Shown here: positions 1 to 64,000 of the stretch, piece after piece
Position numbering within the stretch: the stretch's first letter is position 1
How the letters are laid out: the number at the start of each line of letters is the position of its first letter
Assembly (NCBI RefSeq): GCF_030013595.1
Contig: NZ_CP122768.1
Length of the DNA stretch: 64,000 nt
Reading direction: 5' to 3' (one strand)
DNA from: Escherichia coli
GTDB lineage: Bacteria; Pseudomonadota; Gammaproteobacteria; Enterobacterales; Enterobacteriaceae
Notes under the pieces: generated by a model
The model's input: the letters and a program-made list of their open reading frames with translations, nothing else
The model's database searches: none
What the model was told of the DNA's origin: nothing
Made by a program: the position numbers and the translations under genes

Positions 1-883
1 TTCTCTTTTTAAACTGTATGTCTTCTGGATTTCCCACTAACTGACTGAAATCTCCTTTCATAACTCTTTCGCTTGTTTCAAAGAGCTGTATTGCTATCGA
101 GTCGATTAATTCCTTTTTGGACAGAGATGCTTGTTCATAAAATTTGGTGACTAACTCTGTTGGTAACTTTCTTGAGACGACTTTAATGGACAGTCTCTGA
201 AATAGGTAAGGTGCCACCACGCCCACACTGAAAGGGTGAATCCTCCCTGGATTTAATAATTTTATTGTGACGTTTTCAAAAACTAGCTCATTGATTTTAC
301 TATTTATGAATTCCATTAAATACTTATCTAATGATAATGTTACCGACGCAACCGCTTCTATCACTTGTTTAAATGGCTCGCCTTTCAAGGATTTAAAAAA
401 CTCTTTGTTATAACCAAAGAAATCCACAAAACCTAAATTTATTCGATTTTCTTCTTTAGTATTTGAAATGCGAATTTGAAGTTGTTTTAAGTCTTCATCG
501 GTCAAGTATTTTAAACCATAGTCATCAAGCGCGTTACGTATAACTTTATCTGCAGATTCTAAGTCGATTACAGTTTTTACATTAAAAAACAATGATAACA
601 ATGAATCATACTTATGAACTCGCAAGGTTAAATCTGTTGCATTTGATGCGGTTACATTTATACGTCTCAAAAGATCAATAACTTTACTAATTGGTAGGCT
701 GTTTTCAAAAATTTTGAATGACTCGTATTCAGATACAACATCTTTTATATACTTACTGATAGTATGAGACTTTATTTCCACCTCAACTTCGGTTGAGTAA
801 GAATGAATTAGTGAGTTTGTAGTTTCAGCGATGTCATTTGATACATACAACTTATATTCGAAACAATCAGGAGCGGGAAGCAA
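1..883 (-). CDS. hypothetical protein, partial (continues past left window edge); AT-rich accessory gene
   Basis: Open minus-strand frame from 883 to position 1 (>290 codons, translated by hand); no in-frame ATG near the 5' end, candidate GTG start at 779-781 after GAAG; different frame from the upstream ORF; ~30% GC. Confidence 0.4.
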   Translation of the reverse strand, partial: MLPAPDCFEYKLYVSNDIAETTNSLIHSYSTEVEVEIKSHTISKYIKDVVSEYESFKIFENSLPISKVIDLLRRINVTASNATDLTLRVHKYDSLLSLFFNVKTVIDLESADKVIRNALDDYGLKYLTDEDLKQLQIRISNTKEENRINLGFVDFFGYNKEFFKSLKGEPFKQVIEAVASVTLSLDKYLMEFINSKINELVFENVTIKLLNPGRIHPFSVGVVAPYLFQRLSIKVVSRKLPTELVTKFYEQASLSKKELIDSIAIQLFETSERVMKGDFSQLVGNPEDIQFKKR

Positions 884-1233
884 CTATTATCAATAATGGA
901 AAACAATAAAAATTTAATTATTTCTCTTAATGCTTGCGGTCTAGTTATTCTACCTTGCATTTTTTTACATTGTATTAAACCACTTACAACACCGTTATGG
1001 TATAGCACGCAGTCGCGTCCTCTTTCAGAAACTCCTTGCATTAAAGATATTGAGGATATATTTTTATGCTTTCCATCTTCAATTTCGTTCTTTACTAACA
1101 AATAACATAGCAACTCAAATTCTCGATCACCTAATTCTGAAAAGGGAAGCAATCCGATACCAGAATCTATAGTCCATGGTCTATATCCTGATTGAGCCTC
1201 GATATTAATTTGTTCGTCACTGATTTTTTTCAC
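808..1233 (-). CDS. hypothetical protein with PD-(D/E)xK-like motif (GRD...16 aa...IQCK)
   Basis: 141-aa ORF, GTG start at 1231-1233 with AAGGAG 6 nt upstream; AT-rich; motif recognised by eye only. Confidence 0.45.
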   Translation of the reverse strand: MKKISDEQINIEAQSGYRPWTIDSGIGLLPFSELGDREFELLCYLLVKNEIEDGKHKNISSISLMQGVSERGRDCVLYHNGVVSGLIQCKKMQGRITRPQALREIIKFLLFSIIDNSCFPLLIVSNISCMYQMTSLKLQTH

Positions 1234-1248
1234 TTAAATCTCCTTCTA

Positions 1249-1277
1249 ATCTTATTGACCTACTCCCTACATTGTAA
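1249..1277 (-). promoter_or_regulatory. putative sigma70 promoter (TTACAA-17-TAAGAT) for the 808..1233 ORF
   Basis: -35/-10 hexamers with 17-bp spacer read on minus strand just upstream of the RBS. Confidence 0.3.
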
Positions 1278-1548
1278 CAGGGGATGATGATAAGGTGTAT
1301 CTTTCGAGCTATAAGCACGATAAATAAGTGATTAAAAATGACTCTTTAAACTATTTTAATTTAAAAAATTAATTGTTAGTTCTAATTATGGTATGAGGGC
1401 ATTTTCGGCATAGTTCTAACCATATACTTTGGTAAAAATGACTGTTACGGAACAGACCATAGTAATGCCTGCTATTGGCACGGAGCGGGCCGCCTGAGCG
1501 CCGTGGGGTCTGCAAACGGTAAGCATACCGATAACTATACGCTTGGCC

Positions 1549-1968
1549 TTAGTAACTTTTGCTCCCCTCAATAAATCCGCCATCTTTTATCGGACTGCAA
1601 TGTCCTTCTTCATCAATCAGTTGCTCGTCTTTCAGGTAGGTATATCGATAGATAATTGAGCCATTATCCATCTCACCATTGGTTCGTTTCATTAGGAGAG
1701 TAAAATGTAACGGGCTGTCCCTATATCGAGCTATTCCATGAATATTGGCAAGTACCTCATATTGACGCTCAGGTGATAACCCTTTAAATACATCGAGATA
1801 TCCATGGAATGTTCCATAGAGTGAAGAAGTGTAGATCAGTCGCTGCTCTGGACCAGTAACTTTAAGAGTAATTTGTTCACCCGTATTACAGGTTAGCTTG
1901 GCGGGAAATGTCTCAGCCTGAGCAGAAGAAATAGTCAAGCTTAAAATTATCAGGTAGCAATATTTCAT
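1549..1968 (-). CDS. small secreted/periplasmic protein of unknown function
   Basis: ATG at 1966-1968 gives 139 aa with N-terminal signal peptide MKYCYLIILSLTISSAQA; two Cys in mature part; longer track ORF has an implausible N-extension. Confidence 0.5.
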   Translation of the reverse strand: MKYCYLIILSLTISSAQAETFPAKLTCNTGEQITLKVTGPEQRLIYTSSLYGTFHGYLDVFKGLSPERQYEVLANIHGIARYRDSPLHFTLLMKRTNGEMDNGSIIYRYTYLKDEQLIDEEGHCSPIKDGGFIEGSKSY

Positions 1969-2250
1969 GTGATTAGAATGTCCAAAACTAACATGTATAC
2001 TCGGGATTCTATAACTAGTTGGATGTAGACCCAAGATGTATTGGACTATTCTTCGGTTGTAGTTGGTCAAATCATATATTTTATGTCAGCAATGTCTACT
2101 TTTGGCACATAGCAGACCAGAGACACTGGCGTAAAGCCATGGAGGATCGGTGGGAGGAGGTAAAAATCCTCTCATGCAAAAAATACGCAAAATCGATAAC
2201 AGTTGGAAATCATTCAATACTCGCACTATCGGAAGTTCACCAGCCAGTCG

Positions 2251-2298
2251 TAGCACGTTCTTGCATATGACGTGGCTACGGGTTTCGAGACCGACCCG
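2251..2298. repeat. degenerate direct copy (~85%) of the pin 3' end plus its downstream hairpin
   Basis: Aligns base-by-base with 3272..3320; contains imperfect dyad GTAGCACG..CGTGGCTAC. Confidence 0.5.
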
Positions 2299-2376
2299 AT
2301 CATCAAACGAAACATAAAATTAGCTCACATTATGAGGAAAGGTATCTTTTTGCGCTATGTAAATTCAAAGGGTTAG

Positions 2377-3246
<870 letters not shown>

Positions 3247-3271
3247 GTCTTTAAGTGATAAGCATAAACCG

Positions 3272-3320
3272 CAGCACGATCTTGCATACGACGTGCTACG
3301 GTTTCATTTATCTCCGACCG
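3272..3320. terminator. hairpin between convergent GIY-YIG gene and pin (likely bidirectional terminator); partner of repeat at 2251..2298
   Basis: Dyad AGCACG-13 nt-CGTGCT followed by GGTTTCATTT; overlaps last pin codons. Confidence 0.45.
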
Positions 3321-3894
3321 GAAACTTCTTATACAAAGTCGATACACCCACATCGTAGATAATCGCCACCTTCTGGCGAGGAGTTCCTGCTGCAATTAAT
3401 CTTCCGGCTTGTGCCCATTGTTCTGGTGTAAGTTTGGGACGACGTCCACCAATTCGTCCCTGTGCGCGAGCAGCTTCCAGTCCAGCTTTTGTTCGTTCAA
3501 CAATCAGTTCACGCTCCATTTCAGCCAGGGCACCCATCACATGAAAGAAAAAGCGTCCCATTGGTGTGCTGGTATCAATTGAATCCGTCAGACTATGAAA
3601 GTTGATGCCTCGTTCGCGCAACTCCTCCACCAACACGACAAGATGCCGCATACTACGCCCCAGCCGATCCAGCTTCCAGACAACCAGAGTGTCACCTGCC
3701 GATAATGTCCTGAGCAGTTTTTTCAGTCCCGGCCTTTCGGACTTTGTGCCGCTTATCTTGTCTTCAAAAATCAGCTCGCATCCTGCACAGTTCAGCGCAT
3801 TACGTTGTAGATCTGTGTTCTGGTCATTTGTTGATACGCGTACATAGCCAATAAGCATGGTAGATCCCCCTGACAAAAGCAGGAATGATGCCAT
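3304..3894 (-). CDS. pin: DNA invertase Pin (Gin/Hin/Cin serine recombinase family)
   Basis: 196-aa ORF begins MLIGYVRVSTNDQNTDLQRNAL, near-identical to recalled e14 Pin. Confidence 0.95.
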   Translation of the reverse strand: MASFLLLSGGSTMLIGYVRVSTNDQNTDLQRNALNCAGCELIFEDKISGTKSERPGLKKLLRTLSAGDTLVVWKLDRLGRSMRHLVVLVEELRERGINFHSLTDSIDTSTPMGRFFFHVMGALAEMERELIVERTKAGLEAARAQGRIGGRRPKLTPEQWAQAGRLIAAGTPRQKVAIIYDVGVSTLYKKFPVGDK

Positions 3895-3912
3895 TTGCTC
3901 GTTATTTCTGCA

Positions 3913-3938
3913 TTTTCATAAACGTTGGTTTGGGAGAA
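3913..3938. repeat. gix/pix-like inversion crossover site (pin-proximal)
   Basis: TTTTCATAAACGTTGGTTTGGGAGAA; reverse complement matches 5774..5799 at ~20/26 and fits the AAACC..GGTTT core of Gin/Hin sites. Confidence 0.6.
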
Positions 3939-4283
3939 GCGGCAAAGAGGAATGTGGGGACAGGAGAAAATCAGGTACCGGATATGAACAGCTTTGGTAA
4001 CTCATTGACCGCCAATGGATACCAGAAATTACCTGGGGGGATGATTATTCAATGGGGGAGTTTTTCTGTCTCACCAACCGGAGGAAGTGTTGGAACAGTT
4101 GATATAACATTACCTGTAGCTTTCCCTGCTGCTTGTCGTTCGGTAAACGCTCTTATTTCAACTAATGATCCTTCTGCCCGTTCTGTGGGCTTTGATATTG
4201 GAAGTACCAACAGAACTAAAATCAGATTTACTTACACTTCTGCTACAACAAATTCAATTTACTGGATGGCTGTGGGGTATTAA
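3939..4283 (+). CDS. alternative tail-fibre C-terminal segment (Sv'-like), silent in this orientation
   Basis: In-frame coding begins at the crossover site; followed by a tail-fibre-assembly gene; upstream part of track ORF 3885.. spans the recombination site. Confidence 0.6.
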   Translation, partial: AAKRNVGTGENQVPDMNSFGNSLTANGYQKLPGGMIIQWGSFSVSPTGGSVGTVDITLPVAFPAACRSVNALISTNDPSARSVGFDIGSTNRTKIRFTYTSATTNSIYWMAVGY

Positions 4284-4285
4284 CT

Positions 4286-4717
4286 ATGGAAAAGACATAT
4301 TATTTTAATCCCTCTGATTCGGGATTTTATATTTCACCAGATAGCCAAACCATTCCTGAGAACGCTACGAAAATAAACTTTACTATTTATTCTGAGTTCG
4401 CAGGAGTTGCATGGCCTGATGGTAAAATACTTGGTTCAGATAAAAATGGTTTTCCAGCATGGCAGGATGCGCCACCACTTACCAGCGAAGAATTAATCTC
4501 AATCGCTGAATCAAATAAACAGCGATTAGTTAATCAGGCCAACGAATACATGAACAGTAAACAATGGCCTGGTAAAGCGGCGATTGGTCGTCTGAAAGGT
4601 GAGGAACTGGCGCAATATAATTTGTGGCTGGATTATCTGGACGCACTGGAACTGGTCGATACTTCCAGTGCGCCAGATATTGAATGGCCTACTCCTCCGG
4701 CAGTTCAGGCCAGATGA
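4286..4717 (+). CDS. tail fibre assembly protein (alternative, U'-like)
   Basis: 143 aa; C-terminal [12 protein letters not shown] motif typical of Tfa proteins; inside invertible segment. Confidence 0.75.
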   Translation: MEKTYYFNPSDSGFYISPDSQTIPENATKINFTIYSEFAGVAWPDGKILGSDKNGFPAWQDAPPLTSEELISIAESNKQRLVNQANEYMNSKQWPGKAAIGRLKGEELAQYNLWLDYLDALELVDTSSAPDIEWPTPPAVQAR

Positions 4718-5294
4718 CATCCGGCGCGGTACTGGTATCTGTTGCCGTCACCGCGTCAATGTAATCCAGCACAGTGTTAAGTCGGGTGGTCTCTGCCTGC
4801 ATCAGCTTCCGCCCGGCCTGCAATTTCAGTTGAATCAGACTAATGGAAGCCATTGCAGTATCAATCAGTGACTGACGTTGTGCTTCTGCCGCGTCTACTG
4901 CGGCGCTATGCTGTGTCTCAGTATCCGTTACCCATTTCTCACCATCCCATTTATCGTATGGCGTTAACGGGGCGATAGTGGTTGTTTTTTCGGGGTAATC
5001 ACCCGGAGTTGTGATTTCTTTGGCGTCTCCCGTTTCGGTGTTATAGACGATTTCACCGCGATGGTCTGGTACATATTCCCATGAGTTAAAATCTGCAGAG
5101 CGGCAGATTGCATAACCAGCTTTGTAGGTGCCTGGAGCATCTAAACAGGAATATGCCGGAATGCCGACACCAACAGCAAGATATTCAGTTGAAGCTGAAA
5201 TATACTCCCGACTCATGACGTCAAAGTTATAAACAGTAATTTCTCCTGCCATAGTGGCAATTAATTCACTGTTTAATTCTGCGTTATTCATCAT
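4689..5294 (-). CDS. tail fibre assembly protein (expressed orientation, U-like)
   Basis: 201 aa; C-terminal [15 protein letters not shown]; directly downstream of tail fibre gene. Confidence 0.8.
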
Positions 5295-6076
5295 GCGGCC
5301 CTCACAATATAATTAAAGGCGATGTTACGTGGACGATTTTCATTTGCTGTTGGAACAACATTTGCCGCCGAGAAGTGAACATCTTGTCGGATTTTTCGGT
5401 CATTAGCGTATGTCATAGACACATTGATGTTATTCCGGACTGAGGTACCTCCGTAAAAAGCTCCACTCACACTTTGAACATCGACAATTGCATTAATTTC
5501 GCTGTTTACGCGCAACTGACCAAAACCGCCAGTAATGTTTCGAATAGCATCTCCTTGCGATGAAAGCAGAGTTCGCCCACTATCCACACCACGTTCATCA
5601 TCCCAGCCACGAATAAACTCACCGCGTAAATCAGGCAATTTATTTGTCGGGTAAGACTTTGCCAGTTCCGGGTATTCTTCAGCAGAAAAAGCCGCACCAT
5701 TGCATTTCAGCCAGCCTGTTGGTGGAGTGGCTGAAGGCCACGGAACAGGCACACCAACGGGTAATGCCGAACCTTCTCCCAAACCAAGGTTTTCGAGAGC
5801 TGTTTTCACCGTGCCATCCGATTTGATATCGCCAAACGGATTCTTGCGGCTTAACAGCAGCGCACGAAGCGCGGTAAGCAGCTGGTCATGCCGCCCCTTC
5901 TCCAGGCTGGCACCGGATGCCTCCACAACGCTGCAAAGCTCCTCCTGCAACATGTCAAAGTAGTCATCATCCAGATCGGTGGCAGGCGTGCCGGTCTGGG
6001 GGTTACCACGGGTAAAACCGTTCTTACCCGCGCCGAACTTATCCTTCTGCGCGGTTTTCGTGTCTATACGATGCAT
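5291..6076 (-). CDS. tail fibre protein (constant N-part fused to variable C-part)
   Basis: 261 aa; contains second crossover site about 92 codons in; position after Mu gp48-like gene. Confidence 0.8.
5774..5799. repeat. gix/pix-like inversion crossover site (inside tail fibre gene)
   Basis: TTCTCCCAAACCAAGGTTTTCGAGAG, inverted repeat of 3913..3938. Confidence 0.6.
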
Positions 6077-6079
6077 GGA

Positions 6080-6664
6080 TTACTCCGGATATTTAAAAAT
6101 CACATAGGTATGCGACGGGCAGAGTTTGTTAAGAACACACTCGACAACGGTGTCCCCCCAGAAGCGCAGCGCGGAATCACAGGGATCGCCACATGTCATC
6201 CAGGTGGTGTTGGTGGCGGCTGGCATGTTGACCTGCCAGTAATACCGCCATTCAGGCGCATTCACCGCGTCAGTACAGGCCGATGAGCAGGTGAACGTGC
6301 TTTTGTCGTATCGCGTGATGTTGGCATCCAGTCTGCCCAGGGCAGCAAGCTGTGCAAGATAAAAATTCTCGTTGATGCCGCCCGCCAGGTTAACCTTCGC
6401 ATCCAGCCGTTGCTGACGCTGGCGAAGGGTCTGTGTCCCTGTAGGAATACATTCATCCGGCAGGCCGCACAGACGCTCCCAGCGATTTATCAGTTCGGTG
6501 GTGGTGCGCGGATCCAGCTCCCGCATCAGGGCATCCGCACGCTGATGAACGCGGGTTAATGACGGTGCCGCACCGGCAATCGCCGGATCGCTGGCTGACC
6601 ACGCCGGACCGGGCGGCAACAGTGCTGACAACAGACGGATGTAATCATCGTTTGTCACGTCCAT
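6080..6664 (-). CDS. Mu gp48-like tail protein (YmfQ/DUF2313 family)
   Basis: 194 aa; resembles e14 YmfQ-type protein; position between baseplate J and tail fibre. Confidence 0.75.
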
Positions 6665-7713
6665 GAAATCGCCCCCAGAACCGCCAGTTCATTTTTTGCA
6701 ATGGTGATATTGTCCGCCGGTGCAAGCAACTGATGGCTGTATTCCCCGTTCGCACCGGAAATCGCTTCACTGATACGTGACACCTTCAGTTCTCCCTGCG
6801 GATAACCATCACGCAGCAGGAACGAACGCAACTCCGCGGTGATGGCAGCCCGTATTTCCGGTGTGTCCGGCGTAACACGGATATGAAAATCCACCGTATG
6901 TGCCACCGGCCTGAACACATACAAATCAGAGCCTGCCACCGGGGCCAGTGGCCCGATATGTTGTCTTGCCGCCGTTTCCGTTGATTCTTCCGGAATGGGA
7001 TTAATCAGGTCACTGCTGGCAATCATCACACCGACAGTCCCCGTTCCCATCCAGTGTCGGTATGTCCATGCGCGGGTAATGCCAGGCACTTCTTTAGCCC
7101 AGACGACATAGTCCCCGTCAGCCCCGCCCTGCGGCGTCCAGTAATACCGCTCAATGACGCGGGCGCGCCACGTTTCCAGCTCTTCAGTATCAAATCCGCC
7201 TGTCAGGGTGTCAGCCACACCGGAAGACGGCAGACCATTCACCGGCGTGACCAGGATTAATGCCGTACCGTCGTCAGCGTTACCGACCGCACCTGCACTT
7301 GAGCAGGCGATCGGCACGCGCAGGACACCACCGGAGCTGATTGCATCGTCAGTTGTCGTGTACTGCACCAGGTCATCGCGCTGAATAACACTCCCGGCAG
7401 TCACCTTCAGGCCATCGCTGACACCTTCCCAGCGCATATACCCGCTGGCAACCGTGGCTCCCTTGCGCGGACACCGTTTCATCGCAGCATGTCGCGCCAA
7501 CCAGGACTCATCGCACAGGTCAGGCAGCATATTCATTGCCAGATAATCGATGTAACCGTAGACCGTATGCAGCGCCGCCGCATACACCTTTGCCCGCACG
7601 TCTTCATCCATGCGCCGGAGCGTGTCGCTGACGTCCAGCCTGGCGAATAAATCGTTACGGAGCATACTGATATTTTCTGCCAGCGTCGGGCGCTGAAATT
7701 CACTGTCCGCCAT
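6655..7713 (-). CDS. baseplate J-like protein (Mu gp47-like)
   Basis: 352 aa; family resemblance and synteny. Confidence 0.8.
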
Positions 7714-8128
7714 GCGTTATCGCACTCCACAGATCATCAAAAGAAATCATTACTGGTCCATCACGACGCCAGAGGGTGATACTGTTACCCAGCTCATTAA
7801 TCCCGGTGCGGCGGATATCCAGATCAATACGGGACACCACGCCGTCATCAGTCATCCATTGCAGGCATTCGCGGATATATCCCCTTACCGTCTGCACCAG
7901 CTGATTGGTCAGTTTGCTGCGCTGAAGCAGCCACAGTCGGGAGCCGTAACGGTCATTCTGTACCGCAGGCCAGGTATCCCCCCACCATCCCATCGGGACG
8001 TCGGCATTGTCATCAGGCTCCGCCCGCCGCCAGGTGAACAGGGAAATCACCACGGCGCGGGTCAGCGGATCCAGCGGTGCGCTGGCGCAGGTGCGTTTAC
8101 CGTTCACCGTCAGCCACAGTTCCATCAT
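7700..8128 (-). CDS. baseplate protein, GPW/gp25-like (Mu gp46-like)
   Basis: 142 aa; synteny in Mu-like baseplate block. Confidence 0.75.
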   Translation of the reverse strand: MMELWLTVNGKRTCASAPLDPLTRAVVISLFTWRRAEPDDNADVPMGWWGDTWPAVQNDRYGSRLWLLQRSKLTNQLVQTVRGYIRECLQWMTDDGVVSRIDLDIRRTGINELGNSITLWRRDGPVMISFDDLWSAITHGGQ

Positions 8129-8673
8129 GCCTCCATCGCTTTATCAGGTTTGTCGGTGTTACTGCCCTGACCGTTCTCTCTGTGACGATGCCCGTTATAG
8201 GCAAGCCGCATCGCTGACATGGTGGTGCCGCCGGAGTCGCACAGGTCTTTCACTTGTCCGGTCACTTCCAGATCCATTTCAAAACGTGCTTCAGTTGCAT
8301 TGCGAAACGTGATCGTTTTCCCTGCACCGTCCACCACGATCCCCTCCCGGGTCAGCGTCACAGACTGCCCCTGATCGTCATAGACAGCCACCTCACCCGT
8401 CTGCAGCCCTTTCAGGCGGTAGCGCCGGTCCGACACCGTAACAACCACCGCATGAGAACGGTCGCCATCCGGAAACAACACCACCGCTTCCGCACCGCTG
8501 TTTGCCCTTGCGGTAAAACCGTAGGGTTCAAGATGTTCAACCCCGGCTTTGGGTTCACCGGCAATCAGGGACACATCCACGGTCTGACATTTCGTGGCGG
8601 CACTGATGCTTTTCACCACGGCCCGCCCAATCAGGCCGAGAAGTTGTCGCTGCATGGCTTCAATCGTCCTCAT
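8125..8673 (-). CDS. baseplate assembly protein V / spike (Mu gp45-like)
   Basis: 182 aa; synteny and family resemblance. Confidence 0.75.
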   Translation of the reverse strand: MRTIEAMQRQLLGLIGRAVVKSISAATKCQTVDVSLIAGEPKAGVEHLEPYGFTARANSGAEAVVLFPDGDRSHAVVVTVSDRRYRLKGLQTGEVAVYDDQGQSVTLTREGIVVDGAGKTITFRNATEARFEMDLEVTGQVKDLCDSGGTTMSAMRLAYNGHRHRENGQGSNTDKPDKAMEA

Positions 8674-9752
8674 CAGAACGGGTCCTCCTGTACTCTGGCT
8701 TTTTTCTTTTTCCGCGCGCCGGGGGCTTCGGGTCCAGGCAGATAAGCATCAGGCGGGCCGACACGGATTTCCGTCAGGGTGCCGTTCTGGTCCTGAGTAA
8801 ACGTGACTTCCGAGACAAGCAGTTCGGTATTGTCGAAACCACAGACCGGATCGAAGACAATCACCCGCTGGTTGGGCTGCCACAGCGTACCGTTACCCTG
8901 TCGCCAGCCCTGCACCACATAGGTGGTTTCATCCGTCCGCGCCGCCCGTTGCCGGGCTTCAAAGTCAGCACGCGCAATACAGCCTGCCCCCGTAGCCTGC
9001 CCTGTCTGCCTGATATACATCGGACGGTAACGGGCAATAAATGCGTCTTCTGTGCGGGCCCGCAGCGCGGTGGTGGTGGCCTCACCGAAATCATCGTCGT
9101 TTCCGGCACGCTGCCCCGCCACCTGGTAAACAGAAAACCGCTCCCGGATACTCTTCTCCGTATCGCAGGAAAGGATGTTTTCCCCGAGTACCAGCGCGGT
9201 ATGTGCCCGCGTTGAGCCAATACCGCCAATCACCAGCCTGCCGTGCGAGTCGTCGTAAGCCAGCGCCTGCTGCTGACCGAGTATTTTGTTGATCACCTCG
9301 ATCACCGTTTCACCGTGATCAGGCTGGACATCAGGAATAACACCCGACGGCGCACCGCTGTTCACCACCTCAATGCCGAAAGGCGCAGCAAGCGCCTGCG
9401 CAATCTGTACCAGCGATCGTCCGTTAAACTGTGTCGGTTCGGCTGCACAGTCAATCAGGTCAGCGGTCAGACTACGTCCGGCAATACCGGTGCTGACCGA
9501 ACGGGCATCGTAACGAACGGGCGTCGCCTCCACCCAGCCAGTGATCACCAGCTCATCACCAATCAGCACTTCCACTTTTGAACCGTTTTTAATGCGCGGC
9601 TGAAGCGTGGTGATACCCTCATCTCCCGGCCACTGGCGGGTGATCTCCACACTGAAATCCCGCGCCAGTCGTTCAACACCGGCACCGATGCGCACCGATG
9701 TCCAGCCATTCCACTCCCGGCCATTTACCCGTAGCGTGACGTTATCGTTCAT
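8673..9752 (-). CDS. Mu gpP-like tail protein (baseplate hub)
   Basis: 359 aa; synteny after DNA circulation protein. Confidence 0.8.
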   Translation of the reverse strand: MNDNVTLRVNGREWNGWTSVRIGAGVERLARDFSVEITRQWPGDEGITTLQPRIKNGSKVEVLIGDELVITGWVEATPVRYDARSVSTGIAGRSLTADLIDCAAEPTQFNGRSLVQIAQALAAPFGIEVVNSGAPSGVIPDVQPDHGETVIEVINKILGQQQALAYDDSHGRLVIGGIGSTRAHTALVLGENILSCDTEKSIRERFSVYQVAGQRAGNDDDFGEATTTALRARTEDAFIARYRPMYIRQTGQATGAGCIARADFEARQRAARTDETTYVVQGWRQGNGTLWQPNQRVIVFDPVCGFDNTELLVSEVTFTQDQNGTLTEIRVGPPDAYLPGPEAPGARKKKKARVQEDPF

Positions 9753-19910: not shown

Positions 19911-21129
19911 TGGCGTTATCCTTCTGCTTACCGGCTTTACTGCCATCGGAGGGCTTCGTGGTCATGTTCATCGGTGTGAGATAGACATCACCACCGGGAC
20001 GCGGATTCATATCTTCCAGGTCGCGGCAGTCATTGGGAGAGTAAATTCCCCAGTTGATCCCGGTGGCGTAGGCTTCAAAACGGGACTTCATATCCCCGCG
20101 CAGTAACGCCCCGGCGTTAAATTTGGCGTAATAAACACCCTGCTTACTTTTTCGTACCAGTCCGGTGTTGATCCGCTGCTCAATGCGGGTCAGATACGGC
20201 ACCAGTGAATAGTTGATAAATCCGAGCCCCAGCTCTTCGATATTGTTGAAGGTGGCGCGATCGGTGTTCTGCACCATGTGCAATGGCACACGGAACAGAC
20301 GACAAATTTCTTCAAGCTGAAACTTGCGGGTTTCCAGGAACTGGCTGTCCTCTGCGTTCAACGCCATCGACTTCCAGTCCAGCCCCATCTCAAGGATCAT
20401 CGGGCGGTGAGCATTGCCAAGCCCGGTGTGACGCTCCTCAAAATCTTTCTTCAGGCGCTCATAAGCCTGATCCGACAGCGTCTGCTCTGTACGCAACACA
20501 CCCGACGTCACCGCGCCATTGCTGAACAGTCTGGCCCCGTGCTCTTCGGTCGCTGCCGCCAGCGATATTGCCTCGCGGGCATAGGCGATGGGATTCAGCC
20601 CCACCAGTCCGTCCAGCGTCAGCGTGCGCACATGCCAGATATCCTCCTGGCTCAGTACATCCGTGGAGCCATCCGGGAATGTGACCTGATAGATCGGCTC
20701 CCAGCTACTGTTAAGCTTCGGTACCACACAGCCGGGATCGACGGGCAGCAGTTCAGCCACTTCGCCAAATGCTTTCACTTTGTAGGCGTAAAAGTTTCCC
20801 CGCAGGCACAGACAGGTGACCACCAGCTCCCAGAACTCCTGCGGCGTCATATAGTCATTGGGATGCGTGGAGATCAGCTTATGCAGACGTTCGCCAGTGG
20901 CTCTCTGCTTCAGGCTGCCGTTCAGGTGATACAGGTTGCAGGGCAACATCCCGACCGACTCCGCCAGCACCCTGACACAGGAAAAAACCGCCGTCAGTCG
21001 CATGGCCCGCTGGCTGCTGATCTGCTTTCCGGTATAGGTGTCGTAGGACAACCCGATAGCATCCGCCAGCTCTGCTGGCGTGGTCACCGGTGCGTCACTT
21101 TTTCGTTGAAATAATCCCGAAAAGAACAC
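19888..21129 (-). CDS. portal protein
   Basis: 413 aa; between terminase and protease. Confidence 0.9.
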   Translation of the reverse strand: MFFSGLFQRKSDAPVTTPAELADAIGLSYDTYTGKQISSQRAMRLTAVFSCVRVLAESVGMLPCNLYHLNGSLKQRATGERLHKLISTHPNDYMTPQEFWELVVTCLCLRGNFYAYKVKAFGEVAELLPVDPGCVVPKLNSSWEPIYQVTFPDGSTDVLSQEDIWHVRTLTLDGLVGLNPIAYAREAISLAAATEEHGARLFSNGAVTSGVLRTEQTLSDQAYERLKKDFEERHTGLGNAHRPMILEMGLDWKSMALNAEDSQFLETRKFQLEEICRLFRVPLHMVQNTDRATFNNIEELGLGFINYSLVPYLTRIEQRINTGLVRKSKQGVYYAKFNAGALLRGDMKSRFEAYATGINWGIYSPNDCRDLEDMNPRPGGDVYLTPMNMTTKPSDGSKAGKQKDNANADETTS

Positions 21130-21311
21130 TATTTACCTCCGCCGACAGACGACTGTGTACGGTCGAGATATCGCGCCACCAGCCACGACCAGAACAGGCA
21201 CAACGCCCCGGCAACAACAAACCCCGCCGGGGGATAAATCAGCCAGGCACCATACGCCAGCAAAAGCGCCCCCAGCACGCCCACCAGAGGCGCGAGAATC
21301 AGCATGATCAT
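21129..21311 (-). CDS. small two-helix membrane protein
   Basis: 60 aa, two hydrophobic segments; between terminase large subunit and portal. Confidence 0.35.
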
Positions 21312-21322
21312 AATTACCTCAG

Positions 21323-23056
21323 TTAAAGCGAGCGGATCCCATAGGACTCAATGTGGTCAGACAACGTGTCTTCTTTCTCGTACAGCATGGCTCTGCCAAC
21401 CGCCATAATCAGCGCAACTGCACCATCGATTTTGTTTTCCGCCTGCTCTTTGACGGGCTTCACCACATCATCGTTACCCGGAATGGTTTTGCCGACCACG
21501 TTGCCGATACACCAGGTCATGATGGGATTGCCATCATGATGAAAGCGCCCCGATTCAATTGCCGCTTCCAGCTCTTTCATCGGGTCGGACATGTTGGTGT
21601 AGTTCTGAATGATAGTGATGGGGTTCAGGTCTTCATCAGCCAGGTCATGTGACAGCCCGGTCGCCCCGAAGGGGTCGATGGGTGACTCACTGACCGGGCT
21701 GATTTTGTTCGCCGCTTTGGCCTCCTCGAGGATGTAGCGATAATCCACCTCCGCACCATCGGTAACGGTCAGAACGCCCATTACCACCCATTTCTGAAAG
21801 CGTTCGGCTGTCCGTCGATCTTCATTTTTCTCGACACTGTACACCGTGTCATACGGTACCCAGAAACGCGGGGCCACACTGTAGTAATGCGTTTTACCGT
21901 CAATCTCGCGGGTATAAAGTCGCGCCATGCTGTTCATATCCAGCTTACGCGCCAGGTCAAAGGCCAGAATGCACGGCTGCCCCTCGAACTGCTCAAGGGT
22001 CAGTGATTTATCCTCGCAGCTCTGCCAGCTCACCAGGTTGAAATACGCCGAACGCGCCGACACCCAGATATTGAGGTGCTTTGTTTTAAAGACGTTTGCC
22101 AGACGGGCGTTATTTTTCGCACGCTGCTGCTGACTTAACAAAAATTCGCGATAAACCGACACGCCAATATTCGGGTTAGCTTTTTCCAGCACCTGCGGGT
22201 CGGTCCAGTCATCGCCTTCGTCAACGGTATAGATGATCCCGAACAGTTCATCGTTGGGTACCGACCCGTTGAGCATCTCGATAACTTCCCGCCGCTTGTC
22301 GTAGCACGGCCCCTCAATGTTGTACCCGGCAGTAGTAATGGCCCACATCAGTGGCTGACGTCGCGCCCCCATCCCGGTAAGCATCGTGGTGTAAAGCGCA
22401 TCGGTGGCGTGCTCGTGATATTCATCCACCACCGCACAGTGGGGTGATGATCCATCACCGGGGTTACCGATCAGCGGTTCAAACCGCGCGCCATCCTCCG
22501 GACGGTTCATGTTTGAGGCGTTAACCTCAATCCCGAACGCTTCCGTCAGCATGGGCGTGCGTTTACACATCAGTCGCGCCGGGCGAAAGACTTCCCACGC
22601 CTGTTTCTCTGTCGTGGCACCGGAATACACTTCCGCGCCAAACTCGTTATCACAGGCAAAACAATACAGGGCAACACCGGCAGAGATTGCTGATTTGCCG
22701 TTCTTACGGGGGATTTCGGTATACACCTCCCGGAAGCGGCGCAACCGGGTGCCTTTATTGACCCAGCCAAACGCACAGCAGATCACAAAGAGCTGCCACG
22801 GCTCCAGCGTGATGGGCATCCTCTTGAATGCCCACTCACCCTTGGTGTGCGGCAACAGCTGAATAAATTTGGCGGCCCGTTCAGCCAGGTCCTTGTCGAA
22901 GCGGTAACGAAACGACTTACTTTTTTCCGCCATCAGGTCATCAAGATGGCGCTGGCAGGCCTGAATCACAAACTGGCAGGCCACAATCTTTCCGCGAACG
23001 ACATCCCGGGCATACTGATTGGCAGCATTTACGTTGGGGTAAGATTTCCGGCTCAT
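21323..23056 (-). CDS. terminase large subunit
   Basis: 577 aa; ATPase-nuclease family resemblance. Confidence 0.9.
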
Positions 23057-23556
23057 GATTCGATGATTTTCAGAAACGGGTTAGTAGCTTTCTTCTGCCC
23101 CGCCAGGCCAATCAGACGCTGGCGGCTGCTGGGGTCGAGTCCGAGCATTGCCCCCGTGCTGCTCATCTCGGACTCCTGTTCTTTTTTGGCGGTCAGCTCA
23201 GGATTTTTGACCATACCGCCCATTGCACCGGTGATGGTGTTGCCCTGTCTGGCAATATTTTTCACGGCACGTCGCCAGAACTCATAGGCCACACACCACC
23301 GCTCAAGCACCGCGAGGTCAGTCACGCACAGCAGGCCCTGACCGCAAAGTTCTTTAGTTGTCAGTTGCCACATGATCGTGGCGAGAGGGAGATCTTCTTC
23401 AGCGAACCACTCCGGTGGCTCAACACCTTTGATGGGCGTAAAAACAGGTTCATCTTTATTCAGGGCTCGCTTGCCGGGGTTTCCGGCCAGCGCCTTGCGC
23501 GCCGTTGGCTTGGGGCGACGCCCGGAACGCCCCGCCGTTCCAGCCATATGCGGCAC
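23053..23556 (-). CDS. terminase small subunit (P27 family)
   Basis: 167 aa; 4-nt overlap with large subunit. Confidence 0.8.
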
Positions 23557-23672
23557 TCCTGGTTAAATTTCATTTTTCGCGGGTATAAAAAAACGATGGG
23601 GCGGGCAGTCCGGAAGACGTCAGGTCACAGAGATTTGACCCGCCCCTCCCCTCAGACAGTTGAGAATTATTA

Positions 23673-24023
23673 TCACTTTAGCCGTTCACGGGCCGTCTTC
23701 GCCTTATGGCACGGCCAGCACAGGCTCTGCAGATTACTGTCTGCATCGGTGCCGCCATGCGCTTTAGGGATGATGTGGTCAACGGTTTTCGCCTCACGCA
23801 CCACACCAGCACGCAGACATAACTGACACAGGCCTTTGTCACGCTTCAATATGCGCGCGCGGATACTGTCCCACTTCGAACCGTAGCCGCGCTGATGACG
23901 GGATTGCCCCGGCTTGTATTGTTTCCAGCCTTCGTTTTTGTGGCTTTCGCAGTAGCCTGACGGGTCTGTAGTGGTATTACGGCAGCCGCGAACGCGGCAG
24001 GCTTTTGGGATTCGTGATGGCAT
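23673..24023 (-). CDS. HNH endonuclease (packaging-associated)
   Basis: HNH motif DHIIPKAHGGTDADSNLQSLCWPCHKAKT plus Cys-rich zinc ribbon; ATG 24021-24023 with GGAG 5 nt upstream. Confidence 0.85.
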   Translation of the reverse strand: MPSRIPKACRVRGCRNTTTDPSGYCESHKNEGWKQYKPGQSRHQRGYGSKWDSIRARILKRDKGLCQLCLRAGVVREAKTVDHIIPKAHGGTDADSNLQSLCWPCHKAKTARERLK

Positions 24024-24149
24024 ATGTACTCCAATGAAGAAGCCACCGACATAGCCTCCTCCATTCATCGTGAAACTATTTTCATCTACGCAGTCATGAA
24101 TTCTTTGTAGAGTTGTGATCAATACAACTCACTAATGGAGAGGCTTGTC

Positions 24150-24171
24150 CAACACGTTGGACAAGTTTCCT
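24150..24171. repeat. perfect 10-bp inverted repeat with 2-bp spacer (CTTGTCCAAC-AC-GTTGGACAAG), then T-rich tract
   Basis: Read directly; could be an operator or an orphan + strand terminator. Confidence 0.4.
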
Positions 24172-24246
24172 GTTTGATTTACTGGACACTATAGAAGGAC
24201 AGAATGCCTTCCTCACTCGAATAACATTAATTAAGGAGGTTCAACA

Positions 24247-25575
24247 CTGATGAATCCCCTAATGATTTTGGTAAAAATCATTAAGTTAAGGTGGATACAC
24301 ATCTTGTCATATGATCAAATGGTTTCGCGAAAAATCAATAATCAGACAACAAGATGTGCGAACTCGATATTTTACACGACTCTCTTTACCAATTCTGCCC
24401 CGAATTACACTTAAAACGACTCAACAGCTTAACGTTGGCTTGCCACGCATTACTTGACTGTAAAACTCTCACTCTTACCGAACTTGGCCGTAACCTGCCA
24501 ACCAAAGCGAGAACAAAACATAACATCAAACGAATCGACCGATTGTTAGGTAATCGTCACCTCCACAAAGAGCGACTCGCTGTATACCGTTGGCATGCTA
24601 GCTTTATCTGTTCGGGCAATACGATGCCCATTGTACTTGTTGACTGGTCTGATATTCGTGAGCAAAAACGACTTATGGTATTGCGAGCTTCAGTCGCACT
24701 ACACGGTCGTTCTGTTACTCTTTATGAGAAAGCGTTCCCGCTTTCAGAGCAATGTTCAAAGAAAGCTCATGACCAATTTCTAGCCGACCTTGCGAGCATT
24801 CTACCGAGTAACACCACACCGCTCATTGTCAGTGATGCTGGCTTTAAAGTGCCATGGTATAAATCCGTTGAGAAGCTGGGTTGGTACTGGTTAAGTCGAG
24901 TAAGAGGAAAAGTACAATATGCAGACCTAGGAGCGGAAAACTGGAAACCTATCAGCAACTTACATGATATGTCATCTAGTCACTCAAAGACTTTAGGCTA
25001 TAAGAGGCTGACTAAAAGCAATCCAATCTCATGCCAAATTCTATTGTATAAATCTCGCTCTAAAGGCCGAAAAAATCAGCGCTCGACACGGACTCATTGT
25101 CACCACCCGTCACCTAAAATCTACTCAGCGTCGGCAAAGGAGCCATGGGTTCTAGCAACTAACTTACCTGTTGAAATTCGAACACCCAAACAACTTGTTA
25201 ATATCTATTCGAAGCGAATGCAGATTGAAGAAACCTTCCGAGACTTGAAAAGTCCTGCCTACGGACTAGGCCTACGCCATAGCCGAACGAGCAGCTCAGA
25301 GCGTTTTGATATCATGCTGCTAATCGCCCTGATGCTTCAACTAACATGTTGGCTTGCGGGCGTTCATGCTCAGAAACAAGGTTGGGACAAGCACTTCCAG
25401 GCTAACACAGTCAGAAATCGAAACGTACTCTCAACAGTTCGCTTAGGCATGGAAGTTTTGCGGCATTCTGGCTACACAATAACAAGGGAAGACTTACTCG
25501 TGGCTGCAACCCTACTAGCTCAAAATTTATTCACACATGGTTACGCTTTGGGGAAATTATGAGGGGATCTCTCAG
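24247..25575 (+). mobile_element. IS10, complete 1329-bp copy
   Basis: Outside end CTGATGAATCCCCTAATGATTTTGG at 24247, inside end CTGAGAGATCCCCTCA (reverse complement) at 25560-25575; flanks GGTTCAACA and TATTAAGCG differ, so no 9-bp duplication. Confidence 0.95.
24354..25562 (+). CDS. IS10 transposase
   Basis: 402 aa beginning MCELDILHDSLYQFCPELHLKRLNS, matches recalled IS10 transposase over its length. Confidence 0.97.
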   Translation: MCELDILHDSLYQFCPELHLKRLNSLTLACHALLDCKTLTLTELGRNLPTKARTKHNIKRIDRLLGNRHLHKERLAVYRWHASFICSGNTMPIVLVDWSDIREQKRLMVLRASVALHGRSVTLYEKAFPLSEQCSKKAHDQFLADLASILPSNTTPLIVSDAGFKVPWYKSVEKLGWYWLSRVRGKVQYADLGAENWKPISNLHDMSSSHSKTLGYKRLTKSNPISCQILLYKSRSKGRKNQRSTRTHCHHPSPKIYSASAKEPWVLATNLPVEIRTPKQLVNIYSKRMQIEETFRDLKSPAYGLGLRHSRTSSSERFDIMLLIALMLQLTCWLAGVHAQKQGWDKHFQANTVRNRNVLSTVRLGMEVLRHSGYTITREDLLVAATLLAQNLFTHGYALGKL

Positions 25576-25604
25576 TATTAAGCGTCAATGAGCGTCTGGA
25601 AAGA

Positions 25605-26519
25605 ATGAAAGGCAGGCGCTCAGACATTACGGTGACAGAATGGCTTGATAAATATATTTCTATCCAGGAGGACAGGCTGCAACATAATGAACTAAGACCC
25701 AACTCCTATCGGCAAAAAGGCAAACCCATTCGTCTTTTCCGTGAGCATTGTGGAATGCAACACCTCAAGGATATTACCGCACTTGATATTGCCGAAATAA
25801 TTGATGCTGTAAAGGCTGAAGGTCATAACAGGATGGCGCAAGTCGTGAGAATGGTGTTGATCGACGTCTTCAAAGAAGCACAACACGCAGGACATGTTCC
25901 GCCAGGATTTAACCCAGCGCAGGCAACAAAACAACCGCGAAATCGAGTAAACCGCCAAAGATTGTCACTGCCCGAATGGCAGGCAATATTTGAAAGCGTA
26001 AGCAGACGGCAGCCCTATTTAAAATGCGGCATGCTACTTGCTCTTGTTACTGGACAACGTTTAGGCGATATCTGCAATTTGAAATTCTCTGATATATGGG
26101 ACGACATGTTGCACATTACTCAGGAAAAAACCGGTTCAAAACTTGCTATTCCGCTTAACCTGAAATGCGATGCTCTGAATATTACCCTTCGTGAAGTTAT
26201 ATCTCAGTGCAGGGATGCTGTTGTTAGTAAATATCTGGTCCATTACCGTCACACTACCTCTCAAGCAAACAGAGGAGACCAGGTTTCTGCAAATACTCTG
26301 ACAACGGCTTTTAAAAAGGCCCGGGAAAAATGTGGCATAAAATGGGAGCAAGGAACTGCGCCCACATTTCATGAGCAGCGATCTCTGTCAGAACGGTTAT
26401 ATCGGGAACAGGGTCTGGATACGCAAAAGTTGTTAGGCCATAAATCCAGAAAAATGACCGACCGATACAATGATGATCGTGGTAAAGACTGGATTATCGT
26501 AGATATCAAAACAGCATAG
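25605..26519 (+). pseudogene. lambda-family tyrosine integrase lacking the N-terminal arm-binding domain
   Basis: 304 aa aligning to lambda Int from about residue 65; catalytic motifs (HxxR, LLGH, DRY) intact; frame closes at a stop inside the IS10 end. Confidence 0.8.
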
Positions 26520-26529
26520 AAAATAGCCA

Positions 26530-26565
26530 GTTTTGGGGAAGGGTTTTGGGGAAAGTTTTGGGGAA
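26530..26565 (+). promoter_or_regulatory. three direct 11-bp repeats GTTTTGGGGAA (candidate integrase arm-type sites)
   Basis: Copies at 26530, 26543, 26555 between int stop and icd stop. Confidence 0.4.
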
Positions 26566-26580
26566 GATTTTACATCATCA

Positions 26581-26609
26581 TAAAACAACGGGCGTGTTAT
26601 ACGCCCGTT
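26581..26609 (-). terminator. icd transcription terminator
   Basis: 9-bp stem AACGGGCGT/ACGCCCGTT, 5-nt loop, U-rich tail on minus strand just after icd stop. Confidence 0.6.
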
Positions 26610-26632
26610 TCAATATTTAACACATGTAGAGA

Positions 26633-27883
26633 TTACATGTTCTTGATGATTGCATCACCAAACTCGCTGCATTTCAGCAGTTTAGCACCTTCCATCAGAC
26701 GTTCGAAGTCATAGGTTACGGTCTTGGCGTTGATTGCGCCTTCCATACCTTTAACAATCAAGTCTGCGGCTTCAGTCCAGCCCATATGGCGCAGCATCAT
26801 CTCAGCGGAGAGAATAATAGAGCCTGGGTTTACTTTGTCCTGACCGGCATATTTCGGCGCAGTACCGTGGGTGGCTTCAAACAGGGCGCATTCGTCACCG
26901 ATGTTTGCGCCTGGGGCGATACCGATACCGCCGACCTGTGCAGCCAGAGCGTCAGAAATGTAGTCACCGTTCAGGTTCATACAGGCGATAACATCATATT
27001 CAGCCGGACGCAGCAGGATCTGTTGCAGGAATGCGTCAGCAATCACGTCTTTAATGACGATCTCTTTGCCGGTATTCGGGTTTTTAACTTTCAGCCACGG
27101 GCCGCCGTCGATCAGTTCACCGCCAAACTCTTCACGCGCCAGCTGGTAGCCCCAGTCTTTAAACGCGCCTTCGGTGAACTTCATGATGTTGCCTTTGTGC
27201 ACCAGGGTCACAGAGTCACGATCGTTAGCAATTGCGTATTCGATCGCTGCACGAACCAGACGTTTGGTGCCTTCTTCCGAACACGGCTTAATACCGATAC
27301 CGCAATGTTCCGGGAAGCGAATTTTCTTCACGCCCATCTCTTCACGCAGGAATTTAATCACTTTCTCGGCGTCGGCAGAGTCAGCTTTCCATTCGATACC
27401 CGCATAAATGTCTTCCGAGTTTTCACGGAAGATAACCATATCGGTCAGTTCAGGGTGTTTAACCGGGCTTGGAGTGCCCTGATAGTAACGTACCGGACGC
27501 AGGCAGATGTAGAGATCCAGTTCCTGACGCAGGGCAACGTTCAGAGAGCGAATACCGCCACCAACCGGAGTGGTCAGCGGACCTTTAATGGCAACGCGAT
27601 ATTCACGAATCAGATCAAGGGTTTCAGCAGGCAGCCAGACATCCTGACCATAAACCTGTGTGGATTTTTCACCGGTGTAAATTTCCATCCAGGAGATTTT
27701 ACGCTCGCCTTTATAGGCTTTCTCGACTGCAGCGTCGACCACTTTCAGCATGGCTGGGGTTACATCTACACCGATTCCATCACCTTCAATGTAAGGGATA
27801 ATCGGATTTTCAGGAACGTTGAGTTTGCCGTTTTGCAGGGTGATCTTCTTGCCTTGTGCCGGAACAACTACTTTACTTTCCAT
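26633..27883 (-). CDS. icd: isocitrate dehydrogenase (NADP)
   Basis: 416 aa, [45 protein letters not shown]; full-length match to recalled E. coli Icd. Confidence 0.97.
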
Positions 27884-28054
27884 TCACCTCTCCTTCGAGC
27901 GCTACTGGTTTGCTCGTCTGCCACCACGTTGCATATGCGTTTGCGTCCTGCGATACGGATGCTTTAGAGCAATTTTTTGTTAATGATTTGTAATTGGCTT
28001 GTCAATACTACCCTATTGTTTGCCGTCATGAAAGATGCGCGTTATTAGGCTATA

Positions 28055-28708
28055 ATGCGGCAATTCATAATCTCTGAAAATACCATGCAAAAAACTTCTT
28101 TTAGAAATCACCAGGTTAAGCGATTCAGCTCGCAACGTTCTACCAGGCGTAAACCTGAAAACCAGCCCACGCGTGTGATCCTGTTCAATAAACCCTACGA
28201 TGTTCTTCCGCAGTTCACCGATGAAGCCGGACGCAAAACATTAAAAGAATTCATCCCGGTTCAGGGCGTTTATGCAGCAGGTCGTCTTGACCGCGATAGC
28301 GAAGGGTTACTGGTGCTGACCAATAACGGCGCGTTGCAGGCGCGTTTAACCCAGCCGGGTAAACGCACCGGAAAAATCTATTATGTGCAGGTGGAAGGTA
28401 TTCCCACACAAGACGCACTTGAAGCCTTGCGCAATGGCGTAACCTTAAATGATGGCCCTACCCTGCCCGCAGGCGTAGAGCTGGTTGACGAACCCGCGTG
28501 GTTATGGCCGCGGAATCCACCAATTCGTGAACGCAAAAGTATTCCCACCAGCTGGCTGAAGATCACCTTATATGAAGGACGTAATCGCCAGGTGCGCCGC
28601 ATGACCGCCCATGTTGGTTTCCCCACGCTGCGACTGATTCGCTATGCGATGGGTGATTACTCTTTGGATAATCTTGCCAACGGCGAATGGCGAGAAGCGA
28701 CAGATTAA
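28055..28708 (+). CDS. rluE: 23S rRNA pseudouridine synthase E
   Basis: 217 aa; sequence and synteny next to icd. Confidence 0.9.
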
Positions 28709-28717
28709 GGACGCAAA

Positions 28718-29179
28718 ATGTTTAAACCGCACGTTACCGTTGCTTGCGTGGTGCACGCAGAAGGCAAATTTTTAGTCGTTGAAGAGACGATTAATGGTAA
28801 AGCGTTATGGAACCAACCTGCCGGGCATCTGGAAGCCGATGAAACCTTAGTGGAAGCCGCCGCCCGTGAGCTGTGGGAAGAAACCGGCATCAGCGCGCAA
28901 CCGCAACACTTTATTCGTATGCATCAGTGGATTGCGCCAGATAAAACGCCGTTTTTGCGTTTCCTGTTTGCTATTGAGCTTGAGCAAATATGCCCGACCC
29001 AGCCTCATGACAGCGATATCGACTGCTGCCGTTGGGTTAGCGCCGAAGAAATTTTACAGGCGTCAAATCTTCGTTCGCCACTGGTGGCGGAAAGTATTCG
29101 TTGTTATCAAAGCGGGCAACGCTATCCGCTAGAGATGATTGGCGATTTTAACTGGCCTTTTACAAAGGGTGTCATCTAA
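28718..29179 (+). CDS. nudJ: Nudix phosphatase NudJ
   Basis: 153 aa with Nudix box; synteny. Confidence 0.9.
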
Positions 29180-29232
29180 AAGGCTGCGTGATAGAATACG
29201 CCGCCTTGAAGTTCAATGTCGTGAGTGATCCA

Positions 29233-30339
29233 ATGTCTGAAACCGCAAAAAAAGTAATCGTCGGCATGTCCGGCGGTGTCGATTCCTCCGTTTCTGCCTG
29301 GCTGTTGCAACAACAGGGATATCAGGTCGAAGGCCTGTTTATGAAGAACTGGGAAGAAGACGACGGTGAGGAATATTGCACAGCGGCAGCGGATCTGGCT
29401 GATGCCCAGGCTGTCTGCGACAAGCTCGGCATTGAACTGCACACCGTTAACTTTGCTGCCGAGTACTGGGACAACGTCTTCGAACTGTTCCTTGCCGAAT
29501 ATAAAGCCGGTCGCACGCCGAATCCGGATATTCTGTGCAACAAAGAGATCAAATTTAAAGCCTTCCTCGAATTTGCCGCTGAAGATTTAGGTGCCGATTA
29601 TATCGCTACCGGTCATTACGTACGTCGGGCAGATGTCGATGGCAAGAGCCGCCTGCTGCGTGGTCTGGACAGCAATAAAGACCAGAGCTACTTCCTTTAT
29701 ACGCTCAGCCATGAGCAGATTGCGCAAAGCCTGTTCCCGGTCGGCGAACTGGAAAAACCGCAGGTGCGTAAGATTGCTGAAGATCTCGGTCTGGTCACCG
29801 CGAAGAAAAAAGACTCTACCGGCATTTGCTTCATTGGCGAGCGTAAATTCCGCGAGTTCCTGGGCCGTTATCTCCCGGCGCAACCGGGCAAAATCATTAC
29901 CGTCGATGGCGATGAAATTGGTGAGCACCAGGGGCTGATGTATCACACCCTCGGTCAGCGTAAAGGTCTGGGTATCGGTGGCACCAAAGACGGCACCGAA
30001 GAACCGTGGTATGTGGTCGATAAAGACGTCGAAAACAACATTCTGATTGTTGCGCAGGGCCATGAACACCCGCGTCTGATGTCTGTCGGTCTGATTGCCC
30101 AGCAGCTGCACTGGGTCGATCGCGAGCCGTTCACCGGTACTATGCGTTGCACAGTAAAAACCCGCTATCGCCAGACCGAGATCCCGTGCACCGTCAAGGC
30201 GCTGGACGATGATCGCATTGAAGTGATTTTCGATGAGCCGGTTGCCGCCGTGACGCCGGGCCAGTCTGCCGTTTTCTATAACGGTGAAGTGTGCCTCGGT
30301 GGCGGTATTATTGAGCAGCGTCTGCCGCTGCCGGTCTGA
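29233..30339 (+). CDS. mnmA: tRNA-specific 2-thiouridylase
   Basis: ATG at 29233 ([22 protein letters not shown]-loop) gives 368 aa; track ORF has 15 extra codons. Confidence 0.92.
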
Positions 30340-30374
30340 TTATTATCTTTACTTAAAACAAGGAAGCAGTGAAC

Positions 30375-31016
30375 GTGGCAAAGAATTACTATGACATCAC
30401 CCTCGCCCTAGCCGGTATTTGTCAGTCGGCACGCCTGGTGCAACAACTCGCTCACCAGGGGCATTGTGATGCCGATGCGCTACACGTCTCACTCAACAGT
30501 ATTATTGATATGAACCCCAGCTCGACGCTGGCGGTTTTTGGCGGCAGCGAAGCCAACCTGCGCGTCGGGCTGGAAACCTTGCTCGGCGTGCTCAATGCCA
30601 GCAGTCGCCAGGGCTTAAACGCTGAGTTAACCCGCTACACACTCAGCCTGATGGTGCTTGAGCGCAAACTCTCCTCAGCGAAAGGTGCGCTCGACACTCT
30701 GGGCAACCGGATCAACGGCCTGCAACGCCAGCTCGAACACTTCGATTTACAGTCCGAAACGCTGATGAGCGCGATGGCTGCTATCTATGTTGATGTGATT
30801 AGCCCGCTTGGCCCGCGCATTCAGGTAACCGGTTCCCCTGCTGTACTGCAAAGCCCACAAGTGCAGGCGAAAGTTCGCGCAACCCTGCTGGCAGGCATTC
30901 GCGCCGCCGTGCTCTGGCACCAGGTTGGCGGCGGACGTCTGCAACTGATGTTTTCTCGTAATCGCCTGACCACTCAGGCAAAACAAATTCTTGCTCATTT
31001 AACCCCGGAGTTGTGA
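30375..31016 (+). CDS. hflD: high-frequency lysogenization protein HflD
   Basis: GTG start at 30375 gives [21 protein letters not shown], 213 aa. Confidence 0.9.
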
Positions 31017-32390
<1,374 letters not shown>

Positions 32391-32481
32391 GCCTCAAAAC
32401 AGTGCCGGATGGCGATGCTGTCCGGCCTGCTTATTAAGATTATCCACTTTTTCTTTTTTCACTTTACCTCCCCTCCCCGCT

Positions 32482-32498
32482 GGTTTATTTAATGTTTA
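32482..32498 (+). promoter_or_regulatory. PhoP box in phoPQ promoter (GGTTTA-N5-TGTTTA)
   Basis: GGTTTATTTAATGTTTA about 60 bp upstream of phoP start, matching the known direct-repeat consensus. Confidence 0.7.
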
Positions 32499-32558
32499 CC
32501 CCCATAACCACATAATCGCGTTACACTATTTTAATAATTAAGACAGGGAGAAATAAAA

Positions 32559-33230
32559 ATGCGCGTACTGGTTGTTGAAGACAATGCGTTGTTACGTCAC
32601 CACCTTAAAGTTCAGATTCAGGATGCTGGTCATCAGGTCGATGACGCAGAAGATGCCAAAGAAGCCGATTATTATCTCAATGAACATTTACCGGATATTG
32701 CGATTGTCGATCTGGGATTGCCAGACGAGGACGGTCTGTCACTGATTCGCCGCTGGCGTAGCAATGATGTTTCACTGCCGATTCTGGTATTAACCGCCCG
32801 TGAAAGCTGGCAGGACAAAGTCGAAGTATTAAGTGCTGGCGCTGATGATTACGTGACTAAACCATTTCATATTGAAGAGGTGATGGCGCGAATGCAGGCA
32901 TTAATGCGGCGTAATAGCGGTCTGGCTTCACAGGTCATTTCGCTACCCCCGTTTCAGGTTGATCTCTCTCGCCGTGAATTATCTATTAATGACGAAGTGA
33001 TCAAACTGACCGCGTTCGAATACACCATTATGGAAACGTTGATACGCAATAATGGCAAAGTGGTGAGCAAAGATTCGTTAATGCTCCAACTCTATCCGGA
33101 TGCGGAGCTGCGGGAAAGCCATACCATTGATGTACTGATGGGACGTCTGCGCAAAAAAATTCAGGCACAATATCCGCAAGAAGTGATTACCACCGTTCGC
33201 GGCCAGGGCTATCTGTTCGAATTGCGCTGA
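32559..33230 (+). CDS. phoP: two-component response regulator PhoP
   Basis: 223 aa, [32 protein letters not shown]. Confidence 0.97.
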
Positions 33231-34690
33231 TGAAAAAATTACTGCGTCTTTTTTTCCCGCTCTCGCTGCGGGTACGTTTTCTGTTAGCAACGGCAGCAGT
33301 AGTATTGGTGCTTTCGCTTGCCTACGGAATGGTTGCGCTGATCGGTTATAGCGTCAGTTTCGATAAAACCACGTTTCGGCTGTTACGTGGCGAGAGCAAT
33401 CTGTTCTATACCCTTGCGAAGTGGGAAAACAATAAGTTGCATGTCGAGTTACCCGAAAATATCGACAAGCAAAGCCCCACTATGACGCTAATTTATGATG
33501 AGAACGGGCAGCTTTTATGGGCGCAACGTGACGTGCCCTGGCTGATGAAGATGATCCAGCCTGACTGGCTGAAATCGAATGGTTTTCATGAAATTGAAGC
33601 GGATGTTAACGATACCAGCCTCTTGCTGAGTGGAGATCATTCGATACAGCAACAGTTGCAGGAAGTGCGGGAAGATGATGACGACGCGGAGATGACCCAC
33701 TCGGTGGCGGTAAACGTCTACCCGGCAACATCGCGGATGCCAAAGTTGACCATTGTGGTGGTGGATACCATTCCGGTGGAGCTAAAAAGTTCCTATATGG
33801 TCTGGAGCTGGTTTATCTATGTGCTCTCAGCCAATCTGCTGTTAGTGATCCCGCTGCTGTGGGTCGCCGCCTGGTGGAGTTTACGCCCCATCGAAGCCCT
33901 GGCAAAAGAAGTCCGCGAACTGGAAGAACATAACCGCGAATTGCTCAATCCAGCCACAACGCGAGAACTGACCAGTCTGGTACGAAACCTGAACCGATTG
34001 TTAAAAAGTGAACGCGAACGTTACGACAAATATCGTACGACGCTCACCGACCTGACCCATAGTCTGAAAACGCCACTGGCGGTGCTGCAAAGTACGCTGC
34101 GTTCTCTGCGTAGTGAGAAGATGAGCGTCAGTGATGCTGAACCGGTAATGCTGGAGCAAATCAGCCGCATTTCACAGCAAATTGGCTACTACCTGCATCG
34201 TGCCAGTATGCGCGGCGGGACATTGCTCAGCCGCGAGCTGCATCCGGTCGCCCCACTGCTGGACAATCTCACCTCGGCGCTGAACAAAGTGTATCAACGC
34301 AAAGGGGTCAATATCTCTCTCGATATTTCGCCAGAGATCAGCTTTGTCGGTGAGCAGAACGATTTTGTCGAGGTGATAGGCAACGTGCTGGATAATGCCT
34401 GTAAATATTGCCTCGAGTTTGTCGAAATATCTGCAAGGCAAACAGACGAGCATCTCTATATTGTGGTCGAGGATGATGGCCCCGGTATTCCATTAAGCAA
34501 GCGAGAGGTCATTTTCGACCGTGGTCAACGGGTTGATACTTTACGCCCTGGGCAAGGTGTAGGGCTGGCGGTAGCCCGCGAAATCACCGAGCAATATGAG
34601 GGTAAAATCGTCGCCGGAGAGAGCATGCTGGGCGGTGCGCGGATGGAGGTGATTTTTGGTCGCCAGCATTCTGCGCCGAAAGATGAATAA
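33230..34690 (+). CDS. phoQ: sensor histidine kinase PhoQ
   Basis: 486 aa; overlaps phoP stop; H-box and ATP-binding motifs. Confidence 0.97.
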
Positions 34691-34765
34691 ATATGTCCAT
34701 ACTTCACGCATTACGTTAAGCATCCGTTATAATCGGTTGCAGATACCAGCCTGTGGATGCTTAAC

Positions 34766-35887
34766 ATGGAATACCAACTCACTCTTAACTGGCCCGATTT
34801 TCTTGAACGTCACTGGCAGAAACGCCCGGTGGTGTTAAAACGCGGCTTTAATAATTTTATTGACCCAATCTCTCCAGACGAGTTGGCGGGTCTGGCGATG
34901 GAAAGCGAAGTCGACAGTCGACTGGTCAGTCATCAGGATGACAAATGGCAGGTCAGCCACGGTCCATTCGAAAGCTACGATCATCTCGGTGAAACTAACT
35001 GGTCATTGTTAGTGCAAGCAGTGAACCACTGGCATGAGCCGACCGCCGCGCTGATGCGACCGTTCCGTGAACTACCGGACTGGCGTATTGATGATCTGAT
35101 GATCTCTTTTTCCGTACCTGGCGGCGGCGTCGGCCCGCATCTCGATCAGTACGACGTGTTTATCATTCAGGGTACCGGACGTCGTCGCTGGCGAGTGGGC
35201 GAAAAGCTGCAAATGAAACAGCACTGCCCGCACCCGGATCTGTTACAGGTTGATCCGTTCGAAGCCATCATTGATGAAGAACTGGAGCCAGGCGATATTC
35301 TTTATATTCCGCCAGGATTCCCCCATGAAGGCTACGCGCTGGAAAATGCGATGAACTATTCCGTCGGTTTTCGCGCACCAAATACGCGGGAACTGATTAG
35401 CGGATTTGCCGATTATGTGCTGCAACGTGAACTGGGCGGCAACTACTACAGCGATCCGGATGTCCCACCTCGCGCTCATCCTGCGGACGTTCTACCGCAA
35501 GAAATGGATAAACTGCGTGAGATGATGCTTGAATTGATCAACCAGCCGGAACACTTTAAACAGTGGTTTGGCGAGTTTATATCCCAGTCACGTCATGAAC
35601 TGGATATCGCGCCACCAGAGCCGCCTTATCAGCCGGATGAAATCTACGATGCGCTAAAACAAGGTGATGTGCTGGTGCGCCTGGGTGGTCTGCGCGTATT
35701 GCGCATTGGCGACGACGTGTATGCCAATGGTGAGAAGATCGATTCCCCGCACCGTCCGGCACTGGATGCGCTCGCCAGCAACATTGCGCTGACCGCGGAG
35801 AATTTTGGTGATGCATTGGAAGATCCGTCATTCCTCGCGATGCTCGCAGCGCTGGTCAATAGCGGGTATTGGTTCTTCGAAGGGTAA
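34766..35887 (+). CDS. roxA: ribosomal protein hydroxylase (JmjC/cupin)
   Basis: ATG at 34766 gives MEYQLTLNWPDFLERHWQKRP, 373 aa (ycfD). Confidence 0.9.
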   Translation: MEYQLTLNWPDFLERHWQKRPVVLKRGFNNFIDPISPDELAGLAMESEVDSRLVSHQDDKWQVSHGPFESYDHLGETNWSLLVQAVNHWHEPTAALMRPFRELPDWRIDDLMISFSVPGGGVGPHLDQYDVFIIQGTGRRRWRVGEKLQMKQHCPHPDLLQVDPFEAIIDEELEPGDILYIPPGFPHEGYALENAMNYSVGFRAPNTRELISGFADYVLQRELGGNYYSDPDVPPRAHPADVLPQEMDKLREMMLELINQPEHFKQWFGEFISQSRHELDIAPPEPPYQPDEIYDALKQGDVLVRLGGLRVLRIGDDVYANGEKIDSPHRPALDALASNIALTAENFGDALEDPSFLAMLAALVNSGYWFFEG

Positions 35888-35902
35888 GTTTGGATTTAAG
35901 CC

Positions 35903-35934
35903 GGATGCGGCATCACATGCCGCATCCCTTTTCG
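35903..35934. terminator. bidirectional terminator between convergent roxA and pepT
   Basis: 11-bp stem GGATGCGGCAT/ATGCCGCATCC then CTTTTCGC. Confidence 0.6.
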
Positions 35935-35935
35935 C

Positions 35936-37162
35936 TTACTTCCGTTGCGCCGTCAACTCGGCAATACGGACGATCACCTGCACCGCTTTTTCCATACCTT
36001 CCAGAGTCACAAACTCATGCTTACCATGATAGTTGTAACCGCCAGTGAACAGGTTCGGGCACGGTAATCCCATAAACGACAACTGCGCGCCGTCGGTACC
36101 GCCGCGGATCGGTTTCAGTTCCGGTTCAATATCGCAGTCACGCATCGCCTGCTGGGCGATATCGAGAATATGCGGATGCTCAACCACTTTCTCGCGCATA
36201 TTGTAGTAACTGTCTTCAATCACCAGTTCAATGTAGCAATCAGGGTGTAACCCTTTGCCCACTTTTTTGGCGATCTCCATCATTTTGCGTTTACGCGCTT
36301 CAAACTGCTTACGATCAAAATCACGAATGATGTAGTGCATATCGGCCCGTTCAACGGTGCCTTTCATGCTCGCCAGGTGATAGAAACCTTCATAGCCTTC
36401 TGTCATTTCCGGGCTTTCATTTGCCGGAACTTCCGCATGAATACGTGCCGCCAGCGAAAGCGCATTTACCATCACTCCTTTCGCCGTGCCCGGGTGAACA
36501 TTGTTACCGACAATTTTGATATTGACCGACGCGGCGTTGAAGTTTTCAAACTCCAGTTCGCCTACGCCACCACCATCAACGGTGTAAGCCCAGCGGGCAT
36601 CGAAGGCGTCAACATCAAAATGTTTCGCCCCTTTGCCCACTTCTTCATCCGGGGTAAAGGCGACGCGAATATCACCATGCGGAATGTTTTTTTGTTGTAA
36701 TACCGCCAGCGCGGTCATGATTTCTGCAATACCTGCTTTGTCATCGGCACCTAACAAGGTTTTACCATCGGTGGTAATCAGCGTCTGACCCAGTAGCTGA
36801 TGCAGCACCGGGAACATAACCGGTGATAAAACTTCATCGCCGATACCCAGCGCAATATCGCCACCGCGATAGTTTTCAACAATTTGCGGATTCACATTTT
36901 TGCCGCTGCAATCCGGTGAGGTATCCACATGAGAAATAAAGCCAATCGCCGGGATATCGCCAGGGACGTTAGCCGGTAACGTCGCCATCAAAGTGCCCTT
37001 CTCACTTAAGGTCACATTGATAAGCCCCATCTCTTCGAGCTGCTCTTTCAGCAGATGCAATAACTTCCATTGGCCTTCCGTGCTGGGAACCTGTCTCACC
37101 CCTGCCTTTGATTGGGTATCCAGAGACACGTAGTTCAAAAATCGCTCAAGTAGTTTATCCAT
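35936..37162 (-). CDS. pepT: peptidase T (tripeptide aminopeptidase)
   Basis: Met at 37162 gives [21 protein letters not shown], 408 aa; track ORF has 14 extra codons. Confidence 0.92.
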
Positions 37163-37411
37163 GTAGTCACCCTCACTTTTTGTGACAACATTATTAAGAA
37201 GCAAGAAAAGACAAACATTGCGTCAGGTCACTTTTACCCCTGCAAGCGGGAATATTTATCAGCATTACCTTAATGAATATAAAGCTAAGCCAGTAATTCA
37301 CAACAAAGATTGGCGATTCAAGCGGTTTGCCGTAGAATTACCGCCCTCATTAAGAGTCACCAAGGTGGTTAACCACAAACCCCGCATCGGTAAGCCATCC
37401 GTTGCGTTTAC

Positions 37412-38548
37412 ATGGGACAGAGTAAAAAATTGAATAAACAACCGAGTTCGCTTTCACCGCTGGTGCAATTGGCGGGAATTCGCAAATGCTTTGATGGTAA
37501 AGAGGTCATTCCCCAGCTGGATCTGACTATCAACAATGGCGAGTTCCTCACGCTGCTTGGCCCTTCTGGCTGCGGTAAAACAACCGTTCTTCGCCTGATT
37601 GCAGGTCTGGAAACTGTTGATTCCGGACGCATCATGCTGGATAACGAGGACATCACCCACGTTCCGGCGGAAAACCGCTATGTGAACACTGTTTTCCAAA
37701 GCTACGCACTTTTCCCCCACATGACCGTGTTCGAAAATGTGGCCTTTGGGTTACGCATGCAAAAAACCCCCGCTGCTGAAATTACGCCCCGCGTGATGGA
37801 AGCCCTGCGGATGGTGCAGCTGGAAACCTTCGCTCAACGCAAACCGCATCAGCTCTCTGGTGGTCAACAGCAACGCGTCGCCATTGCCCGCGCGGTGGTT
37901 AACAAGCCTCGTCTGTTGTTGCTGGATGAGTCGCTCTCAGCGCTGGATTACAAACTGCGCAAGCAAATGCAGAACGAGCTGAAAGCGTTACAGCGTAAGC
38001 TTGGCATTACATTCGTCTTCGTGACTCACGACCAGGAAGAAGCACTCACCATGTCGGACAGGATTGTGGTGATGCGCGATGGTCGCATTGAGCAAGACGG
38101 CACGCCGCGTGAAATCTATGAAGAGCCGAAAAACCTGTTTGTTGCTGGGTTTATTGGCGAAATCAATATGTTTAACGCCACTGTCATCGAACGTCTAGAC
38201 GAGCAGCGCGTACGCGCCAACGTTGAAGGCCGCGAATGTAATATCTACGTTAACTTCGCCGTTGAACCGGGGCAAAAACTGCATGTTCTGCTGCGCCCGG
38301 AAGACTTACGTGTTGAAGAGATTAACGACGACAACCACGCTGAAGGGCTGATTGGTTACGTTCGCGAGCGTAACTACAAAGGCATGACGCTGGAGTCGGT
38401 TGTTGAACTGGAAAATGGCAAGATGGTGATGGTCAGCGAATTCTTCAATGAAGACGATCCTGACTTTGACCACTCTCTCGACCAAAAAATGGCCATTAAT
38501 TGGGTAGAAAGCTGGGAGGTCGTACTGGCTGATGAAGAACACAAGTAA
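37412..38548 (+). CDS. potA: spermidine/putrescine ABC transporter ATPase
   Basis: 378 aa, Walker [10 protein letters not shown] and ABC signature LSGGQQQRV. Confidence 0.97.
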
Positions 38549-39395
38549 GTTCCAGAATGTAGTGATTGTCACTATTGTCGGTTGGCTTGTGTTGTTTGTC
38601 TTTCTGCCCAACCTGATGATCATTGGCACCAGCTTTTTGACCCGCGACGACGCCAGTTTCGTCAAAATGGTCTTTACGCTGGATAACTACACGCGTCTGC
38701 TCGATCCGCTCTATTTTGAAGTGCTATTGCACTCGCTGAATATGGCGCTGATCGCCACCCTCGCCTGCCTGGTGCTGGGCTATCCTTTTGCCTGCTTTCT
38801 GGCGAAGCTGCCACACAAGGTGCGTCCGCTGCTGCTGTTTCTGCTGATTGTTCCGTTCTGGACCAACTCATTGATTCGTATCTACGGGCTGAAAATTTTC
38901 CTCAGCACCAAAGGCTATCTCAACGAGTTTTTGCTCTGGCTGGGCGTTATTGATACACCAATTCGCATCATGTTCACGCCCAGTGCGGTGATTATCGGTC
39001 TGGTTTACATTCTGCTACCGTTTATGGTGATGCCGCTGTACTCCAGTATCGAAAAACTGGATAAGCCGTTGCTGGAGGCGGCGCGCGATCTCGGTGCCAG
39101 CAAGTTGCAGACCTTTATCCGCATCATTATCCCACTGACGATGCCGGGAATTATTGCCGGATGTTTGCTGGTGATGCTGCCAGCGATGGGCCTGTTCTAT
39201 GTGTCCGACCTGATGGGCGGTGCGAAAAACCTGCTGATCGGTAACGTCATCAAAGTACAGTTCCTCAATATTCGTGACTGGCCGTTTGGTGCAGCCACCA
39301 GCATTACGCTGACTATCGTAATGGGCCTGATGTTGCTGGTTTACTGGCGCGCTTCTCGTTTGCTGAATAAGAAGGTGAGCGATATAGATAATTAA
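38532..39395 (+). CDS. potB: spermidine/putrescine ABC transporter permease; extreme C-terminus differs from recalled K-12 and potC does not follow
   Basis: Multi-TM permease; ends ...[12 protein letters not shown]; next 230 bp non-coding then prophage genes; true start may be an internal GTG. Confidence 0.85.
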
Positions 39396-39622
39396 TCCTT
39401 TATATTCAATGAAATAAGTTGGTTTTTAAAGGGTTTTATTGTTGAAGGCAACCGCGTTGTGTCTTTCACCAAAATCAATCAGTTGCGTTCTGGTTTTGGA
39501 GAATGTTTTTTGAGGCTTTTTGTTAAAGCCTGTTATGCATTGCCTCAATTAATAACCGTTTCCCCAGCCCTCCCAACCTTCAAAAGTCGGGAGGGTTCTA
39601 AACACCAGTTGCGATTGATTTA

Positions 39623-40195
39623 TTAGCCAATACCAAACGCTCGGATTGAACCCAAATCCTCCAGATTGTTCAGATCCTCTTTCATTTCACGCTGACGGCG
39701 ATAAATCTCGTCATTGCGATCGACCTGAGCCTGCGCCATTGCTGCCGCCAGCTCCTGAAGCTGTGCCATTGTCAGAGTGACAAGGTTATTTGCTGCATCC
39801 CCCCATCCCAGCGTTGACCGCGTACCTGCAACCTTTGTCGCCATTGCCACGGGCGCAATACGACTTATTGAGTCTGCACCACCATTCCAGGTACGACCGT
39901 TCCATTCGAACGTGAACGGCTGCGCCTCCTGTTCTGTGCGCCATGCTTCGATTTCCTGGCGTTTGGCGGCTTTTGCTGCTTCCAGCATTTCAGGTGATAC
40001 AGTGAACGGGGCTATATCCCCCCATTTACCGCTTTGCAGCTCCTGCCAAATTTGCTGGCCTGTTGTTGCTGTGTCTTCTGGTGTAGATGTGTAGGGGATG
40101 AAATCTTTCATCCCCTCAAATAACACTTCACAGTCAATTGCGCCATTCTCCAGCCTGCGGGCGTTTTTGATTTCTTTTATTTTTATCCCATTCAT
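39623..40195 (-). CDS. putative tail fibre chaperone/accessory protein
   Basis: 190 aa directly downstream of a tail-fibre gene. Confidence 0.45.
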   Translation of the reverse strand: MNGIKIKEIKNARRLENGAIDCEVLFEGMKDFIPYTSTPEDTATTGQQIWQELQSGKWGDIAPFTVSPEMLEAAKAAKRQEIEAWRTEQEAQPFTFEWNGRTWNGGADSISRIAPVAMATKVAGTRSTLGWGDAANNLVTLTMAQLQELAAAMAQAQVDRNDEIYRRQREMKEDLNNLEDLGSIRAFGIG

Positions 40196-41598
40196 CAGGA
40201 AACTCTCACAAACAGACCGAAAATAAAATCGCTGGTCGCCTGAGTGCTGTTGCCCAGAGAGACATAGGCTCCCGAAAAGTGGCGTCCAGTATCCAGCACA
40301 TACCGTGGTGCTCCGTCATTCGACACTATAACAGCGCAGGGAATCAGAGTGCTGCCGCTTACGCTGTCACCACGTTTTATCGTATATTCATCAGTATTTG
40401 CTGCACGGTACGCGGCCTGAGTTAAGCCGCCAACTGCCACATCTCTGAATGGTACGTCGTACCACGGGCCAGCTATGTTATACAGCCATCTCGCACCATC
40501 TATCGCGGTTAAGTTTTGACTCAGGCATGTCCAGCGTATGTTCGTACTGTCCGCCCTGACCTCACAACAATACACGTCCTGATTAACCCCGTTAAAAATG
40601 ACAAACTTATCGCGCCTGTTTTGATTTTCATGCGTTGCTGTTTCCAGCATTTTTATCTCTACCTCTCCGCTAAAAACAACCCCTTCTATAATGTCCTTGG
40701 AATATGGGCCACCATATTGAACGACAAGATAGCGCCCCGGGGGAGTGGTCTGTACCCAAGAAGCAAATGTTGCTGATGTCGCGTATTTATCAAACTCCTT
40801 ACGTTGTGTGGGATACGCGCCATAACCGAAAGCTCCCGGAAGTGCCACACAACCTTCAGTTCGGTTGTAAATGTCTGTTTGTACATCCATCGTTGCAGCA
40901 CTTTTCAACCCCAGATTGTCTCGGGATTCCTGCTGAGCATCTTCCCCCTCTGCTGCAATTTCTGACAGGTGATTCGCCGTTTTCAGCGTTGCAGATAACG
41001 CAACATCAATATCATCTCTGGCCTGCTCTGCATCGGATGCGGCCTGTTTGGCGGCTTCAGCATCCTGCCTGACTTCTTCGGCGGTATCCTCAACCTGCGA
41101 GGCCAGCTGTTCAACGCGCTGCGTGTTTTCCTCCACAGCATTTGTATTCTGCTGAACATTATCTGCCAGCGTTTCAACCTGCTCTTTTATCAGAGCTGCC
41201 GCTTCAGCATGTTGCCCTGCCTGTCGTTCGCTTTCCGCTGCCGCTTCCGCGCTCTGCTGCGCCTGCACCACCAGTTCTTCGAACCGCTTAACAACATCTG
41301 GCTTCAGGTCGCCTTCATCGAGAGCGGTCAGGAAGTCGTTCAGCGTGCCGTGCTTTGAATCGTCGTAAACCGAAATATCACCGACACAATATTCTCTTTC
41401 AATACATGACCGAAGATAAACGTCATATCTTCCGGTCTGAGCCTCAAATGCATATTCTCCTGCCGGCCCCGTCACCACTGTTGCCACCGTTCTCATGACC
41501 ACTGCGGATGTATTCTGTCGGGCTTTCAGAATAATATGGTATCCGGACATGGGGAGTCCCGCACCATCCGTCAGCACACCCGAAATTAATACAGACAT
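40195..41598 (-). CDS. side tail fibre protein
   Basis: 467 aa; conserved prophage tail-fibre N-terminus, long coiled-coil, divergent C-terminal domain. Confidence 0.75.
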   Translation of the reverse strand: MSVLISGVLTDGAGLPMSGYHIILKARQNTSAVVMRTVATVVTGPAGEYAFEAQTGRYDVYLRSCIEREYCVGDISVYDDSKHGTLNDFLTALDEGDLKPDVVKRFEELVVQAQQSAEAAAESERQAGQHAEAAALIKEQVETLADNVQQNTNAVEENTQRVEQLASQVEDTAEEVRQDAEAAKQAASDAEQARDDIDVALSATLKTANHLSEIAAEGEDAQQESRDNLGLKSAATMDVQTDIYNRTEGCVALPGAFGYGAYPTQRKEFDKYATSATFASWVQTTPPGRYLVVQYGGPYSKDIIEGVVFSGEVEIKMLETATHENQNRRDKFVIFNGVNQDVYCCEVRADSTNIRWTCLSQNLTAIDGARWLYNIAGPWYDVPFRDVAVGGLTQAAYRAANTDEYTIKRGDSVSGSTLIPCAVIVSNDGAPRYVLDTGRHFSGAYVSLGNSTQATSDFIFGLFVRVS

Positions 41599-41622
41599 GT
41601 TTATTTCCTGATTCAGAAAACA

Positions 41623-42711
41623 TTAACCAAAATAATTGACGCCTTTTTTCTTGCCACTGGCTTTCCCCTTTGCAGAAATATCCGTGGTCAGTGACAGATT
41701 CAGCGTAAATCCCTGTCCCGGTACCAGTGAAAACTCCACAGACTCAGCCTGCCAGTGATGGTCCTCACGCACACCAAATCCCTGCGTGACAAAACGCATC
41801 TCCGCCCCTGCTTTCAGCAGTTCCGGCCTGCAGGGCAACGTTATCGTCATCTGGCGTCCGACTTTCTGCACACGTTTAACCTTCGACTCTGCACAGTGTT
41901 TTGCGGTGCCCTGGTCAGGCTGGGTAAACGGATGCCGCTTATCTGTTGACTCCACGTCAACTTTAACTTCACGTGTGCGTCCGTCACGGGCATCAAAATA
42001 CCGGACCCCAACTTTCCCGCTCTTTTTATCCCCCTTCGCACCACCCGCAGCGCCCTGTCGCTCACCTTCACGATAATCCCAGTCTGATACCATACCCGGT
42101 GTAATGGTTATCTCAGGCGCATTTCTGCCCCCCGTACTCTGTGATGCCCCGTATTCCAGAAATAACCAGTAGCCATTGGTCGGTTTACTGGTGGCGCCGT
42201 ACATACCTGCAATGCGGGACAAGAGGGCAGCATCAGATTCTGATGACTGCATCACCCACGGGATATGAATATCAGCAAGCACCGATGAGACGCGCGCCAC
42301 CAGATTATTTTCAGTGGCGATGGTGTTCACCAGGTCGCCCAGTGTGATATCGCTGAAAGCCCGGGTTTTCAGTGCGGTCACGTCTGCGCCATGTTTTGAC
42401 GCATTCATGGGGGCTGCGGTGGCATAAATGGTGAGCCGGCGGGGAGGACCACCGCTTGCCACCTGACAGACGGTAAAACTGCCTTTATTGACCAGATTTC
42501 CGTTGAACCCCAGTCCCAGCGTTAGCACCGCGCCTTTCGGTGGTAACGCCAGCGTCTCGCTGAACAGCGTTATCATCAGTTCATCGGACCGCTTTGTGGC
42601 TGCACCATTATCGGTATATCGCAGTTCAGCCAGCCCCCGTTTCAGGGCCTTCGTGATATCCTGGCCTTCCGCTGTCAGGCTGAAATCCGGCTGATATTCA
42701 TTCAGTCCCAT
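41623..42711 (-). CDS. P2 gpD-like tail protein
   Basis: 362 aa; synteny after gpU/gpX. Confidence 0.85.
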   Translation of the reverse strand: MGLNEYQPDFSLTAEGQDITKALKRGLAELRYTDNGAATKRSDELMITLFSETLALPPKGAVLTLGLGFNGNLVNKGSFTVCQVASGGPPRRLTIYATAAPMNASKHGADVTALKTRAFSDITLGDLVNTIATENNLVARVSSVLADIHIPWVMQSSESDAALLSRIAGMYGATSKPTNGYWLFLEYGASQSTGGRNAPEITITPGMVSDWDYREGERQGAAGGAKGDKKSGKVGVRYFDARDGRTREVKVDVESTDKRHPFTQPDQGTAKHCAESKVKRVQKVGRQMTITLPCRPELLKAGAEMRFVTQGFGVREDHHWQAESVEFSLVPGQGFTLNLSLTTDISAKGKASGKKKGVNYFG

Positions 42712-42920
42712 AACTGAAACGTCTCCTTCACTTCCGGTTCATATACCCAGTCCGGCAACACGATTTCCACTCCCGACGGATAGACCGGACCAAGGTCAGC
42801 CAGCCCGGGATTGGCTTCCAGTACCGCCGCCAGTGACTGGTTAAGCCCGGCACTGCCATAGTGTCTCTGACAGATGTCATCCAGCATATCGCCGTCAGTG
42901 GTCCGCCAGTTTTTCGCCAT
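42702..42920 (-). CDS. P2 gpX-like tail protein
   Basis: 72 aa; synteny. Confidence 0.8.
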   Translation of the reverse strand: MAKNWRTTDGDMLDDICQRHYGSAGLNQSLAAVLEANPGLADLGPVYPSGVEIVLPDWVYEPEVKETFQLWD

Positions 42921-43389
42921 AGTATTTCAGCTCCAGTGTGAACGTTTTGTTCTTTGGCGCCCCGCCGGGAAGAAAGGACGTGGTGTTATCTGAATAGGCG
43001 GTTGCCACGAAATACCCCATCACATCGCCTGTACTTGAGACCAGTAACTGCGGGGCCGGATTGTCATCCACCATCTGAACCAGCGTATCAAGGGCATCCA
43101 TTCCCACACCGTCACGAAATCCCGCATGCACCATGCCTTCAAGGGTTATTGTTCTGGCCCCCTTACCGGTATACTGCAGCAGGTCGTTTTTTCCGATAAG
43201 CTGCTGTTCATCCCATCGCCATTCCATAGTGCGCTTCATGGCGTTATAGGCTGCCGTATCAATACTGAATTCAAACTCACCAAACGACAGCATGACGCGG
43301 GAGGCGACATCCGTTAATGAACCCACCGCATCCCATGCTTCACGTTCAAGCCGGTTTACGCCCCAGCCCAGCAAATCCACCATGTTCAC
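42895..43389 (-). CDS. P2 gpU-like tail protein
   Basis: 164 aa; synteny after tape measure. Confidence 0.8.
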   Translation of the reverse strand: MNMVDLLGWGVNRLEREAWDAVGSLTDVASRVMLSFGEFEFSIDTAAYNAMKRTMEWRWDEQQLIGKNDLLQYTGKGARTITLEGMVHAGFRDGVGMDALDTLVQMVDDNPAPQLLVSSTGDVMGYFVATAYSDNTTSFLPGGAPKNKTFTLELKYYGEKLADH

Positions 43390-45044
43390 CCCCAGAATGC
43401 ATCACCATCGGTCATGCGGGAACGCTGACCAAAATTAATATCTCCCAGATTTTTCGTTACCCTGTCTGCCAGTTGTCCGGCATCCTCGCCGGGCTTCTGG
43501 GTGATGTTAAATTCCGCCCGTATCTGATACGTGGGTTTTACTTCCACCCGGCTGATACTGCCGGGGGTATGCTGAAGCGCTGAAAGGCGGTCAGCCTCCC
43601 CCGATGCGGGTTCCTGACGAGTTTTCTGTAGTTGATCGCGGGCAGCGCGAACACGCTCCCTCGCCCCATCAAAATCAGGTTCTTCCTTCGGTCCCAGCAA
43701 AGGATCGAGAAATGCATCAAACTTTTTATCGTCATGGTTCCAGGGGAGATAACCGCGGGTGTCTTTATAAGCCTGTACAACCTGTTTCGTCAGCTCCGGA
43801 TTTTTCCTGAGCAGTTCATCAAACCATTCACCCTGACCGTTTTTCTGCGCCACCGCTCTCGCCAGCTCAGGCGAACCCATTTTTGCCAGATATTCCAGCA
43901 CCTCTCGCCGGTCCTCCCGCGAATCATCCGCCAGCCCCCACTCAATGGCTTTCTGCGTTATTCCTGCAAGAACTTTTCCGAATTTCCACATCCACTCGGA
44001 CAAATCGATCAACGCCGGCAGGGCATCATCAAGGATAAATGCCTGAATCTTCTCAAGGCCACCCTCCTTAAACCAAGCCGCAAGATCATCCGTCACCTGT
44101 TGGATACGTGGCGCAAGCTCATTACCCAGTTGTCCGCTGATTTCATCAATGGAAGAACTCAAAACATTACGGAGATTTGACAGCGCCACATGCCCCTGAA
44201 CTGCGCCATCAGCCCCTTCTTTTGTCACCAGGTTATAGCGTTTCTGCTCACTGATAAGCTCCCGGAAGGTTTTTCCTGACAGACGCATCCAGGTCAGAAT
44301 TTTATTGGCCTCCCCCCCAAACAGCGCATCTGCCATCCCCGCCGCCTGCTGCTCATTCTCCACCTGCAGTAAGCGATCAAACAAAAATTCGACCTGTTCC
44401 TGGTTGTTTTTTCCGGCCATTACGCCCGCTTTCAGCCCCAGTTTACCGAATACCTCCTGAATGGCTCCTTTGTCCGTGGCACCATTATCATCGTCAAAAA
44501 CCTTGTTCCGGTATTCCTCAAACAGATCACCAATGTTTTCGCCGTTTAACCCCATCTGACGGCCCAGTGAATCCCACGCCGCATAGGTTTCGTAATCCAC
44601 CCCATAACTCCGGGCTATCCCTGCCCGCTCTGCCGTTTCCGAATTCCGGTTCAGTACCGCGCTGGCACCTGCTGCCAGCGTCAGCCCGGAACCAACAGAG
44701 AGCCCGAGTCCGGTTTTAAGAAATGTCCCTGCCCGTCCTTTCCAGCGTTCCAGGCGCTCTGCCCGTTCAAGCTGGCGATTAAATCGCTCCTGCTCCGCTG
44801 CAGCATCATTGATTTTCCGTTTCAGCTTTTCATACTGCTTTCGCAGATCGGTAATATCCTGCCCTGCCAGTACGCCAGCCTGAATTTTTCGCTTCAGTAC
44901 ATCCTGCTGACGCGTCAGGCGTGCCACTTCCTGTGTCGCACCAGCCAGACCTCGCTTCAGCCCCTCTGTCGATTTTTTCCACGACGGGTCAATAGTGCCG
45001 CCGATCCGGATATTCGCTCTGAGGTTATCGCCCACCGTTGCCAT
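43386..45044 (-). CDS. tail tape measure protein (gpT-like)
   Basis: 552 aa, helical; between gpE/E' and gpU. Confidence 0.9.
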   Translation of the reverse strand: MATVGDNLRANIRIGGTIDPSWKKSTEGLKRGLAGATQEVARLTRQQDVLKRKIQAGVLAGQDITDLRKQYEKLKRKINDAAAEQERFNRQLERAERLERWKGRAGTFLKTGLGLSVGSGLTLAAGASAVLNRNSETAERAGIARSYGVDYETYAAWDSLGRQMGLNGENIGDLFEEYRNKVFDDDNGATDKGAIQEVFGKLGLKAGVMAGKNNQEQVEFLFDRLLQVENEQQAAGMADALFGGEANKILTWMRLSGKTFRELISEQKRYNLVTKEGADGAVQGHVALSNLRNVLSSSIDEISGQLGNELAPRIQQVTDDLAAWFKEGGLEKIQAFILDDALPALIDLSEWMWKFGKVLAGITQKAIEWGLADDSREDRREVLEYLAKMGSPELARAVAQKNGQGEWFDELLRKNPELTKQVVQAYKDTRGYLPWNHDDKKFDAFLDPLLGPKEEPDFDGARERVRAARDQLQKTRQEPASGEADRLSALQHTPGSISRVEVKPTYQIRAEFNITQKPGEDAGQLADRVTKNLGDINFGQRSRMTDGDAFWG

Positions 45045-45161
45045 AACACTGCTTCCTCTCTTCCGCCTCTGCCAGCATTATTGCCACAAAATCCTCATAC
45101 GGCAGTGCCATCACATCTCCGGGTGACCACCCGAACCATACTCCGGCACGCCGTATCGCCA

Positions 45162-45470
45162 TCAGGATGTTTTCTTCTTCCGCCGGACCGGCGGCAGCAA
45201 AAAAACATTAAACTGCCGCTCCAGGGCCAGGTAATCACACGCTTCCATGTTCATCATGTCTGCCGCGTCCATCCCGCACAGACCGGCAATCATATCCAGA
45301 TCAGCCTCTGCTTCCGGTTTGGTACTCCGGCGATGCAACAGACGATCGCGGACGGTGGGCGCACGCATGGTGACGTGCGTGATCGTCTGTCCTGATGCGG
45401 TGACATACGGCACGGATAACACAATTTCCACGCAGCTGGCAGGAACACTGTTTTTTTCCGACATAAGCAT
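45162..45470 (-). CDS. tail assembly chaperone gpE (E' by -1 frameshift ending near 45027)
   Basis: 102 aa; slippery site near 3' end; -1 frame extends about 58 codons to a stop overlapping tape-measure start. Confidence 0.8.
   Translation of the reverse strand: MLMSEKNSVPASCVEIVLSVPYVTASGQTITHVTMRAPTVRDRLLHRRSTKPEAEADLDMIAGLCGMDAADMMNMEACDYLALERQFNVFLLPPVRRKKKTS
45199..45205 (-). other. programmed -1 frameshift site (TTTTTTG on minus strand)
   Basis: Run of 7 A on + strand inside gpE; same heptamer as the classical P2 E/E' site. Confidence 0.7.
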
Positions 45471-45522
45471 CTCCTAAAAAAAGAAAAGGCGGCCTGAGCC
45501 GCCTGAATGGCAGATCCCCGGA

Positions 45523-46041
45523 TTAAACCCGGATGATTTTTTTCAGATCCGACAGAACATTAACGCCGTTAATACGACGTACAAATTCCTCCGGAATAAT
45601 GCAGATGGTTTCCAGGCCATCGACAGCCTGACGGTAATAACTCAGTGACATTTCCACTGTCACCGAAGCCTCTGCCTGTGATGTTGCCGGACGTGCATCC
45701 GGCGTGATACTGGTGATCATCCCCTGCAGGGTTTCCACCTGTCCGCTGGTCGCATTTCCCACCCGATAAGCCTGGCGCACAACAATCTCCGGCGAATAAA
45801 GCCCGGCCTGCAATCCCAGCAGCGTAAGCATGGCAACATCATAACCATAAATCTTAAACGAACAGGTCAGCGCTTCCATGCCGTCATCCACTGCCACCGG
45901 TGCATCCATTGCGCCGGTTTTGATATCCACTGTCGTGATATTAATGGCAGGCGGCGTGTATTCATGCGCACCCTGAAGGCGGATCCCGCCAGGAAGAAAT
46001 AACGCCCATGCACGCAACAGTTTTTTTTCACCCGTAATCAT
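45523..46041 (-). CDS. tail tube protein (FII-like)
   Basis: 172 aa; follows sheath. Confidence 0.9.
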   Translation of the reverse strand: MITGEKKLLRAWALFLPGGIRLQGAHEYTPPAINITTVDIKTGAMDAPVAVDDGMEALTCSFKIYGYDVAMLTLLGLQAGLYSPEIVVRQAYRVGNATSGQVETLQGMITSITPDARPATSQAEASVTVEMSLSYYRQAVDGLETICIIPEEFVRRINGVNVLSDLKKIIRV

Positions 46042-47513
46042 ACCGTCAGTTCCTCCAGCGCCAGTTTATTGTTAATCATTGCCCGCAGTGTCAGGCGCTC
46101 CAGTGGTGACTTCGGCCCAAAGTCATAATCGATATACAACTGCCCTGCCGCCAGGGTTTCTGCTGTATTCAGTTCATCATTCAGCCAGGCGCTGCCACCG
46201 TGGATCGCACCCAGATTTTTAAGCTGACGCATATAGGCATTAATGCTGCCAAGAATGTCGTCTGCCACATCCCGATCAAGCGGGCGATCGACATAAGGCA
46301 ACATGGCCTCCTGGATACTGTCCTCAATCACATCTGCAGTGCGACGTACCGGTTCAAAGCGCCACTGACTGTGGGATGTGCACAGACGGTTACCCCAGTG
46401 TTTAAAACCGTCATGGCGAATAATGGTGGAGATATTTTCCATGTTCAGCAGGTTTGCCGTGCAGTTCTGCTCCCCGAGAATAAACGTATCCACCTGCTCC
46501 AGACCGGTGATATTCATCACGTCCTGGTTTGATTTGGACCACCACCACCCTTTTTCATAATCAATACGGGCACGCAGCCCGGCAGCACGAGCCGAATATG
46601 GACGAAATACCGTTTGCCCGCTGTCATCCGTCACTGACACGCGCGGACGCAGCAGCTCCACACGTCCGCCAAATGACGCGCGCCGCTGAACCACATCCTG
46701 CGGCGTTGCCATTGAGGGCGAGTCAATATAGGCCACAGCCCGCAACTTCGCGGCATACGTTTCCAGCGCCTTTGCCACGCCATCATCCTCACTGTACCCC
46801 GTGGCAATGAGGATGCGCGGTTGATAGCCTGTCACGCCCTTACTTTCTGTCAGCGCCTCCATGGCCTGAATCACCGCCGCACGCTGTTCGGCCTCTTTCG
46901 CCTTTGCTTTACTTTCTGCGCGCACCACAATCACCAGCGCACCAGTCTGGTCAAAAATATCACGCAGGGCCGGGTATAATGTTCCGGCTGTGCCCAGTTT
47001 CCCCGCCTGAGTAATGGCCCCTGCCACCACCACCGGTGTGTTGACCGGGAACGCCTCATCTTCCCCGCCGGATAACGTCAGGCTGAACGGCGACACCACT
47101 TTATTTTCAGCGCCTCCTGCATTCAGGGTGCTGGCAGCCGCCGTCACAGGCGAATCCCCCAGCGCATTCACCACTTCAGTCACACAATCCACCGTGGCGT
47201 TAACCTGGCTGTGTTCGTCCGTCCCCAGTGTTATCGTCAGGGTCGTACCTTTCAGCGAGGCCACTGTCTGCGCGTTTTGTTCCGTGGCAGCCACGGCAAC
47301 AACCGAAATCTTATTACCGACCCGACCTTCCTGTTTCGCCGTGAAATCCAGCGCCGTTCCCAGCAGCCAGGAACCGGCTGTGCCGGAAGCGCACACACCA
47401 CCAGAGGCGTCCGGCGCTGTCCCCACCAGGCCAATCACTGCCGTGGAGATGGTTTGCACGGCAACCGTGCCTGTCGTCAGTTCAATGGTTTCAACACCAT
47501 GTAATCCGGACAT
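46038..47513 (-). CDS. tail sheath protein (FI-like)
   Basis: 491 aa. Confidence 0.9.
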   Translation of the reverse strand: MSGLHGVETIELTTGTVAVQTISTAVIGLVGTAPDASGGVCASGTAGSWLLGTALDFTAKQEGRVGNKISVVAVAATEQNAQTVASLKGTTLTITLGTDEHSQVNATVDCVTEVVNALGDSPVTAAASTLNAGGAENKVVSPFSLTLSGGEDEAFPVNTPVVVAGAITQAGKLGTAGTLYPALRDIFDQTGALVIVVRAESKAKAKEAEQRAAVIQAMEALTESKGVTGYQPRILIATGYSEDDGVAKALETYAAKLRAVAYIDSPSMATPQDVVQRRASFGGRVELLRPRVSVTDDSGQTVFRPYSARAAGLRARIDYEKGWWWSKSNQDVMNITGLEQVDTFILGEQNCTANLLNMENISTIIRHDGFKHWGNRLCTSHSQWRFEPVRRTADVIEDSIQEAMLPYVDRPLDRDVADDILGSINAYMRQLKNLGAIHGGSAWLNDELNTAETLAAGQLYIDYDFGPKSPLERLTLRAMINNKLALEELTV

Positions 47514-47567
47514 ACATTTCTCCCATAAAAAAACCGCCCTCAGGCGGTCAGATGATTAACTTCTTTT

Positions 47568-48113
47568 TCAGGTATTTTGTGGCTGCTCAGGCCAGCTAAT
47601 ATTGTTGTAAGTGGTCTTATCCGTAATAGCGCTGAAATCCATCGCCTGCAGCGATTTCGCGTAAATGCGGTACGCTTTGAGCTTTTCCCTGTCTTCGTCA
47701 CTGATTAATCCCAGCAGCAGGTCTTTTTCCCATTCGCTGGTCATGATGCTGACCTGTTTTAACAGTGCATCACGCTCATCTTCCGCTTTAAGTTTGTAGT
47801 CAAAAACAAATTCATCATTGCGGTAGAACCAGTATCCCGACGCCTCAATGCGACGATTAGCGGTAATATCCGGCAACTCAATCACACTTTTATTTTCCGG
47901 GCAGATTGAGGTGATGTCTTTTCCGACCCAGACCACTTCGCCAGTTTCAACATAAATAACTTTCAGAGTGTCTGGCTGAAATTTTTCCTGGGCTTCGTGC
48001 CATTCCTGACCATCATCGGAGAACAGCCACAATAAAAATTTATGCTGTCGTGCCAGCTGGTATTGCTCAATTGTTTTAGGGTTTTGTGCCGTAAGATTTT
48101 TTAAGTGCATCAT
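47568..48113 (-). CDS. tail fibre assembly protein (gpG-like)
   Basis: 181 aa downstream of tail fibre. Confidence 0.7.
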   Translation of the reverse strand: MMHLKNLTAQNPKTIEQYQLARQHKFLLWLFSDDGQEWHEAQEKFQPDTLKVIYVETGEVVWVGKDITSICPENKSVIELPDITANRRIEASGYWFYRNDEFVFDYKLKAEDERDALLKQVSIMTSEWEKDLLLGLISDEDREKLKAYRIYAKSLQAMDFSAITDKTTYNNISWPEQPQNT

Positions 48114-48115
48114 GA

Positions 48116-49465
48116 TTACAAACTCGCTACATTTCGCCAGACACCATTAATCAGAACCTGCACCGGGCGTGCATTGGCCCAGTCCACACTTTCACCGCCA
48201 TCAACACCACTCAGTAAATGACCTGATGGCGCATTTCCTCCGCGTCCAATACCAATGGCACCTCCCAGACGCACATCCTGCACACCACCTGTTCTGGTCT
48301 GGTAACGGGCATCAAAATTTCCGTAGTTTGATGGAACCATCTGCCCGTTTACGGCAAACGTTATGCTGTTATCCGTATTCCTCTGACTGTAAAAATGCCA
48401 GCCAGAATCATCACCAAGCTCTGCAACAACAGGCCTTGAGGAATTTCCCCATAGACTAAATCTTGCACTCTTCGTGGAAGAACTGTCACACGACAGCGTG
48501 AACTTTCTTAAATTGCCGGTCGAGAGATTTTCTAATGCCAGCACACCGTTTTTTGTAAAACGAAAGGCGTTGTGTCCCTCTGCAAACACATTAATAACAC
48601 CGCGTCCGCCCCACTTAAAACCGGTATTGCTATCACAGAGCGTGAGTGATTTTTCACCCAGATTGTTCTCATTACCGATGCCAATCCTGTCACCAATAAC
48701 CACATCGCCCTGGCGCAGGTTAATGGAAATGGGCCGCAGTGGGCCAATATCACCATTTTCTCCATGGTCTTCCTGCGTGGGAATGAAGTGCAGGTAATCT
48801 TCTGAACGACGAAAAATCAGGCCAAAAGCCTCGTTGAAAATCCTCAGCGCATTAACACCACGGATTTTCAGTTCCCCGGTCATGGTGTCACCATCACGCT
48901 GAACGGCATTTTTTGCCTTGTCCACCGTGGGTTTTAATCCGAGGTTTTCAACAGCCTCATCCTTGTCTTCCACATCCGAAAGATTCTTTTTTCGTTGCAG
49001 ATAGCGTCTGTCTCCGATTTCCTGAGTAATAATGGCCCTGTCCGGATCAACTTCCAGCACCACGTTTTGTGCGTGCGTCAACCCAAGAACCAGCGTCAGA
49101 ATAACTTCCTTGATAACGGAGTCCGTCTGGTCTGGTAAAAAGGTGTCGGGATAACGTCCGTACGCGATAAGCGTACCTCTGTCGCTGATCATCCCCAGTT
49201 CACGAAGGGTTTTACCGGGGTATGATTTACAGTCAATCACAATATCCCCGCTGATGAAGCCCTCCTCCACCGCACCGTCGGAAAAGGGTTCCTGCCCGAA
49301 TTCGCCGTACAACGATGTCATTGCTGCCATTTCATCCGGCGTGGATGGCAATGCACGCCCGCCCCCGTCACCAAGCAGAACATGCCGGACGGTCACGGTT
49401 TGCCCGTTCTGATATGCTGCTTCAATTTCTGCAGCGCCGGACGTTGTCAGAATCAGTCCATTCAT
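48116..49465 (-). CDS. tail fibre protein (gpH-like)
   Basis: 449 aa following baseplate I. Confidence 0.8.
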   Translation of the reverse strand: MNGLILTTSGAAEIEAAYQNGQTVTVRHVLLGDGGGRALPSTPDEMAAMTSLYGEFGQEPFSDGAVEEGFISGDIVIDCKSYPGKTLRELGMISDRGTLIAYGRYPDTFLPDQTDSVIKEVILTLVLGLTHAQNVVLEVDPDRAIITQEIGDRRYLQRKKNLSDVEDKDEAVENLGLKPTVDKAKNAVQRDGDTMTGELKIRGVNALRIFNEAFGLIFRRSEDYLHFIPTQEDHGENGDIGPLRPISINLRQGDVVIGDRIGIGNENNLGEKSLTLCDSNTGFKWGGRGVINVFAEGHNAFRFTKNGVLALENLSTGNLRKFTLSCDSSSTKSARFSLWGNSSRPVVAELGDDSGWHFYSQRNTDNSITFAVNGQMVPSNYGNFDARYQTRTGGVQDVRLGGAIGIGRGGNAPSGHLLSGVDGGESVDWANARPVQVLINGVWRNVASL

Positions 49466-50052
49466 ACACCTGCCTCACTCTGCCCGCCTGTGGGCACTGT
49501 CTTTGTTGTCACACCGGTACTTCTGATTTTTTCTGTCGCCATCACATAGCCGTAACCAAATCCACGCCCTGTGCTGTTCCCGTAAACGTGAATACTGAAC
49601 CAGCTGCGCAGATTTTTGGCACGGAGCACCGCATGCTTCAGATCCTGATGATCATTCATCAGCACCGGTAAATCTTTCTGCTCCACGTTCAGACGGAAGG
49701 TATACGGCTCCCCGGGTGGGGTCTGCTCATACCACTCAACAATCTGCGACCGGAAGGGACTGTCAGCCAGCGATGCCATCAGCGCCGCTTTAGTCCCTCT
49801 GTGGCGGTGGATGTATGCAGCACGTTTTATCGCAGACCGTTTTTCCGCCTCCGTCCAGTGTTCATTCCAGGTGTCCACCGCCATTTCCCAGGCCAGCCAT
49901 GGCAGCAATTCAGCAGGACATAAATCGGGATTTTTGACATAGCGGATCAGACATACTGCGATTTCCGCCAGCATATCACCGGCGGTACTGTCCACCACCC
50001 GCTCTGCCCGGCTGGCACTGACCGGCAGTATGCTCCTGATATCGTCATTCAT
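49462..50052 (-). CDS. baseplate protein gpI-like
   Basis: 196 aa; synteny. Confidence 0.8.
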   Translation of the reverse strand: MNDDIRSILPVSASRAERVVDSTAGDMLAEIAVCLIRYVKNPDLCPAELLPWLAWEMAVDTWNEHWTEAEKRSAIKRAAYIHRHRGTKAALMASLADSPFRSQIVEWYEQTPPGEPYTFRLNVEQKDLPVLMNDHQDLKHAVLRAKNLRSWFSIHVYGNSTGRGFGYGYVMATEKIRSTGVTTKTVPTGGQSEAGV

Positions 50053-50959
50053 CAGTTGTCTCCACCTTATTCAGCGTTACCTTGCGGCACCACGGTGCCT
50101 GCCCCATCGCAGGAACGATATCACTGCCCGGAGAGGTCAGATTCACCGTAATCACCCCGGTCTGGTGAAGGGCACCATCCATGCCAGAACGGGATGCCAC
50201 CGAGCCAATCAGGTGGACGCTGTCAGTGTATGACTGCAGCGCCTTGCGGGCATTTGCCATAACCAGTTCACCATCCAGTCCGTAGGGAATATGAATATCC
50301 GCCACCACATCGTAGGGAATAATTTCTGCCGTCCGGACACTGACAAAATCCGTCAGGGGACGGGTTTCATCATCACAGACTGATGCTGCCACCTTATCCA
50401 GCAGGGGTTGTGATGCAGTGCCATTTCCGGACCGGGATAACACATAAAGAAAAACACGCCCTTCCTGTGAATGCGTTTCCGGCCCGTAAGCCTTCACATC
50501 CAGCACATCAGGATCAGCACTTTGCGCAAAATAGTGGTACGCATTTTTCGCGCCGGCGGTGCTCAGCCGTGCCCATGACAACTGGATACGTTCGCGAAAA
50601 GCGTCATCATCTTCATACACCGCAGGCGTGGGCGGAATGGTGCTGTCATCTGCCGGGGTAATCACCAGACGCTGCACCTGAAAATTCGCACCAATCTGAT
50701 CCAGGTCGTTCCTCCGGGCACTCGCAAGCAATACACCCCGGACAGCATCATTGACCTGCTGGCGCATCAGCGCCACGCGAAAAGCCAGCGCCTCTGCCCA
50801 TTTATACGCCGGATCGGATTCCACCAGGGCCGAAAACAACGTGTCCAGCTCCTGATACTTCGTCACTATCTGAGTGACCAGCACAGCAGTGTCCGGCACC
50901 TCCACCGCATCCGGTACCGGTATCGCAGACAGATCAATAATTGCCTGAGACGTTGCCAA
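50045..50959 (-). CDS. baseplate protein J
   Basis: 304 aa; synteny. Confidence 0.9.
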   Translation of the reverse strand: MATSQAIIDLSAIPVPDAVEVPDTAVLVTQIVTKYQELDTLFSALVESDPAYKWAEALAFRVALMRQQVNDAVRGVLLASARRNDLDQIGANFQVQRLVITPADDSTIPPTPAVYEDDDAFRERIQLSWARLSTAGAKNAYHYFAQSADPDVLDVKAYGPETHSQEGRVFLYVLSRSGNGTASQPLLDKVAASVCDDETRPLTDFVSVRTAEIIPYDVVADIHIPYGLDGELVMANARKALQSYTDSVHLIGSVASRSGMDGALHQTGVITVNLTSPGSDIVPAMGQAPWCRKVTLNKVETTDE

Positions 50960-51290
50960 TTTTTATCTCCTCGAGTCGAATCGTATCCTGAGTTTCGTTA
51001 TTCACCCCGACAAGCGTCAGCCACGCGCTTCCTTCTCCTGTCCACGTCACTTCCACCCGCCGGAGAGTCAGGCGGGGTTCCCAGCGTTCAAGGGCGGTTA
51101 CCGTTTCGCGAACAATTCTCACCCGCGTGAAATCATCCTGTGGGTTATCAAGCAGACTGAAAAGTCTGCTGCCGTATTCCCTGAGCAGGACCCGGCTGCC
51201 GGCCGGTGTTGACAAAATATCAGTGACGGACTGGCGCAGATGTTCGTTACCGTGCAGATATCTGCCGGTGGCTGAATCAATACCAATCAT
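50934..51290 (-). CDS. baseplate protein W (GPW/gp25 family)
   Basis: 118 aa; synteny. Confidence 0.85.
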   Translation of the reverse strand: MIGIDSATGRYLHGNEHLRQSVTDILSTPAGSRVLLREYGSRLFSLLDNPQDDFTRVRIVRETVTALERWEPRLTLRRVEVTWTGEGSAWLTLVGVNNETQDTIRLEEIKIGNVSGNY

Positions 51291-51323
51291 GTTGTTTATT
51301 CCGGAAAAAGAACTGAAAGGAGA

Positions 51324-51947
51324 TTACATTTGCTGACCAGGCTGTCCGGTGCTGCCACCACTGTCGCCCCGGTGATTGTGACCGTTATAGACAATTCTGA
51401 TTTGACTCATCGTTCCGTGATAATCAGAAACCTCACCACCGACCATCAGATCCGCCTTAACCACCGCCTCAGCATTCATGGTTGCTTTACCCTGTACGGT
51501 CAGGGTATCTGTGATTTCTACCGGACCGTCCAGGGTTCCCCTGCCGGTAATTTTATAGCTGCCGCCTTCAGCCAGCGTGATGGACAGGGCATTAGCCTGA
51601 CGGTCGTAACGGATTTCCGTTCCGGTATCAAACAAAATAACATGTTCGTATTCACTGCCCTCAGGGACAGGAATGGCGTCAATATTGGCCCCCGGATACA
51701 CCCGACCGTTACGCAAATCGCCCGCCTCCGATATCACTGTAACGGCATCTCCGGGAGCCGGGTAATTACTGACCTGCATGTAGCGCCCGGACTGTACCTG
51801 AATCCAGGGCAACGGAGGCGAAAGCACATCCCCGATATCCACCCGAACCATCACCGGGCTACCCGGGATCACCTCGTCCACCACGCCGCGACGGACCATG
51901 TCCGCCACCCTGCGGCGTAACTCTGCCACTTCATCTGCCAGACTCAT
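51324..51947 (-). CDS. baseplate spike protein V
   Basis: Met at 51947 (MSLADEVAELRRR...) gives ~207 aa; longer track ORF overlaps upstream gene by ~100 codons. Confidence 0.8.
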   Translation of the reverse strand: MSLADEVAELRRRVADMVRRGVVDEVIPGSPVMVRVDIGDVLSPPLPWIQVQSGRYMQVSNYPAPGDAVTVISEAGDLRNGRVYPGANIDAIPVPEGSEYEHVILFDTGTEIRYDRQANALSITLAEGGSYKITGRGTLDGPVEITDTLTVQGKATMNAEAVVKADLMVGGEVSDYHGTMSQIRIVYNGHNHRGDSGGSTGQPGQQM

Positions 51948-52497
51948 CACCGGTGCCCTCTGTTTTCCAGATAAGACGATAATCCCGCTCATGTTTCTTG
52001 CCGGTTTCCGGAGCTTTCCCCAGCCAGACTTCCTGTAAAGGCGCACCAGCCGGAACCTCGAACGGATCTTCTCCGACAGGAATATCCTGTTCAAAAGAAA
52101 CGCGGAAAACGATGTAGTCATCCAGAAGCCGGTCGAAGGTATCCACCTCAGCATCAATAAAAACAGCCGGATCAACGTTATCCAGCCCGAACGTGGCCCC
52201 CTCAATCCAGTCAGATAAATCCATCGCCAGACAACGGGCAAAAATCTGCGGTTTTGGCACGTTTTCCGTCTTCCCGGCCCGGTCTGTCACCACAAACAGA
52301 TCACATTTCAGCGTGACCCGCGTCTGCCCGTCGGCAAACTGAGCCTTGTCCCAGCCCGGTACATCCACAAACACGGCAGGCGTCACCAGTTGCGTCACTT
52401 TTTCCGGATACTCATCGGCATCTTCCACCCAGGGAATTTGTTTCAGACTGTCAATCACCGCCTGATGCCAGGCGCCCATCATCAATGGCTCCATCAC
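51931..52497 (-). CDS. phage tail/virion protein (possible tail terminator, DUF1834-like)
   Basis: 188 aa; synteny between morphogenesis genes and baseplate. Confidence 0.45.
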   Translation of the reverse strand: MMEPLMMGAWHQAVIDSLKQIPWVEDADEYPEKVTQLVTPAVFVDVPGWDKAQFADGQTRVTLKCDLFVVTDRAGKTENVPKPQIFARCLAMDLSDWIEGATFGLDNVDPAVFIDAEVDTFDRLLDDYIVFRVSFEQDIPVGEDPFEVPAGAPLQEVWLGKAPETGKKHERDYRLIWKTEGTGDESGR

Positions 52498-53216
52498 TCC
52501 AGCCCCTTAAATACCCGGAATTTCAGTTCATGCTCAAAATTTTTCAGGATCAGTGCTTCCGCATCCGGAAAAACAAAATCCTCTATACGGTTCAGCATGG
52601 CTTCATAAATATCAATTTCCGCTTCACGCACCCTCCGTCGTCCGGATGCCTGTCGGATCAGTATCGTTTTCCTTTTTGATATACGTCCGTTACGATTTTC
52701 CGCTTCGAACTGGTTGATAAAGGCATCATCCGTTGACCAGGTGGTGACAGGCAGGGATTCCCCGGCAGGTTTAAAACTGATCTCCCGAGCCTTCCTGCGG
52801 CTGGAAGCTGGTGCAAAACGCCCCCGCTCATCGCGCAACTGATGGCGTTCGCCGCGTCGTCCCCCACTGATGCGTCCGCGCAGATCGCGTACTTTGATGG
52901 CGTTCAGACCGAACCATACCTTCGCCTCATCAAACTCATCACCGTTACGACGAATGATAAAATTATGCAGAACACGCTTTTTGATCATTTTCTGACTGCG
53001 TGGCGCAACCTGTTTTTTAAACTCTGCCAGGGCCTTCATCCGCAGTGCAGACGCGGCTCTTTTCAGCGCCACGCCCCAGGCTTTACGGATCTGACTTTTT
53101 GACCCACCCAGTTTAGCGATAATTTTCAGCACCTCATCTTCATCAATATCGACAACGAGGTTTCGTGCCAGCCGTCGCTGCCGGGCACTGCTTCGTTCAT
53201 GCTCTCTGACTGCCAT
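52494..53216 (-). CDS. virion morphogenesis protein (basic)
   Basis: Met at 53216 (MAVREHERSS...); Arg/Lys-rich; start choice uncertain. Confidence 0.45.
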   Translation of the reverse strand: MAVREHERSSARQRRLARNLVVDIDEDEVLKIIAKLGGSKSQIRKAWGVALKRAASALRMKALAEFKKQVAPRSQKMIKKRVLHNFIIRRNGDEFDEAKVWFGLNAIKVRDLRGRISGGRRGERHQLRDERGRFAPASSRRKAREISFKPAGESLPVTTWSTDDAFINQFEAENRNGRISKRKTILIRQASGRRRVREAEIDIYEAMLNRIEDFVFPDAEALILKNFEHELKFRVFKGLE

Positions 53217-53604
53217 AACGTTTACTCGGTCGTTCCGGTGCAGCAGGTGTATTTCTCCCGGGCTCTCCACGCGCAAGGGTGATGGTAATCACCCCCTGAC
53301 CCGCAGCGCCTGACTCATCCCAGCCGGGATCGACTACCTGATAGGGTTCGCCGTGGATCATGACCCTGTCATATTTTTTCAGACCGGCGGCCCATGCGCT
53401 CCGGGTAAATAACACGGGCGCAGTATCACGAATTTCGCCGCTGCCAGTGTTCATCCCGGTGTTATCTGCCGGGGCATCAAAAACGGCACGGATTTTTCTT
53501 TCCGTGCCGCCCGGATATATGCTGATTTCCGTCCCCATCGTATCCAGGATGATGTCATCCGCATCACTCATGGCCTGATCGAACAGATTATCGAACATCA
53601 TCAC
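53197..53604 (-). CDS. head-tail joining protein (lambda FII-like)
   Basis: N-terminus MMMFDNLFDQAMSDADDI resembles lambda FII (MADFDNLFDAAIARADETI). Confidence 0.7.
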   Translation of the reverse strand: MMMFDNLFDQAMSDADDIILDTMGTEISIYPGGTERKIRAVFDAPADNTGMNTGSGEIRDTAPVLFTRSAWAAGLKKYDRVMIHGEPYQVVDPGWDESGAAGQGVITITLARGEPGRNTPAAPERPSKRYGSQRA

Positions 53605-53966
53605 TCCCGGATTTTTTCTGCCAGACCGTCTGCCAGCAACGCGGGAACTGTGGCTTCATTAACCAGCACAACACTGGAGGCCCGGGCAAACATCAACATT
53701 TTTCCCGTCACAGCATCACAGGCTGGCATATGCGCCGTTTTCAGCATACGCACCCGGGCGAGTCCCTGCTCAGAATGCATTCCGTCGCCGGATGCATCGT
53801 TGCCCACCTCTTCCTTCCCCGTCTCCTCCCCATCGAATCCAGCGGCCTCCTCCTCCCATTCCGCCAGACGCTGCTCAAGATCGGCTTTTGAACCTGAAAT
53901 ATCTGCTTCACGCCCCAGAATCACTGCCAGTTCCTGCAAACGTTCAGTCATCTGCTCTTTTGTCAT
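53601..53966 (-). CDS. DNA packaging protein (lambda FI-like)
   Basis: Met at 53966 with GGGAGAG RBS; MTKEQMTERLQELAVILGRE resembles lambda FI (MTKDELIARLRSLGEQLNRD). Confidence 0.7.
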   Translation of the reverse strand: MTKEQMTERLQELAVILGREADISGSKADLEQRLAEWEEEAAGFDGEETGKEEVGNDASGDGMHSEQGLARVRMLKTAHMPACDAVTGKMLMFARASSVVLVNEATVPALLADGLAEKIRE

Positions 53967-54016
53967 CACATCTCTCCCGTGCGCTAAAGAAAAAGGCGGG
54001 AATATCCCGCCCTGTC

Positions 54017-55045
54017 TTATTTCACCTGAACCACCACAAACGCATCCGGATCCGGCAGCACCATCAACGGCGCAGACTGCGTCATTGTATATTCGCAACC
54101 AGGATCCCCCACTTCCTCCCAGTGTTTCGGATAACGAATCGCAGAGGTGATCCCTTCACTCAGCGCCTGATTATCCTGGATTGCGCCATAGCAACGGACG
54201 CCCTCCGCCTGAGTGTTTCCCAGAATCAGTGTACCTTCCGGCAGATAACGCTGTTCATCCCCGTTTTCGTCAACATACGTTGTCTTCGCCACCACGACAG
54301 CCAGATCGCCGTACCAGCCCTTAAAGGAAACCACGGAACCCAGGTCTTTCAGTGCGGTTTCCAGCTCAGATTTGGAGCCACGGCGGGTATCCAGTTTTTC
54401 ACGGAACAGTTTAAAACCGTTCAGCATACGCCAGACCGTGCCGTCCATAATCGCGATATTGATGGTACCGGAAGCAAAATCGCAGTACGCATCAAGATCA
54501 TGCGTCGGATCAAAGGTGTCAGCATTCTGCTTTGACCATTCGCGTCCGCCAGCCTGCGTAATGTTATTGGCGGCAGAACGCCCAAAATCCACTTCCACCG
54601 TCTCAAACTGCTCGCCGCTCATAGTGTATTTACCCTGCAGAACAGCACTGACTGCCTGCATTTCTTCCACCTGCACAATCGCCTGCTCTTCCTGTTTCAG
54701 GTTGTCCGTCAGAATACGCAGACGGCGGTAAGCCGGGTCATTAAGGCGGGCCGGATCTTCCCCCGGAAGACGTTCTACAGCCTGCTGATAATCAAAGCGG
54801 TGTTTTGGTTTTACATAACCGGGACGTAACACGCGGGTTTCACCACCACGGCTGCGCAGCACTTTGCCTGACACCACCGGAGACACATACGCCGCAACCG
54901 GTGTTTTGCCGGTAATTTTATCCAGCATGACTTCCTGAGTATGGAAAGTGATCGTGCGACGAAAGAACAGCTCAAGAAACAGCGCACGAAATTTCACTTT
55001 CTGCTCGGTGTACCCGAGTAACTGACGCGTGGTAAATAACCCCAT
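54017..55045 (-). CDS. major capsid protein (lambda gpE family)
   Basis: 342 aa; extended similarity to recalled lambda gpE (YTMSGEQF, SAPLMVLPDPD). Confidence 0.9.
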   Translation of the reverse strand: MGLFTTRQLLGYTEQKVKFRALFLELFFRRTITFHTQEVMLDKITGKTPVAAYVSPVVSGKVLRSRGGETRVLRPGYVKPKHRFDYQQAVERLPGEDPARLNDPAYRRLRILTDNLKQEEQAIVQVEEMQAVSAVLQGKYTMSGEQFETVEVDFGRSAANNITQAGGREWSKQNADTFDPTHDLDAYCDFASGTINIAIMDGTVWRMLNGFKLFREKLDTRRGSKSELETALKDLGSVVSFKGWYGDLAVVVAKTTYVDENGDEQRYLPEGTLILGNTQAEGVRCYGAIQDNQALSEGITSAIRYPKHWEEVGDPGCEYTMTQSAPLMVLPDPDAFVVVQVK

Positions 55046-55114
55046 AATTTATATTCCTTCAGAAACACAAACGGGCCGCATCGCGACCCGTTTTTTCAGT
55101 TAATCACTTCACCA

Positions 55115-55450
55115 TCAGGCGTGGCTGATGGCACTTCCCACAAATGCGTTGGCTTTTTTCACCGCATCCACCGAACCAGGCCAGACCAGCGACTCAGTGG
55201 CAAACGTACCGCTTTTGTAGTACGTCAGCATGGGCTCGGTCCCGGCAAGCGCCAGAGCCAGCACACCCACAGCCGTTCCGGCTTTCTGACCATCCCAGAC
55301 AACCAGTTTTCCGGTGGCGTCATCCACCATCAGTGGCGTCAGTGCAGGTGTGGCAGCACTGATACCACTGGTGGCTGTTGCGGTATGCGCCGGATCGCTT
55401 CCGGCAAAAATGCGCGCATCTGCACGCTTTTCCGTGGTGGTTTTAATCAT
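55115..55450 (-). CDS. head decoration protein (lambda gpD family)
   Basis: 111 aa immediately upstream of major capsid. Confidence 0.85.
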   Translation of the reverse strand: MIKTTTEKRADARIFAGSDPAHTATATSGISAATPALTPLMVDDATGKLVVWDGQKAGTAVGVLALALAGTEPMLTYYKSGTFATESLVWPGSVDAVKKANAFVGSAISHA

Positions 55451-55488
55451 TTTTCAGCCTCCTGATTTATCTGAATTCCGGATATCGC

Positions 55489-57105
55489 TTACGGCATACT
55501 CATCAGCAGGTCTTCCTCACCGCGCCCGGCAGTTCCGCCACCGGAAACCGCACTGGCAGCATGCTGTGCCATAAAGCGATCAAAAAGTGTTTCCTGTGAC
55601 GGTTGCGATGCCGCCGGCGCGGCTGCCAGCAGCGTTTTCGCCTGCGCCACCGTCATTCCCGGTTGTTCTGTCAGTGCCTGTGCAAGTTGCTCGCGCCCTT
55701 TTGCCTCCGGCAGCGCCATAATCTGATCGCCGACACTTGCAGAACCAGCAACCGGTGCCGCCGCCAGTAACGTTTTGGCCTGGTCAACGGTCATTCCCGG
55801 CTGTTCAGCCAGCGCCTGCGCGAGTTGTTCACGCCCTTTTGCTTCCGGTAACGCCATAATCTGATCGCCTGTGCCTGCAGCACCAGCAGCAGGGGCTGCC
55901 GCCAGAAACGCTTTCGCCTGCTCCACCGTCATCCCCGGCTGACCTGCCAGCATCTGTGCCAGTTGCTCACGCCCCTTTGCTTCCGGCAGCCCCATAATCT
56001 GATCGCCCGTGCTGTCAGTACCGGCAACCGGCGCAGCTGCAAGCAACGTTTTCGCCTGCTCAACCGTCATTCCTGGCTGACCTGCCAGCATTTGCGCCAG
56101 TTGCTCGCGCCCTTTCGCCTCCTGACAATTCAGGATCCCCATCACGCGCTGATTTTCCTGGGCCACCGCTTCAGCAACGGTGAGATTTTTAACAGTCATT
56201 GCATTCTCCTTCGTAACAGAGTCATTCAGTACAGAAACCATCACTTCAACGGCATCTGCAGCATTAATCAGTTGATCAGCCAGGCCTGCATCAATGCCTG
56301 CCTGACCGTCATAAACGGCAGCCTCGGTATTCATCACCGCCTCTGAACTCAGCCCCGTATAAAGCGCCACCTTGTCGACAAACATCCGGCGGGCCTCATC
56401 AATACGGCGCTGAAAATCTGCACGCACACCTGCCGGCAATGCCTGAATACTGTTGCCGTCAACCTTATGCTGCCCGGAGTAAATCAGCGTGATGTCCACC
56501 CCTTCCTGTGCCAGTTGTTTCTCGTAACTGGTGTGCGCCATCATCACGCCAATCGAACCAATTTTTGCCGTCTGCGTGACCAGCCGACGGGTACAGGCTG
56601 CCGCCAGCAACATGGCGGCTGAACAGGCCATGTCATTACACAGCGCCCACACGGGCTTCTGTTCCCGCAGACGGTAAATCATGTCAGCACAGTCAAACGC
56701 CCCGGCAGCCTGACCGCCCGGGCTGTCGATATCCAGCAAAATGCCGCGCACATCCGGATCATTCACCGCCATCTGAAGGCGGGCCGTCAGGCCGTCATAG
56801 CCAGTCATGCCGGAGTAAGGCCGCAGGGTACCCAGTTTATGCACCAGCGTGCCGCTCACCGGAAGAATGGCGATGCCATTCTTCACCTGGTAACTCTTTG
56901 CCGGACGCTGACCGCCCGCCATATAGTCAGTCACAGCCAGTTGCATACCATCAGCATCAAGCTGAACAGCCTGCTGAGGAACGGCAAGGCTGCCGGCACC
57001 CATCTCTTTACCCAGCGCGCAAAAGAAAACCCGCGCATAGGCGGGTTCCAGTAAAAGCGGCTCATTAAATGCCATGGCGGCAATATGCGATAAATTACGA
57101 CGCAT
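55489..57105 (-). CDS. head maturation protease/scaffold (S49/ClpP-like, gpC-like) with repeat-expanded C-terminus
   Basis: 538 aa; N-terminal peptidase domain, four 46-aa tandem repeats in C-terminal half. Confidence 0.85.
   Translation of the reverse strand: MRRNLSHIAAMAFNEPLLLEPAYARVFFCALGKEMGAGSLAVPQQAVQLDADGMQLAVTDYMAGGQRPAKSYQVKNGIAILPVSGTLVHKLGTLRPYSGMTGYDGLTARLQMAVNDPDVRGILLDIDSPGGQAAGAFDCADMIYRLREQKPVWALCNDMACSAAMLLAAACTRRLVTQTAKIGSIGVMMAHTSYEKQLAQEGVDITLIYSGQHKVDGNSIQALPAGVRADFQRRIDEARRMFVDKVALYTGLSSEAVMNTEAAVYDGQAGIDAGLADQLINAADAVEVMVSVLNDSVTKENAMTVKNLTVAEAVAQENQRVMGILNCQEAKGREQLAQMLAGQPGMTVEQAKTLLAAAPVAGTDSTGDQIMGLPEAKGREQLAQMLAGQPGMTVEQAKAFLAAAPAAGAAGTGDQIMALPEAKGREQLAQALAEQPGMTVDQAKTLLAAAPVAGSASVGDQIMALPEAKGREQLAQALTEQPGMTVAQAKTLLAAAPAASQPSQETLFDRFMAQHAASAVSGGGTAGRGEEDLLMSMP
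55590..56145 (-). repeat. four in-frame tandem repeats of 138 bp inside the protease/scaffold gene
   Basis: Motif CG(T/C)TTTCGCCTG... recurs at 55633, 55771, 55909, 56047 (period exactly 138); protein repeat LPEAKGREQLAQ.LA.QPGMTV.QAK.LLAAAP.AG. Confidence 0.85.
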
Positions 57106-58666
57106 CGACTTTTTCTCCCGTTGTCTGTCGGATCTGCTGCTGAAACGTGTCCTTTATCCAGATGGGGCGGGGAAGACCCGCTGCCTGTCGCTCCTGGCTT
57201 TCACGCAGTTGCTGGCGGAAAATCTCCTGATAGTCATCGCCCATCAGGGCCAGCTCTTTCTCATACGTGCTTAAACCACCTTCAATACGCATCACCGCTT
57301 CCTGCACTTCCTTAAGGCCATCAATCGCCATGCGACCGGCACCAATCCACTCGGCACGACACCATCCGGAACGGGCCTCCCAGAATGAAAAACGGGATTT
57401 CGGCGGGCGGATCACACCGCGAATAAGTGCTTCCTCCAGCCAGCAGGCAAACATCTGTGATGCCAGTCGACTGGCCACAAATTTTCGTTTGCCCATAAAA
57501 TACCGCCACGACTCATTGGCGGATGCCCTGGCACTGGAATAACTGACCTGTGAATAATCACGGGAAAGCTGTTCATAGGACACCCCCAGTCCGGCAGCGA
57601 TGTAACGTAACAGCGCCTTTTCCAGTTCAGAGAAACCATTATCTGCATTCTGCGCTGTCTGCAGATTCAGTGAATCCCCCGGATAAAGATGCGGAATACG
57701 GACCCCGCCCAGCTTTACCGTATTGGTGGCGTAATAACGCGCGTAGCCTTTCATGATGGTGTTCAGGGGATTTTTACCGCCATCTCCCACCCCGGCGATA
57801 TATTCAAATGCTTTTTCCGAATCCAGCGTGGATTCAATCGTCGCGGCATACATCGCCCGCACCACCGCCGACTGCAGTTGCGTGGCCTGCAGTGTGTCGA
57901 GCATCTTGAGGCGCTCCATGACAGAATAAAACTGGTTGGCCCCGCGCGTCTGTCCGTCCTCCTGCGGCTGAAACACATGGATCATTCCCGGTCGCCCGGA
58001 GGGCAGCGTCGCCGCAATCCGCGTCCAGTTGCTGACACCGTAACCGGGCCAGTCATCTTCCTGAACATGGTAGGCCAGTGCTTTTCCGTACCGGTTGATT
58101 TCCACCCCGGCACGCATAAAACGATCGCCGGTACCATAACCGGGTGTACTGACACGTTTCGGGCTGATGGTTTTGAATTTCGTCCGGAATAATGACGTGG
58201 ATTCCGTATCCCATACGGGCTGGACAAAAATTTCACCGTTAAATGTATGAACGCCCACCCCTTCACGAATAAATTCGGTAAACGAGCGACGCCCCTCCAC
58301 ATCCATCGAACCAAACACCGGATCGCAGAATTCCATCCACGCCGCCTCCACATCTTCAATAAAGGCATGTGAATCGGCTTCCGACATCCCCAGCCAGCGC
58401 CAGTTGGGCCGGTAACTCAGACGAAACATGTGTCCGACGATATGGTCTTTATGAATTTCAACGGCGTTTGCGGCAATACCGTTATTGCGGACCAGATCAT
58501 CCGCACGGGCGTTACCCAGCTGAATGGAAGGTAAGAGCGCCACGTCGGCACTTTCCGGTGCAGGCAGCCATTCCGCAAGCTGCCCGCCAAATCCGGTACC
58601 CCCTCCGGAATACCCCATACTCTGCCGCAGTGGCTGCCCGTGAAGATCCACCAGTTCCCCGTTCAC
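57095..58666 (-). CDS. portal protein (lambda gpB family)
   Basis: 523 aa; synteny. Confidence 0.9.
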   Translation of the reverse strand: MNGELVDLHGQPLRQSMGYSGGGTGFGGQLAEWLPAPESADVALLPSIQLGNARADDLVRNNGIAANAVEIHKDHIVGHMFRLSYRPNWRWLGMSEADSHAFIEDVEAAWMEFCDPVFGSMDVEGRRSFTEFIREGVGVHTFNGEIFVQPVWDTESTSLFRTKFKTISPKRVSTPGYGTGDRFMRAGVEINRYGKALAYHVQEDDWPGYGVSNWTRIAATLPSGRPGMIHVFQPQEDGQTRGANQFYSVMERLKMLDTLQATQLQSAVVRAMYAATIESTLDSEKAFEYIAGVGDGGKNPLNTIMKGYARYYATNTVKLGGVRIPHLYPGDSLNLQTAQNADNGFSELEKALLRYIAAGLGVSYEQLSRDYSQVSYSSARASANESWRYFMGKRKFVASRLASQMFACWLEEALIRGVIRPPKSRFSFWEARSGWCRAEWIGAGRMAIDGLKEVQEAVMRIEGGLSTYEKELALMGDDYQEIFRQQLRESQERQAAGLPRPIWIKDTFQQQIRQTTGEKVDAS

Positions 58667-58872
58667 AGCCCCACTCCTGCCGGGCCGCGACGCCGTCCGG
58701 ATACGCCCAGCGCACTTTCCAGCTCTTCAATATACTGACGCAGTTCACCAATCGTCGCCCGCGAATACTGAACCTGACGCCCGTCCTTGCTGACGGAAAC
58801 CACAGCACGTCCGATCATCAGTTCATGTAATGCCCGGCGGGCATCACAAAGCATTTCATGCGTATAAACCAT
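58663..58872 (-). CDS. head-tail joining protein W
   Basis: 69 aa; ...RQYIEELESALGVSGRRRGPAG resembles lambda gpW C-terminus. Confidence 0.85.
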   Translation of the reverse strand: MVYTHEMLCDARRALHELMIGRAVVSVSKDGRQVQYSRATIGELRQYIEELESALGVSGRRRGPAGVGL

Positions 58873-58875
58873 TCT

Positions 58876-60792
58876 TTATCCTCCACTCAGTGCAGCCGCG
58901 ATTTCTTCCAGACTCATCTCATCGTCGTCCTGCTCATCTCTTCTGGCACGGGCCAGTGCTTCAAGATCCAGCTGCCACCGCTGAACTGAAATACGCAGGG
59001 CAGCATAGGCATATACCAGGCAGTCGAGGGCTTCGTTGCGTCGCCCTTTTTTATCCCACAGCAGTTTCACCCTGCCATTAACCACCTTCTCCACCAGCTC
59101 TTCCGCCACGATCTGACGCGCCTCTTCTTCCGAAAAAATGTCGGGGTTATCAGGAAAACGGAAGGTGTACGGGGCGGCTTCACTGGCAGAGACCACTGGC
59201 AGGGCAAAACGGGCGTACAGCATTTCCTTGACGGTATCGGAGCCCACCTCACACAAAAACACACCACGCTGGTTGCGCTTTTTGGGCATGGTGATCACCG
59301 GCTTGCCGTACACCGATGCCCCTTTTATGGGAAGCACAAAAAAAGTGCCGTGTTTCCTTGAACGCTGATACACAATGTCCTGGTCGATACCACCGGTATC
59401 CCAGCAGACACGGGAAATGGAAATTTCAGTACCGTCAGCATGACGATATTTTTTCCGGATCACCGTATCAACACGTTTAAGGGTGTCCTCGTCTTCCGGT
59501 CGCCCCATGATAATTTGCTTATCAATCAGAAAGGCTTCTTCGCCGGGAGCCCAGCCCCAGACATAAATTTCATAGCGATCTTTCTGGGAGTCGATCCCGG
59601 CGGTCAGGTAAACCACCCGCAGGGGAACCTGCGCACCATAGTGGCAGACCTTTTCCAGTAACAACTCAAAACTCAGCTTTTCTGCCACAGCCTCTTCATA
59701 GGGCTCCCCGAGCGTGGTGTTAATAAACGTCTTGACGCCGTTCGGATCCTTCAGCGCATCCAGCCAGTCATAAACAATCTGTACCCAGGTGGTGAACGGA
59801 CTATACGCCGTCCAGATGTGGAAAGTGACGGAGCGCGGCGGTGGCATCTCCTCATCGCCGGCGCTGTAAAATGCCAGGCCGTCGCGCGTCCACATCCCGG
59901 TATTGTCACAAATCCAGCGCCCGTCGGTCTGGTCAAGTTCCGACTGCCGGATCACACAGCCATTATGTTCACACAGGTAATACACCGTTTCCGGTTTACC
60001 CTTCTCCCATTTCAGGCCAAATGGCGTCGCATCATCGCCAAACTTCAGATACTGGGCCTCCCCGCAATGAGGGCAAGGGACATAAAACCGCATGAAATGC
60101 GCTGATTCATTTGCGGCTTTCTCAATCTGGCAGGAGCCTTTAATTTTTGGCGTTGAGCCACGTATGGATTTAGGCCATACCGAGCCTTCGATACGCTTAT
60201 CGCCAAGCAGCGTCGGCGAACCTTCTTTTTCCACATCCGGTTCAAACGAGGAGAGTTCGTCATAGCAGACCACATCCACAGATTTTTCACGGTAGTTTTT
60301 AGCAGCGGCGCCGCCAAGGCACCAGAAACCCACACCGGAGGAAAAACGCTTCAGGGTGAGTGTATTATCGCGGTGCTTTCTTCCGAACCATGGAGCCAGC
60401 TCCAGCAATGCAGGAACATCCCTGATCGTTGGCTCAACATGAGATTTCATGAAATCTTCTGCAGCAGAATCTGTTGGCTGAAAAAGCAGACTGTTACGGG
60501 ATTTATGCTCAATAAAATAAGCCTCCACCCCCAACAGCATTTTGGTGTAACCAACGCGCGCCGATTTAATCAGATTAACGGTGCGGATCCGGTCATTTCC
60601 CATGCTGTTCATAATGGCAACCTGAAACGGCAGGGTTTCCCATTGTCCGGGAGTGTATGAAGATTCTTTCGGCAGATAATAATGTTGATCAGCCCACTGA
60701 ACCGTCGTCAGTGGAACCGGAATATTGAGAGATAAAAGCCCTGTAGCTATCGCACCGGCTGCATTAGCTGCCTTCTGTGCGTCTGAAATCAT
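58876..60792 (-). CDS. terminase large subunit (lambda gpA family)
   Basis: Track ORF 652 aa; internal Met at 60792 reduces overlap with small subunit; VEWADANYYLPKES-type motif. Confidence 0.92.
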
Positions 60793-61312
60793 CAATCCAC
60801 CTGCCCACGTTTTCACCGGCTTTAGCTGCAACATTGGAGGCTTTCGCGATTTCAGTTTTCACCACATCAAGGTGTGACGGTGAAATATCCGGATATTTAC
60901 GCTGTAATGTCAGCGGCACACGTACAAGTATCCCCGAAATCTCCTGTGCCACACGTTGCAGAATGAAGGTAAACAATTCTGTTTCCAGCACCAGCCCTTC
61001 TTCACGGGCATTTTTCAGCTCCTGTGCGTCAGCCTGTGCTTTGGTTAACCGGTAGCGTTCATAGTCAATGGTGCCGGGTTGTAAATCTGATTCTGCAGTC
61101 GCACGCAAATCTTCCAGTTCTTTGCGGAGCTTTTCGTTTTCGATATCTTTTTCCCGCTGCGCATACCACTCAATGGCTTCTGCAGTATTGAACATGGCTT
61201 CGATACCTTTGCCTCCCCCCGACAAAACTCTCAGCCCCTGACTTTGCCAGCCAGTGATTGTTCTGACATCGCACTCAAAAATTTCCGCCAGTTTCTTTTT
61301 GTTAACCTTCAC
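60764..61312 (-). CDS. terminase small subunit (lambda Nu1 family)
   Basis: 182 aa; [26 protein letters not shown] vs lambda Nu1 MEVNKKQLADIFGASIRTIQNWQEQG, similarity throughout. Confidence 0.9.
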
Positions 61313-61319
61313 GGCACAT

Positions 61320-61520
61320 ATTCCTCACAAAAAGAAGAAAGGATCTCAAAACGCTTTTTTCAGCGAAAAATCACCGCTGCCAGATCCTTTCTTTTTTTAA
61401 GAAAACTCTATTAAACAACAGGTTAGCCAGAAGAAGAACGGATCTGCTTTTTCCCTGAAAATTTTCATAAATAGCGCGTTTTTGCGCGTCCCCAGACCCT
61501 CGGTGTTTCAGGTTCCAGAA
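61320..61520 (-). other. cos region (cosB-like Nu1-binding and IHF elements; cosN nearby)
   Basis: Minus strand has CGCTATTTATGAAAATTTTC and CCGTTCTTCTTC, both present in lambda cos; the segment corresponding to lambda cosN differs. Confidence 0.55.
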
Positions 61521-61612
61521 AGGACCCGTTGAAATGGGAGTAATTATCATTTACACGCTCTAACACCTGCATTATCGCAACCCCTCACACAGAAGGGCTG
61601 CTGTAATGCCTG

Positions 61613-62011
61613 TTACTCACGAATCAGGCGAGCACTCTTACCATTCATTTCAATACGCGAATACTGCGGTTTACCATCAATGATGTCTGTCATCACGAAC
61701 ATCTCACCCGGCTGCAGTTCAACTACTGCGCCTTCCGGCAATTTCATGCAGGCAAATACCGGACAACCAGGATGACGATCATCTTCTGTTGCTTCCAGCA
61801 TTGACTCACCAAACCACTCCGTCGTGGCGCGACCATCAGCTGCTTTGTAGTGGATCAAGTACTGGTTTTCGCCATCCGCATACTGCGCGCGGGCTTTAAC
61901 CTCACCCCATTCATCACTGATGCGCATCTCCACCAGTTGAGACAACTCAAACTTAAACGGAGCAGCATCAGCACCAATTACAATCGGTTTGCTTTCTGTT
62001 TTTTCCATCAT
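61613..62011 (-). CDS. hypothetical protein between lysis cassette and cos
   Basis: 132-aa ORF, no recognisable motifs. Confidence 0.4.
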   Translation of the reverse strand: MMEKTESKPIVIGADAAPFKFELSQLVEMRISDEWGEVKARAQYADGENQYLIHYKAADGRATTEWFGESMLEATEDDRHPGCPVFACMKLPEGAVVELQPGEMFVMTDIIDGKPQYSRIEMNGKSARLIRE

Positions 62012-62182
62012 CGTCTCCTGATATCAAAGCCCGTCGCCGCACCGGGCACTGATCAACATTTGAGTATTCGCGGCGACAGAAAGAATTTATTTTATTGAGT
62101 AGCCACAAACACAGAATTTCATGCTTTCCGGACGCTGGCGCACTCTTCATTTTTCAGCAAAATATTCTGCTCTTACAGGCGA

Positions 62183-62359
62183 TCAGTTCTGCAGACACTG
62201 CCGAACACCGTCGACAATTTCACAGACCAGAGAAGCGGTATCGAAAAGCTGGCGCGCTTTATCCAGGCTGACGCATCCCACCAATAAAAAAGGCACCAGT
62301 ATCGCTACCCATTTCGCCGCCGTTCGCGGCATTCTGTGTGTCCAGTGTTTTCGCGTCAT
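62183..62359 (-). CDS. candidate small lipoprotein (58 aa)
   Basis: Hand-translated MTRKHWTHRMPRTAAKWVAILVPFLLVGC...; basic n-region, hydrophobic core, lipobox LVGC; mature 30 aa with 3 Cys; below track cutoff. Confidence 0.35.
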   Translation of the reverse strand: MTRKHWTHRMPRTAAKWVAILVPFLLVGCVSLDKARQLFDTASLVCEIVDGVRQCLQN

Positions 62360-62360
62360 A

Positions 62361-62474
62361 TCACCACCAACGCACAGCCCAAATCAGAACAGCGACCGCC
62401 ACAAGGCGAATTGCAAAGGCCGCAGCCCTTGTCAAATCAAGGCTCGCGGGAGTTTCCACTTCAATACCTTTCAT
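62361..62474 (-). CDS. candidate 37-aa single-pass membrane peptide overlapping the lipoprotein start
   Basis: MKGIEVETPASLDLTRAAAFAIRLVAVAVLIWAVRWW; GAGG 9 nt upstream of ATG; stop sits 1 nt before lipoprotein ATG. Confidence 0.3.
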   Translation of the reverse strand: MKGIEVETPASLDLTRAAAFAIRLVAVAVLIWAVRWW

Positions 62475-62560
62475 AATGGACAACCTCAAAAAGAATCTTT
62501 TATACTTTCCCACGAGGATTTTCTCCGTACTCACTACTCACAATTTCCTCTCTGACGTGA

Positions 62561-62607
62561 AAACTCAAAACCCCGGACTGTTCCAGCAGCCGGGGTTTTG
62601 TTTTTTT
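62561..62607. terminator. strong bidirectional rho-independent terminator
   Basis: CCCCGG..CCGGGG stem flanked by AAACTCAAAA upstream and TTTTGTTTTTTT downstream. Confidence 0.7.
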
Positions 62608-62887
62608 ATTTACTGCCCTGGGTGCGGCATCTGGCTATTTCACCCCTGGCTTTACTGTCACCGCGACAGATACAACGCACCGTGTCTCCGGTCAACGTGG
62701 TAATGTAAGCCTCATCCTCTTTTTCTACCGGAATACATGGAATATCCCCGCCCCGGCAATACTCAATTTTTGCTGCAAGATGAGTGTCACGCGGATAGAA
62801 CTCCAGACGATACATATCTCCCAGGACATGCACTTCCTCAACCTGGCGACCATCCTCAGTTACGGTAATTTTTTTCAGTGCGTACAT
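62606..62887 (-). CDS. small Cys-rich protein of unknown function (93 aa)
   Basis: ATG at 62885-62887 with GGAGG 5 nt upstream; C-terminus has CxxxxC...CxC...C; flanked by terminators. Confidence 0.5.
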   Translation of the reverse strand: MYALKKITVTEDGRQVEEVHVLGDMYRLEFYPRDTHLAAKIEYCRGGDIPCIPVEKEDEAYITTLTGDTVRCICRGDSKARGEIARCRTQGSK

Positions 62888-62915
62888 ACGTACCTCCGTT
62901 CTTTCGTTTTTTGAG

Positions 62916-62942
62916 CAATAAAAAAGCCGCTCATGGCGGCCC
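62916..62942 (-). terminator. rho-independent terminator after endolysin gene
   Basis: GCCGC-loop-GCGGC hairpin followed on minus strand by six U. Confidence 0.55.
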
Positions 62943-62957
62943 TGTATGTTTTGCAAG

Positions 62958-63341
62958 CTATCGCTTCAATTGAAAATGAGGCCCGTCTTTCAGTGTTTTC
63001 CAGTCCCCGCCCCATTCGATGGCAGTTCCCAGCTCTGCGGCAGCCTGCTTAAATGCCTGCGCGATTTTCTCGTACAGAGGCCAGTCCCATGACACCTGGC
63101 TGCCAACCCAGGCCACAACATCCACCGCATCACCGGTCAGGTGGCGGCTGTTCATGGTCTGGCTCTTACCTTCTGCAACCAGCTGTTTCTGGCGTTCTTT
63201 CGTGCGCAGGCCCTCCGTAATACCGAAATCAACCTCCGACAGTTCAAGGGCGCGGCGAACTACAGCAACCAGCTGTGGTTTGACGCCTTCCAGATTTTTC
63301 TCGCTCCGGCGGCTGAATCTGAATTTACCCGACATATTCAC
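62958..63341 (-). CDS. endolysin, peptidase M15 family
   Basis: 127 aa with zinc-binding pattern SRHLTGDAVD ... DGPHFQL. Confidence 0.8.
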   Translation of the reverse strand: MNMSGKFRFSRRSEKNLEGVKPQLVAVVRRALELSEVDFGITEGLRTKERQKQLVAEGKSQTMNSRHLTGDAVDVVAWVGSQVSWDWPLYEKIAQAFKQAAAELGTAIEWGGDWKTLKDGPHFQLKR

Positions 63342-63574
63342 CTCAACAATGGAAAGATTCTTGTGACGTTCCCGCGTGCGCGTATCACCAGCACGCAGAA
63401 CAGCAGATTAAAAAACACATCCAGCCAGCCCGTTGCTAACGGGCGACCACACAGATAGCTGAGAGGCGAAAAGGCATACAGCAGCGTCAGCAGCCAGGCC
63501 AGCCATGACATCAGCGGTTTATGCCTGGAATCGCGACGACGATAAAAAAGAGCGTCAGCACGATAACCGTGCAT
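63338..63574 (-). CDS. small membrane protein of lysis cassette (possible holin/antiholin)
   Basis: 78-aa track ORF with hydrophobic segments; 4-nt overlap with endolysin start. Confidence 0.4.
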   Translation of the reverse strand: MHGYRADALFYRRRDSRHKPLMSWLAWLLTLLYAFSPLSYLCGRPLATGWLDVFFNLLFCVLVIRARGNVTRIFPLLR

Positions 63575-63601
63575 AACGCCACATTCAGTAATCCGGGAAG
63601 G

Positions 63602-63994
63602 TTACTTAACATTACCGCCTCCTCCGCCTCGCAGGCGGGAGAACCGTCCTGACACCAGCGATGCGATATCCTGCTGGTGGATGAACGACAGAATCTTCAC
63701 CGACACCACAGACACCAGCACTGCACACAGCGCGTCGACAGATTTACTGTGAAGCCCCAGTTTTTCGACCAGATAAGACGCCATCACATCCGCCCCCAGT
63801 ACGCCGATAATAAACGACACCAGAAAATGCGCCGCCACCCGCCAGACAGAAAGCGCCTGCGGCATCGTTGCCACAAACAACGCCCCCGCGAACGCACCAA
63901 ACACAATCCCGAAATCCGTTCCGGTGAACAGCCCGAATACCGTCGCCCCTCCGAGCGCAGCCGCCGTGCCGGAACCGGATAAGGGTTCAGACAT
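63602..63994 (-). CDS. putative holin-like multi-TM membrane protein
   Basis: 130 aa, Gly/Ala-rich hydrophobic helices; heads the lysis cassette. Confidence 0.45.
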   Translation of the reverse strand: MSEPLSGSGTAAALGGATVFGLFTGTDFGIVFGAFAGALFVATMPQALSVWRVAAHFLVSFIIGVLGADVMASYLVEKLGLHSKSVDALCAVLVSVVSVKILSFIHQQDIASLVSGRFSRLRGGGGGNVK

Positions 63995-64000
63995 ACTTTT

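Follow-up and report, generated by a model that had tools for sequence, protein, structure and literature searches.

An intact IS10 at the joint of a 16.9-kb early-region deletion in an icd-integrated lambdoid prophage of Escherichia coli

Prophage A lies in the 64-kb stretch of Escherichia coli DNA analysed here (the window) and, as judged by comparison with its relatives, is an icd-integrated lambdoid prophage whose late module is of e14/P27 type and whose early region and Int are of lambda type, and from which one block has been lost. The lost block is contiguous, measures approximately 16.9 kb and extends from the spacer between the HNH endonuclease gene and bor to codon 66 of int, with a single IS10 at the joint. 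It contained bor, Rz, the genes for lysozyme and holin, Q, the nin genes, cargo, ren, P, O, a cro-like gene, cI, SIR2, kil, gam, bet, exo and xis. IS10-linked deletion of prophage DNA is a known kind of event, and no new mechanism or element is involved. The deletion accounts for a full structural module without early genes as well as for a short integrase, and its exact endpoints can be given. Its value lies mainly in annotation and bookkeeping; as a natural example of an IS10-associated deletion it is clean, near-identical relatives without the deletion being available, and it hints at a spot in int where insertion sequences land repeatedly.

The IS10 element and the deletion endpoints

The element occupies 24247..25575 (+ strand, 1329 bp), with its outside end on the left and its inside end on the right, and is designated ISVsa5 family by NCBI; matching genomes annotate it as an IS4-like ISVsa5 family transposase. 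The 23-mers of the outside end (24247-24269, +) and of the inside end (25553-25575, -) match exactly. Each of these sequences, which we take to be the canonical IS10 ends, occurs once in the 64-kb window (chance expectation 0), and the same scan found no second IS10 there. The assumption is borne out by the IS10 copy of E. coli CH4794, which shows 0 mismatches to the window element over 1329 nt, and the element is complete to the final nucleotide at both joints. The transposase ORF (24354..25562, +, 402 aa) matches the IS4 family model NCBIfam NF033591 with 404 bits against a cutoff of 152, and its TGA stop (25560-25562) lies in the same frame as the truncated integrase ORF, 15 codons upstream of it. 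The antisense RNA-OUT is encoded at 24292..24361 on the minus strand (Rfam RF00240, 98.8 bits against a gathering score of 41, full-length model match).

Regarding the flanks, the initial annotation had described an intact IS10 between unlike 9-bp sequences, and re-inspection bore this out. The left flank GGTTCAACA (24238..24246, in the HNH-bor spacer) and the right flank TATTAAGCG (25576..25584, inside int codons 67-70) are identical at only 4/9 positions, and no 9-bp direct repeat surrounds the window IS10. The CH4794 copy serves as a positive control for simple insertion, as it is bordered by a perfect 9-bp duplication, GACTTAGCA / GACTTAGCA. Each flank of the window element fits 4/6 specified positions of the IS10 target consensus NGCTNAGCN; according to a binomial calculation, such a match arises by chance with a probability of ~0.04 per flank, which argues for joints made by transposase. 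Ranking the endpoints by consensus match to find the primary insertion gave no separation, with 4/6 at both.

The endpoints were mapped, as the initial annotation had proposed, by comparison with intact homologues. On the left, contig L047 is 100.000% identical to window 19892-24246 and, from the exact junction nucleotide, continues (...GGTTCAACA|TGTTTCATTCC...) into bor and on to xis. L041 and L043-L046 show the same continuation past the junction, with 99.98-99.99% identity over 12.9 kb. The undeleted relatives include GCA_053634315.1, GCA_053639275.1, GCA_002968075.1 and GCA_002925925.1. The icd prophage in L002, whose early region shares 98.9% identity with that of L047, maps the right endpoint: the right flank aligns from nucleotide 200 of the 1143-nt int gene (L002 19802-20944; junction L002 20000/20001), and L002 is 100% identical to the window from the right joint onward, through int and attR. 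Both flanks of the IS10 keep their native relative orientation and are collinear with the undeleted relatives. Since these relatives, which are draft genomes 99.98-100% identical to the left flank, carry the early block from the junction nucleotide, the gap represents a real deletion of approximately 16.9 kb. For recognition of the lineage, a look-up of the HNH protein was too unspecific (1951 blocks), and the large terminase and a frameshifted cargo ORF were used as markers.

The surviving part of prophage A (1..24246, minus strand) is collinear with the annotated relatives L001 and L004 and is 99.97-100% identical to lineage contigs L025-L028 and L041-L047. It carries cargo genes, a Pin invertase with an invertible fibre segment (3920-5792), a Mu-like baseplate, a contractile tail, an HK97-type head, a portal and terminase. 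The packaging genes had been placed to the left of IS10, and they do lie there on the minus strand: the HNH endonuclease gene (23673-24023), whose start codon is 223 nt from the IS10 outside end, the P27-family small terminase gene (23053-23556, TIGR01558) and the large terminase gene (21323-23056). Together they form the promoter-proximal end of the remaining late operon, next to IS10 (21323..24023). No excision, repressor, replication or lysis genes were found in window 1-24246, in agreement with the initial annotation; only the late and cargo part of the relatives is present. The antiterminator of a functional inducible prophage is likewise absent from this stretch, and the tape-measure gene (11761..13593, -) is interrupted internally, Gln256 having become a TAG stop. 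L043, which keeps the early region, shares this stop, and L042 has the gene intact. As the stop is shared with undeleted relatives, the prophage was already defective before the deletion, and the view of the initial annotation that the defect resulted from the deletion needs to be revised.

The icd attachment site and the truncated integrase

The right border of the prophage is formed by attR (26582..26791, -), which consists of the phage-supplied icd 3′ end and terminator and is duplicated at attL with 97.6% identity; the icd ORF (26633-27883) is intact. attL, a 210-nt icd 3′ repeat followed by non-phage DNA, lies ~750-960 nt to the left of window position 1 and was read in the near-identical contigs L025-L028, which extend beyond the window and are 99.97-100% identical to its positions 1-11233. 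The early region is therefore deleted and has not moved to another part of prophage A, since attL already follows at ~750 nt from the window start. The int stop is followed, ahead of the icd terminator, by GTTTTGGGGAA in three exact tandem copies (26530..26565, +), which by comparison with lambda attP are probably the P′-arm Int arm-type sites. L002 and L012 have the same triplet, and L025 has a single near-copy next to attL.

These borders bear on a reading in which no deletion occurred and the structure is a junction of two prophages or an assembly misjoin across repeated IS10. In the two-prophage version, an IS10 x IS10 inversion or translocation would have joined the late genes of a prophage at tRNA-Thr (thrW) to the int of the icd prophage, and a second IS10 with reciprocal flanks (TGTTTCATT... 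and ...CGACAAA) would be expected. Such an origin would fit the best complete-genome matches to 1-24246 (TK3896, UID2309220003, ten loci), all of which are at tRNA-Thr/proA and none at icd, and the absence of the same joint from every complete RefSeq E. coli genome. That the closest complete-genome relatives occupy a different attachment site calls for caution in such comparisons, as these phages are mosaic. The lineage contigs, however, show the icd′ attL ~750 nt beyond the window start, and PRDF01000170.1 (the contig of L027 and L045) links attL via the whole late module to bor, which places the late module at icd in this lineage. The flanks also stand in native orientation, and the right joint is reproduced in the independent assemblies L014 and L010, the latter from the same clone as the window. 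The junction of two prophages was rejected after the attL just past the window and the contig joining it to bor had been found, and the reading as a whole is hardly credible.

The lambda-type integrase gene is truncated at its 5′ end (25576..26519, +; codons 67-380), and codons 1-66 of the 380-aa full-length protein are missing. The first in-frame ATG is at 25605, from which an ORF of residues 77-380 remains. Since Pfam Arm-DNA-bind_1 (PF09003) covers residues 1-71 of the full-length homologue, the statement that the integrase starts mid-gene without an arm-binding domain proved correct. The catalytic domain PF00589 spans residues 200-367 of the full-length protein and is also recorded on the 304-aa window product, which matches lambda Int (PDB 1z1b) with an E value of 1e-55 and keeps both the core-binding and the catalytic domains.

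The int endpoint recurs outside the window. A second int haplotype has IS10 directly at that int nucleotide, with the joint contained in L014 and a contig break at that point in L008; breaks at the right joint are found throughout L008-L010, L010 being the same clone as the window. Genomes with IS10 at the int site are GCA_026549125.1, again the same clone as the window, GCA_031929545.1, GCA_014972285.1 and SRR25521803. Only the right joint was seen in this way; no other assembly independently showed the left joint (HNH|IS10). The uninterrupted int is known for both haplotypes, the second in L012 and that of the window in L002. A third group of genomes has an IS3-family element in int at 9-12 nt from the IS10 site.

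Possible routes to the deletion

An insertion of IS10 followed by a transposase-promoted adjacent deletion, in either order relative to the two endpoints, is the favoured route and has about an even chance of being correct. One IS10 would have transposed into the 9-bp site TATTAAGCG in int, and its transposase would then have linked the outside end to a second target on the same chromosome, GGTTCAACA, at a distance of 16.9 kb, with loss of the intervening DNA and of one copy of the original duplication. The mirror order would belong to the same explanation, with insertion into the spacer first and the inside end then attacking the int site. A precursor of the int-first order would read ...CGACAAATATTAAGCG|IS10|TATTAAGCGTCAATG with the early region still in place. 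Adjacent deletion by IS10 is documented (Roberts et al. 1991, cited in PMC11708052) and is reported to occur at low frequency. The IS10 in the same int site of the second haplotype is a point for target choice by transposase over random breaks.

A second explanation, possible but short of an even chance, holds that the HNH-bor spacer and int each received an IS10 in the same orientation, by independent insertions, and that RecA-dependent recombination between the two 1.3-kb copies then removed the interval and one IS10. The surviving element would keep one insertion's left duplication and the other's right duplication, so that the predicted product is exactly the observed one, namely an intact IS10 between plausible 9-bp targets and collinear flanks. 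Missing duplications have two common causes, adjacent deletion and IS x IS recombination (PMC11708052). Many E. coli carry several IS10 copies, at up to 45 places in one genome, and insertions of IS10 recur in this prophage region, as upstream of xis in CH4794 and at the int site. The explanation nevertheless requires two same-orientation hits within 17 kb. Neither of the single insertions, nor the pair, turned up in any relative among the genomes and contigs searched, and the 64-kb window holds just one IS10. As far as the final sequence goes, adjacent deletion would leave the same product as recombination between two copies of IS10.

Searches for intermediates did not separate these two routes. 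Among 5426 complete E. coli genomes, synthetic queries for the one-site precursor junctions gave 0 places with a coverage of at least 80%. The read-through product predicted for Int(1-66)-IS10, looked up as an exact sequence, was not on record, and the exact junction patterns had 0 matches in viral contigs and metagenome contigs. As draft assemblies break at IS10, a missing precursor is weak evidence. The joint and structure of prophage A were likewise found in none of the 5426 complete E. coli genomes; the sole partial match, CH4794, has an IS10 that inserted independently, upstream of xis, and is flanked by a normal duplication.

It is very unlikely that a different process, for instance a break or slippage during replication, caused the deletion, with IS10 integrating into the break during repair without duplication. 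Deletion-coupled movement has been proposed for IS5 and IS481 (PMC11708052), and a repair-coupled capture of IS10 would likewise give a product without duplication. Against this, the 9-mers on either side are similar to the IS10 target consensus, the int endpoint matches the IS10 joints of another haplotype to the nucleotide, and the proposal is itself unproven for IS10. Of the initial proposal of an insertion in int followed by adjacent deletion, the deletion with IS10 at its joint is upheld (L047/L002); the specific route is not established, as a first insertion in the HNH-bor spacer or two direct IS10 copies would give the same sequence and the searches for intermediates were negative.

Consequences for the prophage and comparison with known systems

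With neither Xis nor the arm-binding domain of Int, prophage A would be unable to excise by itself, although attL and attR are intact. The loss of Q and pR′ would leave the late operon without a promoter of its own, and the IS10 promoter pOUT would be the only upstream promoter facing it. In line with the initial annotation as far as orientation is concerned, pOUT lies just upstream of RNA-OUT on the minus strand and is directed leftward, out of the outside end, towards the HNH-terminase operon. No minus-strand terminator is predicted between IS10 and HNH, and read-through from pOUT into adjoining genes has been described (PMC9330008). Expression of the HNH-terminase genes may be driven by pOUT. 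A sigma-70 consensus scan of 23500-25800 returned no promoter and was uninformative, as it missed even the known pIN and pOUT.

In a broader reading, which appears improbable, the int stretch 25576-25585, between the arm-binding and core-binding domains, would be a recurrent landing site and deletion endpoint for insertion sequences, through which icd-site prophages in unrelated E. coli lineages have been immobilised again and again, and pOUT would now be the sole driver of a complete head-tail-terminase operon devoid of its regulators. On that reading, the event would represent a selected step in prophage domestication, not neutral decay.

Compared with IS10-Right of Tn10, the window element has the same length of 1329 bp, the canonical ends, the 402-aa DDE transposase and, encoded on the opposite strand, RNA-OUT at element positions 46-115. 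It differs from a simple IS10 insertion in that the 9-bp target duplication is missing and its flanks lie 16.9 kb apart in the intact prophage. With the IS10-promoted adjacent deletions of Roberts, Ascherman and Kleckner (1991), and with the IS150 ‘IS-Del’ events and IS x IS recombination of the Lenski lines (PMC11708052), it shares one complete IS at a novel joint, a deletion that begins exactly at an IS end, and the lack of a duplication. There is no difference in kind from these documented IS-associated deletions; the present case is known only as an end product in natural isolates. The residual int ORF (77-380) resembles the C-terminal fragments of lambda Int (PDB 1z19, 1p7d, residues ~75-356), which also lack the arm-binding domain, and the 283-residue lambda Int chains in the PDB align to query residues 85-378. 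Unlike those constructs, it has no promoter of its own and stands behind a very weakly expressed transposase gene.

As in other lambdoid prophages at the icd site (e14 of K-12 and phage 21), int of prophage A adjoins icd, and the phage replaces the icd 3′ end, leaving the host copy as a pseudo-fragment at the far end. The late genes are of e14 type, carrying the names ymfQ, ymfR and pinE in the relatives. Prophage A is also comparable to ‘grounded’ prophages, which are immobilised through lost int/xis function (PMC6379469). In K-12, e14 has shed most of its head and tail genes but retains int, xis and the repressor region, whereas prophage A is the converse, with a full late module and the early region gone.

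IS10 and its two flanks

A complete copy of the known element IS10 occupies window 24247-25575 (1329 positions). Both termini are exact: the outside-end 23-mer (CTGATGAATCCCC...) is at 24247-24269 (plus strand) and the inside-end 23-mer at 25553-25575 (minus strand), and each is found once in the window with none expected by chance. The transposase ORF (24354-25562, 402 aa) scores 404 bits against the NCBIfam IS4-family model, and the antisense RNA-OUT is a full-length Rfam match on the minus strand (24292-24361, element positions 46-115; 98.8 bits vs gathering score 41). E. coli CH4794 has an IS10 copy identical at 1329/1329 positions, which served as a positive control for the appearance of a simple insertion and is bordered by a perfect 9-bp duplication (GACTTAGCA / GACTTAGCA). 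The flanks in the window differ, with GGTTCAACA on the left and TATTAAGCG on the right; re-inspection for identical 9-bp duplications revealed none, consistent with the intact element and unlike flanks described in the initial annotation.

To the left, window 1-24246 contains late or cargo genes only, all on the minus strand: cargo ORFs, the Pin invertase (3304-3894) with an invertible fibre segment, a Mu-like baseplate, sheath and tube, an HK97-type capsid and protease, and finally portal, large terminase, P27-family small terminase and HNH endonuclease, whose start codon (24023) is separated from the IS10 outside end by 223 nt. In annotated relatives, the genes that come after HNH are bor/iss, Rz, lysozyme, holin, Q, nin genes, ren, P and O, followed by cro, cI, kil, gam, bet, exo, xis and int; none of the genes from bor/iss to xis is present in the window. 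The packaging genes are thus on the left of IS10, and prophage A has no excisionase, repressor, replication or lysis genes, as had been proposed.

To the right, the sequence from 25576 onward matches, at 99.8-100% identity, the 3′-terminal 944 nt of a gene annotated as "site-specific integrase" that adjoins icd in >1600 complete E. coli genomes. The best match is Z1323PEC0014 (L002), an icd prophage with a full-length int of 1143 nt, which the window enters at nucleotide 200, thereby lacking codons 1-66; translation from the first in-frame ATG (25605) would yield 304 aa, residues 77-380. Full-length Int is a homologue of lambda Int (PDB 1z1b, E 1e-55) with Pfam arm-DNA-binding (residues 1-71) and catalytic (residues 200-367) domains. 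Therefore, the integrase begins mid-gene and its arm-binding domain is entirely gone, in agreement with the initial annotation. The interval from the int stop to the icd terminator contains three exact tandem GTTTTGGGGAA repeats (26530-26565), and a single near-copy is found beside attL (L025 11848). On the model of lambda, these are likely candidate P′-arm Int arm-type sites for the lost domain. The icd gene (26633-27883) is intact. The icd-to-potB backbone (25576-39377) shows ~2% divergence, distributed evenly, from most of the E. coli loci compared, and is nearly identical to GCA_026549125.1 (1 SNP in 10.9 kb); L010 belongs to the same clone as the window (1 SNP in 10.9 kb). Homology to L002 ends at 39377, and a second prophage (39378-64000) starts 9 nt before the potC start, with the last potB codons altered; it is myovirus-like and on the minus strand, with tail fibres, sheath, lambda-type large terminase, portal and major head protein.

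Two further features were observed at the junctions. The transposase stop (TGA, 25560-25562) shares the frame of the shortened int ORF and lies 15 codons upstream of the int ATG (window 25560-25607), and read-through or a point mutation would join transposase to Int residues 67-380; this arrangement is probably a coincidence. On the other side (window 24233-24414), an AAGGAGG precedes the ATG of a 40-codon ORF in the intact phage, and the junction splits this ATG between A and TG. The motif is now ~10 nt upstream of ATG 24250 within the outside end; ATG 24250 heads a 54-codon ORF overlapping the pIN/RNA-OUT region.

Extent of the missing block

Draft contigs were retrieved with the exact large-terminase protein as a lineage marker. 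Five contigs (L041 and L043-L046), which match 12.9 kb of the left flank at 99.98-99.99% identity, run past the junction position into bor and lysis genes without IS10. L047, an undeleted relative retrieved by a second look-up with the cargo esterase from one draft contig, is 100.000% identical to window 19892-24246 and continues across the junction from ...AAGGAGGTTCAACA directly into TGTTTCATTCC..., then through lysis, Q, nin, replication, immunity and recombination genes as far as xis, at the contig end. The L047 early region shares 98.9% identity with its counterpart in L002, and the int/attR of L002 is the same as the right flank of the window. Comparison with intact homologues, as suggested initially, thus places the endpoints in the HNH-bor spacer (L047) and at int nucleotide 200 (L002), and a composite of L047 and L002 puts the missing block at 16,689 + 223 nt (~16.9 kb). 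As both flanks keep their native relative orientation, the early interval is absent, not inverted. An IS10-associated deletion of about this size very probably occurred. None of the complete RefSeq E. coli genomes exceeds 98.8% identity to the prophage flank. In L038 (GCA_002080495.1), the same HNH-terminase late module abuts chromosomal sulfatase and radical-SAM genes without the early region, indicating that the early half of this phage type has also been lost in other ways.

The complete genomes closest to window 1-24246, TK3896 and UID2309220003, carry the prophage at tRNA-Thr/proA, and 10/10 cargo-protein contexts returned lie there, beside pao or CP4-6-type DNA, which raised the question of whether IS10 had mediated a rearrangement of two prophages. 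In the window, a hypothetical cargo gene of 488 aa is frameshifted after ...FSIIDNS (window 1-1233, minus strand), and the resulting 141-aa ORF (808-1233) provided a lineage-specific marker for the left end. Contigs with this marker (L025-L028), 99.97-100% identical to window 1-11233, reach ~1 kb further left into a 210-nt copy (97.6% identity) of 26582-26791, the icd 3′ end and terminator, with non-phage DNA beyond. PRDF01000170.1 (seen as L027 and L045) spans this attL, the entire late module and bor in one contig, so the late module belongs to the icd-site prophage in this lineage, and a two-prophage junction was rejected. With attL beside the late module in near-identical contigs and the flanks in native orientation, a rearrangement or assembly artefact is the least probable reading of all. 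What the thrW relatives have in common with it is simply a mosaic module of late and cargo genes. The prophage appears to be bounded by icd repeats; the repeat ~1 kb beyond the window start leaves no room on the far side for a displaced early region.

Origin of the junction and recurrent insertion in int

The IS10 target consensus is reportedly NGCTNAGCN, attributed to Halling and Kleckner 1982. Both GGTTCAACA and TATTAAGCG fit this consensus at 4/6 specified positions (binomial chance ~0.04 for each flank), which argues that both joints formed by IS10 strand transfer, not random breakage, and makes IS10 insertion into a break very unlikely. A lone complete IS at a deletion joint without duplication is classically produced by either transposase-promoted adjacent deletion or homologous recombination between two direct IS copies (both reviewed in PMC11708052, where Roberts et al. 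1991 is cited for IS10), and the two predict the same sequence. A single IS10, most likely first in int, followed by transposase-promoted adjacent deletion would have about an even chance of being the actual course. Two direct IS10 copies followed by homologous recombination is a possible but less favoured origin. One-site IS10 intermediates were looked for in complete E. coli genomes, in viral and metagenome contigs and by an exact look-up of the predicted Int-IS10 product, and none was found. Insertion in int with adjacent deletion, as first proposed, is plausible without being uniquely supported.

In L014, whose int haplotype is 3 SNPs from that of the window, the IS10 inside end is also joined to TATTAAGCG, and contigs L008 (L014 haplotype) and L009 break <=3 nt from the same int position. 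L010, of the window's own clone, belongs to the same set. This recurrence marks the site as a preferred IS10 target, which could serve primary insertion or intramolecular attack. Both haplotypes also occur uninterrupted (L002, L012). L005-L007 carry an IS3-family element with a group II intron reverse transcriptase 9-12 nt further into int. Judged from these joints, the short stretch at 25576-25585 appears to have been interrupted independently in different lineages, by IS10 in two haplotypes and by the IS3-family element. The L005 "prophage" has shrunk to attL icd′, McrBC, an acyltransferase, the IS and int′.

Consequences and relation to known elements

The tape-measure gene (11761-13593, minus strand) contains an in-frame CAG-to-TAG change at codon 256 (Gln256 to stop). 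The TAG is shared by L043, in which the early region is still present, while L042 has CAG; the stop is therefore older than the IS10-linked deletion. Thus, the deletion, initially held responsible for the defective prophage, did not make the defect. The fibre segment (3920-5792) is bounded by 20-nt inverted repeats; L025 has it in the opposite orientation to the window, L026 and L027, with flanks 99.96-100% identical, indicating that Pin was recently active in a defective prophage. Loss of xis and the Int arm-binding domain should block self-excision, with both att sites kept.

From the outside end, the outward promoter pOUT and RNA-OUT face left, into the genes for HNH, small terminase and large terminase, the orientation anticipated earlier. 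The 223-nt spacer has no predicted minus-strand terminator, and the deleted block includes the phage's own late promoter region (Q plus DNA downstream of Q). Read-through from pOUT into neighbouring genes is known for IS10 (PMC9330008), and pOUT may be a candidate driver of the HNH-terminase genes here.

The event is a member of a well-known class of IS-associated deletions and is nothing new in kind; only the repeated insertion of IS elements into a short int stretch across lineages is of mild interest. The prophage that hosts IS10 is lambdoid, of the e14/phage 21 type and located at icd, and is now a "grounded" prophage (PMC6379469). Its retention is the converse of that in K-12 e14, as the prophage in the window keeps the late genes without the early genes.

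Follow-up and report, generated by a model that had tools for sequence, protein, structure and literature searches.

The closest described counterparts of the locus analyzed here are the attachment sites of phage 21, of e14 and vB_EcoM-689R6, and of lambda and its relatives. In lambda/HK630 and HK022, three tandem, co-oriented arm-type sites, known as P'3-P'2-P'1, directly follow the int stop codon in the int-proximal arm, and the other arm holds more copies; the lambda arm-site consensus is C/AAGTCACTAT. For phage 21, a thesis by Schneider (1992) and a paper by Wang et al. (1997, J Bacteriol) are said to describe "repeated dodecamers" in attP, and M61865 is a further GenBank record for this attP system. 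Wang et al. reportedly delimited the minimal phage 21 attP to 366-418 bp, with limits that include the outermost dodecamers, proposed there as arm sites; the same paper reportedly addresses Int N-domain binding and the requirement for recombination, and is said to explain the long P' arm by the need for a functional icd 3' end and terminator. The general principle of phage-borne replacement of the end of a target gene is restated in PMC10111431.

When the 64-kb window (the whole stretch of E. coli DNA that was analyzed, 64,000 nucleotides) is examined in the context of these systems, a similar array is apparent between a truncated integrase gene, int', and icd. The 11-mer GTTTTGGGGAA occurs as three exact copies on the + strand, starting at 26530, 26543 and 26555 (start-to-start distances of 13 and 12 bp), and the + strand reads ...CATAG AAAATAGCCA GTTTTGGGGAA GG GTTTTGGGGAA A GTTTTGGGGAA GATTTTACATC...; TRF reports a single array at 26529-26571 with a period of 13 and 3.4 copies. 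The first-pass annotation of this DNA had described three 11-bp copies at 12-13 bp spacing in a 113-bp gap between the int and icd stops, next to the icd terminator hairpin, and all of this is borne out: the int' ORF ends at 26519 and the - strand icd ORF at 26633, leaving a gap of 113 bp at 26520-26632, and the hairpin falls within it. The range that it gave for the repeats, 26530-26632, does contain them, but corresponds to the entire spacer; the repeats cover only 26530-26567. The conserved unit is better given as the dodecamer TTTTGGGGAARR, as several relatives, like the P-arm copy, have A in place of the leading G of GTTTTGGGGAA, and the copy originally read as 26530-26540 corresponds to the first dodecamer listed here. 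Two further points were missing from the earlier description: the integrase lacks its arm-binding domain through an IS10 insertion, and the 3' 164 nt of icd are phage-derived. The features of the region are as follows.

24247-25575, + strand: IS10 (ISVsa5), 1329 bp, truncating int; identified by terminal sequences and transposase domain.
25576-26519, + strand: int', phage-21-type tyrosine integrase gene without codons 1-66; identity to phage 21 of 98.7%, starting at int nt 200.
26531-26542, + strand: putative P' arm-type site, int-proximal dodecamer TTTTGGGGAAGG; exact motif, same in phage 21, -265 from the homology boundary.
26544-26555, + strand: putative P' arm-type site, middle dodecamer TTTTGGGGAAAG; exact motif, same in phage 21, -252 from the homology boundary.
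26556-26567, + strand: putative P' arm-type site, core-proximal dodecamer TTTTGGGGAAGA; exact motif, same in phage 21, -240 from the homology boundary.
26587-26609, - strand: icd intrinsic terminator hairpin, supplied by the phage and flanked by the arm sites and the icd stop; found by terminator scan.
26633-26796, - strand: icd 3' end replaced by phage DNA (stop codon and the 53 codons before it), in the attL P' arm; phage 21 identity extends to 26796.
26787-26796, no strand assigned: TGGCGCAGCA, end of the phage/host homology, marking the attL core/crossover region; the phage 21 attP alignment diverges right after it.
26633-27883, - strand: icd (isocitrate dehydrogenase), chimeric, with a host 5' part and a phage 3' part; from the ORF and the annotation of homologous regions.

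The comparison with phage 21 att proposed in the first-pass annotation yields the same three repeats in the same place, where they are already annotated as attP subsites. Positions 25576-26796 are 98.7% identical to the phage 21 int-attP region over 1221 bp, and the repeats (base for base), spacer and hairpin are identical in three independent phage 21 records, in which the int stop, the icd terminator and the core are also placed as here with respect to the repeats. The complete genome of phage 21, OL657228, has a misc_feature covering precisely these positions, worded "attP ... 3 subsites P1P2P3; consensus YYTTCCCCAAAA" and followed by an annotated terminator and then an icd 3' pseudogene; this pseudogene (165 nt) is about the same segment as the 164 phage-type nt at the icd 3' end of the window. 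The feature is thus already known in GenBank. A full-text literature search for the repeat motif or the phage 21 dodecamers returned nothing relevant.

Similarity to phage 21 ends at 26796 (...TGGCGCAGCA), beyond which host icd follows in the window and the other attP arm in phage 21. Because the similarity stops where host icd begins, the window reads as the attL of a phage-21-type element, comprising the host icd 5' part, the core, the phage icd 3' end and terminator, the three repeats and int. Both the int-att identity and the place of insertion, in the 3' part of icd and with the replacement carried by the phage, are as in phage 21 attP/attL. The repeats therefore mark the exact right end (attL) of the prophage in icd, which is useful for genome annotation, and in this "icd" the terminator and the final 53 codons come from the phage. 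The same attL junction was found in 1678 of 5426 complete E. coli genomes (~31%), so that it is very common in the species. The feature raises no new biology.

Measured from the end of TGGCGCAGCA, the zero point for all arm-site distances, the sites of the window and of phages 21, 4A7, Perceval and ev207 lie at -265/-252/-240, and in each of these four phages, whose genomes are virion-derived, the opposite arm has a fourth copy in the same orientation, exactly at +120. The outermost copies of phage 21 span 396 bp (L001 1732-2127). In elements with an 83%-identical Int, from a host with GC-richer icd, TTTTGGGGAA is present three times, at -264/-251/-240; the motif is kept here although the terminator hairpin and the spacer downstream of the int stop are of another sequence. 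Comparison with e14, the other element named in the first-pass annotation, gives three repeats at the same core distances with a different motif: in e14 (K-12) and in vB_EcoM-689R6, which use the same attB in icd, TTTTGATAAC / TTTTGATAAA / TTTTGATAAC lie at -265/-252/-241 and TTTTGATAAC at +120, the e14-type motif being TTTTGATAA[C/A]. This combination of the same geometry with a different motif is expected of integrases with different arm specificity. Positions are thus kept within 1 bp across the 21-type elements, the 83%-identity relatives and the e14-type elements. In e14 and 689R6, int lies 1.9-3.3 kb from the repeats with cargo genes between, which places the repeats in the att architecture and not with the int stop codon or 3'UTR.

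The arrangement also resembles that of lambda/HK630 and HK022 in its three tandem co-oriented sites right after the int stop on the int-proximal arm, in the presence of further copies on the other arm, and in a homologous integrase with the same N-terminal arm-binding domain. It differs from lambda in its motif (TTCCCCAAAA here), in its period (11-13 bp, against ~10-11 bp in lambda) and in its distance from the core (~240-265 bp, against ~55-85 bp in lambda). This longer distance is accounted for by the replacement icd 3' end and terminator carried between the P' sites and the core. No equivalent of the lambda H'-like IHF consensus was found here: between the P' sites and the core (the 230-bp P' arm, window 26566-26796) there is no match to the IHF consensus WATCAANNNNTTR with one mismatch or fewer. 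On the P arm of phage 21, an exact IHF consensus AATCAAACGGTTG is present at L001 2085-2097, between the core and the +120 site.

A few records depart from this layout. Three prophage or metagenome contigs (L007 3587-3981, L024 3655-4049 and L057 3655-4048) join 21-type P' sites and core to an e14-type P arm, with TTTTGATAAC at exactly +120, and L007 continues into the K-12 e14 P arm. These junctions are likely to come from tandem 21-type and e14-type prophages at icd; alternatively, L024 and L057 may be true hybrid attP sites. If the three contigs are single attP sites, the picture of one integrase and one motif fails. In phage D2 (L097 1080-1300, OM475427, a "partial genome" record), further icd coding sequence stands in for the P arm and joins midway through the +120 site (...GGGGTGGGGAAAGG...), and just two of the P' copies are exact; this looks like a product of aberrant excision or of assembly.

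To follow the motif more widely, IMG/VR was scanned with DNA patterns only, and hence blind to integrases; a protein-guided scan was of little use downstream of int, since most prophage contigs end 3 bp after the int stop. Triple arrays of the TTTTGGRG type had a co-oriented upstream homologue of phage 21 Int in 65 of 72 cases (within 100 bp in 61), at 39-100% identity, and all 54 full-length integrases among these carry LYxKxD[KR]R in the N-terminal domain. Triple arrays of TTTTGATAA had such a homologue in 49 of 80 cases, at 57-61% identity, and here all 34 full-length integrases carry LYPLxSR. Motif and Int N-domain segment are therefore concordant at 88/88 loci, with zero crossovers between the classes. 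The 114 int-bearing arrays all show spacing of 13+11 or 13+12, and cargo lies between the int stop and the arm sites in 25 of them (21/49 of the e14 type versus 4/65 of the 21 type). As the arm sites keep their distance to the core, the interval between int stop and arm sites appears to tolerate moron insertion. The cargo consists of lit/ymfD/ymfE in e14 (L005) and of a DUF262 gene and another gene in 689R6 (L087).

Most arrays that lacked an integrase either consisted of perfect simple repeats, in contigs from giant viruses or metagenomes, or lay at the end of a contig. L122, L145, L169 and many of L177-L249, from metagenomic and GVMAG contigs, are perfect tandem arrays of the T4G4AA(G) or TTTTGATAA type. 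TTTTGGGG is the telomere unit of ciliates, and these integrase-less perfect arrays are simple repeats unrelated to att sites.

The motif is also found away from icd. Klebsiella phage ST13-OXA48phi12.4 (Int 50% identical, beside dcp) and E. coli phage 813R8 (Int 44% identical, beside potC) have the same motif in a 13+11 arrangement, which ties the motif to the integrase and not to icd. The excisionase of phage 21, Xis21, is 32-36% identical to every other Xis compared, motif-sharing phages included. In the sequences compared, the motif is thus seen to follow neither the target gene nor the excisionase.

Phage 21 Int is homologous to lambda Int over its full length (PDB 1Z1B, E 8e-55), and its residues 1-71 match the Pfam family Arm-DNA-bind_1 (PF09003, E 1.8e-28). 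Within this domain, residues 17-22 read C-K-L-D-K-R in phage 21 Int and P-L-Y-S-R-K in that of e14, and this six-residue segment sits in a β-hairpin that is five residues longer than that of lambda Int. We tentatively suggest that residues 17-22 may be the determinant separating TTTTGGGGAA-reading from TTTTGATAA-reading integrases at the same attB, an assignment that we hold at somewhat below even odds. The protein determinants of 21-versus-e14 specificity were described as unfinished work by Campbell (2012; PMC3530522). If swapping these residues swaps arm specificity, orthogonal integrase/att pairs at one chromosomal site would follow. The large-scale covariation of motif, geometry and N-domain segment is the only new element here, and it suggests where arm specificity is encoded.

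Taken together, the identity with the annotated phage 21 attP, the conserved geometry and the covariation with the Int N-terminal domain make it very likely that the three repeats are P' arm-type integrase binding sites of a phage-21-type attachment site, present here as a prophage attL. The suggestion of the first-pass annotation that their position fits integrase arm-type sites is supported by the same three lines of evidence. The copies lie outside the core on the int-proximal arm, 240-265 bp from 26796, with the fourth copy at +120 in complete phage genomes; their orientation, spacing and core distance are fixed; the family has an integrase with an N-terminal arm-binding domain (phage 21 Int), which the int' of the window lacks; and the site sequence is specific to the integrase, as seen in the 54/54 and 34/34 segregation and at the dcp- and potC-adjacent sites. 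By homology with lambda Int (the 1Z1B and Arm-DNA-bind_1 matches), a mechanism can be inferred in which the dodecamers are bound by Int and are required for recombination. In an intact element, Int protomers would use their N-terminal arm-binding domains to contact the dodecamers, plus a further copy on the opposite arm, and their C-terminal domains to bind the core inside icd; this arm-core bridging would assemble an intasome competent for integration or, with Xis, for excision.

An alternative is that the repeats are sites for excisionase or another accessory DNA-bending protein in place of integrase. Lambda Xis too binds tandem direct repeats, and between 21-type and e14-type elements both Xis and Int differ, so that this contrast alone cannot separate the two proteins. 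However, the repeats lie on the int-proximal P' arm, far from the core, and on both arms, as lambda Int sites do, whereas lambda Xis sites are confined to the P arm. Phages phi12.4 and 813R8 share TTTTGGRG, yet their Xis are 35% and 32% identical to Xis21, against 36% for XisE of the other motif class, so that Xis similarity is independent of the motif, whereas the Int N-domain segment tracks it at every one of the 88 loci. Xis-free integration in vitro is also reported, by Wang et al. in 1997, to need attP DNA out to the outermost dodecamers. We therefore consider an excisionase or accessory-protein site improbable.

Still less probable is that the repeats act as an RNA or DNA structure, whether as an int 3'UTR element, a G-quadruplex-like T4G4 or a buffer for convergent int/icd transcription. 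They do lie between convergent genes, upstream of a hairpin able to terminate both (a 9-pair stem with 6 GC pairs and the tail GTTTTATGAT, GTTTTAT after the stem, in the terminator scan), and TTTTGGGG is a G-rich, telomere-like unit. However, the array contains only three GGGG tracts, and an intramolecular quadruplex needs four; in the predicted fold of 26520-26640 (- strand) the terminator hairpin forms and the repeats are unpaired; and an Rfam scan of 26300-26900 gave nothing above the gathering score (best E 0.062). The repeats of e14 and 689R6 lie kilobases from int, the e14-type TTTTGATAA keeps the same geometry with no G-tract, and the +120 copy is on the other arm, outside the int transcript. 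Two prophage sRNAs were rejected as explanations, C0293 lying elsewhere in e14 and svsR at the cI 3' end, and so was an iteron reading of the repeats.

Replication slippage can yield short tandem arrays, but a reading of the repeats as a functionless duplication or a chance arrangement is effectively refuted by the conservation data. About 0.03 exact GTTTTGGGGAA matches are expected by chance per window, so that three within 36 bp are not chance, and a search of both strands of the 64-kb window returned no others. Motif, copy number, spacing and core distance are kept down to 39% Int identity while the flanks diverge. Degenerate copies with two mismatches or fewer number 12 in the window against 21.8 expected, which is not above chance. 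A one-mismatch copy, GCTTTGGGGAA, falls within the right end of IS10, at 25545-25555, and is taken to be a coincidence, as degenerate matches in the window are no commoner than in shuffles. CRISPR arrays have repeats of ~23-50 bp, unique spacers of similar length and usually cas genes, and a degenerate CRISPR-like mini-array, suggested by direct repeats at regular spacing, can be dismissed outright, as it was in the first-pass annotation: the units are 11-12 bp and 0-2 bp apart, there are no cas genes, and the array is fully explained as phage 21 attP.

The copy of the system in this window differs from phage 21 attP in being the attL form, in having its int cut by IS10, and in being joined to late genes that resemble those of SfII and 689R6 and not those of phage 21. 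IS10 takes the place of everything upstream of int nt 200. Its transposase ORF (24354-25562) has a DDE_Tnp_1 domain, and the same protein is named "IS4-like element ISVsa5 family transposase" in RefSeq. An internal ATG at 25605 opens the longest ORF of int'; int' matches the catalytic and central domains in Pfam and has no Arm-DNA-bind_1 (PF09003) match. Without this domain, the integrase of the window cannot bind the arm sites. IS10 has no 9-bp target duplication (the flanks are GGTTCAACA on the left and TATTAAGCG on the right), and directly to its left are an HNH endonuclease gene and terminase genes, followed by late genes; this arrangement points to the loss of xis and of the whole early, immunity, replication and lysis region in a deletion associated with IS10. 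The window holds no xis, recombination, immunity, replication or lysis genes, and searches of the window for attR, an icd 3' duplicate and the phage 21 P arm found none. The arm sites here are probably an inactive relic, because IS10 removed the arm-binding domain and the window has no xis, early region or attR; the simplest reading is a locked prophage in which the arm sites are intact but orphaned. This orphan attL could be used in trans by a superinfecting 21-type phage.

The late genes at 5589-24023 (terminase, portal, capsid, tail sheath, tape measure, baseplate) share 97% identity with the Shigella phage group SfII/SfI/SfV and with vB_EcoM-689R6. With late genes of SfII/689R6 type and a phage-21-type int/att region, the prophage is, by sequence similarity, a mosaic of a myovirus structural module and a phage-21-type int/att module. 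Phage 689R6 itself uses a module of the e14 type at this icd site. At its far end, the prophage has possible cargo genes at 808-3246, namely an ORF at 2422-3246 (+ strand) for a LEM-3-like protein with a GIY-YIG nuclease domain and two ORFs at 808-1233 and 1549-2070 (both - strand) without a Pfam match. A Pin/Hin-type serine invertase (resolvase and HTH_7 domains) is encoded at 3304-3894 on the - strand, beside oppositely oriented ORFs for a tail-fibre C-terminal part and assembly protein at 3885-4717 (+ strand) and 4689-5294 (- strand); the arrangement at 3304-5294 suggests an invertible host-range segment of the kind found in e14, Mu and P1.

Follow-up and report, generated by a model that had tools for sequence, protein, structure and literature searches.

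The 3′ end of icd in an Escherichia coli chromosome is probably supplied by a phage-21-type prophage

The icd gene of the E. coli genome analyzed here (RefSeq assembly GCF_030013595.1, contig NZ_CP122768.1) raises the question of whether its 3′ end belongs to the chromosome or to a prophage. In the window, by which we mean the whole analyzed stretch of 64,000 nucleotides, icd is an intact ORF of 416 codons on the minus strand (positions 26633-27883 in the program-made ORF list). A sequence-only reading had claimed two C-terminal differences from K-12 Icd and had taken them as a sign of a phage-supplied 3′ end. Indeed, comparison of the whole protein with Icd of MG1655 (NC_000913, b1136) revealed exactly two residue changes, D398E and E414K, and the K-12 residues that the reading had given (MDGAKLL and AIIENM) agree with the MG1655 icd translation. 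The span that had been given for the replaced part, 26633-26800, has to be shortened slightly: the 165-nt unit, which comprises codons 363-416 and the stop codon, is located at 26633..26797 (minus strand), and 26798-26800 belong to the upstream part of icd. As judged from sequence comparison, the best explanation, to which we assign a probability of about 90%, is that these last 165 nt were supplied by a phage-21-type prophage via site-specific integration.

The evidence starts directly downstream of icd, where the remnant of a phage-21-type tyrosine integrase gene is oriented convergently with icd (25576..26519, plus strand). The assignment is based on nucleotide identity to phage 21 and on a Pfam match to Phage_integrase (E = 8e-24). 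Three arm-type integrase binding repeats, TTTTGGGGAARR, follow between int and the icd copy (26531..26567, plus strand); these are the only three exact matches to the motif in the whole window, compared to 0.07 expected, and the attP subsites P1P2P3, with the consensus YYTTCCCCAAAA, are annotated at the same positions in phage 21. Direct observation revealed that positions 25576-26796 are colinear with phage 21 (OL657228, M61865) at 98.7% nucleotide identity over 1221 nt; int and the arm region, 1004 nt in all, contribute 5 of the differences. The phage 21 record lists the same order of elements, that is, int, P1P2P3, a terminator, and a 165-bp "ICDH-like" pseudogene. A base-by-base alignment placed the abrupt end of the icd homology to phage 21 at 26796/26797, corresponding to icd nt 1088/1087, and the displaced icd fragment of K-12, icdC, starts at the same nucleotide, icd nt 1087. 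Because the colinearity extends up to 26796, the last 165 nt of icd, the stop codon, and the terminator are physically part of a phage-21-type attachment module. This also holds for the 53-nt 3′ flank of icd (26580..26632, minus strand), which has an intrinsic terminator hairpin (−21.6 kcal/mol, z = −4.3 by folding) and is found in the phage 21 genome, where it is annotated as a terminator; in genomes with an empty site, the match to the window reaches down to 26580 and no further. The reading frame of icd is preserved across the attachment junction. Among 5426 complete E. coli genomes, 1635 (~30%) have this arrangement of int next to icd.

If the 3′ end came with the prophage, how does it compare with the same gene at an unoccupied site of the same lineage? 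The nearest relative, picked with a pure core query from rluE to potB, was HCP5S3_I2, which has 99.9% identity over the core flank and in which icd directly adjoins iraM, with no prophage in between. A ranking by coverage had made the window look like an unusual lineage with core identities of 97 to 98%; this was rejected as an artefact of that ranking once the pure core query gave the 99.9% relative. Between window positions 26580 and 39395, only 15 differences were observed in 12,816 aligned nt, and 7 of these are within the 165-nt segment (icd nt 1090, 1092, 1123, 1197, 1204, 1215, and 1233), where the window carries C1090/G1092, T1123, T1197, and A1233 and HCP5S3_I2 has T1090, A1092, C1123, C1197, T1204, T1215, and G1233. 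In contrast, the other 1086 nt of icd (26798..27883, minus strand), which we regard as host derived, are identical in the two genomes. The remaining differences comprise 5 isolated ones over the next 11.5 kb and 3 at the junction of a second prophage. This clustering, again a direct observation, is far from chance (P ~3e-10 in both the binomial and the Fisher test), with a background divergence of about 0.04%. Thus, the 3′ end is not identical to that of the unoccupied icd of the same lineage, an identity that would have spoken against the sequence-only reading. All seven differences within the segment are synonymous, and HCP5S3_I2 and the window encode the same Icd protein; for this lineage, the swap would therefore leave the protein unchanged. 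Had the ancestor been HCP5S3-like, the crossover would lie between nt 1087 and 1090, but the true interval may be wider, since C1090/G1092 are also common host states.

Comparison with two lysogens gave the opposite pattern. In Z1323PEC0014, a lysogen with a different chromosomal background, the phage side (25576-26797) has 1 difference in 1222 nt, whereas the host part of icd has 17 differences in 1086 nt (phage versus host side, P = 4e-5); within the 165-nt segment, the prophage-side copy of this strain differs from the window at 1 site. Similarly, SCU-301 differs from the window at 2 sites in the 165-nt segment and at 16 sites in the host part of icd. With a near-identical phage side and a divergent host icd in both strains, the segment follows the prophage and not the chromosome. 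SCU-301 also exhibits the full anatomy of such an insertion, with iraM, a 168-nt icd pseudogene, a 46.7-kb lambdoid prophage, xis, int, and icd. In strain 20R2R (L018, O157-like) and in H12, a phage-21-type int adjoins icd as well, yet only one icd-like place per genome was reported; in these strains, the displaced icd fragment has apparently been lost or has diverged too far.

The two residues that had drawn attention to the locus turned out to be a property of K-12 rather than of the window. The 3′ end of K-12 icd is located inside the annotated prophage e14, whose start is 165 nt before the icd stop, and the displaced icdC encodes MEGAKLL...GEAIIENM; therefore, D398 is the state of the e14-borne copy, and in our sample, it was seen only there. 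E414, on the other hand, is common to e14 and K-12-like lineages. Hence, the window differs from K-12 because the K-12 reference combines an e14-borne end (D398) with a residue of the K-12 lineage (E414). The C-terminal peptide of the window (E398, D410, and K414) is present in five of the seven sampled genomes with an empty icd site (19KM1776, HCP5S3_I2, 2009C-3133, MS14385, and H15) and, among the sampled alleles, also in all phage-21-type copies and in the icd fragment that is displaced in SCU-301. The sequence-only reading was thus supported in its conclusion, but its reasoning from amino acids was weak, since the peptide is not diagnostic.

The same peptide data would also fit the view that nothing was replaced and that the 3′ end is the lineage's own allele, with an integrase fragment that is merely adjacent. 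Apart from the peptide, which is a common E. coli type, this view can draw on 19KM1776 (L003), a strain of another lineage with an empty site that is identical to the window from icd nt 868 through the first 53 nt after the stop codon. We nevertheless consider it very improbable: phage 21 itself has the segment between arm sites and core and is colinear with the window to nt 1088, and in the empty allele of the nearest lineage, 7 of the 165 sites are different, whereas the background divergence is ~0.04%. The identical 3′ end at the empty site of 19KM1776 does indicate that such alleles also circulate without a prophage and that the sequence type alone cannot separate a phage-supplied end from a resident one. 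A phage-supplied end is recognized by its position and context, and by neither peptide nor nucleotide type alone. The identical tract in 19KM1776 begins upstream of the attachment point, which suggests loss of a prophage by homologous recombination or import from a lysogen.

This tract also fits another explanation, in which homologous recombination or gene conversion, either with DNA from another E. coli lysogen or between the two icd 3′ copies, gave rise to the segment instead of a site-specific integration in this lineage. Several further observations are in line with it. The 165-nt alleles are strongly mosaic, with patchy variation at occupied and empty icd sites alike, and differ from the window by up to 18 sites over 218 nt (165 nt plus the 53-nt flank). 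In strain 23753, int has 2 differing sites compared to the window, and icd′ has 14. Furthermore, the window copy is itself composite: nt 1087-1229 are phage-21-like (3 sites differ from phage 21, compared to 6 from HCP5S3_I2), whereas the distal 75 nt (nt 1230-1304, flank included) are host-like (9 sites and 1 site, respectively). Against this explanation, the tract of differences from HCP5S3_I2 starts at nt 1090, at most 3 nt from the phage homology boundary, following 1086 nt without any difference, and the next 11.5 kb contain just the 5 isolated differences plus the 3 at the junction of the second prophage; an import would not be expected to stop at the attachment core; and the segment is continuous with phage arm sites and int. 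As the origin of the segment, we therefore regard recombination as improbable, and site-specific integration of a phage-21-type prophage remains our preferred reading.

Recombination may have shaped the allele otherwise. From its mosaic structure we infer repeated exchange, whether between phage and host or, in lysogens, between the copies at the two junctions. A point against the preferred reading is that the exact 3′ allele of the window is absent from the sequenced phages in the phage collection, where phage 21 is the best match with 95%, and a 69-nt stretch spanning the distal end of the allele has no exact match in IMG/VR. It is imaginable, if only tentatively, that the 165-nt end of icd is a small exchange cassette that shuttles between phage and chromosome, with a hybrid as the window copy. 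Near-identical integrase modules would then carry very different icd′ copies, phage-type ends would persist at sites that are now empty, for example, in 19KM1776, and the hybrid of the window could come from a lysogen whose two junction copies recombined. As a separate part of this tentative picture, the element may be a natural hybrid phage, in which a myovirus body of the SfV/e14 type uses a phage-21 integration module.

In our model, a temperate phage with a phage-21 integration module would have entered attB in icd, 165 nt from the end of the gene, by Int-mediated site-specific recombination. This module combines the tyrosine integrase and the three arm-type sites with a copy of the 165-nt icd end, terminator included. 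Because the phage attP carries the icd copy, the int-side junction would rebuild a full-length, terminated icd, with the first 1086 nt from the chromosome and the last 165 nt from the phage. The native 3′ end would be displaced to the far junction of the prophage, beside iraM. Later, IS10 would have removed the 5′ end of int, and with it excision by the element's own integrase would have been lost; as a consequence, the element could not excise itself and the phage-borne 3′ end would be effectively fixed. In the window, neither a repeat search, nor a 21-mer search that tolerated 3 mismatches, nor BLAST with K-12 icdC-iraM or the 19KM1776 left flank as query detected a second icd fragment that could be the displaced native end. 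iraM is absent from the window as well, and the prophage DNA runs past its left edge, so that the displaced fragment would be expected outside the window.

The truncation of int, which was observed directly, is caused by an IS10 element (ISVsa5-like; 24247..25575, plus strand) of 1329 bp with a transposase ORF of 402 aa, 99.9% identical to an annotated element of the ISVsa5 family in one of the compared sequences (L006). It abuts int at about codon 67; for comparison, int of phage 21 starts 199 nt ahead of the point at which the homology of the window begins. The 9-mers on either side, GGTTCAACA (24238-24246) and TATTAAGCG (25576-25584), are different, and therefore, the element did not arrive by a simple insertion. 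The lack of the 9-bp target-site duplication would imply that two IS10 copies recombined or that a deletion occurred next to the element. An unrelated element, ISEc52, interrupts the same phage-21-type int in strain 23753 (L010 18552-20947) within about 4 nt of the IS10 junction of the window. A shared insertion of the two strains was considered and rejected, since 23753 carries a different element at almost the same point; the phage-21-type int may contain an insertion hot spot.

To the left of IS10, the window contains a structural and cargo module of the SfII/SfV/e14-like myovirus type (1..24246, minus strand; assigned with Pfam) with HNH and terminase genes, an HK97-type head, a sheathed tail, a pin invertase, and a GIY-YIG gene. 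This module is 96 to 97% identical to vB_EcoM-720R4, vB_EcoM-689R6, and SfII, and the same structural module is annotated in TK3896. No xis, repressor, replication, or lysis genes were found between IS10 and the HNH/terminase genes or elsewhere in the prophage part of the window, and the prophage is a defective, truncated remnant. How did the integration module and the myovirus module come together? Gene order and orientation in the window fit a single prophage with an internal deletion, and vB_EcoM-689R6, which carries this structural module, also has an icd fragment; we consider it fairly likely that a single prophage underwent an internal deletion promoted by IS10. In four relatives examined, the leftmost cargo genes of the window are located at other sites, namely in the yagU/pao region or beside another integrase, and the start of the window is a few hundred bases short of the end of the module as seen in relatives, where the junction of the module with the chromosome is about 230-800 nt farther on. 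Since the module left of IS10 occurs at other sites there, a rearrangement mediated by IS10 may instead have joined two elements, which we regard as less likely.

Further traces of mobile elements were noted in this part of the chromosome. K-12 and genomes whose icd site is empty contain a degenerate 48-nt version of the terminator flank of icd ~0.9 kb beyond icd, past iraM and ymgK (L003 5134-5181, L006 46014-46061, and L001 17945-17993), with 84 to 90% identity to window positions 26582-26628. Hence, iraM of these genomes is located between direct repeats of the sequence that follows icd, which could be the relic of an old integration. A second prophage is located at the 3′ end of potB (39378-64000; potB ends at 39395) and encodes a gpA-type terminase, a lambda-family portal, an S49 protease, an E-type capsid protein, a tail sheath, and tail fibers. 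The S49 protease/scaffold gene contains three tandem repeat copies with a spacing of 138 nt and 79% identity (55610-56122). Homology of potB to prophage-free genomes stops at 39377, and therefore, the second prophage also seems to supply substitute last codons, in this case for potB. The genome of the nearest lineage has a related element at the same place in potB, and potC and potD are absent from the window.

Among known systems, phage 21 resembles the window in gene order, arm-site repeats, terminator position, and the endpoint of the icd homology at nt 1088, and its last 53 encoded Icd residues are identical. The window departs from phage 21 in several respects: of the 217 homologous positions of icd′ (nt 1088-1304), 11 are different, with a cluster close to the stop codon; IS10 has cost int roughly its first 66 codons; neither xis nor any lambdoid early gene is present; and the neighboring structural genes belong to the SfII/SfV/e14 myovirus type, whereas those of phage 21 are of the lambdoid siphovirus type. 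e14 of K-12 has the same attB position (icdC starts at icd nt 1087) and a similar structural and pin-invertase module, and it follows the same principle, in which the phage brings a substitute 3′ end and the displaced native end becomes a pseudogene. Identity of the element with e14 was rejected, however, since the integrase shares only 62% aa identity with IntE and the 3′ alleles differ at 19 of 165 coding sites; in addition, 17 of the 53 flank sites differ, the e14 copy encodes D398 and E414, and e14 has the cargo genes ymfD, ymfE, and lit between icd and intE, whereas int of the window is directly beside icd. Intact phage-21-type lambdoid prophages at icd, as in SCU-301, whose icd′ allele is 2 nt from that of the window, and NC-SV of strain NC101 (PMC12803456), have the same int-icd junction. 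These prophages are complete and keep the displaced icd′ beside iraM, whereas the element of the window is truncated by IS10 and its far junction is outside the window. Integration of e14 into icd with a substitute 3′ end, which is the same mechanism, has been described (PMC6379469; bioRxiv 10.64898/2026.06.14.732165) and is credited to Hill, Gray, and Brody (1989) in these two sources; the attachment site of phage 21 in icd has been named as well (PMC12803456).

In sum, the phenomenon is already known and the instance is ordinary: one more genome confirms icd as a phage attachment site at which the split gene is repaired by the phage, and the direct importance of this is small. For the end of icd, K-12 serves poorly as a reference, because its own 3′ end is within the annotated e14. 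With int truncated by IS10, the strain would not be able to regain its original icd 3′ end via normal excision. icd is used in E. coli sequence typing, and its last 165 nt should not be taken as a vertical signal, since the segment follows the history of the prophage and not that of the chromosome.

Follow-up and report, generated by a model that had tools for sequence, protein, structure and literature searches.

The 3′ end of potB in the analysed stretch of Escherichia coli DNA (64 kb; hereafter the window) is very probably the attL of a temperate phage that entered the gene by lambda-type site-specific recombination. When the window is compared with 5,426 complete E. coli genomes, homology to unoccupied sites breaks sharply between positions 39377 and 39378: the majority of the genomes match the window only to 39377, and homology to empty sites ends there in thousands of them. 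The break is read directly from the compared sequences and is no statistical pattern. The DNA from 39378 on is phage DNA that supplies the last five codons of potB, SDIDN, and its stop codon. The preliminary description of this DNA had proposed an integration at the potB/potC junction with a phage-supplied potB terminus, based on a potB tail unlike that of K-12 and on potC not following potB. These claims hold. SDIDN replaces ELE after residue 282, potC is absent from the window according to tblastn with PotC as the query (the sole match is a weak paralogous similarity to PotB), the terminal codons vary by phage lineage, and in relatives the sequence that ends at 39377 is found again before potC, behind the integrase gene. 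The alignment to an empty potB–potC site that had been advised was run as well, and defines a 14-bp core at 39364–39377. The features of the locus are listed in Table 1.

Table 1. Features of the potB/prophage junction and the adjoining genes (positions in the window)
Feature	Position	Strand	Description
potA	37412..38548	+	ORF; ATPase of the spermidine/putrescine ABC importer; host context
potB, hybrid	38532..39395	+	287 aa, against 285 in K-12
potB, host-derived part	38532-39377	+	Codons 1-282
att core (identity segment) TGAATAAGAAGGTG	39364..39377	+	14 bp; last bases common with the empty potB-potC site
potB, phage-derived part	39378-39395	+	Five codons SDIDN plus TAA
Phage-derived attL arm, distal to the integrase gene	39378..39515	+	Delimited by alignment of eight lysogens
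Block TTTATATTCA	39399..39408	+	21 bp past the core; invariant in 8/8 attL, flanks diverged
IHF consensus match WATCAANNNNTTR (AATCAATCAGTTG)	39473..39485	+	Predicted; consensus search
Candidate integrase arm-type site TTTTGGAGAA	39494..39503	+	Invariant in eight diverged attL arms
Stem-loop	39566..39597	-	12-bp stem; just 3′ of the last late gene; also inverted repeat I1
DUF4376/tail-fibre-associated protein	39623..40195	-	190 aa; first prophage gene; PHROG 1141, E = 3.7e-84
Tail fibre	40195..41598	-	467 aa; lambda Stf-type N-terminal domain; PHROG 2636, E = 1e-172
Remaining late region	41623..64000	-	Uninterrupted; runs past the window end
P2-like contractile tail	within 41623..64000	-	gpD, X, U, tape measure, tube, sheath, second fibre and Tfa, baseplate
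Lambda-like head/terminase	within 41623..64000	-	E, D, C-type protease, portal, W, A, Nu1
Lysis genes	within 41623..64000	-	Endolysin, holins

The junction and its core

The core covers potB codons 278–282 and lies 9 bp upstream of the expected position of the potC ATG. It contains the motif AAGGTG(G), which is likely the ribosome-binding site of potC. An empty K-12-type site reads ...CTGAATAAGAAGGTG GAACTCGAATGATCGG..., with the potB stop codon overlapping the potC start codon as ATGA. The junction in the window reads ...CTGAATAAGAAGGTG AGCGATATAGATAATTAA..., and the sequence before potC in related lysogens reads ...CCGCCTTATGAATAAGAAGGTG GAACTCGAATG.... The identical 14-bp core precedes potC in UMNF18, CFT073, WP5-S18 and contig L030, and a one-base G/A variant of it does so in STEC383, O157 Z869 and GCA_002277075. 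Because three of the seven attR sites thus carry an A at core position 8, where their attL has a G, the exchange point inside the core is ambiguous. In O157/O145-type attL, the shared core is shortened to its first 12 bp (TGAATAAGAAGG). With the attR taken from relatives, the locus displays what is expected of a lambda-type attachment junction, i.e., a discrete end of homology within a core that is repeated at both ends of the element.

These sequences show the outcome of the integration. The phage attP and the host attB have the core TGAATAAGAAGGTG in common. After strand exchange, potB consists of codons 1–282 followed by the phage codons SDIDN and a stop codon, encoding a permease of 287 amino acids. 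In relatives, the potC–potD genes are found beyond the opposite end of the prophage, next after xis and int.

The hybrid PotB protein

The potA and potB genes overlap by 17 nt at the potB start, and the corresponding loci of UMNF18 and STEC383, which are 98.8–100% identical, bear the potA annotation. In the lysogen, potB is still a full-length ORF. Its product matches the NCBIfam equivalog PRK09497 with 548.3 bits (cut-off 348; residues 1–284 aligned). Residues 1–282 equal K-12-type PotB as well as chain B of PDB 8y5f, a solved PotABCD structure, except for W88C, and both alignments stop at 282. The W88C codon is TGC at 38793–38795; the substitution is seen in none of the nine genomes compared.

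As only the last three residues, at the extreme cytoplasmic C-terminus, are replaced, PotB has probably kept its function despite its phage-encoded end. Since the PotB chain of PDB 8y5g is listed as residues 7–279 only, the replaced tail may perhaps be dispensable for the folded complex, which is a faint indication at best. A residue near the PotB C-terminus is reported to affect uptake.

The attachment arm

The preliminary description had correctly recognized a non-coding stretch between potB and the tail-fibre genes, but had put its length at 230 bp; it comprises 227 bp (39396–39622). This gap probably consists mainly of the phage att arm, i.e., the integrase-distal arm of attP, as can be deduced from an alignment of the attL of eight lysogens, the window included, that belong to otherwise differing phage lineages. 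Similarity between the lineages fades past approximately 39515, and CFT073-type genomes match the window only to 39514–39518. Within the eight attL, four islands are conserved: the core, TTTATATTCA, a block with the IHF consensus, and TTTTGGAGAA. The core and the opposite arm also contain the TGAATA(W)A motif of TTTATATTCA, at a spacing of approximately 36 bp, and the block is a candidate protein-binding site. The IHF consensus is matched four times in the 64 kb, against 2.35 matches expected by chance, and the AAAATCAA-CA-TT block of the match in the arm is kept in all eight lysogens.

The block TTTTGGAGAA can be compared with the arm on the integrase side, which is near-identical over approximately 115 bp in seven lysogens and carries, in every lysogen examined (seven attR), three tandem copies of TTTTGGRGA at 60–95 bp from the core. 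In the window, this motif occurs four times, against 1.3 expected, and every copy lies beside an att core; the three copies outside the potB arm stand in tandem at 26531–26564, between the integrase fragment of another prophage and the icd 3′ end. The TTTTGGRGA repeats are presumed to be arm-type sites of the integrase. The attL arm would then hold an IHF-consensus site and one candidate arm-type site, and the int-proximal arm, which lies outside the window, three repeats. At the level of the sequence, each of the two arms thus has its arm-type repeats, and an IHF site is present as well. An inverted arm-type copy, TCACCAAAA (39466–39474), was considered as a second arm-type site and rejected, because the eight-genome alignment keeps only the overlapping AAAATCAA of the IHF-like block.

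Between the arm and the first prophage gene lies a stable stem-loop with a predicted RNA fold of −29.3 kcal/mol (z = −3.4). As it is not followed by a U-run, it is not a canonical intrinsic terminator. CFT073 has a hairpin of different sequence at the equivalent place. Scans of the attL gap for promoters and terminators gave nothing above shuffled expectation, and an Rfam search of 37000–41000 for small RNAs (E ≤ 1) gave zero matches.

The prophage in the window

Behind the arm, contiguous virion, packaging and lysis genes of a tailed phage directly adjoin the junction, and the late genes, from tail fibre to holin, are all ORFs of the expected size. PHROG matches cover the tail fibres, the gpD-like protein, the tape measure, sheath, capsid, large terminase and holin, and the late region is collinear with annotated prophages of relatives. 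The counterpart of the first prophage gene is annotated as DUF4376 in UMNF18 and STEC383, and an identical tail fibre gene on the contigs L012 and L013 carries the Pfam domain phage_tail_N. No stx gene is present in the part of the prophage that lies in the window.

Several E. coli genomes, porcine ones among them, contain this phage with its combination of a lambda-like head and a P2-like tail. Among deposited phage genomes, megablast finds no close cultured relative; the matches are confined to the lambda-like head/terminase genes at 75–77% identity and at most 23% of the query, and the best match of the sheath protein has 62% amino-acid identity. Exact matches of the YdaT protein occur in other lambdoid prophages, located at ompW, yccA and potC.

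The far end of the element

The right junction of the source genome lies outside the window, and was therefore deduced from relatives that are 99–100% identical in the overlap. Contig L020 is 99.9% identical to positions 54000–64000 and runs 10 kb past the window end, where it encodes Q, RusA, replication genes, cro and a cI-like gene. An intact potC directly right of position 64000, which the preliminary description had named as evidence against its proposal, is thereby contradicted, since L020 continues with phage genes there.

UMNF18 is the closest complete relative. Its junction agrees with the window at each of the 96 bases from 39330 to 39425 (100%), and its late region is 99.6% identical from terminase to lysis genes. 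Its far end consists of an excisionase gene, a gene for an integrase of the Arm-DNA-binding type, the core, and intact potC–potD. The UMNF18 element owes its length of 113 kb to a Mu-like prophage and a genomic island that interrupt it, and its portal gene is frameshifted. STEC383 contains a collinear prophage of approximately 46 kb, of which the two ends are as in UMNF18 and several head genes are frameshifted. The order excisionase, integrase, core and intact potC–potD is also found in STEC383, CFT073, O157 Z869, WP5-S18 and GCA_002277075. Overall, xis and int adjoin potC in all seven related lysogens examined, and one exact integrase allele is located upstream of potC in each of the seven contexts with enough flanking DNA. 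This potB-type integrase is homologous to lambda Int over its full length, arm-binding domain included (residues 26–370, E = 1.7e-54 against PDB 1z1b), and contains the Pfam domains Arm-DNA-bind_1 and Phage_integrase.

Occurrence and alternative explanations

A genome was counted as occupied when its junction covered 80% or more of a 96-bp probe with 39377|39378 at its centre. By this measure, 1,614 of the 5,426 complete genomes, about 30%, carry the junction type at potB. An intact potB–potC site is present in 3,800, and the two classes together comprise nearly all genomes. Three types of PotB tail were encountered, each giving a protein of 287 residues: SDIDN in the window, UMNF18 and STEC383; SELDD in CFT073, strain 3502 and bR120; and TEIDN or TEIDD, combined with a V to A change at residue 282, in O157, O145 and CFSAN027343. 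Directly behind potB, all eight lysogens compared (window included) have foreign DNA and not potC. In five of them this DNA carries phage tail-fibre genes or fragments, and in the three of O157/O145/CFSAN027343 type it carries espK or a bfpT-regulated chaperone gene.

These data bear on the view that SDIDN is an allele of the host potB gene, which the phage adjoins through an unrelated rearrangement or through a deletion that removed potC. The location of potC cannot be seen from the window alone and PotB bears a second change, W88C, both of which suit such a view. It is nevertheless very improbable. The tail-coding sequence lies beyond the sharp end of homology, all relatives examined have an intact potC–potD past the far end of their prophage, and, because the tail varies between phage lineages at a constant length, a host allelic variant is effectively excluded. 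Prophage-free strains with the same potB C-terminus, which the preliminary description had proposed to look for, were not encountered among the 3,800 genomes with an intact site, as all of these match the K-12 junction sequence encoding ELE. Even less credit can be given to an assembly artefact, i.e., a chimeric join of potB and phage reads: UMNF18, a complete genome, has the same junction base for base over the 96 bp, this type of junction recurs in all those complete genomes counted above, and at least 24 independent contigs encode the exact PotB protein next to these phage genes. Nothing specific points to such an artefact, apart from the general observation that tail-fibre regions are often assembly break points and that L020 appears to start inside the prophage.

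It is possible, if somewhat doubtful, that the element is a decayed remnant unable to excise, which would make the junction a fossil instead of a working attL. Decay is seen in comparable elements, as illustrated by the nested Mu and island insertions and the frameshifted portal gene of UMNF18, by the frameshifted head genes of STEC383, by O157 strains that keep only effector-laden remnants at attL, and by the integrase of the other prophage in the window, which is cut by IS10. By analogy with the interrupted UMNF18 element, the element of the source genome may be rearranged or defective too. Against decay, the late genes in the window are all open at their expected sizes, the motifs of the attL arm are intact, and L020 goes on with complete-looking Q, replication and immunity genes. 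This question concerns present activity only; the explanation of how the junction formed is left untouched by it.

The split pot operon

With the prophage in place, potCD is no longer joined to the potA promoter. In lysogens, potC keeps its own ATG, with AAGGTGG 7 nt upstream, within the core. Moreover, the int-proximal arm places an in-frame ATG upstream, creating a mini-ORF of 8 codons, MNKKVELE, that ends on the potC ATGA overlap. The ribosome-binding motif of the core or the ATG of the mini-ORF might have been selected because it allows potC to be translated. In UMNF18, CFT073 and O157, int ends 166 bp upstream of potC and has the same direction, whereas STEC383-type phages have a divergently oriented pair of DUF2335 genes between int and potC. 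A simple sigma-70 scan upstream of potC found no promoter for potCD above chance or shuffled expectation.

It is presumed that potCD is transcribed from the phage side, by int read-through or from a weak promoter. Because potCD is severed from the potA promoter, a wider proposal has been considered, in which half of the PotABCD spermidine importer depends for its expression, in approximately 30% of E. coli genomes, on such transcription, by read-through from int/xis or from an unrecognised promoter in the conserved 115-bp int-proximal arm. Polyamine uptake in lysogens would then be reduced or coupled to the state of the prophage. This wider proposal is to be regarded as unlikely on present grounds. 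Phages of this kind have been described as disrupting potAB-CD (PMC9453080), and in the literature searched no treatment of potCD expression in lysogens was found. The expression of these genes in lysogens would be a modest but real physiological point.

Comparison with known systems

Insertion between potB and potC is a published integration locus, and the phenomenon as such is known and ordinary. The prophage Phi-CFT073-potB resides at this locus (PMC4632033, PMC3573123), as does PP_potB in O157:H7 clade 8 (PMC9997748). Stx2 phages with one integrase type have been reported at potC, where they split potAB-CD (PMC9453080, PMC8065619, PMC8705337). Insertion at a gene end with a terminus supplied by the phage is usual for integrative elements (PMC7192596), and the Rac prophage likewise replaces a host gene end, at ttcA (PMC4632033). 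A description of the potB att site at base level was not found spelled out in the literature searched. What is added here is such a description, of the core as well as of the candidate arm-type repeat and the IHF match, together with a count of occupancy. For annotation, the left boundary of the prophage in the window (prophage B) is fixed at 39377|39378, the C-terminus of PotB is explained as phage-encoded, and potC–potD is to be sought at least 45 kb rightward, behind xis and int. As about 30% of complete genomes are occupied, the att description could aid the automated delimitation of prophages.

Phi-CFT073-potB, a prophage of 44 kb in uropathogenic CFT073, uses the same attB and shares the 14-bp core and the arm motifs. 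Its xis protein is identical (WP_000003742.1) and a homologous Arm-DNA-binding integrase is encoded beside potC, both statements being drawn from the far ends of the potB-phage relatives. It also adds a five-codon tail to potB, which reads SELDD instead of the SDIDN in the window. The similarity is limited to the site: past approximately 140 bp from the core, both sequences are unrelated, and the CFT073 phage is a siphovirus-tailed lambdoid one, its tail being lambda-like and non-contractile (J, L, K, tape measure and others), whereas the tail of the window prophage is P2-like and contractile. PP_potB of O157:H7 and the Stx phages (Stx2a, 2d, 2e and 2g) reported at ‘potC’ occupy the same locus and have the same integrase type, and in O157 Z869 potC is preceded by xis, int and the core. 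The O157/O145-type attL combines the 12-bp core with the TTTATATTCA, IHF-like and TTTTGGAGAA blocks, and its tail reads KKATEIDN.

The likeness to lambda comprises the full-length Int homologue, the short core, the three tandem arm-type repeats on the int-proximal side, which resemble those of the lambda P′ arm, and, in the distal arm, an arm-type repeat in addition to an IHF consensus, although the potB sites are deduced from conservation. Both systems differ in the arm-type sequence, TTTTGGRGA at potB, and in the core, and the target is a protein-coding gene instead of the intergenic gal–bio attB. In this respect, the potB phages follow the principle of e14 and phage 21 at icd and of Rac at ttcA, which likewise insert within a gene and carry a substitute for its 3′ or 5′ end. 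The window itself also holds an icd-linked prophage; its integrase fragment shares 46% identity with the potB-type Int and is followed by three tandem TTTTGGGGA repeats before the icd 3′ end. The insertion at potB additionally splits an operon, into potAB and potCD, whereas icd is monocistronic and undergoes no such split.

The potB Prophage at Its Junctions

PotB in the window carries a cysteine at position 88 (W88C), its codon being changed from TGG to TGC, while a tryptophan is found at this position in all nine other genomes compared. At least 24 contigs (46 index blocks) encode exactly this W88C protein, and on every W88C contig among the matches listed the same prophage adjoins potB. The substitution is therefore a lineage marker and not a sequencing error.

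At attR, the integrase-side junction next to potC in related lysogens, the phage arm contributes an ATG that shares the reading frame of the last potB codons. The resulting mini-ORF (ATG AAT AAR AAG GTG GAA CTC GAA TGA), the stop codon of which overlaps the potC ATG, is kept in all attR sites of the seven lysogens (7/7), and no obvious ribosome-binding site lies ahead of it. It may be conserved simply on account of the core-type integrase site. Some potB phages carry a divergently oriented gene pair, encoding a DUF2335 protein (155 aa) and a 67-aa protein, between the int stop codon and the conserved att arm, approximately 300 bp upstream of potC. CFT073, UMNF18, O157 Z869 and WP5-S18 are without this pair, which resembles a moron insertion at the attP edge.

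Insertions in the Related and Neighboring Prophages

In UMNF18, the closest complete relative, the potB prophage is a 113-kb composite (1298097-1411041; loci L001, L003, L006). The phage tRNA cluster contains an insertion of approximately 34 kb, an integrase-bearing island with cah, restriction-modification genes and CP4-like genes; a further insertion, a Mu-like prophage, lies in the tail-fibre region at the second tail-fibre module.

The integrase of the other prophage in the window, which is linked to icd, shares 46% identity with the potB-type integrase and is interrupted by an IS10-type element. No N-terminal fragment of this integrase is present elsewhere in the window. Positions 1-3000, at the window's left edge, are low in G+C (0.33-0.43), and NCBIfam gives no match for the ORFs 808-1233, 1549-2070 and 2422-3246.

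Features of the prophages and their junctions (window positions unless a related locus is named)
Feature	Position	Remark
Interrupted icd-prophage integrase region	24354-26640	
IS4-family transposase, 402 aa	24354-25562	ends IS10-like
int remnant of icd prophage	25605-26519	Int residues equivalent to 79-368 only
Three tandem TTTTGGGGA repeats	26531-26564	between int remnant and icd 3' end
icd	26633-27883	minus strand
W88C codon of potB	38793-38795	
Module 1: lambda Stf-type fibre and DUF4376 protein	39623-41598	after gpD, adjoining attL
Module 2: P2 gpH-type fibre and Tfa	47568-49465	within baseplate cluster
DUF2335 pair	L002 46943-47591	also L026, L028-L034
attR mini-ORF	L002 47880-47903	and equivalents

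Virion Type of Prophage B

Prophage B, the lambda-type prophage at the potB 3' end, has two tail-fibre modules, and its part of the window (39378-64000) combines a lambda-like head and terminase with a P2-like contractile tail. The deposited phage set contains no close cultured relative with this head-tail combination. At the nucleotide level, deposited phages match at most 23% of this region, in head genes only and at 75-77%; the best sheath matches in this set, from Hafnia phage yong2 and Citrobacter phage Chris1, reach at most 62% identity.

Follow-up and report, generated by a model that had tools for sequence, protein, structure and literature searches.

Late genes of a lambdoid Escherichia coli prophage at potB/potC: a probable phiP27-family backbone with an old-type virion module

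Results

Extent of the prophage and its integration site

The window (the whole 64,000-nucleotide stretch of E. coli DNA that was analysed) contains a prophage whose genes are all on the minus strand, with most neighbours overlapping or nearly abutting (Table 1). The original prediction placed it at 39623-64000. A prophage is indeed present there, but its junction with the host is an att core, TGAATAAGAAGGTG, at 39364-39377 rather than at 39623. Alignments to prophage-free genomes stop at 39377, and in strain CEA224S the identical 14-mer occurs at both prophage ends. The last codons of potB (…KKVSDIDN, then stop) come from the phage side of the core, and a related copy in STEC383 uses the same integration site. 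Position 64000 is the end of the window and not of the prophage, as relatives run on for ~20 kb or more with early genes; the early region, integrase and Q fall beyond the window, and inspection was confined to the late half. At least 80% of the late region is present in 61 of 5,426 complete E. coli genomes (about 1%).

Table 1. Features of the prophage late region, from the lysis genes to the att core
Feature	Position	Strand	Evidence
First holin (Phage_holin_8)	63602..63994	-	PF16931, E=3e-20
Second holin, disrupted	63338..63612	-	phrog_217, profile positions 22-90 only
M15 peptidase endolysin	62958..63335	-	PF13539, E=3e-12; 98% aa to phiP27 L30
93-aa protein	62606..62887	-	phrog_33497
37-aa protein, C-terminal hydrophobic segment	62361..62474	-	phrog_4493
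Small predicted outer-membrane lipoprotein, lipobox LVGC, mature ~30 aa	62183..62359	-	phrog_7528, E=1e-34
132-aa protein	61613..62011	-	phrog_1935; phiP27 counterpart L33
Putative cos-like region	61440..61505	-	Sequence comparison with phage 21; function inferred
Nu1, terminase small subunit	60764..61312	-	PF07471, E=1e-84
A, terminase large subunit	58876..60792	-	PF05876, PF20454
W, head-tail joining protein	58663..58872	-	PF02831, E=4e-25
B, portal, lambda family	57095..58618	-	PF05136, E=2.5e-95
C/Nu3 prohead protease-scaffold, S49 peptidase	55489..57105	-	PF01343, E=2e-33
D, head decoration protein	55115..55450	-	PF02924, E=1e-22
E, major capsid protein	54017..55045	-	PF03864, E=8e-66; 82% aa to phage 21
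FI, DNA-packaging protein	53601..53966	-	PF14000, E=5e-13; 38% aa to phage 21 FI
FII-type head-tail joining (head closure) protein	53197..53601	-	PF05354, E=6e-13; phrog_82
Tail completion (Neck1) protein, HK97-gp10-like, 240 aa	52494..53216	-	
Tail terminator/collar protein, 183 aa	51931..52482	-	phrog_1072
V, baseplate spike	51324..51947	-	phrog_9992, E=1e-23; gpV Apex motif weak
W, baseplate wedge/gp25 family	50934..51290	-	PF04965, E=1.6e-15
J, baseplate protein	50045..50959	-	PF04865, E=9e-22
I, baseplate protein	49462..50052	-	PF09684, E=8.5e-36
H, tail fibre, 449 aa	48116..49465	-	PF12571 N-terminal domain, E=1.5e-14; phrog_6859, phrog_454
G, tail fibre assembly protein	47568..48113	-	PF02413, E=5e-23
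Tail sheath, 491 aa	46038..47513	-	PF04984, PF17482, PF22671
Tail tube	45523..46041	-	PF04985, E=3e-22
Tail assembly chaperones E and E+E'	45025..45470	-	PF10109, E=6e-12; P2 E/E' site annotation
T, tape measure, 552 aa	43386..45044	-	phrog_3654, E=5e-215; several tape-measure PHROGs
U, gpU-like tail protein	42895..43389	-	PF06995, E=1e-27
X, tail protein	42702..42920	-	PF05489, E=2e-19
D, gpD-like baseplate hub/late control protein	41623..42711	-	phrog_52, E=1e-94; PF05954 weak
Stf-type side tail fibre, 467 aa	40195..41598	-	PF08400 (1-134 of 134), E=5e-54; phrog_2636, E=1e-172
DUF4376 protein, presumed side-tail-fibre assembly or distal protein	39623..40195	-	PF14301, E=4e-16; phrog_1141 'tail fiber protein', E=4e-84
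att core, prophage/host junction, 14 bp, inside potB 3' end	39364..39377	.	Alignment; repeat in CEA224S

Packaging, head and tail genes

Every gene named in the original prediction was found on the minus strand in the order given there, each matching its Pfam/PHROG family. Pfam matches confirmed Nu1, A, W, B, a C-like protease, D, E, FI and FII in lambda order; a tail module with P2 families and order (V, W, J, I, H, G, FI, FII, E/E', T, U, X, D) was recovered as described, and an extra side tail fibre with a partner does adjoin att, in the form of the Stf and DUF4376 proteins. Full-length copies of all 26 genes for packaging, head, neck and tail are present, and identity to the copy in ETEC1732 is 97-100%, with Nu1 (90%) as the one exception.

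The C/Nu3 gene contains a tandem repeat of 138 bp x 3.7 (55614-56122; TRF). In the cos-like region, CTATTTATGAAAATTTTCAGGGAAAA corresponds to bases ~25-50 of phage 21; the cohesive ends predicted for the prophage have bases unlike GGGCGGCGACCT, and a search of the region for a close cosN match found none. FII has 36% amino acid identity to Hafnia phage yong2 and 28% to phage 21. In the tail, the E/E' pair reads from the sequence as a -1 frameshift at a T7-G slippery run (45198-45205) into an open -1 frame, with E' ending at 45025, and hairpins resembling terminators occur at the G/sheath and tube/E boundaries. The sheath is 62% identical to that of yong2, 46% to that of vB_EcoM-569R10 and about 37%, over 72%, to those of Burkholderia P2-like phages. 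Stf is 56% identical overall to phiP27 L56, with near-identity across the first ~255 residues, and the DUF4376 protein is 70% identical in amino acids to its positional counterpart in CEA224S.

Two neck genes between head and tail

Between the lambda-type FII and the P2-type V lie two genes that the original prediction left out (52494-53216 and 51931-52482), encoding the tail completion protein and the tail terminator. From FII through the completion protein and the terminator to V, consecutive genes either overlap or are at most 12 bp apart. The family profile of the terminator matched the pyocin R2 collar PA0615 (6u5f) over its full length (E=2.3e-11). Its AF2 model had a pLDDT of 77, and Foldseek ranked the pyocin R2 collar and the phage Mu terminator on top, with lambda gpU and T5 p142 lower down. 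The 183-aa tail terminator is thus homologous to pyocin R2 collar PA0615. Sequence likeness of the two neck proteins to P2 R/S or lambda Z/U was sought and none was found.

Lysis cassette and small accessory genes

Neither the first holin nor the endolysin is disrupted, and the endolysin is an M15 peptidase as predicted. DNA alignment places a 1-nt deletion in the second holin, in the T run at 63544-63549 (T6 here, T7 in ETEC1732), although a homopolymer sequencing error may be the cause of this frameshift. The prediction that there is no clear spanin also held, since neither PHROG matches nor a lipobox ORF scan of the lysis region gave a recognisable canonical spanin. Given the frameshifted second holin and the lack of a recognisable spanin, the element might lyse poorly. 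The sole lipobox ORF within 61300-64000 is that of the small lipoprotein, for which phiP27 has an unannotated homologue at L012:3674-3862. The 93-aa protein had no family match beyond phrog_33497 and no PDB match. The 132-aa protein is 97% identical to phiP27 L33 over residues 1-97 and had no match in Pfam, NCBIfam, PADLOC or PDB.

Comparison with named phages

The Stx2e-converting phage phiP27 (NC_003356) shares the holin-holin-M15 endolysin arrangement, the 132-aa protein, the small lipoprotein ORF and, adjoining att, a terminal Stf (its N-terminal half close to identical) with a DUF4376 protein. It also matches G and part of H at ~86% nucleotide identity; this match, which reaches 48992 in H, covers the tail-fibre and fibre-assembly genes of phiP27. 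In contrast, the virion genes of phiP27 specify a P27-type terminase, an HK97-type head and a Mu/SfV-type contractile tail, and stx2e lies upstream of its lysis genes, whereas the present prophage has no toxin gene in the window. In CEA224S, the same site holds a prophage of siphovirus type; its junction is identical and its endolysin is 92% identical. One phiP27-type backbone carries three different virion modules across strains.

The head resembles those of the siphovirus lambdoids phage 21, lambda and Gifsy-1 in its Nu1-to-FII order and in conserved cos-flanking sequence. A to E are 70-82% identical to phage 21, and A to FI have about 70% amino acid identity to phage 21, Gifsy-1 and ev017. 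Identity to phage 21 falls after E, however, the cohesive-end bases differ, and the tails of these phages run Z-U-V-G-T-H-M-L-K-I-J, whereas that of the prophage is contractile. The nearest sequenced tails and necks are those of yong2 and Citrobacter phage Chris1 (tail 49% over 93% of the query, sheath 60-62%, terminator 48-51%, completion protein 41-43%, FII 36%), but in both phages the tail gene order is permuted (V, sheath ... D, then W J I H G), and their head is of another type, with a fused protease-capsid gene, a portal only 23% identical and no match to the major capsid protein.

P2 (Peduoviridae) and the R2 pyocin of Pseudomonas aeruginosa share the tail families, the V-W-J-I-H-G and FI-FII-E-E'-T-U-D order and the T7-G frameshift site, and the R2 pyocin shares the collar, although it lacks the full head and packaging set of the prophage. 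Compared with Peduovirus-type phages, the tail is about 34% identical across about 57% of the query. The P2 head genes Q P O N M L, R/S and the non-essential orf30 and fun(Z) are all absent here; R/S homologues were looked for without success, and no ogr-like gene follows D, its position in P2. X lies between U and D, as in vB_EcoM-720R5 and Vibrio phage Vb_VaM_Valp1, in a position that differs from P2; this is presumably also the order of the R2 pyocin cluster.

Escherichia phage vB_EcoM-720R5 (with 569R10, 783R5 and 705R4) and Valp1 have the whole head-neck-tail series in the same gene order: terminase, W, portal, C, D, E, FI, FII, completion protein, terminator, V, W, J, I, H, sheath, tube, E, T, U, X, D. 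In Wolbachia phage WO the order agrees from terminase A as far as baseplate protein I. The sequences of 720R5 and Valp1 are nonetheless distant, with tails about 38% identical and major capsid proteins at 54% and 34%, respectively (82% for phage 21; no match in yong2). Valp1 and WO have a PAAR gene after V, and a terminal Stf/DUF4376 pair occurs in neither. At the DNA level, none of the isolated phages in the phage collection has a match that crosses the head-tail joint.

Discussion

We interpret window positions 39364-64000 as the late half (lysis, packaging, head, neck, tail and fibre) of a lambdoid E. coli prophage, with a phiP27-family backbone and an old-type virion module, inserted at potB/potC, and give this reading a probability of roughly 85%. 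In this reading the backbone consists of the two holins, the M15 endolysin, the small accessory genes, cos and, beside att at the opposite end, the Stf fibre with its DUF4376 partner. The descriptions 'mosaic' and 'P2-like' in the original prediction hold for gene families and order, but not in the sense of a recent lambda x P2 origin or close P2 kinship. Such a recent hybrid, formed by recombination of lambda-like and Peduovirus phages, would account for halves that match lambda and P2 in families and order and for head genes 70-82% identical to phage 21. It is very improbable, however, with a tail so far from Peduovirus-type phages, no R/S homologues, an X position unlike that of P2, neck genes like those of neither parent, and the same joint and order in Vibrio, Wolbachia and E. 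coli phages that differ by 46-66% in protein sequence. Harder still to credit are two adjacent elements, a lambdoid fragment (lysis and head) beside an independent P2-like prophage or R-type tailocin cluster. R-type pyocins do share the V-to-D order and the collar protein family, and the terminator-like hairpins would fit separate units, yet no integrase, att site, regulator or lysis gene lies between the blocks, FII to V overlap or sit within 12 bp, the only att core is found on the far side of the Stf genes, and the contiguous arrangement is kept in the complete Valp1 genome and the 720R5 record.

A more serious, though still unlikely, alternative is that the element is a defective (cryptic) remnant, unable to make or release particles, whose structural genes persist only through recent decay. 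The deletion in the second holin, the lack of a spanin and the position of the early half outside the inspected window are compatible with this, and the family does decay, as the STEC383 copy shows: V, E, D and C are frameshifted there and Stf is truncated. Against it stand the 26 full-length genes and their near-identity to ETEC1732, the intact first holin and endolysin, and the possibility that the T-run difference is a sequencing error; moreover, viable phiP27 uses a 98% identical endolysin and two annotated holins, with no spanin annotated in its record.

If the prophage is functional, its late genes suggest the following putative course. In relatives, Q lies upstream of the lysis cassette, a position beyond the window here, and Q-dependent late transcription would pass through the whole ~25-kb block. 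Terminase would cut at cos and fill a lambda-type, D-decorated head, whose portal would be closed by W and FII. A separately assembled contractile tail would then be joined by docking of FII onto a hexameric terminator capping sheath and tube, a contact assumed by analogy with lambda FII and U. The particle would bear P2-type H fibres and possibly Stf fibres as well, and lysis would proceed by holin and M15 peptidase, with no canonical spanin.

Conclusions

The element is an ordinary E. coli lambdoid prophage, and its gene combination is already known from other phages, as had been predicted for enterobacterial phages and as the identical order in vB_EcoM-720R5 illustrates. Its head and tail do not belong to a single described lineage free of accessory genes: the head is much closer to that of the siphovirus phage 21 than to those of phages with this type of tail, and accessory genes are present. 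The most informative mosaicism, a single backbone with three virion modules, is one that the original prediction missed. Because its order recurs in vB_EcoM-720R5, Valp1 and, for the head-to-baseplate part, WO, the virion gene arrangement represents an old lineage.

Extent of the prophage and its site of insertion

Alignment of the window with prophage-free E. coli genomes stops at position 39377, approximately 18 bp before the stop codon of potB, and the junction is 99.8% identical to that of the prophage in E. coli CEA224S. The 14-mer TGAATAAGAAGGTG is found at both ends of the CEA224S prophage, in the 3' end of potB and just upstream of potC, and the window has a copy as well (see the table). 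The C-terminus of PotB is phage-supplied, reading ...KKVSDIDN* versus the ...KKVELE* expected in the uninterrupted gene. For Stx phages, potC is a published insertion site (PMC8065619). The original prediction had placed the prophage at 39623-64000. Its left limit is moved by these data to the att core, and its right limit is simply the end of the window.

From 39623 to the window end, essentially all long ORFs are closely packed on the minus strand, and GC skew is negative throughout the prophage region. There are no tRNAs in the window, and an Rfam scan of 37000-64000 matched no RNA family. Past the holins, related copies carry tRNAs, a gene for a methyltransferase, Q, RusA, genes for replication and immunity, and an integrase. 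Relatives integrated at this att site or at a different one have integrase/excisionase, repressor/Cro, replication genes and Q; in the window copy these would lie past 64000.

The whole prophage cuts potCD off from the potAB promoter (window 39364-39395; 6340-6420 in the CEA224S record), so that expression of potCD must depend on sequence at the phage end. Elsewhere in the window, composition is uneven across 1-27000, where blocks of 55-59% GC are flanked by low-GC stretches at 1-5000, 10000-13000 and 24000-27000. They may belong to other mobile elements, perhaps the 'prophage A' of the original prediction.

Coordinates of features in and beside the prophage late region
Feature	Position	Strand	Remarks
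potA	37412-38548		E. coli chromosome, before the prophage region
potB	38532-39395		E. coli chromosome, before the prophage region
att core TGAATAAGAAGGTG	39364-39377		within the 3' end of potB
E/E' slippery run	45198-45205		T7-G; open -1 frame to 45025, overlapping the start of T
Terminator-like hairpin	45487-45504	minus	T tail; between tube and E
Terminator-like hairpin	47532-47549	minus	T tail; between G and sheath
183-aa protein	51931-52482		tail terminator; phrog_1072, a family of unknown function
240-aa protein	52494-53216		putative tail completion protein, candidate HK97 gp10 / Neck1 family member
Repeat in gene C / Nu3	55614-56122		138-bp unit, 3.7 copies, 80% identity
Small lipoprotein (lipobox ORF)	62183-62359		mature part ~30 aa
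Lipoprotein and adjoining 37-aa peptide	62183-62474		between endolysin and cos
Terminator-like hairpin	62923-62943	minus	T tail; just after endolysin
Second holin	63338-63612		T6 at 63544-63549

Head, packaging and cos region

Nu1, A, W, B (a lambda-family portal), C (an S49 protease with scaffold), D, E, FI and FII lie in lambda order, and nine of nine Pfam families scored above the gathering thresholds; each of these packaging and head genes was matched in the Pfam/PHROG scans under the name and in the order originally predicted. From A to FI, the proteins average ~70% amino acid identity to those of phage 21, ev017 and Gifsy-1. The major capsid protein is 82% identical to that of phage 21, 54% to that of vB_EcoM-720R5 and 34% to that of Vibrio phage Valp1, and has no match in Hafnia phage yong2. 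Identity to the phage 21 head block falls off immediately downstream of the capsid gene, FI being 38% and FII 28% identical.

Approximately 160 bp upstream of Nu1 lies the conserved flanking motif CTATTTATGAAAATTTT; here CTATTTATGAAAATTTTCAGGGAAAA matches bases ~25-50 of phage 21. The exact lambda cosN is absent from the expected place: the 12 bases where the nick would fall are unlike the lambda/21-type cohesive ends GGGCGGCGACCT, and nothing there comes within two mismatches of them. Judging from the flanking sequence, the site upstream of Nu1 is a putative cos.

The repeat in gene C encodes about four 46-aa units (...GDQIMxLPEAKGREQLAQxLAxQPGMTVxQAKxLLAAAP...) in the scaffold part of the protease-scaffold protein, to which the copy of E. 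coli ETEC1732 is 98% identical along its full length.

Contractile tail module

The tail families V, W, J, I, H, G, sheath, tube, E, T, U, X and D were all recovered by Pfam/PHROG, again as named and ordered in the original prediction, and the order V W J I H G, FI FII E E' T U D agrees with the P2 record. The slippery run at E/E' matches the annotated P2 frameshift site. P2 differs in its head and packaging genes (Q P O N M L), whereas the prophage has head genes of lambda families. The P2 tail completion genes R and S have no counterparts here, the 183-aa protein matching instead the pyocin collar PA0615. P2 also carries the non-essential orf30 and fun(Z) within its operons, while the head and tail operons of the prophage are uninterrupted.

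Three terminator-like hairpins were found, and that between G and sheath occupies the place of the P2 V-operon terminator. A Q-antiterminated late transcript would read through all three.

Two genes of the neck, passed over in the original prediction, lie between FII and V and encode the 240-aa and 183-aa proteins. A family profile built from the 183-aa query and ten homologues was run against the PDB and matched the pyocin R2 collar PA0615 (6u5f) over its full length (E=2.3e-11). An AlphaFold model (pLDDT 77) gave 6u5j, 6u5f and 9khy (pyocin collar and phage Mu tail terminator) as top Foldseek matches, with 8bcp, 3fz2 and 8iyd (lambda gpU, T5 p142 and other terminators) lower in the list. From the profile match to PA0615 and the Foldseek matches to collars and terminators, the 183-aa protein is identified as the tail terminator; its gene is positioned between the FII/completion genes and V. 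This family profile did not match P2 gpR or phage 21 gpU. For the 240-aa protein, a single-sequence PDB search, a family profile against the PDB and Foldseek on the model returned nothing significant, and its family profile did not match phage 21 gpZ or P2 gpS. Compared as profiles with P2 R and S, the 183-aa and 240-aa families gave E=0.13 and 0.27, BLASTP of both proteins against R/S gave nothing, and neither neck protein was matched in NCBIfam or PADLOC. By analogy, the order FII - completion - terminator would parallel FII - Z - U of lambda, despite the absence of sequence likeness to Z and U.

How mosaic is the virion?

The virion genes run terminase, W, portal, C, D, E, FI, FII, completion, terminator, V, W, J, I, H, sheath, tube, E, T, U, X, D. 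The whole order, from terminase to D, is found in vB_EcoM-720R5 and in Vibrio phage Valp1, the latter with an added PAAR gene after V, and in Wolbachia phage WO the order is shared from terminase A as far as baseplate protein I, also with a PAAR gene after V. The original prediction that the architecture is known from other phages is therefore upheld by 720R5 and Valp1.

Sequence affinities, obtained by pairwise comparisons and by tblastn of the tail polyprotein, change along the module. Beginning with FII, yong2 and Citrobacter phage Chris1 are the nearest relatives, with identities of 36% in FII, 41-43% in the completion protein, 48-51% in the terminator and 60-62% in the sheath. The tail polyprotein is 49% identical to those of yong2 and Chris1 over 93% of the query, and its best matches among Peduovirus-type phages (pro147, STYP1) reach only ~34-35% amino acid identity over ~56-57%; in sequence, the tail is not a near relative of Peduovirus tails. 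These differing affinities mean that exchange of the head block with siphovirus lambdoids postdates the divergence of the tail.

The description of the prophage as mosaic therefore holds in that head and tail have different affinities, but not in the sense of a recent mixture. A fresh hybrid of lambda and P2 is very unlikely given the recurrence of the whole order in 720R5 and Valp1 and of part of it in WO, which marks the lambda-head/P2-tail arrangement as an old, coherent virion lineage. Nor is the region an R-type tailocin, since its tail genes directly adjoin a full set of lambda-type head and terminase genes. At the DNA level, searches of the phage collection (megablast of the whole region; blastn of 49400-56400) returned no isolated phage that spans the head-tail joint, with matches to the head only or the fibres only. 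Our literature search found no paper pairing 'lambda-like head' with 'P2-like tail' and no description of this prophage type.

The vB_EcoM-720R5 record (ON470604) is labelled 'complete genome' yet is only 20 kb in length, beginning within the terminase gene and ending in the host gene yecA. The record has the look of a prophage fragment, not of a phage genome.

Shared backbone and side tail fibres

The late layout of lysis cassette, small genes, cos, virion genes and Stf beside att is also present in E. coli ETEC1732, STEC383 and CEA224S. The genes on either side of the virion module resemble those of phiP27: the endolysin is 98% identical to L30, the 132-aa protein is 97% identical to L33, and the N-terminal half of Stf is close to identical to L56. 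DNA matching phiP27 (~86% nucleotide identity) also covers the G gene and part of H, over the phiP27 tail-fibre and fibre-assembly genes. Downstream of D is a fibre of 467 aa that begins with the entire PF08400 Stf N-terminal domain, followed by a DUF4376 protein, in accordance with the extra side tail fibre predicted next to att.

The virions differ among these relatives. While the prophage studied here has a lambda head and a P2-type myotail, phiP27 combines an HK97-type head with a Mu-type contractile tail, and the CEA224S prophage, which shares the att core of the window, joins an HK97-type head to a lambda-type siphotail ending J-Lom-Stf-DUF4376. As the three share a backbone but differ in their virions, they represent one backbone with three virion modules, each followed by an Stf/DUF4376 pair. 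One reading, to which we give roughly one chance in four, is that this pair is a portable host-range cassette working on three structurally unrelated tails (the CEA224S siphotail, the phiP27 Mu-type tail and the P2-type tail). If so, the docking partner of the PF08400 N-terminal domain would have to be independent of tail type, and the particles would be dual-fibre myoviruses bearing H/G and Stf together.

Lysis cassette and small accessory genes

The lysis cassette consists of a PF16931 holin, a phrog_217 holin and an M15 peptidase (PF13539), the last being the predicted endolysin. In the second holin, one T has been lost relative to the T7 run of ETEC1732, so that the reading frame shifts after the first 22 codons, which encode the first hydrophobic segment. 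Either the gene is truly inactivated or the homopolymer was misread in sequencing.

No spanin family was matched in PHROG, Pfam or NCBIfam. For canonical spanins, whether of the two-component Rz/Rz1 type or unimolecular, a scan of 61300-64000 found one lipobox ORF, and none of its ORFs joins an N-terminal transmembrane segment to a long periplasmic domain. Within the window part of the prophage, family search and ORF scan thus agree with the predicted lack of a clear spanin.

Between endolysin and cos lie four small genes, encoding a 93-aa protein, a 37-aa membrane peptide, a small lipoprotein and the 132-aa protein. None matched defence, toxin or solved-structure families, the accessory proteins drew blanks in NCBIfam and PADLOC, and single-sequence PDB searches with the 132-aa and 93-aa proteins were empty. 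The 37-aa peptide has a C-terminal hydrophobic segment and adjoins the lipoprotein (lipobox LVGC), which is conserved in phiP27 as an unannotated ORF (3674-3862 in the phiP27 record), the annotated L32 lying in another frame. The two are unlikely to form a miniature two-component spanin, because the hydrophobic segment of the peptide is C-terminal and leaves almost no periplasmic part. The short mature lipoprotein is not proline-rich and lacks a C-terminal transmembrane segment; its length and composition argue against a spanin half. The lipoprotein, with or without the membrane peptide, might replace the missing spanin in outer-membrane disruption, a reading less likely than that of the fibre cassette.

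In the LT-IIb prophage SerU-LTIIb (KU052038), eltIIbA/B lie at 3759-4908, between the endolysin and a nu1 fragment. This slot is the one occupied here by the four small genes, making the endolysin-Nu1 slot worth watching in ETEC and STEC surveillance.

Prevalence, intactness and conclusions

Of 5,426 complete E. coli genomes, 61 contain at least 80% of the region, with 95-99% identity; the copies that match best come mostly from pig isolates and are sited at potB/potC or ompW. All structural proteins are full length and 97-100% identical to those of the ETEC1732 copy, except Nu1 (90%). The region is probably the intact, ordinary late region of a known kind of lambdoid prophage, and gene-by-gene checks of family and order bear out the overall description first given of it.

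Nothing in this region would surprise a phage genomicist, and the value of the analysis is mainly in annotation: the prophage limit is set at the 3' end of potB, the window holds the late half only, and core genes are told apart from accessory ones, namely the four small genes between endolysin and cos and the Stf pair. Modular exchange is clear, with one phiP27-type backbone carrying three virion modules in different strains, and with one att site used in CEA224S and in the window.

What the first reader, a model, noticed from the sequence alone, without database searches (positions are those of the whole stretch)
45027..45470. P2-type E/E' frameshift site conserved in prophage B
The slippery heptamer TTTTTTG is present near the 3' end of gpE and the -1 frame runs to a stop overlapping the tape-measure start. 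This supports the P2-like tail assignment and suggests the tail module is intact.
Basis: partly seen in the sequence, partly recalled or inferred. Interest (0 to 1): 0.25.

Follow-up and report, generated by a model that had tools for sequence, protein, structure and literature searches.

The report
Tail-chaperone frameshift site, P2 type
This is an ordinary but real, unannotated example of the programmed -1 ribosomal frameshift that tailed phages use to make two versions of a tail-assembly chaperone. It sits between the tail tube and tape-measure genes of an E. coli prophage.

Summary
On the minus strand, gene E (45464/45470 to 45162) lies between the tail tube gene and the tape-measure gene. 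It carries T_TTT_TTG at 45204-45198 in the correct X_XXY_YYZ phase, 13 codons before its stop. The -1 frame opens just upstream of the heptamer, runs 57 codons, and stops at 45027-45025, 20 nt inside the tape-measure gene.

The heptamer and the open -1 frame are not improbable by chance. The case rests on comparison:
- P2 has the same heptamer, phase and layout.
- All 15 enterobacterial relatives checked (54-100% identical E protein) keep T_TTT_TTG or T_TTT_TTA, even where the preceding codon changes amino acid.
- The extension is always 57 codons in the ten E. coli copies.
- Variable sites switch from third positions of frame 0 to third positions of frame -1 downstream of the E stop.
- The ATG that RefSeq uses for a separate 45-aa "hypothetical protein" is missing in 6 of 10 E. 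coli copies.

E belongs to the same Pfam family as P2 gpE (PF10109). E' is only a remote relative of P2 E' (PF06528).

The prophage itself is not P2-like. It combines a lambda-type head with a P2-type contractile tail.

Verdict: a new member of a well-known kind, of low interest.

The parts
45523..46041 (-). Tail tube gene (P2 FII type, 172 aa), immediately upstream of E
   Evidence: Pfam PF04985 Phage_tube, E = 3e-22. PGAP names it 'phage major tail tube protein'.
45162..45470 (-). Gene E, the tail assembly chaperone in frame 0. The longest ORF starts at 45470. The probable true start is the ATG at 45464 (100 aa). The stop is TGA at 45164-45162.
   Evidence: Pfam PF10109 Phage_TAC_7, E = 1.3e-13, the same family that P2 gpE hits. 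phrog_166 'tail protein', E = 7.5e-23. Relatives begin at MSE.., which supports 45464 as the start. Variable sites in the E body fall 9/4/47 by codon position.
45198..45204 (-). Slippery heptamer T_TTT_TTG (the last six of a T7 run at 45205-45199, plus G at 45198). The frame-0 codons are GTT TTT TTG, at E codons 88-89 counted from ATG 45464.
   Evidence: Sequence and phase. Identical to the annotated P2 site. Kept in all 10 E. coli copies and in five of the six more distant relatives checked; the sixth has T_TTT_TTA. The preceding codon varies (GTT, GAT, AAT, GCT) but always ends in T.
45025..45198 (-). E' segment: the -1 frame read after the slip. It is 57 codons (AAAGPAEEENILMAIRRAGVWFGWSPGDVMALPYEDFVAIMLAEAEERKQCYGNGGR) plus the stop TAA at 45027-45025. 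Positions 45162-45198 code in both frames.
   Evidence: Translation. Always 57 codons in 10 E. coli copies, while the frame-0 tail varies (E is 96-102 aa). Downstream of the E stop, variable sites fall 6/6/20 by codon position in the -1 frame, and synonymous:non-synonymous codon differences are 213:207 in frame -1 versus 66:411 and 43:428 in the other frames. Remote similarity to P2 E'.
43386..45044 (-). Tape-measure gene (552 aa). Its ATG at 45044 lies 20 nt inside the end of E'.
   Evidence: Position. phrog_3654, E = 5e-215, plus several weaker hits to 'tail length tape measure protein' PHROGs down to E = 2.4e-11. No Pfam or NCBIfam hit. Followed by gpU, X and D homologues.
45180..45194 (-). 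Small GC hairpin (CCGCCG-GUC-CGGCGG) starting 3 nt after the heptamer. It is listed only as a candidate and is not supported as a stimulator.
   Evidence: Present in the MFE fold. The region folds no better than shuffles (z = 0.25), and the hairpin is lost or weakened in the Salmonella and metagenome relatives.
45219..45222 (-). GGAG, lying within the Leu-Glu codons CTG GAG, 14 nt upstream of the heptamer. It is a possible Shine-Dalgarno-like stimulator but is untested.
   Evidence: CTGGAG is present in all family members examined. Its conservation cannot be separated from conservation of the encoded Leu-Glu.

Best explanation
Gene E encodes a tail assembly chaperone. Most ribosomes read it in frame 0 and terminate at 45164-45162, giving E (100 aa).

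A minority slip back one base when tRNA-Phe (on UUU) and tRNA-Leu (on UUG) occupy the P and A sites on U_UUU_UUG. Both tRNAs re-pair with UUU UUU, and the ribosome continues with GCU in the -1 frame. The result is E+E' (146 aa, junction ...QFNVFL|AAAGPAEE...), which terminates just inside the tape-measure gene.

By analogy with lambda G/GT and P2 E/E+E', the shared E part would bind the tape-measure protein and the E' part would recruit the tube protein. A fixed E to E+E' ratio would then be set by the slip frequency.

What is shown here: the sequence anatomy, its conservation, and coding selection in both frames. What is inferred: the slip itself, its frequency, and the chaperone roles.
For: - The heptamer is in the correct phase, the -1 frame opens immediately before it, and that frame ends overlapping the next gene.
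- P2, where the frameshift is annotated from experiment, has the same heptamer, phase and gene order. PMC3931495 and PMC5009743 both cite Christie et al. 2002 for this.
- E and P2 gpE both match PF10109.
- Ten E. coli copies with 86-100% DNA identity all keep the heptamer and a 57-codon extension.
- Relatives at 54-83% protein identity from Salmonella, Citrobacter, Trabulsiella and metagenomes keep T_TTT_TTG or T_TTT_TTA. The preceding codon changes amino acid (V, D, N, A) but always ends in T.
- The codon-position pattern of variable sites switches from frame 0 to frame -1 after the E stop.
- Six of 10 E. coli copies have ACA or ACG where this copy has the ATG that PGAP uses for a separate E' ORF, so E' cannot in general be started independently.
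- Vibrio phage Valp1 keeps the same layout with a different canonical heptamer, G_GGT_TTT.
Against: - There is no direct evidence of the fusion protein.
- No conserved stimulatory RNA structure was found.
- The closest isolated phages, Chris1 and yong2, carry T_TTT_ATG at the homologous site. This is not a canonical tandem-slip heptamer, yet they keep E' in frame -1, so the heptamer is not strictly required in the wider family.
- E' fails the Pfam threshold for the P2 E' family.
- The heptamer and a 57-codon open -1 frame are each unremarkable by chance.
Confidence: 0.88

Rival explanations
1. Transcriptional slippage. RNA polymerase stutters on the T7 run and adds one U to a fraction of mRNAs, so ordinary translation of those mRNAs yields the same E+E' protein.
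For: The run is 7 T here, longer than P2's 6. Inserting one base gives the same frame change and nearly the same product.
Against: Several relatives manage with 6 T in the same phase. Valp1 uses G_GGT_TTT, which has no long homopolymer. From general knowledge, efficient slippage by E. coli RNA polymerase usually needs runs of about 9 or more; this was not tested here. The conserved phase fits tRNA re-pairing but is not discriminating, because it also follows from conservation of the Phe-Leu codons. The T conserved at the end of the preceding codon likewise lengthens the run and so fits either mechanism.
Confidence: 0.06
2. E' is a separate small gene started at ATG 45162, as RefSeq annotates it (45-aa hypothetical protein WP_156841731.1). 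No recoding is involved.
For: An ATG exists at 45162 in the -1 frame, and PGAP calls that ORF in this and some other strains.
Against: The ATG is replaced by ACA or ACG in 6 of 10 E. coli copies, and PGAP then leaves a gap of about 118 nt. No Shine-Dalgarno sequence is evident in the bases just before that ATG (reading). The -1 frame protein sequence is conserved upstream of that ATG, back to the heptamer (AAAGxAE). The P2 precedent also argues against it.
Confidence: 0.03
3. The pattern is an accident: a frameshift mutation, a homopolymer sequencing error in a decaying prophage, or a chance heptamer.
For: Homopolymer runs are error-prone. The heptamer count in the window is at chance level. 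Long -1 runs after in-phase heptamers are not rare in raw ORFs.
Against: The same arrangement recurs in independent genomes of several genera and in P2. Both frames show coding-type substitution patterns.
Confidence: 0.02

Closest known systems
Bacteriophage P2 E / E+E' (FETUD operon; Christie et al. 2002, J Bacteriol 184:6522, cited in PMC3931495 and PMC5009743)
   Same: It has the identical slippery heptamer T_TTT_TTG in the same phase, near the 3' end of a roughly 90-100 aa gene between tube gene FII and tape-measure gene T. The -1 extension is 57 codons here and 56 in P2 (142-aa fusion, heptamer ending at codon 85), and its stop overlaps the start of T. Both E proteins are in PF10109. The surrounding genes are FI-type sheath, FII-type tube, and gpU and gpD homologues.
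   Different: Pairwise protein similarity to P2 E+E' is not significant (BLASTP E = 4, 24% identity). E' misses the PF06528 threshold. The run is T7 rather than T6. The overlap with T is 20 nt rather than 8 nt. Gene X lies between U and D. The sheath is 491 aa. The head module is lambda-type rather than P2-type.
Lambda G / GT and the conserved tail-chaperone frameshift of long-tailed dsDNA phages (Levin 1993; Xu, Hendrix and Duda 2004, 2013, 2014; reviewed in PMC5009743)
   Same: There are two overlapping reading frames directly upstream of the tape-measure gene, joined by a low-frequency -1 slip. The presumed role is to fix the ratio of a short and a long chaperone.
   Different: The heptamer differs (lambda uses G_GGA_AAG, from my own knowledge). 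There is no detectable sequence similarity. This is a contractile-tail context rather than a siphovirus context.
Stenotrophomonas phage Smp131 orf27/orf27.1 (PMC3931495)
   Same: It is a P2-type tail gene pair with a predicted T7G slippery run, the same run as here.
   Different: Smp131 is a P2-like phage throughout. Its related prophages use T7C.
Citrobacter phage Chris1 and Hafnia phage yong2 (closest isolated phages)
   Same: The gene order is the same (sheath, tube, E, T, U, X, D). E is 37-42% identical by tblastn, and E' is in the -1 frame, ending near or inside the start of T.
   Different: Their site reads GTT TTT ATG (T_TTT_ATG), which is not a canonical tandem-slip heptamer.

Membership tests
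P2-type E/E+E' tail chaperone pair with -1 programmed frameshift | The gene pair lies directly between the tail tube gene (FII) and the tape-measure gene (T) | tested here: met
   The tube gene is PF04985. The downstream 552-aa protein matches tape-measure PHROGs and is followed by gpU, X and D homologues.
P2-type E/E+E' tail chaperone pair with -1 programmed frameshift | The E protein is homologous to P2 gpE | tested here: met
   PF10109 Phage_TAC_7: E = 1.3e-13 here and 1.4e-12 for P2 gpE. Direct BLASTP is not significant, so homology holds at family level only.
P2-type E/E+E' tail chaperone pair with -1 programmed frameshift | An in-phase slippery heptamer T_TTT_TTG lies near the 3' end of E | tested here: met
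   compared with the P2 site. Conserved in relatives.
P2-type E/E+E' tail chaperone pair with -1 programmed frameshift | A -1 frame extension of about 50-57 codons, with no conserved start of its own, ends at or inside the start of T | tested here: met
   57 codons with a 20-nt overlap with T. The ATG is absent in 6 of 10 E. coli copies. Coding-type substitution pattern in frame -1.
P2-type E/E+E' tail chaperone pair with -1 programmed frameshift | The E' domain belongs to Pfam PF06528 (Phage_P2_GpE) | tested here: inconclusive
   This sequence gives no hit even at E up to 10. Four of 12 family members give sub-threshold hits, the best at E = 0.0088. Profile-profile comparison gives 85% probability over 30 columns around the shared F-x-W-x-P-S/G-E motif.
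P2-type E/E+E' tail chaperone pair with -1 programmed frameshift | The E+E' fusion protein is actually made and is needed for tail assembly | not testable with these tools
   This requires a reporter assay, mass spectrometry or genetics.
Peduoviridae / P2-like phage (the whole prophage) | P2-type head and packaging genes (Q, P, O, N, M, L) | tested here: not met
   The head module is lambda-type: Nu1 (PF07471), gpA terminase, lambda-family portal (PF05136), S49 protease, gpD decoration protein (PF02924), gpE capsid (PF03864), FI and head-tail attachment protein. Only the tail module is P2-type.

The most novel reading that the evidence does not exclude
This lineage of phages with a lambda-type head and a P2-type tail carries an E' domain that forms its own subfamily outside Pfam PF06528. 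The recoding site within the lineage is also unexpectedly plastic. It reads T_TTT_TTG or T_TTT_TTA in the enterobacterial prophages, non-canonical T_TTT_ATG in the viable phages Chris1 and yong2, and G_GGT_TTT in a Vibrio phage. In KP12 and PhiKM the E' homologue lies in the +1 frame. If the non-canonical members really make the fusion protein, some use a mechanism other than tandem -1 slippage, such as P-site-only slippage or +1 shifting. The T7 run here could also add a transcriptional-slippage component.
Probability: 0.12. Interest if true: 0.3.

Novelty: new member of a known kind. Interest (0 to 1): 0.12.

Why it matters
The value is mainly for annotation. RefSeq treats E' in this prophage family either as a separate 45-aa hypothetical protein or as an unannotated gap of about 118 nt. 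It should be one CDS with ribosomal slippage.

The site also supports the view that the tail module of prophage B is under purifying selection and so is probably functional. It adds a divergent E' subfamily to the P2-type chaperone frameshift, with small natural variations in the slip site that could be used to study sequence requirements. It does not change what is known about the mechanism.

Tried and rejected
- DNA similarity of 44900-45600 to 50,697 phage records found no match, so closeness to P2 cannot be argued at the DNA level.
- Pairwise BLASTP against P2 E+E' was not significant.
- Pfam on E' alone, NCBIfam and sequences of solved structures gave nothing useful.
- The downstream stimulatory structure was rejected. 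The GC hairpin at 45180-45194 exists, but the region folds no better than shuffles and the hairpin is not conserved in relatives or in P2.
- The upstream GGAG cannot be separated from conservation of the Leu-Glu codons.
- A simple statistical argument from the heptamer count or from heptamer plus long -1 ORF was rejected as insufficient.
- A second in-phase heptamer in E, A_AAA_AAC at 45456 with a 49-codon -1 run, was rejected. It lies at codon 5 and is not conserved (L003 reads MPEINS).
- The original P2 paper (Christie 2002) is not held in the library. It is cited through PMC3931495 and PMC5009743.
- A database search with the fused protein found only 13 relatives, none annotated as a fusion.

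Full report
**What is there**

All relevant genes are on the minus strand. Reading downward in coordinates, the order is as follows (for Pfam, for the tape-measure PHROGs):

| Gene | Window coordinates | Size and evidence |
|---|---|---|
| Sheath | 46038-47513 | 491 aa; PF04984, PF17482 |
| Tube | 45523-46041 | 172 aa; PF04985, E = 3e-22 |
| E | 45162-45470 | ~100 aa |
| Tape measure | 43386-45044 | 552 aa; phrog_3654 E = 5e-215, weaker tape-measure PHROGs |
| gpU homologue | 42895-43389 | PF06995 |
| Tail protein X | 42702-42920 | PF05489 |
| gpD homologue | 41623-42711 | weak PF05954 |

The E ORF can start at 45470. The ATG at 45464 has proper spacing from AGGAG, is the start used by PGAP, and is the only start shared by relatives. 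It gives a 100-aa protein that hits PF10109, Phage_TAC_7, at E = 1.3e-13.

**The site**

The minus strand reads ...CAG TTT AAT GTT TTT TTG CTG CCG CCG... in the E frame. T_TTT_TTG (45204-45198) is therefore a canonical X_XXY_YYZ heptamer, 13 codons before the E stop.

The -1 frame carries a TAA just before the run. It is then open for 57 codons to the TAA at 45027-45025. The tape-measure ATG is at 45044, so E' ends 20 nt inside that gene. A tandem slip would give a 146-aa E+E' with the junction ...QFNVFL|AAAGPAEEENILMAIRR....

**Is it more than chance?**

Not by the raw pattern. TTTTTTG occurs 20 times in the window against 17.4 expected. Among 100 in-phase canonical heptamers in raw ORFs of at least 90 aa, 12 are followed by at least 57 open -1 codons. 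The argument has to come from context and comparison.

**Comparison with P2**

In the P2 record the frameshift is annotated (E, E+E' and a "site of -1 translational frameshift"). The sequence there is GGT TTT TTG TCG, the same heptamer in the same phase. P2 E is 91 aa and E+E' is 142 aa, and E+E' overlaps the start of T by 8 nt.

P2 gpE hits the same Pfam family as the protein here (PF10109, E = 1.4e-12). Direct BLASTP between the two fusion proteins is not significant, although the one collinear alignment places the FL of the slip site in register.

P2 E' hits PF06528 strongly, but the E' here does not. I built one alignment of E' segments from this family and another from P2-type GpE proteins. 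Compared profile to profile, they match at 85% probability over 30 columns around a shared F-x-W-x-P-S/G-E motif. Four of the 12 family members give sub-threshold PF06528 hits. E' is best described as a remote relative of P2 E'.

**Comparison within the family**

The segment occurs in about 75 of 5,426 complete E. coli genomes. I examined nine further copies spanning 86-98% DNA identity, plus the window. Three results stand out:

- **Heptamer and extension length.** All ten have the heptamer and an extension of exactly 57 codons. The frame-0 tail varies; one copy stops four codons early.
- **Substitution pattern.** Upstream of the heptamer, variable sites fall 9/4/47 on codon positions 1/2/3 of frame 0. 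Downstream of the E stop they fall 6/6/20 on positions 1/2/3 of frame -1. There, synonymous to non-synonymous codon differences are 213:207 in frame -1, against 66:411 and 43:428 in the other two frames. The stretch after the E stop is therefore coding, in frame -1.
- **No independent start.** The ATG at 45162, which PGAP uses to call a separate 45-aa hypothetical protein, is ACA or ACG in six of the ten copies. In those genomes PGAP leaves the region unannotated.

Six more distant relatives, with E 54-83% identical, come from Salmonella, Citrobacter, Trabulsiella and metagenome assemblies.

- All six keep the -1 extension and the conserved core of E' (IRRAGAWFGW.P.E.MALP).
- Five have T_TTT_TTG and one has T_TTT_TTA.
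- The codon before the run encodes V, D, N or A but always ends in T. That is expected if the first T of the heptamer is itself under selection.

**Wider relatives**

Vibrio phage Valp1 has the same layout with G_GGT_TTT.

The closest isolated phages, Citrobacter phage Chris1 and Hafnia phage yong2, keep E' in frame -1. At the homologous place they read GTT TTT ATG, which is not a canonical tandem-slip site.

In Klebsiella phage KP12 and Escherichia phage PhiKM, the E' homologue is in the +1 frame of E. I did not follow up these two observations.

**Stimulators**

A 6-bp GC hairpin begins 3 nt after the heptamer. The region folds no better than shuffles, and the hairpin is not kept in the Salmonella and metagenome relatives or in P2. 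A GGAG lies 14 nt upstream in all family members but is part of conserved Leu-Glu codons. No stimulator is established.

**Mechanism**

The best explanation is the known one. A minority of ribosomes slip -1 on U_UUU_UUG, producing E+E' alongside E.

For lambda, the review PMC5009743 describes how the G portion binds the tape-measure protein and the T portion binds the major tail protein. It notes that neither product is in the virion, and that P2-type sites shift two to three times more often than lambda's. PMC3931495 describes the P2 T6G site and a T7G site in phage Smp131, the same run as here.

Three alternatives are much less likely, for the reasons given under the rival explanations:
- transcriptional slippage on the T7 run;
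- independent initiation of E';
- accident or sequencing error.

**The prophage as a whole**

Upstream of the sheath gene are P2-type baseplate and fibre genes: gpW/gp25, J, I, a tail-collar fibre and a fibre assembly protein.

Beyond these lies a lambda-type head module: Nu1, gpA, lambda-family portal, S49 protease, gpD, gpE, FI and a head-tail attachment protein.

The tail is therefore P2-type, but the phage is not P2-like. All tail ORFs are full length and match the sizes in Chris1 and yong2. This supports an intact tail module better than the slip site does.

**Verdict**

This is a real, conserved and currently unannotated instance of a well-known recoding event, in a divergent subfamily. 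It is a new member of a known kind, of low interest.

Noticed in passing
window 13586-14004 (minus strand), prophage A: The other prophage (Mu-type tail: sheath 14360-15856, tube 14004-14360) has its own chaperone pair. An 89-aa ORF (13735-14004) carries an in-phase T_TTT_TTC at 13753-13747. The -1 frame runs to a stop at 13586-13588, overlapping the tape-measure ATG at 13593. The extension contains a P2 E'-like motif (YWRINPFELLNMP).
   Followed up: partly
window 11139-13593 (minus strand), prophage A: The tape-measure gene of prophage A appears broken into three ORFs: 12826-13593 (PF10145), 11761-12780 (same frame, so an in-frame stop) and 11139-11669 (a different frame). This suggests a pseudogene and a defective tail in prophage A.
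   Followed up: partly
window about 49193; L001 (E. coli UMNF18 record, 1364146 to 1402320): In strain UMNF18 the same prophage is split. Its baseplate genes lie about 38 kb from its sheath gene, with a Mu-like prophage (head, sheath, tube, tape measure, baseplate) between them. The junction falls inside the tail fibre region. The window itself is contiguous there and matches strain ETEC6335 at 100% in both segments tested.
   Followed up: partly
L012 2743-2925 (Citrobacter phage Chris1); L015 2749-2940 (Hafnia phage yong2): The closest isolated phages keep E' in the -1 frame. At the homologous place they read GTT TTT ATG (T_TTT_ATG, only five T), which is not a canonical tandem-slip heptamer. 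Neither record annotates a frameshift.
   Followed up: no
L013 about 2650-2900 (Klebsiella phage KP12); L014 about 2650-2890 (Escherichia phage PhiKM): The E' homologue (WFRFQPGEIDALDTDDLEMWLEQAEE) lies in the +1 frame relative to the E homologue. It would need a +1 or -2 shift, unless the records contain errors.
   Followed up: no
window 45025-45162; RefSeq records: PGAP either calls E' as a separate 45-aa hypothetical protein (WP_156841731.1) or leaves a gap of about 118 nt between E and the tape-measure gene. It names the tape-measure protein 'hypothetical protein' in most genomes. No ribosomal slippage is annotated.
   Followed up: yes
window 39623-41598 (minus strand): After gene D, at the end of the prophage next to the host potB gene, there is a second fibre-type pair: a prophage tail fibre N-terminal domain protein (467 aa) and a DUF4376 protein (190 aa). 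This is additional to the P2 H/G-type fibre pair at 47568-49465.
   Followed up: no
window 39623-64000: Prophage B is a mosaic of lambda-type packaging and head genes (Nu1, A, portal, S49 protease, D, E, FI, head-tail attachment) joined to a P2-type contractile tail. The window ends in the lysis genes (holin 63602-63994), so its integrase and regulatory region could not be inspected.
   Followed up: partly

Follow-up and report, generated by a model that had tools for sequence, protein, structure and literature searches.

A lambda-type head protease/scaffold gene in a mosaic prophage

The window analyzed here, a 64,000-nt stretch of Escherichia coli contig NZ_CP122768.1 that is 100% identical to E. 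coli ETEC6335, carries a prophage in which a 538-residue gene contains a tandem repeat in its C-terminal part (Table 1). The gene (55489-57105) is 100% identical to an annotated CDS in NZ_CP122588 (L011, 20489-22105), for which PGAP supplies only the name "S49 family peptidase." Searched against the PHROGs, its product matched phrog_53, head maturation protease (E = 2e-216). The residues S162 and K214, which lie 52 positions apart, are invariant in an alignment of 62 homologues, i.e., the gene encodes an S49 serine protease domain with a Ser-Lys dyad, as is characteristic of proteases of the lambda gpC/Nu3 type. Moreover, the full-length AlphaFold (AF2) model led to the B. subtilis SppA structures 4kwb/3rst in a Foldseek search (E = 3e-11). 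The surrounding gene order, namely, portal (B), C/Nu3, decoration (D), capsid (E), and FI, is that of a lambda-type head module, as judged from both PHROG matches and the PGAP annotation of the identical region. The gene is thus a lambda gpC-type head protease/scaffold gene of an E. coli prophage, and the assignment made in the preliminary description of this DNA is borne out by PF01343, phrog_53, and the SppA fold.

Table 1. Features of the head protease/scaffold locus (window coordinates)
Feature	Position	Strand	Basis or remark
Portal protein (gpB-like), upstream neighbour, overlapping the start of the protease gene	57095..58666	-	phrog_21, E 1e-179; PGAP "phage portal protein"
gpC-like head maturation protease/scaffold gene, 538 aa	55489..57105	-	ORF listing; phrog_53; Pfam Peptidase_S49
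S49 (SppA-type) peptidase domain, aa 146-289	56239..56670	-	Pfam PF01343, E 3.8e-33
Shine-Dalgarno AAGGAG, 6 nt upstream of internal ATG	56206..56211	-	Read from sequence
Predicted nested in-frame scaffolding protein (Nu3/phage 21 gp6 homologue), 236 aa, from M303	55489..56199	-	SD + ATG; alignment with phage 21 gene 6
Repeat unit 1, aa 321-366	56008..56145	-	Unit HMM; orthologue of lambda's single unit
Repeat unit 2, aa 367-412	55870..56007	-	Unit HMM; duplicated or converted in relatives
Repeat unit 3, aa 413-458	55732..55869	-	Unit HMM
Repeat unit 4, aa 459-504	55594..55731	-	Unit HMM
Non-repeated C-terminal tail, aa 505-538	55492..55593	-	Conserved F508, F511, M512, terminal LLMSMP
Head decoration protein (gpD-like), downstream neighbour	55115..55450	-	phrog_49; PGAP
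Major capsid protein (gpE-like, 342 aa)	54017..55045	-	phrog_2353/6020/29; PGAP

The prophage is a mosaic (~35000-64000, L011) with lambda-type head genes (terminase, W, portal, C, D, E, FI, and FII), and this head module adjoins a P2-type contractile tail (sheath, tube, baseplate V/W/J/I, X, and D). At its left end, the prophage meets a truncated FimD/PapC usher pseudogene by folK (window ~37405-37938), and next to the tail fibre genes are one gene of the ash family and one of the Rha family.

Downstream of the decoration gene, the FI frame continues without a stop for 63 codons ahead of the FI ATG (53966), overlapping the capsid gene at its 3' end (extended FI ORF, 53601-54098; capsid ORF, 54017-55045; both on the minus strand). 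The 481-position profile phrog_2353 is split between the two, with the capsid ORF matching positions 1-314 and the extended FI ORF matching positions 317-481, which hints at fused or frameshifted capsid-FI members. A capsid-FI frameshift fusion was rejected as a candidate given that lambda and phage 21 do not share the long open FI frame (22 and 17 codons, respectively); the hint is probably an artefact of ORF calling or of the PHROG members.

An old and diverged four-unit array

Tandem Repeats Finder reported a single array at 55614-56122 (period, 138; 3.7 copies; 80% matches; 0% indels; score, 596). With an HMM for the repeat unit, four 138-nt units were mapped to the minus strand of the window at 55594-56145, all in frame and without indels, which upholds the earlier report of four in-frame copies with an exact 138-bp period at 55590-56145. 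Base identity within the array is 0.74 at a lag of 138 nt, 0.71 at 276, and 0.64 at 414, against a background of 0.31 +/- 0.03 at other in-frame lags (z ~15) and of 0.29 at lag 138 in the rest of the gene; the repeat is thus far beyond chance.

The copies had also been described as near-identical, and this part of the description does not hold. Pairwise identity between units is only 64-79% for DNA and 65-85% for protein, and the longest exact run common to any two units is 8-18 nt; unit 1 is the most divergent copy, above all in its first 8 residues. Compared copy against copy, the unit cores give dN/dS values of 0.02-0.15 with dS values of 0.7-1.8, placing synonymous sites near saturation; this argues that each copy has been maintained by selection and that the duplications are old. 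With such low identity and such short exact runs, this particular allele is expected to be a poor substrate for homologous recombination. The array in this window is in an old, diverged, and stable four-unit state.

It could be asked whether the periodicity is instead a property of the DNA (protein-binding, packaging, or regulatory repeats) or a product of genome assembly. One phage 21 record does annotate pattern-matched CII-binding motifs in the homologous gene; however, conservation between the units resides at codon positions 1 and 2 (70-88% identity), with position 3 only 44-61% identical, and the period is exactly divisible by 3, without any indels. We therefore rejected a DNA-level function on account of the diverged third codon positions, and an assembly artefact on account of the presence of the array in >100 complete genomes, leaving this pair of explanations exceedingly improbable.

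A predicted nested scaffold product

An internal ATG, that of M303, is located at 56199-56197, 18 codons upstream of repeat unit 1. M303 is invariant in an eight-sequence alignment, the ATG and a purine-rich SD are conserved across 8 relatives despite differences in the residues encoded, and M303 falls where the start of phage 21 gene 6, with its RBS, is annotated (M81255, OL657228). This conserved internal SD-ATG pair predicts a nested 236-residue product having the C-terminal third in common with the protease. By sequence evidence only, the locus would thus have the lambda gpC/Nu3 arrangement of an in-frame internal start yielding a scaffold that is co-terminal with the protease. The predicted scaffold would comprise an 18-residue leader, four units (184 residues, 78%), and a 34-residue tail, for which helices are predicted at 504-515 and 529-535 in the AF2 model. 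As in lambda, the Nu3 core unit (I..L.C.EA.GRE...LA..PGMTV..A...LAAAP), detected with the unit HMM, is followed by the C-terminal tail. Since the units lie downstream of M303, the repeats expand the scaffolding domain common to both products and not the catalytic part of the protease. The preliminary description had overlooked this location within a nested Nu3-like product, as well as the fact that a triplication was already annotated in phage 21.

The lambda protease is C, and the essential scaffold is Nu3, which overlaps C in frame; Nu3 interacts with itself and with C, B, and E, and its degradation precedes DNA packaging (PMC3224144, PMC10695390).

GenBank J02459 (L001, 2633-3238) annotates lambda nu3 from M239, giving a product of 201 residues without a clear SD. 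This differs from the lambda ATG that is homologous to the nested start proposed here (window 56197-56199), which is gpC M309 with AGGAGG 5 nt upstream and which would give a 131-residue product. As a counterpoint to our prediction, the nested start is thus not uniformly annotated across the gpC/Nu3 family; as judged from these sequences, the annotated lambda Nu3 start may itself be neither the homologous nor the true one. A nested scaffold CDS is also absent from the PGAP annotation of NZ_CP122588 and of >100 E. coli genomes carrying the gene, and annotators have reason to add it.

Structure of, and constraint on, the 46-residue module

In the full-length AF2 model (mean pLDDT, 64.7), each unit forms three short helices (pLDDT ~76-83), with inter-unit linkers of pLDDT < 50 at residues 361-364, 406-410, 453-455, and 499-505; as modelled, the units would be small helical modules in a beads-on-a-string arrangement. 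When a unit was modelled in isolation, the result was moderate (pLDDT 64), and no significant fold neighbour was found for that model. No family model for the repeat unit was found in Pfam or NCBIfam, in which only weak and spurious matches were obtained, and a PDB sequence search with the 236-residue scaffold found no solved relative, the only match being a nonsignificant one to bL12 (E = 0.11). In that match, which pairs window 55732-55950 (the unit 3 region) with 8rdw_D, the motif GMTV.QAK.LLAAAP is weakly like the bL12 C-terminal GLGLKEAKDLVESAP; the resemblance of the unit motif to the bL12 C-terminal domain is probably due to chance.

Across diverged phages, 10 unit residues are invariant (I4, A10, G12, E14, A17, L20, M26, A31, L35, and A37) and a further 7 are nearly so (E9, R13, L16, A21, P24, V28, and A38), defining the motif I-x4-EAxGRE-xLA-xxLA-xxP-x-M-xV-xxA-xxxL-xAA. 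These data bear on the suggestion that the array is a flexible spacer or molecular ruler, in which only total length would matter and the unit sequence would have no binding role; length could, for example, set the distance from an N-terminal oligomerization helix to a C-terminal capsid-binding tail. Consistent with such a role, (i) lambda has a low-complexity spacer of ~54 residues at the place where the window gene has its extra units, (ii) the nested products are broadly similar in size, i.e., 200 residues in phage 21, 201 (annotated) or 131 (homologous ATG) in lambda, and 236 here, and (iii) nearly identical capsid proteins tolerate three to five units (see below). However, the unit cores are strongly conserved as protein (dN/dS, 0.02-0.15) while synonymous sites are saturated, and a mere spacer would not need a motif that stays invariant or nearly so across diverged phages. 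We thus consider a purely length-setting array unlikely.

The linkers at residues 360-366, 406-412, and 452-458 (~56008-56028, 55870-55890, and 55732-55752) contain Ala-Gly, in the contexts APVA-GTDS, APAA-GAAG, and APVA-GSAS, and the processing site of the lambda portal in J02459 likewise falls between Ala22 and Gly23. By this analogy, the Ala-Gly linkers could, speculatively, be candidate cleavage sites for the head protease.

Unit number and turnover among relatives

A profile of the unit retrieved 994 representative proteins at E <= 1e-3 among 1.84 billion. Within the best 150 of these, a single unit is present in 57 of the 58 full-length proteins, at a median of 46 residues from the C-terminus, the sole exception being an enterobacterial representative with three units. 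The best 120 homologues of the gene product are distributed differently: three units (n = 75; a group that includes phage 21, Gifsy, and other Salmonella types), four (n = 41), five (n = 3), or one (n = 1). Lambda gpC, included in the latter scan for reference, adds another single-unit case, and the five-unit variants are known from two draft assemblies. Judged from the sequences sampled, these distributions show a single unit to be the ancestral state.

Unit 1 of the window is 62% identical to the lambda unit at the nucleotide level, versus 52-53% for units 2-4, and 70% identical to unit 1 of phage 21; these identities mark unit 1 as orthologous throughout the family. Among deposited phages, the nearest are phage 21-like (68-69.5% amino acid identity), the match being limited to the first 444 residues, and the homologue search did not find the four-unit allele in any deposited phage.

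Several relatives record gains, losses of distinctness, or rearrangements of units. A five-unit protein (P0003) carries the four units of the window array and, in addition, a second copy of unit 2; its units 2 and 3 are 99% identical at the nucleotide level, with 117 nt of uninterrupted identity. In a four-unit protein (P0036), units 2 and 3 are 99% identical at the nucleotide level, each being 93% like unit 2 of the window. Two further arrays (P0040 and P0043) are homogenized, with 90-96% nucleotide identity within the array versus 77-86% to the window, and units of phage 21 are 53-61% identical to one another at the nucleotide level (47-53% for amino acids). The phage 21 lineage shows an independent gain (P0108; L009, 551 residues), in which the extra unit is a hybrid with an 82-nt exact run in common with its neighbour, and in an E. 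coli protein of a phage 21-like lineage (P0044, 657 residues), a 156-residue block including units 1 and 2 is duplicated. Indels of 9 nt also occur in the linkers of relatives. Capsid proteins 96-98% identical to that of the window are paired with three-, four-, and five-unit scaffolds; there is thus no tight link between unit number and the shell protein.

The E. coli lineage of the window is uniform by comparison. Length is constant to <=4 nt in all 60 of the best 60 E. coli genome matches (96.8-100% identity), and, over the complete E. coli records of the lineage with 86-100% identity, the four-unit span is kept in 103 of 106. The array thus turns over in the wider family, yet is stable in this E. 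coli lineage.

These observations divide the earlier proposal that such repeats recombine easily, so that copy number may vary between isolates. Copy number does vary among homologues (one, three, four, or five units), as the comparison of repeat number suggested in that description has revealed, and the count is not invariant; by contrast, the present allele is a poor recombination substrate, and the lineage around it keeps four units. In its strong form, in which the copies would be near-identical, recombine readily, and be hypervariable in number between isolates carrying the prophage, the proposal could draw on those differences among homologues, on the adjacent units in some relatives that are 99% identical with exact runs of 117-118 nt and would be good substrates for recombination, and on the 9-nt linker indels. 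The window copies, at 64-79% identity with no more than 18 nt of uninterrupted identity, together with the constancy of length in 60/60 best matches and of the four-unit span in 103/106 records, make it improbable for this prophage.

Variation of this kind might alternatively be driven by host immunity that senses prohead protease/scaffold domains (e.g., Type I CBASS), with the array serving as an evasion surface. There is a precedent in T1-like phages, whose protease-scaffold fusions allow escape from Type I CBASS through substitutions in the scaffold domain, a domain that is by itself enough to trigger CBASS toxicity (bioRxiv 10.1101/2023.05.21.541620). In addition, the repeats have diverged more quickly than the protease domain: relative to a three-unit allele (P0027), the units are 82-88% identical, compared with 92.5% for the N-terminal 960 nt. 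However, selection on the units is purifying and not diversifying, the CBASS precedent comes from another phage family, and homogenization by gene conversion explains the pattern without recourse to immunity. We regard immune evasion as very unlikely to account for the array.

Proposed role of the array

Our preferred explanation, to which we assign a probability of roughly 70%, is that a 46-residue core module of the lambda Nu3-type scaffolding domain has been amplified four-fold in tandem, with a role in head assembly as follows. By comparison with relatives, the array arose by in-register unequal recombination or slippage, and each module has since been kept functional by selection. The protease and the nested scaffold would co-assemble with the gpE-like capsid protein via their common C-terminal domain, as is suggested by lambda genetics and biochemistry. 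Inside the prohead, the four modules would either provide multivalent interactions or set length, after which the protease would destroy the scaffold. Because lambda Nu3 is degraded by the protease, the repeats should be absent from mature heads. Expression of the 236-residue product, the partners of the module, and its removal from heads are thus projected from lambda. The idea of a capsid-binding module likewise rests on analogy, given that the isolated-unit model is moderate and has no significant structural neighbour.

A bolder extension, which we hold only tentatively and think unlikely on balance, is that unit number and sequence act as an evolvable "valency dial," in which the modules would be independent capsid- or portal-binding sites. 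If so, gain, loss, or conversion of modules could tune the kinetics or fidelity of assembly or allow escape from host scaffold sensors, and the natural series of one, three, four, and five units with near-identical capsids could be used to probe multivalency in T=7 shell assembly.

The mechanism of lambda-type scaffolds (Nu3) is still poorly understood in structural terms. Our analysis defines an uncatalogued 46-residue scaffold module, present as one copy in lambda and most relatives and as three to five copies in enterobacterial lambdoid heads, for which a natural allelic series is available to test scaffold valency or length.

Comparison with known systems

The likeness to P22 gp8-type scaffolds is conceptual only, i.e., a helical hairpin with conserved charges in a flexible and transient scaffold, and no sequence or fold match to the unit was found in gp8 or other stand-alone scaffolds. 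P22 gp8 has a single C-terminal, coat-binding domain (helix-loop-helix), is recycled instead of being proteolysed, and does not lie within a protease gene.

Lambda C (439 residues) and Nu3 are closer, with an S49 Ser/Lys protease, a nested in-frame C-terminal scaffold, and the same order of head genes. Lambda gpC is 57% identical in amino acids to the window protein in the 8-sequence alignment and 55% in the 62-sequence alignment. It has exactly one unit, at residues 361-406 by the unit HMM, followed by the conserved C-terminal tail as here; the low-complexity spacer that precedes its unit is absent from the window protein. The preliminary description had put the window protein at ~100 residues beyond lambda gpC, and the measured excess is +99 (538 versus 439), a net value that results from three extra 46-residue units (138 residues) minus the ~54-residue spacer.

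The gpC homologues of Gifsy-1 and other Salmonella lambdoid prophages (~500-507 residues) have the same module in the same gene, with three units and 58-66% amino acid identity. They belong to siphovirus prophages, unlike the window, whose head module is combined with a P2-like contractile tail.

Genes 5/6 of phage 21 (M81255, OL657228), the homologues of gpC and Nu3, lie, as here, between the portal and decoration/capsid genes and encode an S49 protease of ~68% amino acid identity with the internal SD and ATG of a nested scaffold. There, too, a unit of ~46 residues is repeated in tandem right after the nested start, the arrangement typical of Tri-type genes. The phage 21 Tri1, Tri, and Tri3 boxes (residues 324-358, 371-407, and 418-455) coincide with units found by the HMM, and the 1990s record M81255 annotates them in gene 6 as "function unknown" in its GenBank feature table. 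Phage 21 has three units, which are more diverged (53-61% nucleotide identity) than the four in the window (64-79%), and only unit 1 is clearly orthologous between the two. A strict Tri-box gene has exactly three units, and the gene described here has four; it is thus a four-unit relative of the phage 21 Tri-box genes and not a strict Tri-box gene. Ultimately, the repeat phenomenon was already known from the phage 21 annotation, and the four-unit member, largely ordinary in this light, extends that family while overturning nothing.
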